Source: Rhina ancylostomus
Taxonomy: Eukaryota
Length of the DNA: 64,000 bases
NCBI GenBank assembly: GCA_030265395.1
Contig: JARFYF010000053.1
Location: forward strand, 36,939,321-37,003,320
Direction: 5' to 3'
Position numbers and translations under genes: made by a program. The notes below the pieces were generated by a model. The model made no database searches, was not told the DNA's origin, and saw only the letters and a list, made by a program, of their open reading frames with translations. Of the stretch, positions 1 to 64,000 are shown piece after piece. The number at the start of each line of letters is the position of its first letter. The stretch's first letter is position 1.

Positions 1-59
1 ATTTAGGGCTTGCATTAGTTAAAGATAATGAAAAAAAAACATGCTCAGTTAATTTCAGT

Positions 60-1215
60 AAGTATAGGCAGCAACACCTCCGACACGATTATTCTCAACA
101 CTGGTGCCCACACTGGTGCTGTGTTCTCAACCCTACTCTGTTCCCTATACACTTATAAATGCATAGCGATATTCTGCTCTAACCACAACTACAAGCTGGC
201 AGATGTTGCCATCGTAGTGGGCCGTACCTCAAATAACGATGCCAGTATACAGGAAGGAGATAGAGAGCTTAGTGATTATGGTGCCATGACATCCTTTCCA
301 TCAATGTTAGCAAAATAAAAGAGCTGGTCGTTGACTTCAGGAAGGGGAGGGTGCATATACACCTGTCTACATCAAAGGTGCAGAGGTGGAGAGGGTTTAG
401 AGATTCAAGTTCCAAGGAGTGAACATCACCAGTAGCCTTTGCTGAACCAACCACGTCGACACCGTGGAAAACAAATCTCACTTGTGCTTTTGTTTCCTCA
501 GGAGGCTACAGGATTTGGGCGTGTCTCCCATAGCACTCAATAACTTTTATCGATGCACCGTATGAAGCATCTCGATGAAAAACAGTACGATGATGGAGGA
601 ACTCAGCAGGATACTGTCTGGCCTGATGAATTTCTCCAGCATCATGGTGTTTTACATCTGGATTCCTGCATCTGTAATCCTTTGTTGCTATAGAAAGCAT
701 TCTATCTGGATGTGTCATGGCTTGTATATCAACTGCACTGGACGGGAGCACAAGAAATTGCAGAGAGTTGTGGACACAGTTTAGCTCATTACGGAAACCA
801 TCCTCCCATCCATGGACTCTGTCTATATTTTTCGCTGCCTCGATAAAGCAACGAGCATAATCCAAGACCCCACCCAACTCGTACATTTATCATGCTGAAG
901 GTACAAAAGCCTGAAACCACATTTTATCAGGTTCAAGCCCAGCTCTGTCCCGCTGTTATTGGACTATTGAATGGCTCTGTAGCATGATAAGATGGGCTCT
1001 TGACCTCAAAATTTAGTTCCTTATGACCTTGCACTTTATGGTCTATTTGCACTGCACTTCCTCTGTAACTATGACACTTTGTTATGCATTCAGTATTGTT
1101 TTAACTTCTACTACCTCAATGCACTGTGTAATGAATTGTTCTGTAGGAACTGTATGCAAGACGCATTTTTCACTGTACCTCGGTACAAGTGACAATAATA
1201 AATCAATTCTAATTC
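60..1215 (+). mobile_element. Rex1/Babar-clade LINE, degenerate 3' portion (RT C-terminal part and 3' UTR)
   Basis: Translation ILNTGAHTGAVFSTLLCSLYT..SNHNYKLADVAIVVGRTSNND matches the Rex1 RT pattern (TGAPQGCVLSPLLxxLYT..KFADDTTVVG). KKLQRVVDT lies at ~755-780 and the element ends gtgacaataataaa. Frameshifts and stops are present. Confidence 0.8.
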
Positions 1216-2519
1216 CCTTGCAACACATGAATATTCATAGCACAATACAATATAGTATTTACCCCTAACTTCCTAGGACACCGGACAGGAGCAGTCACCA
1301 TTATTTGTCGAAAATGTTTGGGTGTGAGAAACCGCCTGAGGACTGGAAGGCTGCAAATGTTGGGCTGAAAGTAGAAGCAGAACGCACAAATAGAAAGCAC
1401 AAAAGTGAATGGGGTTGAAACATCCAAAGGACTATGATTCTGAGCAAGCGATATATATCACAGAATACAGCACAGGTATTATAAGGTTATAAACAAGGAT
1501 AAAATGAATAGTTGCGTATGCAGAACAGATAACGAGCAAATAATAATTAGACCCATAATGTTGGACAGTCAGAGACTTTTTTTTTCCGAGGACGACAATG
1601 GCTAACAAGTGGGGACAGAATTTTGAGTTGATTAGAGGAAAATATAAGGGGGATGTCACGAGTATTTTTGTAAATAGAGAGTGATCGTTGCGTCGTACCC
1701 ACTTCCAGCAGAGATTGGCAGCGAAGATACATTATGGACATTTAAGGGACTATTGGATAAACACATGAATGATTGAGAGTTCAGTTAAAGTAATCACGCA
1801 TTAGCAAATCCTCTACACGTTACTCCAACTGAAGACTCACAATTAATCCAAAATACGGAAGCAAAATAATTCTCCGTTTATATTGGTAAGGAAGGCCAAT
1901 ATACCGTTCGCCTTTTATATATGCTTACATTGAACATCGAGCAGTACAGCACAGGAAAAGGTCCTTCGATTTATAATGTTTTCCTGAACTAATTAAAATA
2001 GTAATTAAAAGCCTAACTAAACGAATTCCTTCTGCCCCTACAATGTTCATATCTATCCATTATCTGCATATTAATGTGCCTCACAAAGAGTATCTTAAAC
2101 GCTACTATGGTACTTGATTCCACTAGCACCCCTGGCAGTACATTGAAGGCTGCTAGCACTCTCCGTGAAAAAGAAAATTCCCCCGCATATCTCCTTTGAA
2201 CTACCTCCTTATCACCTTAAATGCATGCACTCTAATACAGGAGATTTCAAATCTGGGGGAAATCTGTTTTCTCTTCTAAAATCTAATGAACTAAATGTTA
2301 TGAGGATCTCAATCTTATGAATCTATCAGGTCTCCCCGCAGCCTGTCTCCTTCTCCTGAACTTTGCATTCATTTCCAACTTCTTCCCTCCTCTTATGTTC
2401 TGTATTATTTCCTCCAATCCTTCTTTCTTCCGCTCTCCCTCTCTCCCTTCTCTCTCCTTTTCTGCTACTCCGTGCACCTTTCAATTCTCGATGGTCCTTT
2501 GTCTTTGAGTATGAAAATG

Positions 2520-5400
2520 CTTTTGCTGAAACCCAATATGCGTCATCAAACATAATGCAGCGCGGGACCATGTCCTTCGGCCCACGATGACTGTACTGAT
2601 AAAGGCGAGAATTTAAACTAGTCCGATCTGCCTTCCCATGGTCCGCATCCGTTCATTCTCTGCCCATTCGTGTGTCTGTCTAAATGCTTCTTAAATGTTG
2701 CGATGTTACCTGCGTCCACAACCTCCCCTGTCCGTACAAGTCTTTCATACGTTCTCCTTCGCCTTAAATCTGTGCCGCCTAGTGTTTGATATTTCCACCG
2801 TGGGAAACATACTCCATCTGAACTATTTATCATTTTCGTAANNNNNNNNNNNACTTCTATCAGGTCGCCTAACCTCCTCCACTTCTCAAGGAAAAACAAG
2901 CCAAGTTTTCTCAACTCCCTAGAGCTAATACTTTCCAATTCAGGCAACATGCTGGTAAACCGTTTTCTGCATCCTCTCAAAAGCCTCCATATCTTTTCTC
3001 CAATGCGGCGATCATAACTGCACACGATCCCCCACTGTGGCCTAATCTAAATTTTATATGGCTGCTACGTGACTTGAAAACGTTTATGTTCAGAGCCCCC
3101 ATGTATGAAGTCATGCATGCATGCGTCTTTATTTTACTACCCTATCTACTTTGATTGCCACGTTAGTGAGATATGGACTTTCAACCCGAGATCCCTTTTT
3201 ACATTAATGTTTCTAAGGGCTTTGACGTTTACTGTATATTTTCCTCTTACAAAGCACCTTCTAAAGGGCAGCACCTTGTAATTCTCCCGGTTAAATTCCA
3301 TCTGCCGTTTTTCTGCCCACCGATCTATGCAGTATTTTGCTGTATCTTTTGGCAATCTTCACCAATATCAACAAATCAACAATGTTGTTGCCGTCTACAA
3401 ACCTACTAATCAGCCTTCGAACATTTTCATTATATGTGTCATAAATGGCAGAAGTCCGCTCCCTGCAGAACAGCATTGATCACAGACGATCATTCAGAAT
3501 AACACCCATCCACCACTGCCATCTGTATTCTTATGGCCAAGCTAATTTGGAATCCAGTCTACAAAAACAACACGACTCCCATGTGCCTTAATGCTTTGAA
3601 ACAGACAACCATGAAAGGTACCAGCTTTTGGAATGCTTTACTCCAGTCAATATACATAACATCAACAGCCCTATCCTCATCGATCGTCTTCGGCACATCC
3701 TCAGAAATATTCAATTATGTTGGAGGACATGAACTCTCCTGTGCAAATCCATTCTTACTATCATGAATAAGTCTATGCTGCTCCAGATGTGAATAGATCT
3801 TATCACTAAGGATCCCCTCCAATAATTTCCCTACCACTGATGTCAGGTTCACCAGCCTATAATTTCCAGAACTGTCGCTATTGTCTTACTTAAACAAAGG
3901 ACAAAAAAATGGCCTTTTTCCGTTCCTCTATCTCCTGCTGGCTATCTGGAGGTCTATATTAAAACTTCGTCATTGTGGTTGCACTTGCTGATTCCTCAGC
4001 TGCACCCACATTGGACTAGCCCTCCATGAAGTCATCGCTAAATGCAACTGTGACATTTCTTCTTCTTCATTAGTGCAACTCCGCCACCTATTTTACATCC
4101 CTCTCCATCGCGTCTGAAACATCTGAACACTGGAATTTGGAGTTCTCCCGATGTCACAATCATGTTTCTGTGTTGACAACAACATCGTAGCTCCGAGCAA
4201 GAATCCAATCTCTGTGTGTTTTTTGCAATACCTTATGCATTGAAATAAATACATTTTAGCATCATCTTGTTCATTAACCCGACCCTGCCTGTCCTTAATT
4301 TCAGCCTCGACCTAACCTTTACCTTTTCCTGCGCTGCTGACCGATTTCTCTGGTTTCTAAAGTCCTGCGCGCTAGTTTAAGCCCTCCCAATTTGCACTAA
4401 CAATCCTCCCTGCGAGAATATTCATACCAATCCAGATAATATGCAAGCTATCCTCCCTATACAGGTTCACCCCTGCCCTGCAAGAGAGCCCATAATCTAT
4501 GTACCTGCCCACTGTTATGTAGCAAGTCCTCACCATTTAACTGTACGATCTTCATATTTCTTGTCTCGCAAGCACAAACGAAAACAGTAATCCTAAGATA
4601 CAGTCTCAGATGCCGTGCCCTTTTTTTTTACCTCTTTACCGAGCTCACTGAAGCCCTTTTGTTTGGTCTCATGGCTACATCGGTAGCACTAATATGGACC
4701 ACGGACTCTGGCTGCTCACCGACCCTTTCAGAATGCCCTGTGCCTCCTCGGAAACATCCTTGACCCTGGCACCAGGGAGGCAACATTATTCTGGAGTTTA
4801 CTTCGCAGGTAGTTACTCAGACTAAGAAAACAACCGTCACAATTGCTCCCCTAATATTTAACATACCCTAATGTACAACAGAGTGAGCCGCGGTGCTACT
4901 GATCTGGCTACTGGCATTTTCTCCTGAGTGTCTATCCATCCAAAACTATCCAAGGCAACACATATGTTTGAGAAGGCGACAGCCAGCGGAGACCCCACAA
5001 TACACAGTCAGCCAGCAATCAGAATGAAACTTTGTTACTACCACATCAATGATACTCCAATCTAGAACACTCTCTGCCTCCTGTGTGCGCTTCACTGAAA
5101 ACAACTTCTGCTCGATATAATCCATGTATATGCAAAGGGATGTAATTGGACACAGCTCCTGCAGAGGCGGTCGTTAGGAACACTTGACTTCTCCTAGATC
5201 TTCCACGTTTCACAGTAGAAGCATATCGCTGCACTAAGTGTCATTACAGCCACTCTTTACAAACGAGTGGACGAAAAAGGAAACAAAAACGTTGCATTGC
5301 CTTAGCTCATTGCTGCTAGCACTCATCTCCAACACTCGCACTTTGAACGCACTGCCGCACTTTCGTCTCGAGCAGTCTTTCTCAAAATGGCAGCTCCCTT
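2520..5400 (-). mobile_element. CR1-type LINE, internally deleted and degenerate (ORF1 zinc finger/esterase remnant, endonuclease start, RT, 3' tail)
   Basis: Minus-strand fragments WAEKRQMEFN..YKVL, RFTSMLPELE..LGLFFLE..GDLIE and FKKHLDRH are CR1 RT and C-terminal motifs. ORF1-like sequence lies at ~4350-5250. Confidence 0.8.
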
Positions 5401-5948
5401 TTATTCTCTTAGGCCTCACGGTGCGAAAACAAATAGTCGTAACTGACAATTTGTTGCAAAGTTATCGCATTAACCTCACTCTGTTGGAAATACAAATCTC
5501 CAAAAACAGAACACTACTGTTTCCTCTCAAATCCCCTGATATGGCAGAGGAAGCAACTGAGTTGAGCCTAGTTATAGGGACAATTTTAACAAGAAAATCC
5601 CAAATGTTTCATACGGTGTCGTTTAAGACTCCCAATAAAGACATGGCAAAGGATTGACAGACCAATCAAAACGGAAATCTCCTCCGCATCTGAGGCCACG
5701 CTACAAATAGGAAGAAATAACCCGAGGACTAGTGAATCATGAACATGCCATAGTCATATCCACACTTGCCCACTAATGTTCGAGACTCCTCCGCCACGAT
5801 GCCTGGATTTGTTTTAACCAACCAGTAACAGGCTCACGAGTGGTCACAACATTGGGTTTGTGTAGTTAATGAAAAGAGAATAAGTGAGATTAAATAAATG
5901 TGGAGGGGTTTGGTTACGAATGTATATCAGTCTTAGATGTGTTCGATG

Positions 5949-6216
5949 TGTTAAATACCGGCAACAACAGAAACACACCGAGACATGTATAAGTGTTAAA
6001 AACTACTTTATTAATAACTACTTTTGATAAAAAGTAAAATAAAAGTAAAGATGTTAGAATGTTAGAATTAAAACTGTTAAACCCCAAACATTAACCCACA
6101 AAAACTAACTAAACTTNNNNNNNNNNNNNNNNNNNNNNNNNNNNNNNNNNNNNNNNNNNNNNNNNNNNNNNNNNNNNNNNNNNNNNNNNNNNNNNNNNNN
6201 NNNNNNNNNNNNNNNN

Positions 6217-6265
<49 letters not shown>

Positions 6266-6303
6266 TTAAAGGAACCTCACTAATTGTAACCTATTCCGTA
6301 ACA
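5949..6303 (-). mobile_element. Solo LTR (Gypsy-like) with internal (CA)n and a gap
   Basis: Termini TGTTA...TAACA are flanked on both sides by GATG (5945-5948 and 6304-6307), a 4-bp TSD. Strand is tentative. Confidence 0.7.
6217..6262. repeat. (CA)n microsatellite
   Basis: Perfect CA run directly after an N gap. Confidence 0.95.
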
Positions 6304-7019
6304 GATGTGTCATTTAACGTTAGCGTTGTTCCTCGGATAAGGAAAAATCATAATTTGCTGTGTATGGTATATAACAAGTCAGCGAATAATTAATTGTCAC
6401 AAATCCTTCAATCCCCATCGGCGTGCATTGGTTGCCACTGCATTTTTACACATTCGCTGTAACTTTATGCATTGTGCCTTCTTCTTCAATCCCATGTTTA
6501 ACAAACAATTCCATGTAGAAAGTCCTATGCATTTTTGTGAACTGTAATTAAAATATCAGCTGTAGATATTACTTCTATATTCTTGAGATGAGGCCACGTT
6601 CACAACTTACTGATTTCTTTGAAGATATTATTGTGATGTCCCTTTTTAAAGGGGAATTGCCACTTGCATTGTTAACGCTCATCGAATCATCTCAAAGTAA
6701 TTTTAATTAGGACATGACAAAAATAATGTAAAGATTCTGTTTTTGTAACTCTATCTCACGCTGTGGATCCTCCTGTCCACGAGATAGATATACTAATTTA
6801 GACTCCACACCTCAGATGATGAAGATCCAGTGGAATAGGCGTGGAATCGGCTTCGCATATTGGGTATCTCGACCATTGTCGGATGATCGTCATATGTTAT
6901 GCTTCCATCCTCTTTGGCCAACCTGTGCGTTTCGCATGCCCGGCATAAAAGTCAGTAAACCGACATTATATTCCATCATCATACCTATGTGTGCATTGTA
7001 ACAGTATATAATGAGGAGA

Positions 7020-8295
7020 GATAGAGCAGATAGTTATTTTCCCCATGATGGAGGAAATAAAAACAAGAGGGTGTATTTTTTTAAATCTGAGAACGATGAG
7101 TTTTAAATTGGATGTAAGGGATAACTTTTCTCTTTGCAGGAATGGATGCTTAGCCAGTGGACGTGGTAGAATCAGTTACAATCATTGTATTTAAGAGACA
7201 TTTAGTCAGACAATTAAATAAAGAAGGCATGTAAGAATACGTACCTCATGTGGGCAAATAGATGGGCACAAATTCAACATGGACGTAGTGGGCCAAAGCG
7301 CGGGGTTATGTGCTGTACAGCTCTATTGACATAGGCAAAGGTAAACACGTCGACAGGGGAAAATNNNNNNNNNNAGAACATAGAACAGTACGGCACAGTA
7401 CAGACTCTTCGGCACGGGATGCTGTGCCGACCTACAAAAACCTGCTCAACGAGCAACTTGACCCCTCCCTTCTGCACAGTCCATAACCCTCCATTTTTCT
7501 TGCATTCCTGTGCCGGTTCAAGAGACTCTAAAATGTCCCTATTGTATCAGTGTCTACCATCATCCCTGGCAGTGCATTCCAGGCACCCAACATTCTCTGT
7601 GCAAAAATACCTACCTCTGATATCTCCCCTCNNNNNNNNNNNNNNNNNNNNNNNNNNNNNNNNNNNNNNNNNNNNNNNNNNNNNNNNNNNNNNNNNNNNN
7701 NNNNNNNNNNNNNNNNNNNNNNNNNNNNNNNNNNNNNNNNNNNNNNNNNNNNNNNNNNNNNNNNNNNNNNNNNNNNNNNNNNNNNNNNNNNNNNNNNNNN
7801 NNNNNNNNNNNNNNNNNNNNNNNNNNNNNNNNNNNNNNNNNNNNNNNNNNNNNNNNNNNNNNNNNNNNNNNNNNNNNNNNNNNNNNNNNNNNNNNNNNNN
7901 NNNNNNNNNNNNNNNNNNNNNNNNNNNNNNNNNNNNNNNNNNNNNNNNNNNNNNNNNNNNNNNNNNNNNNNNNNNNNNNNNNNNNNNNNNNNNNNNNNNN
8001 NNNNNNNNNNNNNACCACCTTATCAAGTTGTGCGGCAACTTCGAGGGATCTATGGACTTGGAACACAAGATTGGTTGTCCCTCCACATTGCAAATAATTC
8101 TGCTATGGACCTTGTGCACTGCCTTCAGGGCCGATCTTCCAAAGTGTATTACTTCACACTTCTCCAGATTGAATGTCAATTCTCACTTCTTCGCTCAACA
8201 TTGCATCCTGTCTATACCCCGTTGTATACTAGGACAATCTTGCACACTATCCACAAAACCACCAATCTTCGTGTCACCTGCAAAATGCTAACCCA
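7020..8295. mobile_element. CR1 fragments (plus-strand 3' end ~7020-7330; minus-strand 3' end and RT piece ~7375-8295)
   Basis: Minus-strand TFNLEKCEVIHFGRS and RGDIRGRYF motifs. The tail begins agaacatagaacagtacggcacag. Confidence 0.7.
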
Positions 8296-8297
8296 CT

Positions 8298-8535
8298 GGC
8301 AATTTCATCCGATTATGGGCGGTGTTTACGGTCAATTCCATATGTAATCGAATGCGGTACGTGGAAATTTGTATTGCAATTCCACCATTCTATCTAAGAG
8401 ATGGGATTCATGCTCCAACTTCTCAGCTGCTACACAAATTCAGCTCTTTATGTATTGACCCATACTAAATTCAGGAAGGAACTGAAGAATATGATTAAAT
8501 ATCAGTGCAATCTAATAACAAACAGAATTCAGTGC
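8298..8535 (+). pseudogene. GPR139-like GPCR fragment (TM6-TM7 and C-terminus only)
   Basis: GNFIRLWAVFTV...EMGFMLQLLSCYTNSALYVLTHTKFRKELKNMIKY aligns with GNFILFWAPFTV...EIGFMFQMLSCCTNTALYTVTQTKF of the gene at 21205. The 5' part is replaced by CR1 sequence. Confidence 0.85.
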
Positions 8536-8979
8536 CGAAGGGAGTTCATGTATCCGCGGTGTTCAACGTACTGGCGCTCCTCTCAATCTTTTGGACCCTT
8601 CACTCACCCCACCCGAACCCCAGCCTCGCACTCACCTAGGTATTGTCAGAAAAGTCTGCTCAGTGATGATTCTTTGTGGCCTTAATGCCCTCCAGATAAA
8701 TGCAGCAATGTAATCCTAAATGATCGGAGGTATGGTCGCCTTTTTCAGTTATACCACACCGAAATATCCCTGAAGAACCTAACAATAATTCGGCATTTCA
8801 ACCTCACAAACTCAACCAAGTAGCAGTTCAATGATCAATCAGAGCAGAAAATGAAGTCCGGGAAAGAAAACACTGAAACGTAATGAAGCAATTCAGAAAC
8901 TTTTTCAAAGCAGTAAACCAGATTGGACATTTAAACAATTTAAAACATTCAGAACACCACCAACGTTCGAAATAATATA

Positions 8980-10230
8980 ACACTGAACATGCTTTAAGGA
9001 TTTGGTTACAATTCAGAAAATACTATGGTTTATTGAGATTTTCCTTGTCTAGTCACATTTTTGCTATTTTTTTCTTTAAACCTTCTATAACTGATATAGT
9101 TTTTAAAGAATGGGATAGATTGGGTATTACTCGTTTCCAGGATCTGTTTCCTGGAGGAAACTTCTGAACGTTTGAACAAATGGCGTCTAAGTATAATTTG
9201 CCAAAAAACTCACTTTTTTCGATATTTGCAAGTTAGATATTTTTTCCAGTCTCAGGTACCCACTTTCCTTATAATCCTGATAAGAACTTATTAGATACCA
9301 TTTTTAATTTGAAGCCTTTTTACGATGTTTCAATATCTAAGATTTATGTTAGATTATCAGGAATGAATAAGGTCTCTTTTAACAAAATTAAAAATGCTTG
9401 GGAACGCGATCTGCAGCTTTCAATTTCTGAGGAAACATGGAATCAAATTTTTAAACTAATTAATACTTCATCATTAAGTGCGCGTCACTCCCTCCGTGAA
9501 TTTAAAGTGGTCCATAGAGTCCACCTTTCCAACGACAAGTTATTGTGTTTCTATTCAGATATATCTCCATATTGTGACAAATGCAATAATGGAAAGGCCT
9601 CTTTAATCCATATGTTTTGGTCATGTCCGAGTTTGGATAAATTCTATATAGAAGTATTTCAAACTTTTTCCGTACCTTTTAAAATAAAATTTAAGCCAAA
9701 TCCTTTAACTGCATTATTTGGGATCGTTGGAGAAAAATATATAATTTTGGAGACATCCGACTTACACATATTGGCCTTCATTTCTCTTACAGCCAGGAGA
9801 GCTGTATTGCATAAATGGAAGGAAATTATTCCTCCCACTCATACTCAATGGTTATGGGATGTTATGTCATATTTAAATTTAGAGAAGATCCGTTGCTCTA
9901 TTTCTGGATTTATTTTGAACTTTCAAATATTATGGGGACCTTTTCTGAACTACTTTCAAAATCACTGATTTGGTGCTCACTGTACAGACATTGGCTAATA
10001 CTACTATGTTTTTATGATGTTATTAAACAGCGTTGGTTTTGGTAGTGAGGTTAGATTTTGTTTATAATAAAATTATTCCAACGTATTAATATCAATTGAT
10101 TTATTTTGCTTATCGATATGAAGCAATGTGATTTCTAATGTGATTCAGTATAATCTATTTTGTAATATTTTCCTCTCTTTCATGCATTTTGTACTTCTTA
10201 TTTGAAATTAATAAAAATATTGAAAGAAAT
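8980..10230 (+). mobile_element. L1/Tx1-type LINE 3' end (ORF2 C-terminal cysteine-rich zf-RVT region, ORF 9309-9968)
   Basis: AWERDLQ..W..FKVVHRVH..CDKC..ASLIHMFWSCPSL..ARRAVL.KWK..W..F is the L1 ORF2 C-terminal signature. It is followed by an AT-rich UTR, AATAAA at ~10210 and an A-rich tail. Confidence 0.85.
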
Positions 10231-10599
10231 AACATAACACACAAACACAAGAAAAATTGATAACTGTCACTCCCCAGCCATTAAGCAGGCCAAACAAACA
10301 CTGCAGATGGCAGAACTCTTTACAGTATAATTCAGAGTGTTATAGTAATAAAGCAGTAGAAATTAACAGTGCATACAGGTTCATTAAATAAAACACAATA
10401 TCATCTTCGTATCCTGGAACCAAATGTTTCTTCAATGATTAACGCATTAATATCCGCCTAAAATAGTAGGAAAGGACAAAAAATAAAAGATAATACTTAG
10501 GAAAATAATTCACTTGAAACATTCGGTGTCCACCACGTCCGGTCAAGTAACCTCCCCAAAAATTGCAATTCTTCAGATTTATTAACGACGTTGAAAGTA

Positions 10600-13260
10600 G
10601 TATGTCATTGCACCGGACAAGGTGCAGTTGGGATTCACCGGAATGTTTTCAGTGATGAAGTGTTTCAGTTGAGAGGAGATAACTTAATAGCATGGGTTTG
10701 TTTTATCTGCAGAGGAGCAGGATGAGTGGGAGCTGATTGAGGAATTTGAAATTATGAGGGGCACTGAGAGGGTCGATTACAGGAAAACGTCTTTATTGCT
10801 GGGTGATGTAAAACCAGAAGACATAGCTTTGGGAAAGGGGCAAAGTGTTTTGAGGAGACATCAGGAAGAACTTCTTTCACACAGAGTTCTGGCATCTAGA
10901 ATGCCCTGTCTGAATACGTGCTGGAGGCAGGGATTCACAAAACACTTGAGAAGTCTCTGGATGAGCACATGAAAGACCAAGGCACAGAAAGAGCCGGGCA
11001 AAGTGCTGGTAACACGAATAAGTATCTTTAGGTACCAAGTGGTCAGATCGGTATGGGCATGGTAGCCGAAAATGTATTTATGTTCTTTATGAATCTGTGA
11101 CTCCATGATTCCAATAAAAAGTGATTTTCACATAATTGTTAAAATTATACTGAACTAATTGATGGGCATAACATTGTATATTTTTTAATTATCGGGCATT
11201 ATTTCTACTTACTAGCACTTAACACATCGCCTTCTATATATTGGCCATTGAAGCGTTCTTCTGAAAACCTACTTCCATATATGGGTTCTTTGCAAATTAA
11301 AGAGTCTCAATTTTCTTAAAATTCCAAATAAGCTGCGAAAAGAAAATGTCTGTAACTTGCCACTGCAGGCTAAATGACGAAAATGGAATAATTGATCTAT
11401 TGATTGCAGTTTCCTAAAAGTCATTGGAATTCAGGCATTATGGAAGGATTGGAAAATCAATAATATTTTCAATAGAAGAGTGAGAGGCAGAATGTGGCAA
11501 CTACTGGCCAATTAATCTGACGCCTGCGTTGAAAAATGTTGAACTCATTTTTCATTTAGTCAGCAGAACATTCCAACAGTCATAAACTGATCAAAAAAAG
11601 TCACACTGTTCATCCTTTTTTGAATGATTTCCCTCAAGAGAAAGCCTCGGATTAGGCGGGACAATCAAAAAATAACGGTAATTAAGAATAACATGAAGAT
11701 AACTTTACATTTCTTCTCAAACGTGTGAATCATTGCCTTTTATTCTTAAGAATTTGTGCAGTCCTCTTGTACCCATGTATAGTAATTACATTTGCAAGCG
11801 CTTGGTCTATGGAATTCTGTGCCTTGGTGATCCAAGTGCTGGTCGAGATAGTTCTTATATGTTGTTTGAGTACCTGTCTCCAGTACATCAGTACCTTTCA
11901 GATTCCAAATTCTCTCTTGGTGTTAAAACAGATCGGCTCTAAACATCTTATTCCTTTCTCCAAACCTAAGTAACAGGAAGCAAGGTATACTGATGGCCAC
12001 TGGCTTCCAATCACAAAAGATATCCTTCATAGTATCTTCATAGGATATTTATTGGATCTAAACTTTTAGACCAACCTTCCACATATACCCTTGTCAAGCT
12101 GCATCCTGAATTTCGTGTAAACCACATCGACCACATATTCCTGATCAACAATATTTGTTAGTCTCTTCCAAACATTCAGTCAAACATGATATACAGCTTG
12201 CAAAAATAAATGCTGACCATGTCTGATCAAACCTTGTATTTCTAAGCGTAGATTAACCGTTGCCCTCCGATAGTTTTGCAAGTAATTGCCCTCGCACCGA
12301 CGTATAACCAACTGACACAAATTCCTATTACAAAATGCTGCCACTTTGCAATAAAAGCATTTCAGGATAGTCAGCACGTCCTCTTGCTTGTGAAATCATG
12401 TTTCAGAAATCCGATAGAGGTTTTCGAAGAGGTAACCAATTGGGTTAATGAGGACAAGGCAGAGGACGCTGTCATTATGGATTTTCGAAAGACCTTGGGA
12501 AAGGTACCACTTGGAAGATTGGAAGAATGGATCGCATGCGATCCATAGAGAGTGAATATATACTTGGATTGATACTTGGAAGCTGATGACGACTGTGAAA
12601 GAATGTATTTTAGATTGGATGCTTGTGACTATTGGTGTTCCTCTTGGATCGGTGCTGGACCCATCTTTCTTCCTTATTTAAATATACTACTTTAATGAGA
12701 ATGCACAAGGCGTGATTAGTAAATACGCAGAATCGACTAAACTAGCTGCAGTGAATAAGGTTATCAAAACTAGCAATGGGATCATGATTGGCTAAGTAAG
12801 TGGGCAAAGGAATGACATATTACGTTCAATTCAGTTAAGTAGTAGGCGTTGCATTTCCTGAAGTCAAACTAGGGTAGGTCGAGCCCTGGGGAGAGTTAGA
12901 ACACATAGGGGCCTAAGAGTACAAGCACATAGTTCTCTGAAAGTCGTGTCATATGTAGACAGGTTGGTGAAGAATTCGTTTGGCACGCTGACCTTCATCA
13001 ATCAGGGTACGGAGAATAGGAATCGGGACGTTATGCTGCAGTTGTATAAGACGTTGGCGAGGTTGCACCTGCAGCACTATGTGCAGTTTTAGTTACCATG
13101 TTAGAGGAAAGAGAATAAAAACAAAATTCAAAGAAAATTTACTAGAATGTTACCAGGAATGGAGGACCTGGGTTATCGGGACACGTTGAGCAGTTTTGGA
13201 ATTACTTGGAGAGCAGGAGACAGAGATGTGATCTCATTGATGAGGTGAATGCACATAAAA
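10600..13260. mobile_element. Cluster of degenerate CR1 fragments in both orientations
   Basis: Plus strand KSCFRNPIEVFEEVT..DAVIMDFRKTLGKVP (12276-12548) and further RT sequence run to ~13250. A minus-strand piece, LIRHGQH, lies at ~12200. Confidence 0.7.
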
Positions 13261-15265
13261 ATTGGCACCTCTAGTTAATTCAGAATAAAGTTAAATCAAG
13301 TTGGATGGATATTATCTACTTCGGTTCAAAGCGTACAAAAACCAGGCGTATTTAAAGTTGAAGCCCCGGCATTGAAAACGCAATATCCATTTCCAGAGTC
13401 CAAAAGTTGCATTGGTTGAGGCAGCAGGGACTGATCAAGAGACAGAGAACGGTGGAGGATAACATTTCCAATCTAGTGGTTTGATTAGCCTCAGCGATAC
13501 TTTACAACGTGTTTGTCGAACGAAAAAAGACTGCAACTTTACAAAGGTCAAGGCCTCAGAACAAATATTTGGAAACTGATATTTGGGAAGGGAACATTTG
13601 TGCCTCATCTTAGAAGGAGGACATATAATGACCGAAAGAGGAGTGGAAGCAAAACTCTGGCCACTAGTAATGAACAAAACTAATGGAGTAGCAGGACAAC
13701 AGCCAAAGCAGACTTGGGTGGTGAGTGATTACTCCCAGACAGAGTTGAGGTATATAGTTAAAAATCTTCGGGAACTTTCAGAGGAATAACGGGGAGCGGT
13801 TAACACGTCATTAGGACCATAGAGCTGTTGTCAGCTGGTTTGCTGAAAAGCCGGAGAGATTATGAGGTCTCTCTCTGGACCCTGTAATAAATTGGGCTTT
13901 GAAGATCGTAGCCGTAAAAAGCTGGCCGTTCTTTTTTCCATGAATGATAGTCGCTGCTAGGGATAGATGTTTTGTTGCTCTGGACTGGGAGTAAGAACGA
14001 ACCCACTAACATAAAACTGAAGTAGCAGTGCAATAATTAAATCACATCGCAACCTCAATCATGATTTACTGTCAGCGATTCAGTTTTCAGATGAGGTACT
14101 GTTTTCCAGTGGATGCAACAACCAATTGATGACACACGGCCGTGATGAACAGAGCTCCATTGGCACTCTTACCAACGCACAGTGAAGTGCGACGTATGGT
14201 ATATTTGCTGGGATAATGAGGGGATGTGGACGACGTGTGTGTCCAATTACCACAATTGCAAGAGACAAAGGAAATCAGTTAAATGGTTGAGTAGAATGTG
14301 GACAAACAGTGGGAAAGTACGAGAAGATGAATGTTTATCACTTGTTTAAAGATGGCATGGCTGAAGAAGAAATGGGTTGTGTTTCCATCGGAACAATGGA
14401 TGCAAGATTTGCAGATAAATGTTGTGGAGGGAGTTCTACACAGTTTGCTCCCTGCATGAGTATGAACGCGAGGGGACTGTAATCTGCCGGAGAATGGTCA
14501 AAGGTAAAAGAAACTAATCTTTTCCACGAAGGCCGAACGGAAAGTTCTGACATTAACTCGTCGAAACCTGATACGGAACTAATTAGTAACCTTGTGTTCC
14601 AGTGGTGTTCCGTGGTTCCTGATAGACAACAGATCAAGTGAGTCGAACCAAGAGACCCTAGACTTGACCATCTCTTAGCATCCAGGCAGTAGATTAGAAA
14701 GTGATAGATTTATTATATACGGTACTTAGGTTAGACTTATATGCGGGTATCTTCAGAAACAATCTGGAGTAAAGAAGGTAATTAATGGATTTCGGCGAGA
14801 GAAAGGTTCAGCAATGAGGGGACAGTGACGTTTAACCATTGGAAGAAGAACACCATTGATTATTACGGTGCCAAATGCGAAAATTCATTAATATTTTCGT
14901 GGGACAGATGTTTTAAAGAAACAAGCGCTTAAACTGCCAAGGAGCTAATTTACGGTTGGAGTGAGAAAAGTTAATGTTTCAGTGGTATCGGGAGGATGGC
15001 AACCATTGAATTGCGCAGGAGCAAATGCAATGATTAAAGTAAAGCAGTATCGGTTAACTGTGAGCCAAAAGTATGTTTCTAATGTGACAAGGGTCTTATA
15101 AATTTTGAAGTAATATGATCAGTTGTTTCTCCCTCTAACAGTACGGGTTGGCCAGTAAACAAACAGGACGTAAGATGGAAAATGACAGAAGATTATTGTC
15201 AGTTCAATAAATCCACCCATTGCTAACTGATGATATTAAATTTGATGGGATTTCACAAGAAAAGT
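13260..15265 (+). mobile_element. Highly decayed ERV-L-like (class III) gag-pro-pol remnant, copy 1
   Basis: ~15127-15215 reads SPSNSTGWPVNKQDVRWKMTEDYCQFNK, close to the class III RT start SPFNSPVWPVxKxDGxWRMTVDYRxLNK. A gag-like SDYSQTELRYIVKNLRE lies at ~13720-13780. The upstream boundary is uncertain. Confidence 0.5.
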
Positions 15266-15370
15266 TTAAANNNNNNNNNNNNNNNNNNNNNNNNNNNNNN
15301 NNNNNNNNNNNNNNNNNNNNNNNNNNNNNNNNNNNNNNNNNNNNNNNNNNNNNNNNNNNNNNNNNNNNNN

Positions 15371-18180
15371 TAAGTGCTGTACAGTGACCATGTCTGGGGT
15401 GCCCTGTGTTGTAGTTGTTGACTTACAAGAAACCGCCTGTTTTCCTGCTATCGAAAAGATGTTATTACTCTGGTGAGCTGCCAATTTGGCCTCTGCATCT
15501 GCCTTGTTACTGCCCTGTGTTACCAGGGAGGTGTCTGAGAAGTGAGCTGAGCATTTTATGATGACCAATTTATTAGGGAGGAGGATGGCTTGGAGGAAGT
15601 TCTTTACGTAAGGCGCTTTCTGTATGGGACTAACTGTAGAGGGCAGAAATCCCCTGTGCGTCCATAGTTGGCCAAAATCATAGGCGACTCCAAAAGCATA
15701 GCGGGAATCAATAAAGATATCAGCTACTTTGCCCTTGCTAAAATACAAGCTCTGGTTAGGGGTAAGAGTTCTGCTTTTTGTTCAGAGACTGGGGTCTACA
15801 AAGACGACCTGGGAGTCATTTACAATGGCATAGCTGCAAAAGCGGATTTCCTGTTCATAAACGGTGGAACTACCACTGACATATAGGTTTAAGTCTGCTG
15901 ACTGTAAGGCCTTATCGGAAAAGTCCGGACGGAGTGCAGTCAAAAAATGGTTTCGCATTAAGCAGTCATGTGGTGGATCTTTAAGATCCTTAGGTGGGGT
16001 CTCTAGAAAGGTGGCAGGGTTAATGGTAGTGCAGTATGTAAAAGGGAGGAGTGATTTATTCAGGAGAGCTACCTTATTTCTGTTTAAGCGGGCCTGGGTA
16101 ATGTGTTGCGTTTGATGAGAAGTTAGGTGTGCCGTTACGGAATGGGAAGAATAAACAATCATTGATTGTTGCAGACTGCTGTTACCAGGGGGTAGATTGT
16201 TGGAAGCATCTGTGAGCACGGCGGAAGTCCCCTAGCAACCGGGTCCAGCCGAGTAGAGTAATATGCCACCGGTCTTTTTCTATCCCCTTGGGATTGAGTA
16301 AGGACGGTTGTAGCGCTGTCCGCCAGGACATTGACAAAAAGATGAAATTGACGATTTGATGTCCCAGGGCCGGCGCGCTGGCAAGGGTTTGTTTGAGTTT
16401 ATCAAAGGACTCCTTTTGTTCCTTTGTAAATTCTAAAGGTCCCACAGACTATCTTGAAGCCAGGGGCGTGAGGTGCTGAGTCAGGAGGGCCACATTAGGT
16501 AGCCATTGTCTGCAGAAATTTACTAAACCTAAGAAGGTGCACATACCCTTCGGTGTAGAGGGTGCTGGGCTAGCAATAATGGGTGTAATACGTTCAGGAG
16601 TGAACTGTCGCTCAGTTGCACTTAAAAGGGTGCCCAGAAGAGTCACCTGGCGTTGGGTTCGTTTTACTTTCTGTAGAGTTATTAAGTGTCCCCAAGAATG
16701 GAGTGCGTTAAGTAGTCTGTTGGTGTCGGCAATTTTGCTGGGCTCCGAGGGGCTTGCCAAAAAAAGGTCATCGACATGCTGGACAACGGTGGATTTGTCA
16801 AGAAGTGGTAACTCTTGGAGTTGTTTATGCAACACTTGGGAGAAAATAGTCAGGGAATGTATAAATCCTTGCGGGAGAAACATGCAGGTGTCTTGCTGAC
16901 CTTGGAAGGTGAAATCAAACAGGTACTGCGAGTCAGGAGATAGGGGAATTGCAAAAAAATGCATGCTGGAGGTCCCCAAGGGTAAAAATACAAGAGTCGC
17001 AGGGATAGTGCCGAGAATGGTGGCCGGGTTCGCAGCCAGAGGGTGCAGTGGTTCCACTAAATCATTAACCTTACACAGGTCTTGTCCCAGGCGCCATTCC
17101 GTCCGTCCGGGTTTGGGGATGGGTAAAATCTGGGTGTTGCAGGGTAATTGGGAAGGAACCAGGATGCCCTGTTTGCAGAATGAATTTATTAAATGGGTTA
17201 TTCCGTCAACCGCCTCTCTCCGAAGGGGGAATAGTGGGACGGAAGGCGATTGTACTCCCAGTCTTACCCGGAGTTGGAATTGGCTCACAGGGGTGATCTC
17301 TCAATCATCTTTCTACGTTGCCCATAATTCGGGGGTTGGTTCATCCGAAGGCAGTCCGTGGGGCTGATGGTGCCATAAACAGCCTGTCACCTAAAAATGC
17401 GTGAGGTGATAAGTCAGGGTCTCTCCTGGCAGTATCTGGGAAACCCCGGAAAGGTCTTTGTCTACCTGTTCCTCAAGTTGATGGGCTAGGAATCCCAGCT
17501 ACTTCGGTTTATGACCCTCATCAACTGACAGGGTGATGTGAGGGGACACCAAGCCTGACTGATTCCACAATTCATTAGACGGTTGAAGTCAAAGTGCTGC
17601 ACCCTCCTTCCCCTCTACTTCTCCCAAACTGTAATAGTCTCCATGCTACCCAGGTAGAGAGCATACAAAGCTTACAGCTCCCATGAAACCCCTGAGGGGT
17701 ATAAACTAGTGTCACATTTGGGTCAGGGGCCTTCAAGGATTGGTTAAAATCTCAGTTCTTGAAGTCCACCGTCCACCACTGAGGAGGCTGTTGAATCCAG
17801 AGGATTCCATGGGGATTAGGGCCGTTAATGGTAATTACTTCATCCAGGCATTGTATTTGATTCGGAGGAACAGAGCAAGTCCCTCCCGGGCAAGTTAACC
17901 CCAAGGTCTGGGGTTACTGCGATTTGGATCAGACATTCCTGCTCTCCGAATCCCCCTCGTAGAGGTTCAGTTAATGGGTAGGACTTCTAATGCCCCTCAA
18001 GTCCGCTCAATGAAACCGTGGCCATGGAAATTTTAAAATAATGCTGGGCGATACAAGGAGCTTCAAGCATCGAGGTACAGGCCCACGTATCTATCTTAAA
18101 GGGGATTAGTTTTCCTTCAACTAATAGGTTGACGATAGGTTCATCGTCTGGGTTATCGGTGAGTGCAGGGTATATGGAAT
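15371..18180 (-). pseudogene. pol: ERV pro-pol (protease, 2H-like insert, RT, tether, RNase H)
   Basis: Protease EPIVNLLVEGKLIPFKIDTWACTS (DTG>DTW at 18083-18091). RT PCNTQILPIPKPG..WRL.QDL, LPQGFIHS, QHVDDL and FLGLVNFCRQW. RNase H LYVSGSS, IFIDSRYAFGVAYDFGQLW.HRGFL, IIKCSAH and GSNKADAEAK. Confidence 0.92.
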
Positions 18181-18199
18181 GGCTACATTCCGTAGCTAA

Positions 18200-20320
18200 T
18201 CAGGCGGAAAACAGGTTGCCGGTTGAGAAAGGTTATCGTTTACCGGGGGTGGGAGTCTGGCCGACCGCTGACAGTGGGGCAGTCCCGCTTCCAATGATCA
18301 GATGCTCCACAGAGGTAGCATCCTGTCAAACTGGCGCTCGCTGGCGCGGGTCGGGTTGATAGGGCACCCTAGGTCCTGGGGAATTGCGAGAGGNNNNNNN
18401 NNNACATTGGGGCTCTTGGTCGTTGGGGTGTATTGGGTACCCTTTACCAGATTGATCAACCCGTTCTGGAATGTATTCTGGCGGGGCGGTAGCATAGCGG
18501 TTAGCGCGACGCTATTACAGCGCCAGCGATCGGGGTTCGATTCCCGTCGCTGTCCATAAGGAGTTTGTATGTTCTTCCGTGTCTCCGTGGGTTTCCTTCG
18601 GGTGCTCTGATTCCATCCCACATTCGAACGACATACGGGTAGGTTAATATGGGTTTAAATTCAGCGGCGCATACTCTTTAGGCCGAAAGGGCTTGTTACC
18701 ACGCCGTAAATAAAACTGAAAAAAAGTATTAAATTTGAATACAAAACTGTATTATTGGCTAAAGCAGGTCGGGGCCGAGGAGATCTATGAACCATTCTGG
18801 TTTTCGATTCGCGCCGGTTACTCCAGAAGTAGACCAGCGGCCTCCTCATCGCCTGTCGCGTGTGGTCAGGCCAATTCATGTTATTAGTGCGGATAGCTGA
18901 CGCCACTTCCTCAGGGATACATTGTAGTAGGAGGGCGTTAAACTGAGGGAAGGCTTTGGCTCTGTCCCCCGCATAAGTACCGTAAAGTGAACAGAAGTGG
19001 TACCAATAGTCTGGGCCGTCCTTTCCCTGTTTCGGTTGGAATTCTAAAACTTTAGTTATGTCAATAGGCTGTTGGAGGGTTTTGCCAATGGCAGTTCTAA
19101 TGGTTTTCAACTGGTCCTGAGGCCGGACGGCCTCTTAAAAAGTTCACCAATCTGCATGGTTTCCCACGTGTTTTTCCAACTTCCCGCCTTATTAGTTGTA
19201 GGAGCCATATAACAAAGACTGTAAAGGTCTTAGGGTGTGGCCTGGTACATCTGAATTGTCCCAATCACATAATCTATAAAATCTTCCGGTTTGGTGTTAC
19301 GATTGAGCGCCTGGTTGATGATTAGGCACATCTCCTGAGACTTCCAAGGGATGTAGATTTGGATCGTAGGATTAGTGCTCGCTTGGGCTGGATCTGATTA
19401 TGGAACACTCCTATCGGGGAACTGTCTTTTAGCCTTGGTTCCCTTTCATTCAACAAAAGTGATGGGTCGGGATCTTAAGGGCCGTCAACATCAGTGGTAG
19501 AATCGGAGTCATATCGGTGTCCGACTGAGGATCTACTTAATGTCTGTCCCCTACCGAAAAGTTCCGTCGCTTGTCTGTGGCAGAGCCATTCGTATGCGGG
19601 CTTCCTCGCTGTGTAAGCTGATTTCTAGTTCCGGACGCAGTAGGGTCATGGGATTGGCCTTGGGACGGGACTTAGCTCGCAGTCGTTGGTGGTGAGACCG
19701 AACGGTTTGCAGACGACTTACATTATGTGGGGGCGGCAGTGAAATTGGGGGTAGATAGGGGCTGTAGGTCGAACCATTCAATCCTCCTTATTTTCGTCCT
19801 TATCATTAATTTGGAGAAACAGGGGTACGCCAGACATGTCGGGAGGTACCTCCACTTTATCCTTAATTTCTCTATTTTTATTTCTTCGTTTTTCCCTTTT
19901 TCCTGATCTACCCATTCCCTCTCCCTTCTCCTTCTCTCAGCATCATGTTCTCCACACTGAGACTTCAGAACTTTCCAACTATTGGGATTTCCTCTTTCAT
20001 CACATAAACTAATCTCCTTTCTACGTGCATTATGTTCCTAACTACTCTGTTTAGATTTATTTATCAGGTCTTCAGCTGTTTTTCTCCAATTAGGCATTAA
20101 TATTTTCCATTTTCCCCTGCTTTGCGCTCCCAAATCGCCTTTTCTGCCTTTAGACACATCCACATCCCAACTTCCCCCGAATGGCCATATTTCATTTCCC
20201 AATTTCTTATTGAGGCATTCCGATAATTTACGGAAATTATTCTCATTTTTTTCGGGTCGTTTTTACATAATTTAGACAGTGGGGTATTGGATCCTGATTT
20301 ATCGAGAGTTTGTCCAATTT
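18200..20320 (-). pseudogene. gag: ERV gag (MA-CA-NC), disrupted and interrupted by a SINE
   Basis: Starts (M>I)GQTLDKSGSNTPL, with MA-like WPFGGSWD and a capsid-like region (ORF 18661-19110). The zinc knuckle CYLCGASDHWKRDC is at 18279-18320. Confidence 0.8.
18483..18740 (+). mobile_element. tRNA-derived V-SINE (HE1-like) inserted in ERV gag
   Basis: A-box-like tagcatagcgg, B box ggttcgattcc (18534-18544), V-domain aaggagtttgtatgttct..gtgggtttcc..gggtgctc..cccacattc, CR1-like tail ggccgaaagggcttgtt and an A-rich end. Confidence 0.88.
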
Positions 20321-20751
20321 TTCGACCTTAAAGTAAAAATCGCCACAATTATCTATAAGATCGGTCTCTTCCCTCACTAATTCCAGGTTCCTGACCTTCC
20401 CATGGGGGATTTCCTCTCTTAAGAACCGGTATGAGGTAGGGTGGTAGTACGAGGAACCGATCTCAAAATTTAAAGCTCAAAACCTTAAAATTCAAAACCT
20501 TAAAACCCACACCTGGGGACTCAAACTTCTTTATGTTATTACTCCGAGCGAGGACTCGAACCTCCTATTTTCTGTGGCACTCAGACATGTTCGCGAGGAG
20601 TCCGGCAGAGGATATTAGATAAGCGAAGAGATCGATCAGGTGTCCAACTCCCTGAAAGGGATCAAGATGAGTCTTACATTTTGGGCCGTTCCATCTTGGA
20701 TAGTCGTTATCCCCGTCGATCGGTCACGCCACTTCCGAGACCTCGTCTTGA

Positions 20752-20769
20752 CTCCTGGCTAGCTCGCCA
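20752..20769 (-). promoter_or_regulatory. Primer binding site complementary to tRNA-Arg(ACG)
   Basis: Minus strand TGGCGAGCTAGCCAGGAG lies 3 nt after the LTR's CA end. It has one mismatch to the complement of the vertebrate tRNA-Arg(ACG) 3' end CTCCTGGCTGGCTCGCCA (recalled, not searched). Confidence 0.85.
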
Positions 20770-20772
20770 AAT

Positions 20773-21170
20773 TGTAATCGTAAACTAATTTCCCATTCCT
20801 GCCTGCTGCAAAATCACACAGTGCCAGGGATTACTTCTGTTAAATGGCGTTTTTTAGCAGCATACTACTGTGGGAGAACTCTCCTCTAATATTATTTCAT
20901 AGTCTTTGTCGGAGGTCTCCACGATACAAAAGAGCAGACATTGATTTGCACAGTCCTTGTCAAGCACACTTAATCGATGCAGCAACACAAGTTTCGATCA
21001 GGCGCCTAAGATACAAAGACAATCATCACACTCGTTATTTAGTATAATTGGTTTACAATCAAGTTCTGGACACAGTAATTACCACCTGCTCATGAGTCAG
21101 GGGTCTGCGTGGATTTCTTTTTTCATTTGTTATATGTACGGTCACAATTTCTTAACCCTTTACTTCCACA
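20773..21170 (-). repeat. ERV 5' LTR (~398 bp)
   Basis: Minus strand starts TGTGGAAGTAAAGGGTTAA and ends CGATTACA immediately before the PBS. The outer end is inferred because no 3' LTR is available for comparison. Confidence 0.75.
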
Positions 21171-21204
21171 AGGTGAGGGAAAGACGTTGTTTCGGCGACT
21201 GCTT

Positions 21205-22106
21205 TCAGAATTGAATGCATTTTGCCATTAGTATGAAAGGAGACTTCATCAGTTCTTTCATTTGATCCCAAAACTTAGTTTGGGTCACGGTGTAAAGAGC
21301 AGTATTTGTGCAGCAGCTCAACATCTGGAACATGAAGCCTATTTCTTGTATAGAACGTGGTGGAAGAGCAGGACCGTAACCCAAATAATAAAGTAGGATC
21401 CAAAGATTTGACACCGTAAATGGTGCCCAAAACAGGATAAAATTCCCAGAAATGACAAGCAGTAAAATAAGGGATTTCTTTCGGCTTTCCATCTCTGTGT
21501 CTTTGGAAGTTTCACCATTGTTTGGGTTCCGGAGTCTCCTGCGAGCTCTGCTGGCCAGCAAAACATGTCTGATGGTTATCGCATTGAGAAGCAGAACCAA
21601 GATAAATGGGACCACAGGTGTGAAGAGATAATGAAGGAAAACAATTGCTGCCCAGACCGGTGATAGTAGAGAACGGACTCCTTGTAAACAAAACCAAGGA
21701 CTATTGCTCATCTTATATTCATTTTTGAGCATAAAGTACCAGAAAATATTCTTTAAGCAGCTCAGGACTGACACTATCGCCAACACCACAAGTGCCCTTT
21801 TCTCTGTGCAGTGGGTATTTTTCAGTTTCTGCCAACAAATAGCCACAAAGTGATCAAAGGTGAACGTCACGGTGAACCAGACAGAACAGTCCGTGGCTGC
21901 ATAAAGGAGGACGGCGTGGATGTTGCACACACGAAGAGAATGCAGTAAAGGAACCGGAATCTGATAAGCGATTGGAATATGCCTCAGTATCAGGTCGAGT
22001 GTAACTATCAAAAGATCCGAGGCTGCCATGGCAATTAGGTAGCGAGTGACTCCTTTGGAGAGCCCGCACTTTCCTCGAGATAGGATCCGAATCGTCACTA
22101 AGTTCA
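21205..22106 (-). CDS. GPR139/GPR142-like class A GPCR, gene A, exon 2 (rest of TM1 to C-terminus)
   Basis: Open frame VNLVTIRILSRGKCGLSKGVTRYLIAMAASDLL..DCSVWFTVTFTFDHFVAIC..TPVVPF..ESRKKS..CCTNTALY. Acceptor cttgcag|TG at 22107/22106. Joined to exon 1 it gives 1041 nt = 346 aa. Confidence 0.9.
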
Positions 22107-22341
22107 CTGCAAGTGTAGTGATGGGTAAAGTAACAGGAATTAAAAAACTGGTTTGGATGAAAATTACCAGACAGTTTGACATGGACATTATTGACATTTG
22201 CAAACATATTTTATATCTAGTAACATCATAAAATGGATTGTAAATTTACGTAATTTCCAGCCTAAAACTCGGATTATGAATTCATGAAATGAACCGGTCA
22301 ATGGAATTACCTCCTGGAATAAAAAAAATCACAATTAGGTA

Positions 22342-22620
22342 ATTAGGTAGCGAGTAACACATTTGGAGAACCCGCACTTTCCTCGAGATAGGATCACAAT
22401 CGTTATTAAATTCATTTCAGGTGATTGGGATGGGTGAAAATAAAACAGAGGAAATACAAATCTGTGTCGGAAGAACGTTACTGTTTTGACTTGGAAATTA
22501 TTGGCAATTGCAACTGTATTTTGTATCTCGTAAACGCCATAAGATTGATTGTACATATATGTCGTTTCGTGCCCAGGACTTGCATTATTACTTCATGAAA
22601 TGAACCAGTTAAAAATACAC
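22342..22620 (-). repeat. Intronic tandem duplicate of the intron end and exon 2 start of gene A
   Basis: Aligns with ~22030-22310 and encodes NLITIVILSRGKCGFSKCVTRYLI before breaking off. The acceptor gcag|tg reads gaaa|tg in this copy. Confidence 0.85.
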
Positions 22621-25600
22621 GGACCAAATTATTCTGTGGCTGAAATAGCAGCAATGTTTCTGGTCTTATGCACTCTGAAGTTCAGAAAACAAAAGAACGA
22701 ATAGGAAGAGGGATTACAATGAAGCAGCACAACGAACCTCTTACATTGCGTGTTACAAAATTGGGGCTAAGAATGGCCCTTTCCGTCACTGTGATATCAC
22801 AAGTGGGTTCAAATGAAGGGATTGACTATTAAGGAACAGAAATAAAAAGTAATTTCATCACCCAGCTTCTCTTGAACCTATCTAACTCCTTAACATCATG
22901 AAGACCCAGTTTTATTTAGTAACTTCAAGATAGGGATTAGTGCATGATTTTGATATTTGGAGAGCCGAGGAATTTGGTGTAAACTTATAGAAAAAAATGA
23001 TCTTTAGTTTATGTAGTAGCAGAAAACAAAGTAAATAAGCAGAGAAGCGGAATCAGGAATTGTCCTTTGATTTCCCAGTGATTAACTGCATCGTAGCAGA
23101 TCATTTATGTTCCTGCACTAATCGCGCACTGCTTGAACTCTTTAATGTCTGAACATTAAATGACACCTTATTCATCAGCGAACGCTCTACCAAGGGCAGA
23201 GAATTCGATGAAATCACGAAAGCCAAGGCATGCAAAGCATATTCAGACCCTTACTTTGAGGATATCACGTCTGATTTTAAACAGCTCAGCAAGAAGAACC
23301 AGCACATCCCGTAAGATCTTTTCTACACATATAATGGACCACTTTTCCATCTGCTAAACAAAACTGAAAGCATTACTGTTCCTCTGATCTGATGCAATAA
23401 TCCTGCATGCCAGTAGGCAATCTGGTGAAACTTCCTTGCACTCTATCTATTGCAAATATATCATTCCTTCCGTTGGAAGACCAGGTGTAGTTACACGAAG
23501 GCTTACTAGTTGGAGAAACGCTTATTTAAACATGCAATGAAATCCTTTTGAGTCAATGCTAACATCAACCATGCCTGCTTAAACGCAAGTACGTTAACAT
23601 TAGGTGTTTCCTGTTCAAGGGCAAGCAAACTCCTCGAAACACCAATACATTGACTTCGTACACTACTTACCAACCAAATTGGGTCTCCGTTTTCTCACTG
23701 GGTGGATGACTTTTTTTCTGCATTATACTCCATATTTTCGCCAATTTACCTCCAAATGCTGCATCCAAAACTCTCTGACTTTTTGTCATAGCAGATTATG
23801 CTGCACGTTAGCTGTTGCAGAGTATCTCAATTCAGTACACAGAATTGTCCCACCCATCCAGACTCTGATCAAATGGATACACACATTCCTAACGCAGGAA
23901 TGACCAGATAAAATCTAATATTGATTTTCTGTACAGTATCCATTCCCCCACACAGACAAGCAAATCGATCACAAGAAGGTGCAGTCTATTTTTTTTAATG
24001 AATAACCATACGAGAAAGGCTTCGTTAAGGCATTCTGAAAGCCAAGAACGTCACATCCACTCATTTGCCTATAAACACTTTACAAATTACAGTAATGGGG
24101 GAAACACGAACAGATTTATCAAACCCGATTGTTCTCTGATGAATCCATCCTTACTATGGATTTCCAAGTGGCCTGTCAGTATATCCTCAAAGATAGGTTC
24201 CTCTAATTTTCGGATTACTGTTGTCATGAAAACCGCTATGAAATTATTTCCTTTTCGTTGCTTCATAATGGACAGAGCGTGACTTAAATCAGGAAAGAAG
24301 CGTCCAATAGCCCACTCCTGTTTCTATTAGGGTATCCATGTGTTGAAACATTTTCGGAATAGGTTTTCATGAAGACAGCGAGTTGACGGAACTTAGATTG
24401 TGTAGCTTAAGTCAACGGAGCTGCAACATTGAAAAGAGAGTTGGAGAAAATAGAAAGTTTTTCACCAATGAAAAAAGACTAAAGGAAATAGAAAACGGAG
24501 CTTTAGAATGAAACCAATGTCAAGACATGAGGACATAATAGGAGAATGGGATGAAGTTCCTTTCTCCTTTGAAGAGTTAGTGGAGACGCAGTGGTCGAAC
24601 GCCCGCCTTTTCTGATGTACCCGTCTATGAGTCCACAATATCACTACTCTCAGCGTCCAATACCCTCATTGTTTTTCAAATAATGAAAAAGGGGTTTGCC
24701 GATCGGCCTATAATGGTTCGTGAGCGGAAGGAGCAGTCCTAGGATGTCTCGGAACCAGGCTAAAGGCAGAAAACAAAGAATAACGTTGAAAAATTGGGTT
24801 TGCTCATTTGGAAGGCATTGAATGCTGTGCTTCAAACTTAGTGATTGGTGCACCGATCCACTGATACGTTTTTACGTTGGTGATATCGATATGCGATCCC
24901 GATTAAAAAAAACAAAGGGAGGACAAAACAAGCGTTGTTAACCGTTTCCAAACGTGCCTGAAAGCGAAATAGGAGAACCGAATACAATATTCAAATTTTG
25001 AACTTAATTTAATACCATTTTCGTGCTGACTGAAAAAAGAATGGAAATGGGGGTGGGGGGATAGCTGCAGGGTAATGCTGAGTTAAAATGAAGGATAAAC
25101 TAGAAATTCTGAGATATTTGAAAAGCTGGATGTGTTGATGCATGCAGGGAGTCCGTTTCGTGGAATTTGATGTGACGTAGTCAGAGCAGCTTTCTATAGA
25201 CTCTTATTTCCAGAGTCTTATAACAGGGAATCTGGTCAAGGGTGTTCCCCGAATAATCATACCTGGATTCAGATAAGACCTGCACAGGTGCTTCAGGAAC
25301 AACCGAATTATGGCAAGTCAGGTAAATTTATGATGGTAACAGACCAGAATGATAACGTAGGGAGTGCGTGTTCAGCAGTAAGTTCATGGTGAATACAAAA
25401 TTATAGGTCGTTAGCGAACAAACGAACCCTCTGACATGACCCACGATGAACATGGAGTCAGTTAATATGGTCTAGAGTTAGTGTCTTCAAGATGAGTTGT
25501 TACCAATTAAGGTATTACATACTTCGAAATGAGAGGAACAACAAATCATTTTATATTCATGTTTGACACTTCTAACTGTTGGATATAGAAATCTAAATCT

Positions 25601-25771
25601 ATATTAACATCATCGATGTTAATAAAGTAAATGGGATGAATTCTAATGCAGTCAATCGACTTCCAACTTATCACATTGGGAAAGAAATATGGAAGAAGTG
25701 ACAAAATAAGCAATCCAATTGCAGGGACATAGTTAAGTCTTCAGAATGAACGTGCAGTTATCGTGACTTAC

Positions 25772-25910
25772 CAGGAATAGCAATAATGGCAAGGACGGGG
25801 TAATACACGGGTTGAATAGTCCAGAGTGCATAACAGAACCGCCTGTCTAAAGAAAAACGATAATGAAGTTCAGAGAACACATCAAAAGCCCAGAAGATAT
25901 TCTGACCCAT
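25772..25910 (-). CDS. GPR139-like GPCR gene A, exon 1
   Basis: MGQNIFWAFDVFSELHYRFSLDRRFCYALWTIQPVYYPVLAIIAIP, then G|gtaagt (consensus phase-1 donor). The 139 nt are in frame with exon 2 (G+TG = Val). The start ATG is the least certain part. Confidence 0.82.
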
Positions 25911-26639
25911 TGCTTTTATATTCAAGATTCTGCTGAGCCAGCTTCCTCTCTGAGGAAAAGTTGATCTCCGTCGGTGGCGATAGTGATTCACTGCCAGACA
26001 CTTTGCGAAAACTCTTTGAAATAAACCACATATTAATAGAAGAGGGCAAGCCTCTGGGGACTCAAGCAGCCTCTGTGGAAACTGACAATAATTGCAGGCA
26101 CTATGCAAATAGCTTCAGTTAACTCCTTCTTCACCATGTGTTGTTGATTTGAACAAGATATAAACCAGACCAGGCGGAGACTGTTGGTGTCTTTGTGAGG
26201 AAGACCGGTGGAAAAAGCGAAATTTCTAACCATAATAGATTAGTTTATATCGGGGATGGGACTTGTATTTGATGACTAGAGACTTGCAGCTGATGTTTTC
26301 TGTTTTACCTGACGGATGGGCCAACCGCATAACTGTTCTAATATCTTGCTCTTCTTATGTTGGTGAAGATTTAATAGCGATGATCGAGGAAGACAAGAAC
26401 TGTTACATGTGAAATAATGAAGACAGAGACTGAAATAGAACAGAAATCATTATTGGAATTCAGTCAAGCCAGATCGAGTTCTTAGATTACAGATGCAGTT
26501 GACCATTGATAAAACAAAGTTTATGTGTCTGGTCTTTCAAACTTTATTTTTCCATACACCACCTGTGGGTATAAGAACATTCAAACTATGGAAATGGAAG
26601 GGCCTGGCAGCAAAATTGAAACTTTGCCGAAGTGATCGA

Positions 26640-27970
26640 AATCAGAGTGTAGCGATGAGTGTTGAACTTTAGAGGAATATTCAGAGTACAGTGACTAAAA
26701 AAGAAATATTTTTTGTTGGGTGGGGGTGACGCCTGTTGGCATGTGAAGCGCAAAGGATCTTGCAGATGAACTAAATAATTATAAACGACGATTAATTTTG
26801 CTGAGTTATTCGGGTAAACAAGAGAAAGTAGCGAGGTGAACTCTATTCAATGCTACTGTACTAGTAAAAATAACAACTTACCTTTTCTTGGGATAGATAT
26901 AATAGAGGGACAAGAGTTTATATTGTCAATAGTTAGGTGTGAATTTGGAACCAGGAAATTTAATGTTGTCGTGGGATCAGCAGCACTGGGCGTGGAACAG
27001 CGCATGTTGCGTGAAGGTCATACATAATTTGGGATATATAGATGGATTTATAAGTGATGTTATCACAGGCCAGCTGTGTCACCTGGTTTGTCTACAAAAG
27101 GAATCGAATGGTAGCTGGAAAATGGCGGCAGATTATTGTCAGTGAATAAATATGACCATCCGCTACTTGTCGCTGTTCTAGATATTGACTTTGGTAGAAC
27201 TTCCCAACGCGACGTTCAATGTTATACCAGTTTATATTTAACAGATGTTTTTGATGTGCATATTACCATGTATATTTGGTTACATATATCGATACGAGAT
27301 CAAATTGCTTTCACACGGGAATGTCGTACCCCCCACCCCATAAATTACCTCCTCTCTTTATATTTTCCGACTCTATTTTATGGCTTAGCAGCAAGGGATT
27401 AAACAGTGTAAAATGTCCTACCTGATACACTAAATCCGCATTATATTGAAAATATATTATTGCTCGGAGATATTTTGCAAATAGTAAATGGAGCTTTGAA
27501 ATGTTCTAAGATGTAGTTCGGTATATGAAGAACAGAGCGTTGGAAATCAATCCAGAGAAAATGCAATGACCCAGCACAAAGGGATACAATGGTGTGAAGG
27601 AGAATGGTAATGCCAGAAAAGGCGAAGAATAAAATTCAGGATATAGCACAACCCACAACCAAGAAAGAGGAATGGAAGTTTGTGGGATTACTCGGTAAGG
27701 TTACTGGAGATGACACATTTCGCAATTGACATTAAATGTAAACGATGTTTAAGGTGACACGGCAGAAGATATATCTTGAATGGATATACGAAGAATGACA
27801 TTCTTTTGAAGCTTCAACTGAGGCAATTTTGACTGGCTTAACTTTAGGCTCAGAGATTCCTGGACACAGGTTGGAGCTGTGGGTGTCACTAGAACGGAAT
27901 GAAACATCCCAAGGTCGAATGCAATATGCTTCTGGGAAGCATATGACTCTAAGTCTCTGGATAGGATATT
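26640..27970 (+). mobile_element. Decayed ERV-L-like (class III) pro-pol remnant, copy 2
   Basis: FLGIDII, QKESNGSWKMAADYCQ*, HYIENILL (HYIDDILL-like, ~27438), INPEKMQ*PST and PTTKKEEWKFVGLLG are class III pol motifs in the expected order. Confidence 0.7.
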
Positions 27971-28064
27971 TCTGGAACCAGTAGCTGTTTTTCAGAAGAC
28001 GTAAAGCCCGTATAAATGTAGTGTCAAAGGTTTATACTTTATGATGCAACTATACCAAATCATT

Positions 28065-28215
28065 CCAAAGATGTACAGGTTAGGAAATTGTGGGCATGCA
28101 ATGTTGGCGCCGGAAACGTGGCGACACTTGCGGGATGCCCCCAGAACACTCCACAAAAGATGCATTTACTGTGTGTTTCGAGGTACATGTGACTAATAAA
28201 GGTATGTTATCTATG
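28065..28215 (+). mobile_element. SINE 3' half with a Rex1-like tail
   Basis: ggcatgcaatgttggcgccggaaacgtggcgacacttgcggg is followed by gcatttactgtgtgtttcgaggtacatgtgactaataaa, which resembles the Rex1 3' end at ~1160-1203. Confidence 0.6.
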
Positions 28216-28582
28216 TGGTGTTATCTATTCGGTCTCTTTATTGAATGATATTCAGATAATAAATCACATTGCGTGGAACAAGAAGTCCAACAACAGACTG
28301 TAGAAAATAATATACAGTAGAATTTTAACATTGCACATTACGCAAAAGTCCATGGCATCACGGAATGGCTAAATGAGTTACTGAAGTAATTTTGACACAG
28401 ACATCTAAGCATGAAAACTGGGGTTACATTATTCCCCCCCACCCCACACACACACAGACAAAAAAAAACACTCAATGGAGCACAAATTGCAGAAGGACAA
28501 TACAATGCACAATGAGTGTTAATCATTAACGAAGACAATCCTTCAGGGATGAATGGTGAGAAATGAAGAAAACGACCATGGA

Positions 28583-29316
28583 TGTTCATGGAGTGTTCCT
28601 TTAAGACACTTGAGCGTTTGGCTTTGGCTGACTGCAGCGAGTGGGAGCGGAGAGCTTCTATGACTGGGATAATTGGAATGCTGCAGGTGTCTGTCGGCTG
28701 ATTCATTGAAGTGCTGGCAAAAGCAGACGTGTCTGTGAGCTGATACCGAACCCGGCCACATATAGAGAGCGAGAGAGAGAGTGAGAGAGACGTGAAAATT
28801 GGTTGCACTGATTACCTGCCTCTGTATCTATAAGGGAAGCCCAATCGTTGGGTGCCTGTCACTTTACAATCCATACATGGATTTTTGGAGCAGTCTGTGG
28901 AGTCCACTTTGTCGCTAACCTGTTCCGGGAAACAGATGTATCAGTGGGTGGCAACGTATCGTGAGCCCTCAGTGTAGCAGATATTTCGGAACAAAGCACA
29001 AAGATATTTGGCCATTGGGGCGTCGTATTGTTTCCAATGTGGAACTTATGAACTTCGAAAAGTCCTCTCTATATTCTAAAGGTGGTTTTCAGAAGCCTTT
29101 GTTCATCGTTTTGCTTCGTGACTTGCTGAAGTGAACTGCTTTGCCATAGTAAACCTTTTAGTACTGTTCCTAGACTTGGTTTGGGAACTGGCCACACACT
29201 TCGTTTTATTTCGGTCAATGTCTGATATCCAATTTTTTTTACTAGTTGTTGTTAATATATAAGTTTTAATGTTGAAACCTTGCTCGTTATGTTTCTACTG
29301 CTGCTGGTACGTAACA
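28583..29316 (+). repeat. 5' LTR of the Gmr1-like element
   Basis: Homologous to 33163-33780 and ends ggtacgTAACA just before the PBS. The 5' start is approximate. Confidence 0.8.
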
Positions 29317-29320
29317 AAAT

Positions 29321-29333
29321 TGGGGACTCGTCC
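29321..29333 (+). promoter_or_regulatory. Primer binding site, tRNA-Pro
   Basis: tggggactcgtcc versus the canonical TGGGGGCTCGTCC, 4 nt after the LTR end. Confidence 0.8.
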
Positions 29334-29465
29334 TTATAAACTCAAAACTGATACAAGAGTTCCGGGTTTGAAACAAAATGGAGCTTATGGAACGATCCAT
29401 TGTCGATCTGACTGATAAATTTCATTTCTATTGCAGTGTGTGTGTGCGCGCGCTAACCAGCAACA

Positions 29466-32400
29466 ATGGATCTTGATGCATTTTTGAAATTGCCAAGCCC
29501 TGTGGGATTGCAGGAGGCAAGTAAGGCAGAGTTGTTGAGCAGTGCTAAAAAGTTAAGACTTGAAGCATCACAGTGGTCTATGAGAAAGGCAAACATTCGG
29601 AGAATGATAGCTGAATATAATGTGGCTGAGGAGGTGTTTGAGGAGACCAAGTTATAACAACTTCCTGAGAGTAAACCTGAGACCTCTGATGCCCAGGTGA
29701 AGCTGTCACAGACGCAATTTGAACCAATGAAGCTAGAGATAGAGTCTGAGCAAGAATAAAAGAAGCTGCAGATAAAAGCTGACCTGGAACTGAATCGGCA
29801 GGCGGCGGAGAAACAGGAGAAATAGCGGTGGCATGAGTTGGAAATGATAAAATTTGGGGGTTCTGTTTCTGGTCCTGGTGGTGCCTTTATAGCCAGTAGG
29901 GATGTTTAATTATTCCCTCCGTTTGAGGAGGATCAGGTTGATCAGTATATTCAACATTTTGAAAAAGTTACTGAGAGTTCAAAGTGGCCACGGGAGCGTT
30001 GTCTCTTGTGTTGCAAATTGGGATTAAAGGTAAAGCTCAACAAGCTTATTATGCCCTATACGTTAATGAAGCAGCTAACTATGAGATAGTAAAACATGCT
30101 GTGCTTAAAGCCTATGAATTGACTCCCGAAGCTTATAGACAAAAGTATAAAAATCTGTAAACCAGGGTTATATGGAATTTTCTAATGAAAAAGACTGTGT
30201 TTTGAACGATGGTACACGTCTAACAATGTAAATGACAATTATAACAGATAGAAAGAATTGAGTTTAGAGGAAGAGTTCAAAAGGTGTGACTTACAAACAT
30301 TTAAATGAGAAGGAAGTGGTAACTTTGCAAGAAACTGATAAGTTAGCAGATGAGTTTGCTTTAACCCACAGGTTTAAGTTGGGATAAACTAAGACCTTAA
30401 ATATGAATAATCCTGCTAAATCAGAAATCAAATTGGGAAGTAGTGTCAAGGGGAAAATGATCGGAAGCAAGTATCAGAGAAACCTGCTTATCGTACTTGT
30501 TATTATTGTAAGAAACCCGATCATGTGTTAGCGAATTGTTCCCTCCTGAAGAAAAAGAAAGGAAAGGAGGCACTGCCAGACGCTTGTTTGAAAAAAAAAG
30601 TTGAAACAACTGAAAACTAAAAGGGTTATGGACATGCTGATATATCTGAACCCTTGGACAGAGTTAGGAATGAATTCCGTTCTTTTGTGTCAGAGGGTTT
30701 GTTCTCAGTGAAAGATGGGTCACCTCTGGTGCCAGTGAAAATCCTTCGAGATACTGGGGCCTCCCAGTCCCTCTTGTTAGAGAGTGTTTTAAAATTTGCT
30801 AATGATAAAGCCACTGGGGAGGTAAATCTGTTTCTAGGCATTTCAGATGACATTGTGTCTGTACCTCTGCACAAGGTAATTTTGAGGTCAGAGTTAGTAG
30901 GAGGAACTATTAAGATAAGACTCCGACCTAGCGAAAGGAGTTTCTTTGCTATTACGGAATGACCGTTTCGGTGGTAATTTTGTCCCTGCGGTGCAGCTAA
31001 CAACCAAACCAATTATTAATGAGTCAAAGATCGATTCAGATGTTTATCCGTCCTGTGCAGTGACTCGAGCTATGGATAAGAAACTGGTCAATGCGGATGG
31101 TCCTGTGCAGCCTGAGTTTGTTCCCTGTGACAACCCAAAACGAGATTCAAGTTCTGATTACATGTCAGAGATTTGTCTTTCTTCACTTGTGGACCAAAGT
31201 CCGTGTGTTGAGTCCGAGTGTAAAGATTTATATTTATCCAGAAAAGAGTTTATAACGGAGCAGATCTAAGACACTGAGCTCACTGCGTTGAGAGAAAAAG
31301 CTCTCTCAAGTGATGAGATTGAGGAAGTGCCTGTTGGATATAATTTTAAAAATGGAGCGTTGATGAGGAAGTGGAGACCTCCTCGTATTCCTGTTAGTGA
31401 GGAATGGACAGTTGTTTACCAATTTGTGGTTCCAAAAATTTATAGAATTGAGATTCTAAGCCTGGCCCATAGTATGCCCTTAGGCGTTCACATTGGTGTG
31501 AACAAGACTGTAAAGAAGGTTATGAAACAATTATTTTGGCCTGGTGTGAGAAAAAATGTTGTGACATTTTGTAGGATGTGTCACGAATGTCAGATTGTAG
31601 GTAAACCTAATCAGAGTCCCCTTGCAGCTCCATTGCAGCTTATTCCTGCATTTGGTGTACTCTTTTCAAAAAGGTAATTGTAGATTGATTTCGCCCATTG
31701 CCAAAGTCTAAGGCTGGGAATCAGTATTTATTAACTATCATGTGTAAAACCTCTAGATTTACAGTAACAATACCATTCAGCAATATTAAAGCCAAAACCG
31801 TATCAAAGGCTCTTATAAATGTTTTCAACTTAGTAGGTTTGCCTAAAATATCCATAGTGGTCAAGGGAGTAATTTTATGTCAGGACTATTTCAACAGGTA
31901 GTTTATGAGCTGGAAGCTAAGCAGATTATATCTTCTTCGTACCATGAAGGAACACAAGGGACCGTAGAAAGGTTCCATTCGAGACTCAAATCATGATGAG
32001 AAGATTTTTTTTTGGGAAAGTCAAGGATTGGGATGAGGGAGTTCATTTGCTTTTGTTTGGAGGAAGGGAGTTAGTGCAAATATCCCTAGGTTTCAGTCCA
32101 TTTGAACTTGTGTTTGGATATCAGGTTAGAGGATCTTCAGTGTTATTAAAGAACAGTGTTTTAATCAAAACAAGCATTTGAATTTGTTCGGCTGTGTTCT
32201 GAAATTAAAAACAACGATTGAAGAGAACGTTCCAGTTAGCAAGGGTAATTTAAAAAGCTACACAGCTACCGGGAATGACACGTGGGAAGCTCATATCTCT
32301 GCGTTGGAAAAATTATTTGAAAAACTCTCCAAAGCTAATCTTACAGTTAATTTGGCTAAGAATTTGACAATGCCACTGTGACCTATCTTGGTTACGTAAT

Positions 32401-33033
32401 AGGTCAAGGCAGGTTAGCTCCTGTTCAGGCAAAAGTTCACCCAATCTCTGAATTTCCCATGCCAAAGGGGTACGAGAACTGTTACAAGATTTCTGATATA
32501 GTTGCATATTATCGCAGCTTATGCAGGAATTTTGCTGATATTGCTCTTCCTTTAACTAATCATTTTTAGAAGGGTGTGAAGCTTGGACAAAGCCTTGTCA
32601 GGAAGCATTAGAGATATTGAAAACTATTTTATGTCACCAACCCGTGCTCAAATCACCTGACTGTGAAAAGCCATTTTGATTAGCAGTAGATGCCAGTGAT
32701 GAAGCTGCGGGAGCAGTGTTATTACAGAAGGATGTCTATGATGGTATTGACCATCCTGTAGCTTATTTTTCAAAGAGGTTTCCTGAGAATCAAAAGAATT
32801 ATTCCACCATAGACAAAGAATTATTGTCGCTTATGATGTTTATGTTTGCACAGCTCAGAAACCACTTGCTGTGTTTACAGATCACTACCAACTGTTTTTT
32901 TGAACAGGTTGAAGAAAAGAACAGAAGATTGTTAAAATGGGGTTTAATTTTGCAAGGTTATGATTTCATGATAACTCACATTAAAGGCAAAGATAAAATA
33001 ATTGTCCATTGTCTTTCCAGATACCAAGTTTGA
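29466..33033 (+). pseudogene. gag-pol of the Gmr1-like element, fragmented, with most of RT deleted
   Basis: ORF pieces 29466-29657, 30654-30962, 31288-31677, 31698-31901, 31993-32181, 32378-32569 and 32716-33033 form a collinear polyprotein. Confidence 0.85.
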
Positions 33034-33162
33034 AATGTATCTTTAATAATGGATTTTTTCGTCTGTTTCATGTGATATAATTGTAAATGTATCGTCTTAC
33101 TCATTATAATACGCAGTCAAACTTCTGTTCTTTCAGATCATTTTTTTTCTTTTTCGAGGAGG

Positions 33163-33780
33163 TGTTACGAGCCCCTGTTTGCTACTTGATGAGTGTCCTT
33201 TGTGGACACCTGAACGGTAGCGTGTGGCTTTGTCTGACTGCTGCGAGTGAGGGCGGACTGCTTATATGACTGGGATAACTGTCATGCTGCAGGTGTCTGC
33301 AGTCTACTTCATTAAAGCGCTAGCAACTCCAGACGGGTCTGAGAGCTAGTTCCCGAACCCGGCACAGAAAGAGAGCAAGAGAGAAAAAAAAGAGACGTGA
33401 CAGTTGGTAGCACTGTCTGCGACCCTCTGTAACTATGAGTGAATCCCAATCGTTCGGTGCCTTTCACTTTGCAATCCATAATGGATTTTGGAGCAATCTG
33501 TGGAGTCCACTTTGTTGCTAACCTGTACTGAGAGGCAGATATATCTGGGGGGGGGGGGGGGGGGCACGTTTCCTGTGCCCACCGTTTGGCACATATTTAT
33601 TAAAATCTGAATTTCCGCTCAACATTCTAACATAGTTTTCAGAGGCCTTTGCTTATCATTTTGCTTCGTGACTTGTTGATTTGAGATGGTTTGCCAGAGT
33701 AAAACTTTGAGAACAGTTCCTAAACTTGGTGTTTTAGGAACTGCGCACAGATACTCCGTTTATTTCGGTCAATATCTGAT
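33163..33780 (+). repeat. 3' LTR of the Gmr1-like element (3'-truncated)
   Basis: Starts TGTTACGAG right after the PPT. Homology to the 5' LTR stops at atttcggtcaatatctgat. Confidence 0.8.
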
Positions 33781-33783
33781 AAG

Positions 33784-34413
33784 ATGGTTCTGAGTTCTGG
33801 CCCTCAATTTGGCTCCATTAATGCCTTGTTGTCCAGCACATGGATTCCCTGCTGGGCTGATAAGATAACAATACACAACTGAGCCCCATCAGGGGCCTAG
33901 CATAAGAACCTGTGTTTCTCTGGCACTAGTTGCCAGCGTAATGGTTTACCTTTAGGTATACTTTGGTTCCAGATGCGAAGAATAGGTTTACTCTAGAGCA
34001 GTCCTGTGTTCTCTATTCCATTCTGAAGATCCAGTTCGTGTTGGGATTCCTCTTCTGATCTCTGAGGCAAGAGGCCTTCCAGTTACTGCTTGTGTTTGTA
34101 CTGAGGAAGTATCCTGACTCCAGTCTTGTATCAGTGTGCCGAATTTGAGTTCTCTGTGAGTTTGCTCCGGATCAACATAGTGACAGAAGACTCTGGCCCT
34201 TACTGCAACTGTTGGGCAGCTCAGTGAACAGGTCAGNNNNNNNNNNNNNNNNNNNNNNNNNNNNNNNNNNNNNNNNNNNNNNNNNNNNNNNNNNNNNNNN
34301 NNNNNNNNNNNNNNNNNNNNNNNNNNNNNNNNNNNNGTATCCTGACTCCAGTCTTGTATCAGTGTGCCGCATTTGGGTTCTCTGTGAGTTTGCTCTGGAT
34401 CAACTTTGTGACA
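33784..34413. repeat. Unclassified interspersed repeat with internal tandem subunits, copy 1
   Basis: Closely similar to 43802-44339 with the same ends (atggttctgagttctggccctc ... tgtgaca). Confidence 0.8.
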
Positions 34414-34831
34414 ACTTCTGCTGCCAGCACTCAATGGGAAGAAACCCAATAATAATATCTTTTATTGTAGGAAAAAAATCTATTGACAATTAAGAGCAGA
34501 ACTCATATTCAACCCAACCGTTGCAATATAATTAATTCACAAACGTTGGTACATGAAAATGAACATTGAATCTCCTCAAATCTTATCGACGGTGTCACGT
34601 AGTCAAAGCAATACCTGGCCACATGGTTCAGAAAAATAATTCAGCGCTTCGGTAAATTCCTGCGCTTGGGTCTTTGTCAATAGTCAATAAGTTCCATTAA
34701 AAGAAAGTGGTAATTCAATGGCTGATCAGAATGTGAGTCATGACTGCAAGGCTATTCAACAAAAGCAGTCACAGAGTGAAACAAGCAACGAGCGAACACG
34801 CAGAATTACAAATATGCTAGAAGCTATTTAC

Positions 34832-34898
34832 TAGGGGTTCCAATAACGGCAATAATCATGTAATATATTTTCCTGGCACTGGTAGAAGTCTCCAGCAT
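34832..34898 (-). other. Orphan GPR139-like first coding exon (MLETSTSARKIYYMIIAVIGTP)
   Basis: 67 nt with a phase-1 donor A|gtaaat. Length and pattern match exon 1 of gene B (MLVTFNSVKKLYYLMLAIMGIP). No dedicated exon 2 is seen. Confidence 0.75.
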
Positions 34899-34981
34899 TT
34901 CCTTCTGTAGTGGCGCGTTCTTTCGTGATGCACACAAAAGGGCATTTAAACAAACGAAAATAGACGATCCCAATGCCCTTA

Positions 34982-34988
34982 CTTTATA
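34982..34988 (-). promoter_or_regulatory. Putative TATA box (TATAAAG) of the orphan exon
   Basis: About 85 nt upstream of the ATG at 34898. Based on motif and position only. Confidence 0.35.
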
Positions 34989-35979
34989 TGCTGTACGACG
35001 TCCACAGGGATATTGAATTTGCACCACCATTCAAATGAGGTATATTTTAAGCACTTTCCCATTACTTAATGAGGAGAACTGAATTAAATCCCGGGTGCGA
35101 TGACATTATTTTCGTGTGAGATTGAAATTGAATTAGTCCAAATACGCCATCATTCTGATCAAATTTCGTTATATTTTGCCATATGTCAATGTCGGCATCG
35201 AAAGAAAGGACGGCGTTTATTGTTCACTGCGATTAATTCGTGAACCGAGTGGATTTCTAGACCTTGTTAGACTCAATTAAATAATTATATCGTACATGTT
35301 TCTCTATATCTCCGTTATAAACCTATTGTGCCCCATGATTAACAAACACACTTATGCTAATTTACTGTTTATCCTTGAAAGTCATATTAGGTTAACACTT
35401 TTGATAAATCCTTCCTTCTCTGGATTCGATTCCTCCTGAAGTGCCGTTACCACACTTAGATATAATAATTCAGTGGTGGACCAGCCAATGTTTTATCAAC
35501 TTTCAAATAACTTTCTCGGTTCTGAATACTGGGCCTCGAATTCTGAAGTGCCGGATCCAGTTATGGTTCACTATTTCTTCGTTATTTCCATCATTCGCCA
35601 CTTCCAATGGTTTATGCAAATATACATTTACCCACAGATGTCCTGTTCGTCAAACACACACGACATCCTATTTCTAAAGACGCGTGAGACTGTAACCTTC
35701 AGTATTGACTCTATGCTGCTTTTCTTTTCACTGAATTGCATTGGAAAATACGCTTTAGTTATAAATTTAATCTTCCCGTCTGCCAGAAGCTGATAAGACA
35801 AACGGATGGCAAGAACCAAATGGTCACCAACTCTTTTTTTTAAATGAGCTAACTACAGGGATAGCAAACGCTCTGGTTATCGTCACCCAAACGTCTATGC
35901 ATTCATTTTCCCCTGGATTAGACTGCAGTAAATATGAATCATCAATCCTGAAAAGGAGAGGAAAAAAGATAGGTAGCTT

Positions 35980-38640
35980 TAAGTTGTCGATCTTTTGGCT
36001 TAAGAAATGCAATAAGGAAAAGTGTTGTTACTTTTAATGACGGACATATTAGGAGAGCACAATGAAAATTATGATTGGATTTCTCAGAATTAGCACGGAC
36101 TTCTGAAAGGAAAAGCATGTCAGGCTATATTATTGGAGGGGATTCAAAGAAATAGCTGGTAAGTAGAAGAGATAAAGGGGAAAGTCGGATTGAAATATTT
36201 GTATTTCCCGAAGGCCTTCGGCCAGGTGCCACACAAAGCGTTAGTCGATAAGGACTGGACACGCGGAATTCTGATATTGTAGAAAATAAACTTGTGGTTA
36301 TAAACAGACGTTTCTCAGGTTGACAGTCTATGACCGGTGTACCATTAGGATCGGTGATAGTACCGCATCTGTATTAATGATTAGGCTGAGGGGACCGAAT
36401 GCCAAATTTCCAATTTTGCTAGTTATCTTAGTCTAATGGAGGTGGTGAGGATGTTTCAGGATAGAAATCGGTATCAAAGAATTTTGAACATGCTCAATGA
36501 ATAACTAAGAACATGACAGATGCAATATAATATAGGAAAACATGTGGGCATTCACGTTTGAATAGACAGCAGAACAATAATGTTCTTTATATACTTAGAT
36601 GAATGTTGCTTTACAAGAGGAACTAAGTGTTCCTGCACACACATTGAAAGCCTGAAGACTTGGTGCAGCACGTAACCAGTAAAGTCAATGGTATGTTGAC
36701 AATATTGTAAAAGGATAGGCGGACAACACGAAAGATTACATACTGCATTTATATACAGCCTCGTTGAGAACGCACCTGGGGTATCGCGCACAGATTCGTT
36801 CAGTAAAACACAGAATGGGCCTACCATAGAGACCGTGCTGTGAATATTCCATGGACCTAATTCCAAGATTGTGTGTTTTCCGTGTGAGGAGCGGGTGAAT
36901 AAACTAAGCATGTATTCCTAAATGATTAGATGACATGAGATGATTTCTGGATAAAACTTGCTGAAAAATTAAATGACTCGATGGTCAGGGTGGCGTGGCT
37001 TACGGAGCGAGAACAAAAGATCACAGCCTCAAGAGGGATATTCACATTTTGCACAGAGATGTCAACATTTTTTCAGGGACAGGGTAGTCCTCTCTAGTCC
37101 TCTTGAAATGAATGCCGACCTTGCATTTTCCTTCTTAACTGTCAATTCAACCTGCAAGCTAAACTTTAGGAAATCCTGCACTGGGACTCCCAAGTTCCTT
37201 TGCACCTCCGATTTCTGAATTCTTCATCCATTGATCTTTTATTCTTCATCAAGTTGCATAACCCCATACTGCCCGTAGGTGTATTCCTTCTGCCAATGCT
37301 TTGCCCAATCTGACCAAGTCCTGCAGATTCTGTGCTCTGCGACATTGCCCTTCCGCCAACTATCTTGATATCTTCTGTAAACTTGGCCAAAATACTATCA
37401 TTTCCTTTAGACACATTATTAAAGTTTTAAGTGAAATATCGCATTCCCAACACTGACCGCCGTGGACCTCCACCAGTCACCGGCAGCCATCCTGACGATG
37501 ACCGCTTTGTGCTCACTTTCTGACTTCTTCCAGTCCGCCAAACTTCTAACCCTGCTAGTAGGTTGCCTCTAATACCATGAGGTCTTATCTTGTTTAACAT
37601 CCTCATGCGTGGCACCTTGTTGAAGGCTTCTGAAAATCCAAGTAAATAACATCCACCGACACTCCTTTGTCTAACCTACTTGTTACCTTCTCAAAGAATT
37701 CCAAGAGCTGTGTCAGTTCAGACCTCCCCCGAACGAAACCGTGTTAACTTTGCCCTATTTTATCATATCAGACATTTCTTTCTTAATAATGGGCACTAAA
37801 ATCTTACCAACCACTGAGATCAGGCTAACCGTCCTATAATTCCACGTATTTTGCCTCCTTCCTTTCTTAAACAGGGGTGTCACTTTTCCTATTTTCCGAT
37901 CATCTAGCACCCTCCCTGACTCTAGAGATTTCTGAAAGATCACAAATGATGACTCCGCAATCTTCCCAACTTCCTCTTTCCGGCGAGTAGTCCATTTGCT
38001 CCAGGTGATTTATCCACCTTCAGGCCCTTCAGCTTCTCCAACATCTTCTCCATAGTAATGGCCACTAAACTGACCGCAGCCCAGTGCCTCCTGACTCTCT
38101 TGAGTTTCTATCATGTTACTGGTGTTTTCCATTGTGAACAGTGACGCAAAATACCTATTCAGCCCCTGATATTTCTTTATTACTCATTACTACTTCTCTA
38201 ACGTCATTTCCCAACTGTCCATTGTCTACGTTAACCTTTCCCTGACCTTTAATGTATCAAAAAAACTTCTGGAATCTTATGTTATTAGCTAGTTTACCCT
38301 CGTATTTCATCTTCTTTTCCTTTTTAGCTCTTTTTAGTTGTCCTCTGTGGACTTTTAAAGGCTTCCCAATCCTGTCTTCCCACTATTTTTGCCACGTATT
38401 ATGACTTTACTTCTGCTTTTATGCTGTCCCTAACTCCACTTGTTAATCAGTGTTGCCTCATCCTCCTCTTAGTGTGCTTCTTCTTCGCTGGGATAAAATT
38501 GTGCTGTCAGCCAAATTACTCCCAGGAACTTCTGCCATTGCCAATCCACCATATTCCAAACTTGGGTCTCCTTCCAATCAACGTTAGCCAGCTCCTCCCA
38601 GCAACCTCTAGTAAATTCCTAGTAAATAAACAGTCAACTC
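35980..38640. mobile_element. Degenerate CR1 fragments (plus strand ~35980-36950; minus strand ~37000-38640)
   Basis: Minus strand IFQKSLESGRV.DD.KI..VTPLFKKG..NYR.VSLISVVGKIL and KVP..R.LNKI..HGIRG..L are CR1 RT motifs. Confidence 0.8.
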
Positions 38641-39455
38641 TGGATTATTTGTACTGTAGACATGCTAAACCCTGCCTCAATTAGAAATCTCTGCGGTGAG
38701 TTTTCAGATATGTCTGAAGATCAGGAACTTGATGGACATGTAAACTGCTTAGGCCACAAACGGAATTCTGCACTCTGAAATTCTCCGTACTAACCCAGAC
38801 TCTCTGCATAATGATTGCTGTACCAGATTGAGCTAAATGCAATGCAAGCACGGGTTCACTGGGTAGCTCTCAGGGGAACACATGGGGGGGAGGGCAATAC
38901 CTCACACATACAGACTCCTTGTGTAATTAACAGGACCAGAAACTTTAGTTCATTTCCGNNNNNNNNNNNNNNNNNNNNNNNNNNNNNNNNNNNNNNNNNN
39001 NNNNNNNNNNNNNNNNNNNNNNNNNNNNNNNNNNNNNNNNNNNNNNNNNNNNNNNNNNNNNNNNNNNNNNNNNNNNNNNNNNNNNNNNNNNNNNNNNNNN
39101 NNNNNNNNNNNNNNNNNNNNNNNNNNNNNNNNNNNNNNNNNNNNNNNNNNNNNNNNNNNNNNNNNNNNNNNNNNNNNNNNNNNNNNNNNNNNNNNNNNNN
39201 NNNNNNNNNNNNNNNNNNNNNNNNNNNNNNNNNNNNNNNNNNNNNNNNNNNNNNNNNNNNNNNNNNNNNNNNNNNNNNNNNNNNNNNNNNNNNNNNNNNN
39301 NNNNNNNNNNNNNNNNNNNNNNNNNNNNNNNNNNNNNNNNNNNNNNNNNNNNNNNNNNNNNNNNNNNNNNNNNNNNNNNNNNNNNNNNNNNNNNNNNNNN
39401 NNNNNNNNNNNNNNNNNNNNNNNNNNNNNNNNNNNNNNNNNNNNNNNNNNNNNNT

Positions 39456-40200
39456 TTCCAAAGGAATCACCCACTACCTGTTGGACATGGCAGCTGCGGA
39501 TCTACTTGCCATTGTTCTTGACCTCCTCCTGAGGCAGATTTTAATCAGCTATTGGGAACAGTTTATTTTCTTGCAGGCCATTCTTCTGTGTCATGTCCAC
39601 ACTGCATTCCTTAATGCAGCCACTGACTGTTCGGTCTGGTTCGCCGTCGCTCTTTAGCTTTGATCGATTTGTAGCTGTGTGTTCACAGAGATGTAAATAT
39701 TGTACTGAGGATACAGCCGCAGCGATTCTGGTGACAGGGACTGTGCTGAGCTCTCTGGTTTTGTACCGAAAGAGACGGTATTTTGAATTCACTAATCGGA
39801 GCAACGATAGAGTTCTTTCATTATCTCCTCACCCCGGGGCTCCCATTTGTTTTTCAGTTGTTGCTTAATGCATTAACTGCAAGACATGTAGTGGTGACCA
39901 GCAGACCCAAAACCCCTGAAACTGAGAGCCGAAAGAAATCCATCATTTTATTGCTGCCAATCTCTCGCAATTTCCTCGTGTCATGGGAGCTAGTTATTCT
40001 GTATTCCATATGGAACCGATTGAGATAGTTGCTATATCGCTTTGCGAATCCACCAACATCTCTGTAGGAAATATATTTCATGCTTCAGTTGCTATGCTGC
40101 AGCAGAACCATTGCTCTTTACACTGTTCCCCAAGAGAAATTCCCAGAACAGCTGCAGGATGTGCTGAAGTACCCCTTCAACCTGATTGTAAATTGCACTA
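39456..40200 (+). pseudogene. GPR139-like GPCR pseudogene (exon 2; 5' end lies in the gap)
   Basis: SKGITHYLLDMAAADLL..AATDCSVWFAV / FSFDRFVAVC..KYCTE / EFFHYLLTPGLPF..ESRKKSIILLL / MLQLLCCSRTIALY..KYPF, broken by frameshifts, a stop and deletions. Confidence 0.9.
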
Positions 40201-41969
40201 CGTGGGATAGTTGAGACATCGGCGACGCTCCCTGCCATATTCTTCCCCAACTTGCCACACATGATTTGGCATAATCTTCACAAAGCAGGCTTCTCTGCGA
40301 TGTGAATGGACTCCTTTGAATCCACTACTCTGACCAAATGACTTGTTTTATTCACCTTGTTCAATTGCATTTTGTCACTTTGCATAAATTCTCAACTTTT
40401 ATAAATATCTTGAAACGGTGAACCACACTTAAAATATGTGGAATTGTTGCCGCGACACCTCCGTGATTTATAAATGGCTGGTTGCTGAAAAATAGCTCAG
40501 NNNNNNNNNNNNNNNNNNNNNNNNNNNNNNNNNNNNNNNNNNNNNNNNNNNNNNNNNNNNNNNNNNNNNNNNNNNNNNNNNNNNNNNNNNNNNNNNNNNN
40601 NNNNNNNNNNNNNNNNNNNNNNNNNNNNNNNNNNNNNNNNNNNNNNNNNNNNNNNNNNNNNNNNNNNNNNNNNNNNNNNNNNNNNNNNNNNNNNNNNNNN
40701 NNNNNNNNNNNNNNNNNNNNNNNNNNNNNNNNNNNNNNNNNNNNNNNNNNNNNNNNNNNNNNNNNNNNNNNNNNNNNNNNNNNNNNNNNNNNNNNNNNNN
40801 NNNNNNNNNNNNNNNNNNNNNNNNNNNNNNNNNNNNNNNNNNNNNNNNNNNNNNNNNNNNNNNNNNNNNNNNNNNNNNNNNNNNNNNNNNNNNNNNNNNN
40901 NNNNNNNNNNNNNNNNNNNNNNNNNNNNNNNNNNNNNNNNNNNNNNNNNNNNNNNNNNNNNNNNNNNNNNNNNNNNNNNNNNNNNNNNNNNNNNNNNNNN
41001 NNNNNNNNNNNNNNNNNNNNNNNNNNNNNNNNNNNNNNNNNNNNNNNNNNNNNNNNNNNNNNNNNNNNNNNNNNNNNNNNNNNNNNNNNNNNNNNNNNNN
41101 NNNNNNNNNNNNNNNNNNNNNNNNNNNNNNNNNNNNNNNNNNNNNNNNNNNNNNNNNNNNNNNNNNNNNNNNNNNNNNNNNNNNNNNNNNNNNNNNNNNN
41201 NNNNNNNNNNNNNNNNNNNNNNNNNNNATCGAAGATTCATATGGGAATGTAAATCATGTCATAGCTTAAGTTTATAAAGCAAGCGATATTATCACCGCAA
41301 AACGGTCGAAAAATCCATTTATTCAATAAAGGACACCAGTCGCGAAAACAATACGTGATAATGCCACCGCTGGAAATCTGCAGCACCACATAAAAACACT
41401 GCAAATCCGATCATATGAAGTGTTGTGTTCTGACTTTTGAGGAGATTTTTACTCCACTATAATTCTAGATTTCTGGGCTTTTAGTCAGTTTGCTACAATG
41501 TAATATTTCATTGCCAAATGGCCTTTTGAATGAACACCTAATGGCTAGCAAACCACCCGGTCTACAACTGTGTTATGTTCACATGCAGAATGTATCACCT
41601 GTCACTGATTTATCTACTGAATACAAACACAACAAAGTTATTACCATCACAAACGGTTATGCATAGTCCTCACAAACGTATTGGTTTGCAAAGTACATAG
41701 TGTTTTAGAAATTAAACTTTCATCTGTAAGGTATAACTTTAAGGAAACCATTGTTTCCTTTCATCATTTAAAAATATTTCTATTTTCACATCTATACTGC
41801 TTAGTCGAGTGTACGCACTTTTAAAATTAGATAATCATACCTTTCTTCATTGGAATCCATTAATTTTACAAGCATATGTTCAACATATTTGTAAGACTTA
41901 AACAGAAAACAATAATGACTTGACCGGTGCAAGGGCAATTCAGTACTTCCAATGAGAAAATATATATAT

Positions 41970-42282
41970 TGTAGCGGCTAGCTCCACTGAATAAAGACAC
42001 GAGACACTTGTTTTGAGTCCAAGAGTCGAATGAACGTCGGGGGTGCGCTGCCCCTTTAATAAACACAGTTCCTGCGCTGACNNNNNNNNNNNNNNNNNNN
42101 NNNNNNNNNNNNNNNNNNNNNNNNNNNNNNNNNNNNNNNNNNNNNNNNNNNNNNNNNNNNNNNNNNNNNNNNNNNNNNNNNACCAGCCCAACAAAGAAGG
42201 AGTGCCCCGCGCCATCTTGTGTCGGGGCCTCCGACGACGCTCGCGATCCTGGCAGCCAGTTCGTGAAAGGTAAGTCGCCACA
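41970..42282 (-). mobile_element. Solo LTR (Gypsy-like)
   Basis: Termini TGTAGCG...CGCCACA (imperfect inverted ends), flanked by ATAT on both sides. The interior is GC-rich and contains a gap. Confidence 0.7.
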
Positions 42283-43801
42283 ATATATCTTATTTTATTT
42301 CTTATAGTCAGCGCCACATATAAATTGCATGCAGTGGAATTCGTTGGTAAAGTCTAGAATGTATGAAGAATAAAATAAATGAGTTAGTGAATAATATTTC
42401 AGAACTTGCAGTATATCTGATGGCCTTCGTGTATTAGCAACATGTATGATAATCATATATGAAAGTCTTTCATTTGTTTCCTTTTGCTTGCTTCCTGTAA
42501 TACATGTTTTGATGAAGCGATAAAAGAAACCTCTTCAGGGATTTGCAGATCAATCCATTGAAACAAGCAACCCCTCTGGATTTTCTGTTTACTTACTTTG
42601 TGGTACATATACTCTTCCGACAAAATTTGCCTTGTCGACACTCCTATCAGCCACTATCAAGTGTTTTCAACCTTCCGATGATAGTAAACACCACAGCGCT
42701 TTCCATTTTATCACAAGGAGGTACACCTTGTGTATACTTGTGTTTATTACAGGGTGGTATACCTTGTTGGTCATCTTAGTATGCATGATATTATCAAACA
42801 CATTGATATTTTCAAAGTACATTTATCTAAAGTGATGGTCTCACGAACTCTTCACTTTGCTTTTTTTCGGAAAATGGCGGAGAAGTTCCTGGTACAACTG
42901 CCGGCGGAATGTCGTTGATTAATAAACCTTCATAACAATGCTTCGATTTATTTCACTTTGTAAGTTAGTCTTTCCCTTTACAAAGTAATGCTGCTAAATG
43001 CATCGACAGCCAATCCACCTTTACCAGTCTGCAGTTTGTGAGGATTGTATAATGATAATGCTAACCTGCGTTATCCCCTTCTTTTAGGAATCTGCAATAC
43101 CCTTTCGGAAATACCAACAATGAGCTCTTTTAAGAGTGAAAGAGTAATTAATCAGCGCCATCTATCATGTTCGTGGACTCCGCCAAAATATATATCATTT
43201 ACAATGTTTCCTCCCTCGTAAGTTAATGCCTGTATCAATCCAAACATTTCAAATCATTACCACCAGAGGCAGACAAAACTTTAAAAAGGACCAACGCTTT
43301 TCAATGATAATTGGACCCTTCTGTATTCACTAGGGATGACCCGCTTAAATGGGTATACGCCACAGGAACAAATATAAAGAAGCTACTGTGAATTCACGTA
43401 TGTATAGTATCTGGCCACAGCTGTCATCTGTCTTGCGTGGCGATGAGTTAATTTTCTAGTCATCCTGGAGATTTAGACTCATCGATAGCCAAAGTAGTTT
43501 CCTTGTAAAATTTCTCCTCTGAACATTCTGGTGCCTTTAGAGCCAGGCATCTACACTTTCGGCTTCAGTGTGAGTTGATTTTCTTTTGTACATTTTTATC
43601 ACAGTGGAACACTTTGGTCGGTCAACCGGTGCTGCGCTCACTACTCGAAATATTTGGTGAAGTTTATGAACCTCTCGCCGTTTCATCACTCGTTGCCCCG
43701 GTTCACGGAGGAAGATCAACAAATATGCGTTGAAATTATGTGGCTATGGATCTTCTGTTCCTGTGAGCTCAGGCATTTGTTCCTTTCACGAACGTTTTCT
43801 C

Positions 43802-44339
43802 ATGGTTCTGAGTTCTGGCCCTCAATTTGGCTCCATTAATGCCTTGTTGTCCAGGACATGGATTCCATGCTGGACCGATTGGATAACAATACACACCTGA
43901 GCCCCATCAGGGGCCTAGCAGAAGAACCTGTGTTTCTCTGGCATTAGTTGCCAGAGTATTGGTCTACCTTTAGGTATACTTTGGTTCCATTTGCTTAGAG
44001 TGGGTTTACTCTAGAGCAGTCCTGTGTTCTCTATTCCTTTGTGAAGATCCAGTTCGTGTTGGGATTCCTCTTCTGATCTNNNNNNNNNNNNNNNNNNNNN
44101 NNNNNNNNNNNNNNNNNNNNNNNNNNNNNNNNNNNNNNNNNNNNNNNNNNNNNNNNNNNNNNNNNNNNNNNNNNNNNNNTGAAGATCCAGTTCGTGTTGG
44201 GATTCCTCTTCTGATCTCCGAGGCAAGATTCCTTCCAGTTACTGCCTGCGTTTGTCTTGAGGAAGTATCCTGACTCCAGTCTTCTATTGGTGTGCCGCAT
44301 TCGGGTTCTCTGAGTTTGCTCTTGATCAACATTGTGACA
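43802..44339. repeat. Unclassified interspersed repeat, copy 2
   Basis: Matches 33784-34413. The subunit gaagatccagttcgtgttgggattcctcttctgatct occurs on both sides of the gap. Confidence 0.8.
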
Positions 44340-45829
44340 CATTTAGTCCCTTTTGCCTAGAAAACAGGTTAACTATGAGCTCCCAGTTGTGGATCACAGT
44401 TCTGTGATTAGGAATTACATTTTCAGACATTACATTGTCTGCTCGTTATGTTGTGGTCTTGTACTATCAGGCTGTCCACTGATTTTTTGGTAACTCAGTC
44501 TGTTCACTCGCGTAGGCATGCAATATCTTCAAAGATGACACTTCTGAGTGGATATAAGAAGCTGTCGATGTTAGGTGTTGTTGTCGCGGGCTTATATGTC
44601 TTTTTTTACTAGATTGACGACATCATACCTCTAGAGCTTGCCCACAGGAGAAGTAGTAGATCACGGTTATAGGATTTTGTTGTCCACGATAACTGGCCCC
44701 AGTGATTCGCGACGTGAGTCCAAAGTGAAATGGACATTAGGAACTTGCAAGCTCTCTCGATAGTCCTATAACTGCTGTGTTGAGAATGAAACGTCCAAGT
44801 TCCCGTTCCATCGGATATGATGGAACAAGCTTACTCTTGATCTAATATCACAGTCTCAGGGAATCGAATGTCCTTTAATGCCTTGATTAATTCTGGCCAC
44901 AAAAGTTCTGCTCGTGGTCTCATTTTTTTGTCTCAGAGATGGTATTTAGGAGCAAATAGCCTTTGAAATTCCATGTTTAATACAATCTGTGGTTGACCTG
45001 TTGATATCGAAACCCACAGTTGCCTCATGATGCTGCTGGTTAAGTTCATACTCAGCCAATTTTTTTTGTAACCCACCCCTAGCACAGTCTCTGAGACTGC
45101 AGAAGAATTCATGACATTAAAATATAGTGCAGTCAGTGGTCCCGAACAATGCAATATACTTAAGCAGCTGAATGGCTTTTGGGAATTCCTAATTGGCAAG
45201 TTCCGGTGATGAATATCATCGCCTGAATGGCCTCCACCTGACATGTTATCTCAAGCTCGTGATAGATCTTCAAATTTCCCATTTGACAAATTCTCGTGGA
45301 TGAATAATGACTTTTGATTCAGCATCTCCGAATCAGAGTGGTCCATGTGTCTTTAATAATCTCCATTATTGGGTGAATATCTCTGACCAAGTGCCTGCGT
45401 CTAGATGTTGATACTTCGGGGTGGAGATCTCAATGTACAGTTCCTATTCAACCAGCCCCGGTAATGAATGCCCACTAAATGTTCCAGTCTCTCAGAACAG
45501 GGAGTTTTTCAATGACTTTCAACTAAACTATAATGTTCAACAGAGTAAATAGAGAAAGAGAGAGGGGACTTTAAACGAAAGCGTGGGACGAAGAGAAATG
45601 CAAATGTTAAGGTTCGCAGGGTGACCGGCAGCAAAAAGAGAATACTAAGGAAGAAAAAAAAAGCGAGCACTACCTGAAAGTGATGGCGATAAAATACCTT
45701 AGATGCGTCAGGAAGTGGCGGAGTTCCTGAACGAAAATTTGATCGTGAGACAAAGAGGGCAATGGTGCAGAAACGTTGACTGGTCGAGAAATGTTGAAAG
45801 TACAAAGACAATAAAATGTTGTTTCTGAA

Positions 45830-47930
45830 TAAATGAAGCATTCATAATGAAATTTCCAAAGTCAAGTAGATAAAAGTGAATACGACATAATTGTCATTAC
45901 GGACAAATGGCTGTAAGGCTTGGTGCTGAAGGATCACAAACATTCTACATATAAGAAGATCGAACCACATGGAAAATTAAATAACTGTATTTTATCAGAT
46001 GTAATGAATCATATGCTGTAAAAATATTTAAAGGCAATATTAGATACAAAGGCGAGGCATAAAGATTTGCCAGAGATAAACGCGCCTAATTGTTGGTAGA
46101 GGTTAAGAATTCCGCAACACAAACGGGATTTGGTTACCAGTAGAAAATTAACATATGATAGTATTCTTATATGAAGCAAAAACGCCGAGTATGAAAACTT
46201 TTATCAGTATGGAAAATCTAAAAGAGTAGTGACGACAAATGTAGGTCCATTGTTGCCGAGACTTGATAACGTATAAGAGGAAACAAGGAAATTACAGATC
46301 AATTGAACCAATAATCATCTCTATCTTCACAAAGGAGTACAGTTGTACCTTCCCAGGAAAGAAAGTCACCAATGAAAATTAGTAATCCGGGGAATTAAAG
46401 TGATATAGTAAAAAAGTAACGTCACCAAAATCCCCAGAGTCGGATAATATGTAGAATCAACTGATAAAAGAGATCGCCATGGAAAAAAAACTGTATGCAA
46501 CAATTGTCATATTTGAAAATTCCATTAAATATTCAATAATTCCTGCAGTACGAGGGGAAACCTATCGCCCCACTTCTGTTAATCTGAAGGGAATAGAAAC
46601 AGAGTTCTACTGACAAACAAACAGGACAGACACGGAGACAAAAATAACAAGTTAAAATTTATTTTTTGAAATGGAAATTTTGTTGAAAAAATATACAAAT
46701 GTCTTAGAAGAAGTAACTCGTAGAATAGCTAATGGAGAAACAGTGGATGCAGTGCATTTGGATTTTTAAAAGTTGTTTGATAAAAACCACACAGAAGATT
46801 TTAATATGCAGATCAAAACGCATGAGATTTACGGTAATGCACATGCTCACATCGAAATTTGGTTTTGAAAGCAAACGGAAACTGGATATAAATAGGAATT
46901 TCTCGGGATGATAGTAAATATTAGTGAGGCACAGCCATGATCAAGTTCCACCCCAATTCATCGCAACATGCATTAATGATATAAATAACCGGACAGTATG
47001 TACTATTTTTAAGATTGCTGACGATACAGATCCAGGTGAGATACCAAATTCTAAGGAAATTGATTATGAGGGTTCAAGAGGACTTTATCAGGCCGATAAA
47101 GGAATTATAGATATGGCAACCGCTATACAAAGTGCATGAATATGACCGTATTCATGGCTAAAGGAAAAACAGAAATACAGAGTAATCTGAAAAGTGATAA
47201 TGATTGGGATAAAATAAGGAATTGGGATTTAAAAAGGATCTCAGCCACCTTATACAATAATGTACTGAAAACAAATATTCAGGTGGATTAATAGCTTAAA
47301 AGAAGTCAAGTAGTATTTTTGCCTTTATTGCAAGAGAAATTCCGTAGCGGAACAAAAATATACTCCTGGAAATACAAAGGGCCGTGGTATGACCGCAACT
47401 GGAGTACAGTATGCAGATTTGGTCTCATTACCTAGGTGTGGAAATATGCCATTAAATGAATGCATCCAATGTTTACCAGGGTGATTATTGATACAGCAGG
47501 AATGTCGCAGGACAAGGACACTGATTTGAGAATGTATGTAATAATTACAACCGAATGGATTGGGGAAATATTTAGAATTATGCATAAATCTAATAAATCC
47601 AGACAAAATGGATGACGGAAAAATGTTTTCCCTGAATATGAAGTCTGGAATGAATTGCCAAGTTCTGATGATAAGGGGTAATTCATTTGGAACTGAAATG
47701 AGGAGGAATTCTACATTCCACCGCAGCATAGCGAACCCCTGAAACTTTATGACACAGGAGGCTAATACATCGAAAAGAGTTTTCAACCAGGTAAAGACAT
47801 TTCTAGAAACCAGACGACTCCAATGGCTGCAAGGAGCGGGTAGGAATGTGGCTAGATAGAGGGACAGTCAGAGGCATGTTATATGCCAGAGAAGGCTCGA
47901 GGATCAGAAGCTTTCTCAGGTTCACAACAA
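45830..47930 (+). mobile_element. Old degenerate CR1-type LINE (endonuclease to RT)
   Basis: Remnants of YDIIVITxxW, LEEVT.R...GE.VDAVxLDFxKxFD and KIADDT occur in order. Confidence 0.65.
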
Positions 47931-48703
47931 TGTTTCTGTGTTCTTTGGAGAGTGTACATATAAGTCCGTGTCAAGACGTAGACTTAAAATTTAACTTCCA
48001 TCGATGTTCAGATAGTCGCTGTCAAAGATAGTGAGTCTGGTGTGTTGTTTCCTTTGTGGGGCGGATTCAGATAAAACTTGTATTGTCGGCGCACATTGGA
48101 GGAGACCAATTGGTTTGAGAGACAGATTCTGTTTGTCTCTCTACTTTCTAAGGGATCTCTCTCATCTTCATTGCCTCTGTAGAGATGGAAGTTTGATTCT
48201 ATTTTATAATCATTTCTCCCAACCCTGGTTGAAAATAAAGCTCTTCTGAACTGCCTTGTTGACCAGTGAACAGATTCACTTTCCACAGAGGTCCCAACGT
48301 TAGGTGAACACTTAACTATTTCAAACTCCGTTATTTAATGAGCTTAATGAGTACAAAAGAATGATGTAACCATCGATTTGTTAAGGATGAAGAGAGAACA
48401 TTAATGTGAAGGTAATAAAACTCCGAATACTGAATGAATATTTCATTAAATAATGCGAGCGAATTCGTATAATGTTGGATCTTTCATTTCAGTCTCAGAA
48501 CTGAATATTTTCTATCGCAGCAGGGATTTAATAGGTTGTCGTAATCAGTTTGCTCAACATCTAAAATTAGATCGAGGAAGATGCCGCAACGCCCAGTGGA
48601 GATATTGCAGGCGATAAATTAATCGTTTCAACCTGGCGTTAGGGAGGGGTTCGCTCAGAAACACCATCTTCACTATCAAGGAACACATCTGTTTAGATCG
48701 ATA

Positions 48704-48770
48704 ATGCTTGTTACATTTAACAGTGTCAAGAAATTATACTACTTGATGCTTGCCATCATGGGTATTCCTG
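48704..48770 (+). CDS. GPR139-like GPCR gene B, exon 1
   Basis: The ATG at 48704 gives MLVTFNSVKKLYYLMLAIMGIP, then G|gtaagt (consensus donor). The 67 nt are in frame with exon 2 (G+TA = Val). Confidence 0.85.
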
Positions 48771-50639
48771 GTAAGTGGCTATGATGTTTCGTGATATCCG
48801 AAATCTTGTTTTGATATATATTATTTCATTTTCTGCATGAAAAAATGTATATGACCTATAAACACAACCTTGATTCCCCCGAATTAACTCTACAATCTTC
48901 TATGCCGCTATTGCTCAAAATAAACTTTGATTTGAAACAGGTTCACTGAATTCACAATCAGTTCACTGCCTTTTGTGCAGCATCTGAAAATGTGTATGAA
49001 TCCGCTTTATTAAGTTTTGACAGCGCTTGTCACCACAGTATTCTACCCATTAATTTCATGTGAACTTTATCGTTTATTATTAAAAAATGCGTGCCCCTGC
49101 TAAAATTAAAATGCGACAGTATCTTGAAACATAAAGATTAGATAAGAGCAGAAAGAAGAAGAATCTGTAGAGAATGAAATGGAATCATCGTTTTGCTTCG
49201 ATCCCTTTTCATTCGACCTGAGAACAAAACAAAGAATTATGGAACCTTTGATCTCTATAAAGAAAGGAAAAAGTGGAAGCGATGAAAAATAAGTCCTGTG
49301 ATCTCCAGAAAAATAATGGAGTATGACAAAAACTAGTTGAAGGTGTTGGGTAAGATACGTGTAAAGGCCAGTAAATAGCACGAGGTGCAAATAAGAGAGA
49401 CAGCTGAATTAGAGCAGACGACAGAAATCTGATAGATGAAAAGGGGAAGGAATATGAACAGATACTAAAAGTGTGATGTGCTTGTGCGGAACGACAAATT
49501 ATATGGAGTGGCAGGATTAGTAGTTTGTCCCGTAGGAATGTTCCTTCCCCACTCCGACCTCTCAACCAAGGTTGCGTCTCCCTTTGTTCGCCATTCCAGC
49601 CCCCGTTACCTAGATTCGTACCTAGATGGGTGGATTCTGTTTCCACCCATCAACTGCCAGACTCTATCTCTAAACTTCCCGCTACCCATGTCTCCCTCTG
49701 CCCATAATTCCCCACCTAATCTCTCTCCACCTATGGTCTACCAGCCCCCAGTGCCAACTATTCTTCTCACTGCTTTTTACAGTATATCTTCCCTCAATAA
49801 CTGCTTGACCCGCTGAGTTCATCCCTCAGTTTATTTCTACTCCAGTTACTAGCATATGCAGTCCCTTACAGCTCGATTTTATGAACATGCTGCACTTCCT
49901 TCTTGTGTCCTGAACAATGTCAAATGACACGGCAGACCAGAAGTTATTGTTCCCCTAATTTTCATTGGGAACAATGAACGAAGTCAATCGCTTGGTCAGA
50001 TTGCGTCTCGAATGGATAACTGAAGTGATTCTTCTTGGTGAGCGATAATATTGCGTTTGTCCTTTTGGTGAACAAAGCACAAAGGAAAGAAAGGTTCAGT
50101 GTAAAACCGAAGATCATGTTCGGCAAAATAATTATAAGTGTATGTAGGGGCTCGATTTCCATGGTTACTCCAATACATTGGAGTTTCCTTTGGACGAACG
50201 ATGTTTACTTCTTCCAAGAAACTTGCACTGACTTGTCATCTCTGAACAATAGTATATCCCAACGAGTCCAGAAGTCGTGGTTTGATACATCGCTGTTGTT
50301 TTCAAATCTTCCCAAGTAAGTGAGGCTTTCAAATTGCAACCATTAACATTTCGTGCGAAAGCACTAATTTGACAAATTTTGAATGTGCCTTCAGTTTAAA
50401 GGCAACGAGGGATGGATAAGAAATGGTGGCAAAGTCCTTTGAATTTATCGGCTGTTTTTTTATCTGGGAATTAATTATCCCAATGTAGCAAGCGTAGATA
50501 AGCGATTCGGGGTTCTATGCGTATTAAATGAATATCGAGTNNNNNNNNNNNNNNNNNNNNNNNNNNNNNNTCCATTGTATGCCAAGGATATTTTTATCAT
50601 TATTTTTTATGGTTCTATGAAGAATTGGGTGTTTTCCGG

Positions 50640-52980
50640 AGTGGTACCAGGATATAAGGTCAAACATATGACCAAAATATCGGTGGGGCAAAATTTTGGA
50701 TACAGTGATCAGTGATCCTTCTAGAAAAAGACTTTGGTTAACTTTCGAAAAGGAGGATTTGAAAGAAAACTATAAATAAATGATTACAAGAAGGCCAATT
50801 TAAGTGGAATGAGTGTAGAATTGACCCAGGAAAATTGGATGTAAACGTTACCTGAACGACCTGTGGCAGATCTTGAAGAAGAGGTGATTTTTGTACAATT
50901 GGGGCACATTCCCAAAGAAGACCAAACGAATCACGATCTCCCTCGGTGTCAAAACTGATACAGAGCGAGATAAAGTAAAATAAGCAGCTTAGGTGATAGA
51001 AGGGTGGAAGTTGTAGAGAGAAACAATCTTCTTGCAAAGGAATCAGAGAATAACTGATAATTGAAATAAGGGAGACAAAGTAAGCCTATGCGAAATAATT
51101 AACTGACAACGTAGGTGAAAATAGAAGTGTATTTATATCGAAATGTAAATGGTAAAGTTGCAGAAAATGACGGAGTACGGACATTCAAGGCAAATATCAT
51201 ATGAGATGTGAGGATATTGCTAAAATATGAAATGAGAATTTAGGAGAAGAATTTACCTCCAAAGCAAACAAGACAGGGAGAGTTAAAATACGAGATACGC
51301 AGAGTTATTTAAAAAGCCTGATAAATAAAAATAGAACCGTTTAGGAGAAGAATTTACCTCCAAAGCAAACAAGACAGGGAGAGTTAAAATACGAGATACG
51401 CAGAGTTACTTAAAAAGCCTGATAAATAANNNNNNNNNNNNNNNNNNNNNNNNNNNNNNNNNNNNNNNNNNNNNNNNNNNNNNNNNNNNNNNNNNNNNNN
51501 NNNNNNNNNNNNNNNNNNNNNNNNNNNNNAGTTACTTAAAAAGCCTGATAAATAAAAACAGAACCGTAAAGTAAATCACAAGGATATGTCCTTGGATTTT
51601 CAGTGAAATATTGGAGGAGCATGTGACGATACTGACAAGAATTGTTTGCTGTCTTTGGATACTGCAGACGATAATCTCAGCACGGCGGAATAGTCACCTT
51701 AAACTTTGGAATGGAGAGCTTTTCATAAATATTGATCCGAGAGGGATTTATAGTCATACAGAGATAAATGGAGTCATTAAAGCAATCCGAGTCGGCACAG
51801 ATTTGTTCAAAACAAGTTGGGTTTAATGAACTCAGTAGTATGTTTTGATGAAGTAACCATTGTTAATGGAAATAGTGTAAGTGGAGTGGTATTCAGATAT
51901 TCCCAGAAAATGCTTCATAAACTAATGCATGAACAGCTTGAGAAAAAAAAGCTGAAGAATATGACGTTAAAGTTGCATTGATTACAAACATAGGAAGTTT
52001 TCTGAGGCAAAGACATGGAGATTTGTTGTGAATGGTTGTTTTCCTACTAGAAGTCCTGTAGGTTGAGGATTTATTTTAGGGTGATTGCTTCTGTTGATTT
52101 CAATTATTGACGCAGACTTCAGGATGAAAGACTTTTCTTAATTTTTTTGATGACACAAATGTCGTTGTTTTGTGAAATATGGTCTGCATAGCGACAGGTT
52201 ATGTACAGGCTGGTGAAATGGGCAGAGGCATGGCAGATAAATTTAAGTGGGGAGAAATGTGAGGGGTTCCGTATGTGGGACGAATGAGGAGAGTAAGTAC
52301 AAAGTAAGGATACTCTTCTGAACGATGTGCATAAACATCCTGACTTGGAGACATGAATGCACAAATCATCCAAACTATCATGGCAGATTGGAATACATGA
52401 ATAAGGCATATACAACGTGGGGTTCAACCAACATAGACATGGAGGGTTCAACCAACATAGACATGGATTAGAAAAAAAAAGTTGGAAGATATGCTGATCG
52501 TCTTTTTTAATACTGGTTCCCTTTCAACTTGATGTACTATGTTCAAGATGCCAGTTGAGGGAGAACCAGAGTTTTGTAAAATTTCCAGTCGATACATTTC
52601 ATGGAGAATGTGAAGGCATTAGAGAGGGTTCGGAAAATGTATATTCCATTGGTTTCTTGTAGACTGGAATTTTAACCTGTAAAAATAGAAGTTGTTGGAA
52701 TTATAAAGAGCCAAAACTGCATGGAAAATGAACATACCCATTTCTGGGGGAAAAAATGGCACAGTAAAACCAAAACTGAAGATATGTTTCATGATATCTT
52801 TAATATNNNNNNNNNNTATTGAAAAATATCTTCAATTTTGGTTTTACTGTGCCAAAATGTGTATTTGAAGGGCCCCGATGTGCATATATACAGATCATCT
52901 GCTGTAATATAGGAAAAGACTTGTGGCGCTTTTGAGGTGCATCGACGTATGGCCAAATGATTAAACGATGTTGCAACTGT
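50640..52980 (+). mobile_element. Very old CR1 remnant inside the gene B intron (paralogous to 60340-62350)
   Basis: Contains the RT remnant LVKWAEAWQINLSGEKCE and shares long matches with the second copy (e.g. ttgcttctgttgatttcaattattgacg). Confidence 0.6.
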
Positions 52981-54003
52981 TCTGTGATCCATGATTTAAT
53001 CCTTCTTTGATCACACCGTCCTCGGTCTCTTGACTGTTCAATTTTACTTCCCTATTCCATTCCCCGGCATTCTTATTTGAAATAATCTGTCTATGGTCTT
53101 TGTATCGCAGGTAAAGCCATCATGGATTATCCATTCCTAAATGCCCTTGAACAGATCGCTGATTGCTTGAACATCCGCAATCGTTCTGGTGAAGATATTT
53201 CATCAGTTCTGTTGTTCAGGGAATTCCCGGAATTGGACTCAACAGTGGTGAAAAACTAGTAATGTATTTTGAAGGCAGGAATGTACGTAATTTGGAGTAA
53301 AATGCAAGTATTGGTGACTCGTGTACATGTTGTCCTGGCTCTTTGTTGTCGGAGAGATTGTTCCACTTGAGTTGGCTTTTGGAGGGGCCTGGGCGAGTAA
53401 CAGCACGCATTTTGCATTTGGTACATACTGCAGCCACTTTACGCAGGTTATGTGGTTGATGGGGTGCAAATCAAATGAAGTCCTTTGTTCCGGATCGTCC
53501 CGATCACTTTGATAATTGTTGCAAAACTCCCGTTCTGGGAAGGGTTGAATCACATTCGTTCATCTCAACAAGGAAGCAGATTTGACGAATTCAGGAAGTC
53601 AGTCACTTGCTGCAGGAGACACAGACTCCGACGTTAACCATGGCCACCAGGTAGCGAGTGCTTTGCCCTATGCTCGGTACTAATCCAATCTAGCCGCTCA
53701 ATATTGTACTGGGAAAATTTAGACTTACTCAGCTCAGATTTAGAGCGGGAGGAATGTATTAAGTAATGATAAATGTAGCGCCTAACATTGTATTTTAACA
53801 GTTTTTAAAATCACTTGGAAGAGGTTGGCTTTTATTTATTAGTTCACATTCGTCCCACTTCCATTGATACTCCTTTGAGTCTGGTTTTATATTGTTAACT
53901 ACGGAAAATTCTCTCTATAACCCAGTCTTTGCTGTATGGGGTAAGATACGAGACTGTTTGATCAGTAATATCATTTATTTTCTTCTTTTGTTTAATTTTG
54001 CAG

Positions 54004-54914
54004 TAAATTTAGTGGCGATTGTGATCCTATCCCGAGGTAAATGTGGACTCTCATCGTGCACCACTCGCTACCTGGTGGCCATGGCAGCTGCTGATCTGCT
54101 GACCATAATTACTGAGGTCTTTCTCTGGAGGATCAGTTATTATTACTTTCCAGGAACATTCCTCGAGATCACCCCAGTGTGCAGTATTATCCTTGTCCTG
54201 AGTCGTGCATGCACCAATTCCTCTGTTTGGTTCACTGTCGCCTTCACCTTTGATCGATTTGTTGCCATTTGTTGCCAGAAACTGAAACTGAAATACTGCA
54301 CCGAGGAAACTGCAACTGTGGTTCTGGGAACAGTAGGTTCTCTGCTCTTCGTAAAAAACATACCCTGGTACTTTACTCTGAAGTCTTGGACAATAATTGA
54401 CAATGTACCGTGGGGCTGTTACAATAAGCCAAGTTATTATTATGAGCCGGGCTGGGTGGGATTTGACTGGTTTGACACAGTTTTAACTCCTTTTGTCCCG
54501 TTTGCTTTAATCTTGTTGTTCAACGCTCTGACAGTCAGACATATTTTAGTGGCCAGCCAAGTGCGCAAAGGGCTAAAGGGCCAAAGCAATGCGGAGAATC
54601 GCAATGACCCGGAGTTGGAGAGTAGGAAGAGGTCTATAATTTTGCTCTTCGCTCTATCCGGTAGCTTCATACTATTGTGGCTGGTATATGTTCTTTATTT
54701 CATATATTATACAATTACAGGGAAAGATCGCAGTGATTATAACGAATCAGAATATATATTCCGGCAAGCTGGAACTTTGCTCCTGAATTTAAATTGTTGC
54801 ACAAACACATTTGTGTATGGAGTGACCCAATCCAAATTCAGGGAAGAGCTAAAGAATGGGGTGAAATATCCAATCATTTGGATTGTTCATTTAATTAATA
54901 AACAGCGCAACTAA
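54004..54914 (+). CDS. GPR139/GPR142-like class A GPCR, gene B, exon 2
   Basis: Polypyrimidine tract and ttttgcag|TA acceptor. Open frame VNLVAIVILSRGKCGLSSCTTRYLVAMAAADLL..SVWFTVAFTFDRFVAIC..KYCTE..TPFVPF..ESRKRS..CCTNTFVY. Joined CDS is 978 nt = 325 aa. Confidence 0.93.
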
Positions 54915-57349
54915 GTTCCGCTGTAGCTCTGTTTTGGATGAAATTGTGGTTGCAAAAAAAGTCACAGAAAAACTGAAGAAGAGACGCAATCGCCTCGAAA
55001 GGAAGAACAAATTTGAAGTGGTAGCATCTGCGTTCTGGGAACTCTGCTAGAAAGATAACGGCTCCAGACAGTCAACAACAAATACTATGGATGAAGTGCT
55101 GATAACTGGGATGAATATCGACTGGTACTTAATTGTTTGCATAGATGTGGTGAGCAAAAGGAACAGCTTATGTGCAATATGTCTCACTGACTCTAATTAC
55201 ATAATAAAAGCCTGTAAACAATGCTAGGCCGAACATACACGGCACATCAGACCACGAAGTAGCTCAAATTAATCCAGCTGCACAGAGCCATAAGAACTAT
55301 GAAACTAATCGGATACCTCAAACTCAAAGCACCTTCAACGCATTAAATGTCTCAAATCTGTTCACTGTGTTAAAGTCATAAAACATTTCAAGTTAATTAA
55401 CTCAGTATTACACTAACTTTTAATAATAAACCCCCATACTTATAAAACAGCATAGCAACATGGTCATTAATGTAACTTCTTCCTGCATCTTATAGCTGTC
55501 AAGTTAACACTCAAGGTTTAATGCAAGAGGTTCCCGAGGCCTATAAAGGACATTGCTAATGTATGTGCTCACTGTGAAAGAGCCTTAAGGTAATGCCAAA
55601 AGTTAACCGCGTAATGCTCTGTGAGATAATACAGAAATACCAATGCAGGAGTTGTAACCGTTAATACATATCTGTAGACAGAAAATAAAACATCTAACCA
55701 CGTGGCATGATAGACCATTGAACTCATTCACAAAGATGTTGCAGCTAGGTAAGGCCTCAAGTCTTAAATAAATAAAACACATAAGGCTTATGAAGCGCAT
55801 CAAACAGTGCACGGCGGCAAATGGTAATGCATCAAACCTGTAGAGGAAATGGAAATAAAATCACAAAGCAGAAAATAATATTACTCCACGGTAAGAGAAA
55901 CCAATCAAACATGTGCAGGAATTCAAGCAGATTTAATACGAAATAGCATAAGGATTCTTGCATCGAAAACATCTGAAATTAATACAGCACCACTTATCCA
56001 GAGTGCTTTCAAATAATACATCATAGCAGATAAATTAACTGCAGCCAATTCCAAACACCAGAAGATGTCAGCAGCTTAATCATCATACCCAGAGTGGACA
56101 GCAACCCATGACACGACCATTATATGACCGCTGAACTATTAAGTACTTCAAGCACACATACAAAACACAGAAATATGAAATATCAGATAGTCCCTCTTCA
56201 GATCATTTTTCAAGTCAGAAACGATGCTTGATTCATAAAACACCTGAAACAATCCAACAGTTTAAACGATTTAAGCGTACGTAAGTTTCTGAAATAAATG
56301 CAGCAGCTAGGGACAAGAAACAAACGCAATATATTACCTCAATTCATATTGTTGTAACTTAAACGTAATCCAGAACGCTAGGCCAGAAAAAAGCTCCTTC
56401 ATCATACAACGTCCTTTTGACCAAGAAACAGCAAAATCATGGCAGGCATATATGTTAACTGAAAACAACATATCATGGCAGACCAAAAGACGTTTCTCAA
56501 AATAACACATCTCCGATGAAAAGTAATAAATATATTAAACGTTATTCAGATTATCACAGATGTTGCGAACGAAAACGTATTGCATGATGTACCAGCAGCT
56601 CTGAATCACAAAGCACGCAATGCAGCTACAGCTGCAGCGAACAGCAAGTCACCTCGAAGTAATCAGCATCTCAGAATATAAATATATCTGCAGACGGAAT
56701 ATATAAGCCACATTAATAAAACGCCAAATATCGAAGAAGTGCCTCAAAATAAAAAGGTAACAGAACATGCAGAGCCCTGAACGAGCGCACCATAACTGTA
56801 CTGAAAAATGCATAAAGCTGCTCCAACTCAGTCTCCTTAAAGTATAGAATAATAAAATAGAATCAGGGAACTATATATGTCCTCTCGGTTTCCAATATGC
56901 AATCACAACAAAACGGAAATTTTGAGTGTATTCCGACCTGTGAAACAAAATAGGTTGAGCAAATCAGACCCATAAAGGACCTAAATATACTGCTAACTCT
57001 CACACCAAATAGTATGTGAAATTACCACAGATTCAAAAGTAAGTAATGAAGAATGCAGATGGTATATGTCCTTCATTTCAAGAAGTTTTCAATATACGGG
57101 CATGGATACAATGTTTCATTTCTACAGGGTTTTTCTGAGTCCACAGAATGTGTATTCCATGCAGTTTTAGGATCATTACCTGGACGCTATTGAAACATCT
57201 TACCCTGGTAGGTTTGCATGTTTCATTAAAATACCCTCTAATTTTTCAACCTCCAGCAAGTATAAGCCCAACGATCTACCTAACAACGGCGAGACGTGCA
57301 GCAACAGCCCTTCATTATTGTTCTGATGACGTTGCGCTGCACTCGAAGT

Positions 57350-59700
57350 CTTAGAAACATACAGCACAGACACAGGTCCTTCGCCACAACTGGTCCATGC
57401 CGCTCAAGATGTCCCCATCCAAACCTGTCCCATTCGCTAGCATTTCACCGATAACTTTCTGAAACTTTCCAATCCAGCTACCTGTCCAACCGTCTTTAAA
57501 CGTGTTATTTACCTGCCTCAACCACTTCCAATGGCATCTAGTTCCGCATGCATACCACCCTTTGTGTAAAAAAAAGTTGAACCTCAAGTTTCTCTTAGGT
57601 CTTCCGCCTCTCACTTTAAACCTCTGCCGTCTAGATCTTTATTCCCCAGTTCTGGGAAAATGACGGAGCTTATTCACCCTATCTACATCCCGCATGATTG
57701 CACGTACATCTATGATATCACTTTTCAGTCTCCTGCGCTTGATGGAATAAAGTCCTAGCCTGTAAAACTTCTCGAAGTAACTCATTCCTCAAGCCCTGGC
57801 AACATCCTTGTAAGTCTTTCCTCCACGCTTTCCAGTTTAATAACATATATTCCAGTTAAGGGCGACCAAAACTGAACACACAAGTCCAAATGCGGCCTCA
57901 CCAGCGTTGCGTACGACGGCAACATGAATTCCCAACTTTTAACTCAATGCCCTGACTTATGAAGGCCAGCGTGTCAAAAGCCTTCTTCACCACCCTGTCT
58001 ACCTGTGACCACAATTTCAGTGACCCATTCACTTGTACTCTAAGGTCTGTCTCTTCTACAACTCACCTCAGCGTCCTGTCGTTCACTGTGGAAGTCCAAC
58101 CTGGATTTGACTTTCAAAAATGCAAGACATCGTACTTAACCTAATTAAACTCCATTTGTCACCCCTCGGACCACTTACTCAGATGACTAATATCCTAGTA
58201 TATTTTTTGATAACCATCATTACGCACTATCTAACCTGCGAACTTACTGACCATGTCTTCTCCGTTCTTATCCAAATCGTTGACATGGATGACAAACAAC
58301 AGTAACAGGACCGACCCCTGAGCAACAACACTAATCACAGGCCTCTAGTCAGAGATGCAACCTTCCACCTTCACCCTCTGCTTTTAAATTGTAAATCCAA
58401 TCAGCTCACTCTTCCTGGATTCCATGCCATCTAATCTATATCAGTCTACTACGTATAACCTTCTCAAATGCCTCACTGAAGTCCATATAAACCACGTCTA
58501 GCGCCATGCCATCATCAACTTATTGAGTCACGTCATGAAAAAAACACAATAAAGTTTTTACTTGCTGTCACTGACTACTGCATCGCTGTCCAGCCTATCA
58601 TTCGACTCCCTGATGCTTGGGATCCAATGCACCCTGAAAATCCAATTTAAACCAACTTTAGTAGCACTAGTAAATCTTCCTGCCAGGATATTAGTCCCAC
58701 TCCAGTTCTGGTGCTACCTGAACCTCTTGTACAGGTCACCTCTACAGCAGAAGAGATCCCAGTAGTCGAAAAATCGGAATCCTTGCCTCCTACGCCAATT
58801 TTTCAGCCATGCATTCATTTGCCATATTCGGCTATTCTTATTCTCACAGCACCTGACACTGTAAGTAATCCAGAGATTACTACCCTAGGGTTCCTGCTTT
58901 TTAATTTCTTCCCTCGCTCCTAGATTCACTCCGCAGGAGCGCATCAATTTCTCTCCTATGTCATTTGTGCCAACGTGCACGATGACTTCCGGCTGCTCCC
59001 CTTGAGAATGATCTGTAGCCGCTCCAAGACATCCTTGAACTTGGTACTAGCGAGGGAACACAGCATCCCGGAGTCCATTTTGCGGCTACAGTATCTCATA
59101 TCCGCCCTCTAACCATCAAGTTCTCAGTGACTCTAGTCCTCCTGCCGTCATCCTTTTTTGCTGAGCCTCAGAGCCATTCCTGGTACCACGGACCTGGCTA
59201 CTGAGCCTTCTATTGAAAGGTCATCCCCCCAACAGTATCCTACACGGTATGCTTGTTTTCGAGGAGAATAACCACAGAGAAAGCCTGCACTATCTGCCTA
59301 CTCCATTTTCCTTTCCTGGTGGTTACCCAAATACTTTCTGCCTGTACCTTAGGTGTGACCAGCTCGCTTAAACGCATCTATGAAACTCACAGCATCTCGT
59401 ATGATCCTGAGTGCGTCCAACTCCTTCACGTGGTCAGTCATGAGGTGCAGGTGGACACACTTCGCGCAAGTGAATTCTTCAGGGAGGCTGGAAGTCTCCC
59501 TGATCTCCTGTGTGCTGCAGAAGAAACATGCCACTGCACGAACCGTCCTCTGAATGCCCTAAAGCTAAAAGTCAAATTCAAGGAACTTTACCTGCAACTC
59601 CGTCGAAGACTCGCGAGTCAAAGCCTCTAAACGTATTACTCAAACACTGGACCGCTCCGGAATGGCTGCTTCACTAGAGCCCGCTTTCCTTTTTATTGGC
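57350..59700 (-). mobile_element. CR1-type LINE with ORF1 (zinc finger and esterase remnant) and the RT 3' half, internally deleted
   Basis: ORF1 CFFCSTQEIRETSSLPEEFTCAKC..LMTDHVKEL..LRIIR at 59349-59534 and esterase-like VIVHVGTND at ~58960-58985. The 3' tail at ~57350 begins tagaaacatacagcacag. Confidence 0.85.
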
Positions 59701-59944
59701 TGAAGTGTCTCACAATAAGTCTAAAAGAATGTTTATTTTTCCGAAAAGCTCCACTGATCACTCAAATAAGTTTGTTTTTAGTCTGCTGCTCCATCTCTTA
59801 CTTCTCACGAATTCGAAATGAGCACCGTAATGGCTTGTCTTTAAACTTGCAACTGCTGCTCCGGCTACTGCCTCTAGCCATCTCAGAAAGTGTGAAACTG
59901 TTTGGAGAAACACGGTGAAGTTTATGCACCTGTAGTCATTTCAC

Positions 59945-60232
59945 AGAAACATAGAAAAACTAAAGCAGAATTCAGGCCCACCGGCCCACAAAGCTGTGCC
60001 GAACGTCCCTAAATTAGAAATTACTAGGCTTACCCATAACCCTCTATTTTACTCAGCTCCATATACCTATCTAACAGTCTCTTGAAAGACGCATCATATA
60101 ATATACCTTTATCGGGTTCCCCCTCATCCTCTGTCTCTCCAAAGAGAAAAGGCCGAGTTCCCTCAACCTGCTTTCATAAGGCATGCTCCGTATTCCAGGC
60201 AGCATCCTTGTAAATCTCCTCTGCACCCTTTC
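59945..60232 (-). mobile_element. CR1 3' fragment
   Basis: Starts acagaaacatagaaaa..ggcccacaaagctgtgcc. It contains RT-end sequence reading RVQRRFTRMLPG on the minus strand. Confidence 0.75.
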
Positions 60233-60339
60233 NNNNNNNNNNNNNNNNNNNNNNNNNNNNNNNNNNNNNNNNNNNNNNNNNNNNNNNNNNNNNNNNNNNN
60301 NNNNNNNNNNNNNNNNNNNNNNNNNNNNNNNNGCTAATA

Positions 60340-62350
60340 CAATATTTTAGTTAGCAATGGGAAAAGGGAGATTCAAAAGAAATGTAAAGAAATAATTAAT
60401 CGGAATAGGGTTGATTTCAAAGGAACGAGTGCGGAATTAACTCAGCAAAATTGGACATAAATGTTAACAAACAAAATGGGGCAGGTCGAGTGACGGTTTT
60501 TGAAGAATAGTTATTTTTGGTACAGTTGGGATACAATCCCAAGGAAGAGCATATTAATCAAGATCGGTGACGAAACAGATACAGAGGGAGACAGCAAAAC
60601 AAATAGCGTTGGAGCTGTGCTGATGTATGTGGTGGATATAACCAGGCTTATTGCAAAAGAATCAGAGAGGAACTGAAAATTCAAATGAAAGAGACAAAGA
60701 GAATGTATGAGAATTAATTAAATGACAACATACGTCGAAGAGTACTTCTATCGCAATATCAATGCTAAAGTTGCATGCATGACGGAGTAGCAGTTCTTAC
60801 GGATATTAAAGGCAAATTTCATCGGAGTTTTGAGGCTGTTGATAAAATAGTAAGTGAGAACTTTGCGTCTCTCTTCGGGAGAAGCGTTTATCTCTGAGGC
60901 AAACGTCAAGACAGAGAAAGACGAAATAAGAGACGTGTTGAAAAGTACAGCACGGGGTTATTGGAAGCGTTTGTTGAATTAAAAAGAAAAAGTTCAGGTT
61001 CAGGAAAGCCAGCGGAAACCGTTAGGATATATGCTCAGATATTCAGGGAAATAAAGAAGAAACACGAGACTATCCTTTTTATGACCTATTACAGTTATTT
61101 AGATACTGAGGACGACTGGAGAGTGGCAAATGTAATTTCCTTGTTCAAAAAGAGGGCGGGGATAATGCCAGCAACGTGAGTCAGTCATGTTAAATTTCAG
61201 AGTGGGGAAGTATTCAGAAAAAAAATTGGGATTTTTAGTCATTTGGAAGTAAATGGATTCATGAAGACAAACCCAGTCGACACAAGTATTCTTCGGGCAA
61301 ATTATGTTTAATCACCTCAGTGTGTAATATTGATCAGATCACCGTTGAGTTAATGAGAGTAATTCAAGCGGTATATAATACTGATAGCTCCAGAAAGTGT
61401 TTTGTAAGTTAAAGCATTAACAGCTTAAGAGTAAAACTGAAGAACATGACGGAGAAGTTGCATTGATAATAACCGTAGGAGTTTTTTAATAAATAGACAT
61501 AGAGAATTGTTTTGAATGGCTGCTTTCCGACTGGAAGAAGGTAAGGAGTCGTGGAGGTTGGGATTTATTTTAGGATTATTGCTTCTGTTGATTTCAATTA
61601 TTGACGTAGTCTTGTGGATGCAAGTCTTCATTTTAATTTGCAGATGTAAATTATTGCCGTTATGTGAAGTGTAGTTCGGATAGCGACAGGTTATGTACAG
61701 GCTGCCGTTTGTGGAAGGAATAAGGAGCATAAGTACAAAATAAGAATACTCTTCTGAACGAAGTGTAGACAAATCGGATCTCGAAGGTATGTGTGCACAA
61801 ATCATCGAGCACGTCAGGGCAAATTGAAATAGTTATGAACAAGGCATATGCAATCAAACGTCTGGAAGATCTGCTGAAAATTTATAAAACTCTGGTTCCC
61901 TCTCAACTTGAAGTAATGTGCTCAAGACTTCAGTTGAGAGAAAACCAGGGTTTTATAGAACTTCCGGTCGATAACGTTTGTGGGGGCAGTAGAGATGATT
62001 CAGAAAAGGGGTGCATGAAAATGTTTCTTTGGAGATTGAAAGTTTAATTTTAACAGCAGAAATTGGTGGGATTATAAAGAGCCAAGAAACACATATCCAT
62101 TTGCTGAGGCGAGAAAAATTAAAATGTCTCGTGAAAAAATCGTAAGGCGGAGGTTGGAGAAGAGACGTAAAATAGTAATATCTCTCAGAGGCCGATAGTG
62201 ACCTGAAACTTTCTACCTGATATCGAAAAATAGCCGTTTAACTCTGCCGAAATGTTATTTGAACAGCTGTGATCTACGGATTTGCAGATCATTCGCTGGA
62301 ATATAAGAAATAGTGCGTGGCATTTATTCAAGCAGCATCAACTCATGACC
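60340..62350 (+). mobile_element. Old CR1 remnant (paralogous to 50640-52980)
   Basis: EDDWRVANVISLFKK and LLKIYKTLV..QLE motifs. Confidence 0.7.
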
Positions 62351-64000
62351 AAATATTGTAAGTGATCTGTAATTCCACGCTTTAGGTTCTTCTCTCAACA
62401 CACGGTCCTCGGCATCTTCAACGAACAGTGCTTCCACATTCGATTCCCAGTCGTTTTCGTTTGAAATATTCTTTTCATCATCTTCATGACCCAGATAAAA
62501 CCATCATACATTGTCCATTCCGAACTGCCCTTGAAAAGATCGTGAACATCTGCAGTCAATCTGAAGAAGATACTTCATCAGTTCTGTTGTGCAAGGAGTT
62601 CGCCGAACTAGACTCACAATCGTGAAAGACCAGTAATATATTTCCCGACGGTAATGTGGTCCGCAGTTTGGAGGAGTAAATGCAGGTATTAGTGCTGTGT
62701 GCCCCTGTTGCCCTTGCTCTTGCTCCTCTTTGTGGTGGAGCTCATCCCACTGGGGCGGGCTTTTGAACAAGCCTGGGCAAGTAACTGAAAGCATTTTGTA
62801 TTTGGTGTACACTGCGCCCACTTTACGCAGGTAACGTGGTTGACGGGTTGAAAATCAAACGAATTCCTTTGTTCTGGATGGTGCCGACCATTTTGATAAT
62901 TGTTGCGATTAGCGTATTAAGGGAAGTATTCAATCGTATTTATAATTTGTGAATAATCAATTGGGAAACAGCCGTAACGAAGTCTGGAAGTCAGTCACAT
63001 GCGGCGGAATACAAAGTCCCAGAATTTCTCTTGCAGAAGCAAAATGTATGTGTTCTGTGTAGTGGAGTGCATGTTAATGATAACACGTGGGATATTGACG
63101 TTGCGGGGCTTGGCGATGTTAATGCAATTGAATGTACATAGTCGGACGTTAAACTCTGTCTGATAATTGCCGTCGTCCATTTCATGACATCAAATGGAGT
63201 AAACGGAATTGGGTGTGATGAGGGCTTCTCGGGAGAGGAGGAGAGGCGGAGAGGGAGCTGACATGATTCATAAAATCAGCACTTCTGGGAACTTTCGTTT
63301 CATTCGAGCACTCACAAATTGGATCCCACCATCCATAATCTTGTGCATATTCCTGGACACTCTTCCTCTCTTTAATTGTTTACTTACTCACTATTATTAA
63401 TTACTACACATCCCAGTACTGAAGAACTTTGTTCTGATCACTGAATTGTGGAATTCCTATTAGCAGTCTTTCAACGCTACCCTTTCCTCCTTTTTGGTGT
63501 TCTTTGCTGATCTTACGTGCACATTCTATTCTAACCCCACTATTCACAATTCCCTGAAATGTTGCGCTTAAATTTTAGATTTCTCCCCTAAAATGTTCTA
63601 CCATTCTCGGACTCAACCTACTCAATTTACTTCCAGTGAACCACATATAACCAGTCTGTCCATTTTCTCCCTCAATGCCTTGCATTGTCACTGATCCTCA
63701 TTAATTTCAGCGACCTGTATCCTTGGCGTCCTCTACTCTATTATTCTAATTCGTTGTTCTCCTCTCATTCAGTTTTCTCTGTCATTGGCCCAATGTCCTC
63801 GCCATCATAATTTGATGCATTCTCATTTTACGTGCGTTACGAGTGAGAAGCTCATACAATCTTCTTCGCCTGCACTGATCATATGTATTCCACGTCCCGC
63901 TTCAATTTTGTTTTCTGTGGATTTCGTCTACACTATGGTAGATGCAAGCTACATTATTCTTTTTACCGTGCCTCCAGATCACGTCCTCTGCCATGTTCTA

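Follow-up and report, generated by a model that had tools for sequence, protein, structure and literature searches.

The stretch of DNA analysed here (the window) is 64 kb of the Rhina ancylostomus genome and contains a cluster of receptor genes and their remnants. The five pieces named in the initial annotation (two open-frame genes, A and B, two pseudogenes, and one orphan first exon) are confirmed by tblastn and an exon-1 profile scan, and the motifs quoted there are all present where expected. However, the list was not complete, as a sixth fragment at 22338-22612(-) had been overlooked. The features of the window are as follows:

8295..8532, + strand: 3' remnant of an A-like copy, TM6 to helix 8, with a frameshift and a stop (tblastn, three-frame view)
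21205..22106, - strand: gene A exon 2, reaching from 1.49 in TM1 to the stop; frame open, R3.50H
22338..22612, - strand: partial duplicate of the gene A intron end and exon-2 start, without an AG acceptor (blastn, 75% identity)
25772..25910, - strand: gene A exon 1, 46 codons + 1 base, phase-1 GT donor (exon-1 profile scan)
25911..26070, - strand: putative promoter of gene A (motif prediction only), with an O/E-like site and a TATA-like element predicted ~150 bp and ~128 bp, respectively, before the ATG
34832..34898, - strand: orphan B-like exon 1, phase-1 GT donor (exon-1 profile scan)
34899..35110, - strand: putative promoter of the orphan exon (motif prediction only), with a predicted TATAAA at -90 and O/E-like site at -112
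39457..40196, + strand: exon 2 of an A-like pseudogene, carrying frameshifts, stops, and a deletion in ICL3 (tblastn, three-frame view)
48500..48703, + strand: putative promoter of gene B (motif prediction only), with a predicted GGGATTTAA element, O/E-like site at -114, and TATA-like element near -90
48704..48770, + strand: gene B exon 1, 22 codons + 1 base, phase-1 GT donor (exon-1 profile scan)
54004..54914, + strand: gene B exon 2, intact 7TM class A receptor (DRF, W6.48, NTxxY, TM3-ECL2 cysteines)
60361..63016, + strand: diverged copy of the gene B intron (blastn, 67-75% identity)

The start codon of gene A was assigned from the open frame, and the partial duplicate at 22338..22612 sits inside the intron of this gene. 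All three first exons (A, orphan, and B) stop at a phase-1 GT donor, in agreement with the phase-1 intron in TM1 described previously. Between the orphan exon and gene A, no matching exon 2 was found; the orphan exon is followed by an N gap and an LTR-type element. The 5' end of the pseudogene at 39457..40196 falls in an N gap (38959-39454). The window region as a whole is rich in gaps and repeats. The copy of the gene B intron is probably part of a broken B duplicate, the exon 2 of which would start ~0.8 kb past the window end, where a split match lies at C53:37004128-37005030. Types A and B are divergent, as had been proposed (45% identical), but they are two among many subfamilies rather than the only two.

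By Pfam, genes A and B match 7tm_1 only (PF00001, E up to 0.01). They have the features of class A GPCRs, including seven helices, D2.50, a DRY-like motif, NxxY, and the TM3-ECL2 cysteines, except that gene A deviates at R3.50. Here it carries DHF where DRF is expected, the sole H at this position among 109 intact family copies. Thus, despite its open frame, gene A may be signalling-deficient. The best of 7 sequence matches among solved (PDB) structures is GPR139 (E=5e-9). No OR, TAAR, V1R, V2R or T2R is among these 7, and with PF00001 as the only domain match the sequences do not place the genes in any of these families. A structure model (pLDDT 87.9) has peptide receptors and GPR139 as its nearest folds in Foldseek, a search that did not tell class A receptors apart.

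Despite this resemblance, the initial suggestion that the genes are not GPR139 orthologues is borne out. Separate GPR139 and GPR142-like genes are present elsewhere in the genome, and family members are 25% identical to the genome's own GPR139. In a careful 28-row tree, the family groups with a low-copy orphan of amphibians and sturgeon (100/99 support), as part of a three-lineage vertebrate orphan clade that lies beside GPR139/142 (100/98 support), with invertebrate relatives placed just outside. Two of the three lineages are single-copy genes in Rhina (L063 and L064); the third consists of the amphibian/sturgeon gene and the family. The AU test rejects a single clade of the family, GPR139 and GPR142 (p=0.000156), and also orthology of the family to L063 and its coelacanth counterpart (p=0.0006). 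The acceptor of the phase-1 intron in TM1, just before N1.50, occupies one and the same position in the family, L063, L064, and the GPR139 gene of this genome. GPR210A, GPR210B, and a third subtype near GPR139/GPR142 are described in the available text of Rinne et al. 2019 (PMC6504862). The amphibian/sturgeon sister is probably one of these 'GPR210' subtypes, a name assigned by inference because the Ensembl identifiers in that text could not be matched to the proteins found here.

The five pieces belong to a very large family. Exact genome matches to three motifs numbered 534, 596 and 760 (1, 0 and 49 for the reversed controls). Given the detection rates of these motifs (44/82, 82/109 and 70/109), the matches extrapolate to ~800-1,100 loci, roughly 400 of them with an intact main exon. 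The copy number of the family in the Rhina ancylostomus genome is thus no lower than 596, and the estimate is 800-1,100. Among the first 100 matches listed, 42 were intact; more than a third of the sampled matches are broken, as are at least half of the loci. The birth-and-death expansion proposed from the window alone therefore holds genome-wide. From the intact copies, 109 distinct exon-2 frames were recovered with no pair more than 90% identical, and splice sites and promoters are conserved among copies. Haplotype duplication was rejected as the source of the copies. Family loci are clustered, mostly close to scaffold ends. Protein searches matched 2,675 clusters, and the named rows in the best 120 of these 2,675 are all sharks and rays; a member is also present in the chimaera Callorhinchus. 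Database entries label the family proteins 'probable GPR139'. In a quick 68-row tree, subfamilies are common to sharks and rays.

The contrast first noticed in a few copies, a conserved intracellular side and a variable extracellular side, holds over all 109, of which 108 have the TM3 cysteine. Positions 3.29, 3.32, 7.32 and 7.35, all in the pocket, are among the most variable (entropy >3 bits). Overall omega in two clade alignments is 0.37 and 0.33, with ~0.15 in the inner TM region, which is under purifying selection. Nevertheless, a class of sites with omega>1 is strongly favoured (2dlnL 146 and 88, or 124 and 81.5 away from gaps, vs at most 3.8 in 16 null simulations). Positively selected sites are concentrated on the outside (28/247 extracellular vs 1/322 intracellular in clades A and B together; 15/122 vs 0/161 in clade A and 13/125 vs 1/161 in clade B). 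In clade B they include 3.29, 3.32, 6.51, 7.35, 7.36 and 7.39. In clade A they lie in loops, and the rate in the pocket does not exceed that of the remaining outer TM sites (p=0.99). Thus the expected diversification of the ligand-facing side is found, while a bias toward the pocket is seen in clade B but not in the loop-biased clade A.

The family copies share a compact promoter, with 48 TATA sites vs 10.9 in shuffles. An O/E(EBF)-like site is present 15-45 bp before the TATA in 21/55 promoters vs 1-6 in control windows, and the published O/E consensus with <=1 mismatch occurs in 12/66 promoters vs 2/62 upstream regions, although only 1/66 has a perfect match. Lhx2-type homeodomain sites, which are the other hallmark of OR promoters, are not enriched in these promoters (65 vs 54 +/- 7; shuffle maximum 68-70). 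Forkhead-like, GGGATT and TGA(C/T)GTAA motifs, which do not point to the nose, are equally enriched. Since the promoters are related by descent, none of these counts are independent. EBF factors act in B cells and in other neurons too.

Taken together, these features lead us to lean, somewhat beyond even chances, toward a chemosensory repertoire: two-exon class A GPCRs in hundreds of copies, sister to the amphibian/sturgeon orphan rather than to GPR139. In such a repertoire, a G-protein-facing half common to the copies would be combined with a ligand-facing half that positive selection has diversified. Each copy would then have its own water-borne small molecules or peptides as ligands, with a single G-protein pathway shared by all. 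The promoter, with its TATA and O/E-like sites, would be active in sensory neurons, among which olfactory neurons are the most plausible. The repertoire would turn over by local duplication and decay, and the window would show one moment of this turnover: gene B is intact, gene A is probably impaired, and the other four pieces are remnants.

The initial annotation had put forward a narrower, amino-acid label, which would make the family an expanded set of aromatic amino-acid receptors with GPR139 pharmacology. GPR139 and GPR142 are class A orphans activated by Trp and Phe. The structure match to GPR139 and the common position of the TM1 intron are consistent with this label, as is the retention of Y3.33, H5.42 and W6.48 in type A, so that gene A keeps two of four GPR139 pocket residues, plus Y for F. 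According to the available text of PMC5430874, the four residues needed for activation of GPR139 by Trp/Phe are F3.33, H5.42 (5.43), W6.48 and N7.39 (7.38). However, only W6.48 is general in the family (106/109); F3.33 is found in 25/109 copies, H5.42 in 38/109, and N7.39 in 9/109. At position 6.51, where GPR139 has R, most family copies have Y or F. Gene B retains one of the four, with R3.33, D5.42 and T7.39, together with Y6.51. The GPR139 pocket for Trp/Phe is thus mostly not retained, leaving the term 'amino-acid receptor' unsupported, and with the low identity to the genome's own GPR139 and the AU test against one clade, this label is very unlikely to apply.

It is rather unlikely that the family is instead an innate-immune or barrier repertoire on leukocytes, gut or skin cells, sensing peptides and metabolites of microbes or parasites along the lines of the FPR/MRGPR expansions. 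Immune receptor families carry the same evolutionary signature. The strong positive selection on exposed clade A loops fits an arms race, pseudogene turnover is heavy, and the promoters contain EBF-like and forkhead-like motifs, which would be in keeping with cells of the B lineage or of epithelia. Immune GPCR expansions, however, are usually tens of genes, while the copies here number several hundred. MAS-related receptors are reported as absent in cartilaginous fishes in the available text of PMC8455134, leaving their role open. The absence of the family name from one nurse-shark spleen supplement file without marker tables weighs weakly on the other side. A detector of endogenous peptides or pheromone-like social cues in the brain, endocrine tissue or reproductive tract would extend the neuropeptide-receptor-like ancestry of the GPR139 group. 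This agrees with the nearest folds, with the invertebrate relatives just outside the clade, and with the amphibian sister, which like GPR139 has F3.33, W6.48, a basic 6.51 and N7.39. It is nevertheless quite improbable: endogenous-ligand receptors are normally few and conserved, whereas here the pocket is highly variable at the four positions given above and at least half of the loci are broken. An assembly artefact, or debris of neutral duplication, could account for the broken share of the sampled matches in a gap- and repeat-rich region, but can hardly be reconciled with the low omega of the inner TM region, 109 intact and mutually distinct copies, conserved splice sites and promoters, and subfamilies common to sharks and rays; this explanation is already largely refuted.

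Within the chemosensory reading, a more specific version can be put forward only tentatively, at somewhat less than even chances. In this version, a GPR139-related orphan would have given rise, independently in cartilaginous fishes, to one more vertebrate family of olfactory receptors with several hundred intact genes and convergence on OR-like O/E plus TATA promoters, and this family would fill olfactory neurons unexplained by V2R, TAAR and ORA. Cartilaginous fishes have 6-13 OR, 3-5 TAAR, 2-4 ORA and 8-43 V2R genes (PMC10116579). In the catshark, where the neuron layer is nearly continuous, seven receptor probes together label ~12.6 cells per mm (PMC10116579), which suggests that many olfactory neurons are without a known receptor. 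These neurons are all microvillous, TRPC2- and Go-positive, and without OR expression (PMC10116579); therefore, activity in these neurons does not necessarily follow from an OR-like promoter. Reads of a related species (80% likeness, tissue unspecified) cover intron and exon alike on both strands, and the exon1-exon2 joint is absent from them, so that they count neither for nor against expression.

A description of the family was not found in the literature searched, on shark GPCR expansions among other subjects, the coverage of which excludes most subscription journals. The family name was also not found in the supplements of PMC13188829, PMC8455134 (12 of 24 files), PMC10529500 and PMC11806052. 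Whatever their function, roughly 400 intact members under an automatic 'probable GPR139' label contradict the 'paucity' of GPCRs in cartilaginous fishes stated in the available text of PMC8455134. If chemosensory, the family would represent another independent origin of a vertebrate chemoreceptor repertoire, for which the low-copy amphibian/sturgeon sister gene may serve as a proxy for the ancestral state. If olfactory, it would address a long-standing puzzle, the combination of a large nose with few receptors and an absence of ciliated neurons. It would then also overturn the view that the sense of smell in sharks relies on a few dozen receptors, the number of chemoreceptor genes in a published survey of cartilaginous fishes (PMC10116579).

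Among known systems, GPR139 and GPR142 belong to the same wider receptor group and share with the family the phase-1 intron before N1.50 and W6.48. However, the family is 25% identical to GPR139, forms a separate clade and has variable pocket residues, and its TM3 cysteine (108/109) is missing from GPR139. Like the GPR210 survey (PMC6504862), the tree obtained here has three vertebrate orphan lineages beside GPR139/142, but an expansion such as this one is not reported in the available text of that survey, in which 'shark' and 'cartilag' occur 0 times. Like the ray family, the immune or nociceptive FPR/MRGPR expansions form birth-and-death clusters with a fast-evolving outer face; they belong to another receptor branch, and the copy number in the ray is far larger. 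Unlike OR, TAAR, V1R (ORA), V2R and T2R genes, the family is 7tm_1 only by Pfam, has one intron in the coding region, and lacks enrichment of Lhx2-type sites. With these repertoires it nevertheless shares a large, clustered organization, a high share of pseudogenes, and extracellular positive selection, and with the mouse ORs, as described in the available text of PMC3247239, promoters that carry TATA and O/E-like sites.

The receptor genes of the window belong to a very large and old chondrichthyan expansion of a receptor lineage that is related to GPR139 but separate from it. In this family of two-exon class A receptors the signalling face is constrained and the outer face is under positive selection; the promoter is shared, and copies continually arise and decay. 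All five receptor pieces claimed in the initial annotation are present in the window (C53:36,939,321-37,003,320 of a 2.2 Gb genome), and a sixth was additionally found:

8295-8532, + strand: 3' remnant
15269-19134, - strand: broken retroelement matching reverse transcriptase (Pfam RVT_1) and, weakly, RNase H; it separates the 3' remnant from gene A
25772-25910 and 21205-22106, - strand: gene A, exons 1 and 2
22338-22612, - strand: sixth piece
30600-33030, + strand: broken LTR-type element (integrase zinc-finger match), located between gene A and orphan exon 1
33990-34490 and 43970-44360: one short repeated element at two places, flanking 100-N gaps at both
34832-34898, - strand: orphan B-like exon 1
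39457-40196, + strand: pseudogene
48704-48770 and 54004-54914, + strand: gene B, exons 1 and 2

Judged by eye, the retroelement looks retrovirus-like, and the LTR-type element may have displaced the second exon of orphan exon 1. Since the orphan exon has its own predicted TATA and O/E-like site (an EBF-type site) and matches the phase and strand of gene A exon 2, 12.7 kb downstream, it could serve that exon as a candidate alternative first exon.

Genes A and B (45% identical) share one architecture: a short exon 1 ending in a phase-1 GT donor, in agreement with the shared phase-1 intron noted earlier, is followed by a long exon 2 beginning just before N1.50 (Ballesteros-Weinstein numbers were assigned from anchor residues). 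The sole Pfam match of both is 7tm_1. In a fold search, the AlphaFold model of gene B exon 2 (mean pLDDT 87.9) matched a broad range of class A receptors, GPR139 ranking third; the nearest database protein of gene B, from an electric ray, is 85% identical, which makes a batoid the likely source of the DNA. Within the gene B intron, the 23 bases at 53638-53660 repeat exon-2 sequence 54062-54084 exactly, in antisense. Gene A keeps an open reading frame and has H at position 3.50, alone among the 109 intact copies. Its closest paralogue (pN 0.055, pS 0.18) retains R3.50, and the R3.50H substitution is probably a recent change that would impair signalling.

Protein searches of the genome gave at least 131, at least 133 and at least 118 matches to the family. 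Exact degenerate motifs from ICL1, TM3 and TM7 matched 534, 596 and 760 times, versus 1, 0 and 49 with reversed controls. Corrected for detection rates of 44/82 (intact copies from an independent protein search), 82/109 and 70/109 (intact copies), these counts correspond to about 990, 790 and 1,110 loci, so that the proposed expansion beyond a few copies holds genome-wide. Among the first 100 listed ICL1 matches, the 84 fetched comprised 27 intact and 35 broken copies, 19 that gaps made impossible to assess and 3 where the match went no further, and the remaining 16 lay in loci already collected (15 intact, 1 fragment). The intact total of 42 suggests roughly 400 intact second exons genome-wide, a rough figure drawn from the lowest-numbered contigs only; with 35 broken copies beside them, it bears out birth and death with pseudogenes. 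Haplotype duplication as the source of the copies is argued against because no pair among the 109 (median identity 49%) exceeds 90%.

On 16 large scaffolds, 62 of 94 ICL1 matches lie within 2 Mb of a scaffold end versus 9.6 expected, although the matches are clustered and hence non-independent, and the ends are those of assembly scaffolds, not equated with telomeres; six further matches were left out, five lying on small contigs and one on a scaffold whose length was not known at that point. End-located clusters occur on 12 of the 16 (C2, C12, C22, C46, C50, C53-C57, C60 and C62). For 63 of 80 genes, the upstream 10 kb contains a confidently placed first exon that has an ATG and the common donor. 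The N-termini in these first exons (L183-L262) are longer and more variable in type A, up to about 55 residues, and about 22 in type B.

A protein database search returned 2,675 clusters; in the best 120, every named row is a shark or ray, and "probable GPR139" is the label of nearly all. Gene B shares 51% identity with a Callorhinchus protein, versus 25% with the genome's own GPR139 (L061). The genome also carries L076, named GPR142-like by inference, and two further relatives, L063 and L064, each in single copy. A careful tree of 28 rows recovers the family as monophyletic (support 100/99) and sister to a salamander/frog/sturgeon gene (100/99); the L063 and L064 lineages join these in a group of three parts (100/98), separate from GPR139/142. 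A topology uniting the family with GPR139/142 was rejected (AU p=0.00016), as was one joining it with the L063 lineage (p=0.0006); with a separate GPR139 in the genome, the view that these are not GPR139 orthologues is upheld. A quick 68-row tree agrees, with shark and ray sequences intermixed within subfamilies. The available text of Rinne et al. 2019 names, next to GPR139/142, an orphan comprising three subtypes (GPR210A/B) and uses no shark data; we infer that our three-part group is this orphan. Conservation of L063 (C53, 27.24 Mb), in whose lineage W6.48 is replaced, extends from sharks to lizards and turtles; the name TMEM183A on two of its database models hints that TMEM183A is a neighbour. 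L064 (C2, 82.06 Mb) groups with an anchovy protein.

Selection was analysed with a custom-written codon model, whose M0 likelihood reproduces that of IQ-TREE, in the 27-gene clade of A and the 32-gene clade of B, together 59 of the 109 intact copies. With branch lengths fixed up to scale and sequences unscreened for gene conversion, overall omega is 0.37 (A) and 0.33 (B), and allowing a class with omega >1 raises 2dlnL by 146 and 88, versus at most 3.8 in eight null simulations per clade; with columns near gaps removed, the gains are still 124 and 81.5. Sites with posterior >0.9 number 15/122 extracellular versus 0/161 intracellular in clade A (p=2e-6) and 13/125 versus 1/161 in clade B (p=1e-4), the latter with one additional site in the C-tail. 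The contrast between a conserved intracellular and a divergent extracellular side is thus confirmed (28/247 versus 1/322). Pocket-biased diversification stands for one clade of the two. At the positions that we take, from class A structures, to form the canonical pocket, clade B includes selected sites and has a mean omega of 0.93 versus 0.41 at other outer TM sites (p=0.02); in clade A the selected sites lie in loops, and no pocket elevation was seen among the 27 genes (p=0.99).

We lean slightly toward a chemosensory repertoire as the role of the family; an olfactory one in particular is a tentative proposal. Immune or barrier sensing is an unlikely alternative role, sensing of endogenous or social peptides is less probable still, and there is scarcely any chance that the copies are debris. 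Retained Trp/Phe sensing is very improbable. The available text of PMC5430874 gives four residues that matter for activation of GPR139 by Trp/Phe; at the aligned positions the family has F in 25/109, H in 38/109, W in 106/109 and N in 9/109, so that only W is general and the earlier amino-acid receptor label is not sustained. F, W and N are all present in the amphibian sister. This gene, represented among 25 matches by roughly one cluster for each amphibian species, retains a GPR139-like pocket in amphibians and sturgeon and is well suited to a search for the ancestral ligand; of its proteins (P0230, P0393-P0412), all five that were tabulated have N for D at 2.50.

As regards the chemosensory reading, the accessible part of Syed et al. 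2023 (PMC10116579) gives cartilaginous fishes 6-13 OR, 3-5 TAAR, 2-4 ORA and 8-43 V2R genes. It describes catshark olfactory neurons as all microvillous, in an almost continuous layer, with seven probes summing to about 12.6 cells per mm; the probe-labelled cells would appear to fall short of that layer. In the portions available, Mayeur et al. 2024 does not contain "GPR" and has no GPCR among the top 50 genes of a brain plus olfactory library, Tan et al. 2021 describes a paucity of GPCRs in cartilaginous fishes, and PMC12294341, PMC13113109 and PMC12946260 do not treat the family. Our literature search found no description of it; supplements and subscription papers may contain one.

The 66 regions upstream of first exons contain 48 TATA sites (shuffles 10.9), of which 39 fall 50-100 bp upstream of the ATG. 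Of 55 anchored promoters, 21 carry, 15-45 bp upstream of the TATA, a match to an O/E consensus with 3 or fewer mismatches, versus 1-6 in control windows. Lhx2-type sites, which we take to be TAAT(T/G)(A/G), are not enriched in the 66 promoters (65 versus 54 +/- 7). Three motifs selected post hoc are enriched: forkhead-like (58 versus 32), GGGATT-like (25 versus 7) and TGA(C/T)GTAA-like (27 versus 5.5). Scored with the O/E consensus printed in the available text of PMC3247239, 1/66 promoters match perfectly, 12/66 with at most 1 mismatch (2/62 upstream; shuffles 2.4) and 48/66 with at most 2 (30/62 upstream; shuffles 28). With TATA and O/E-like sites enriched and Lhx2-type sites not, the family promoter appears, from its motifs, to be conserved and compact and only half OR-like: compared with OR promoters, it is without the Lhx2-type enrichment but has the O/E-like sites.
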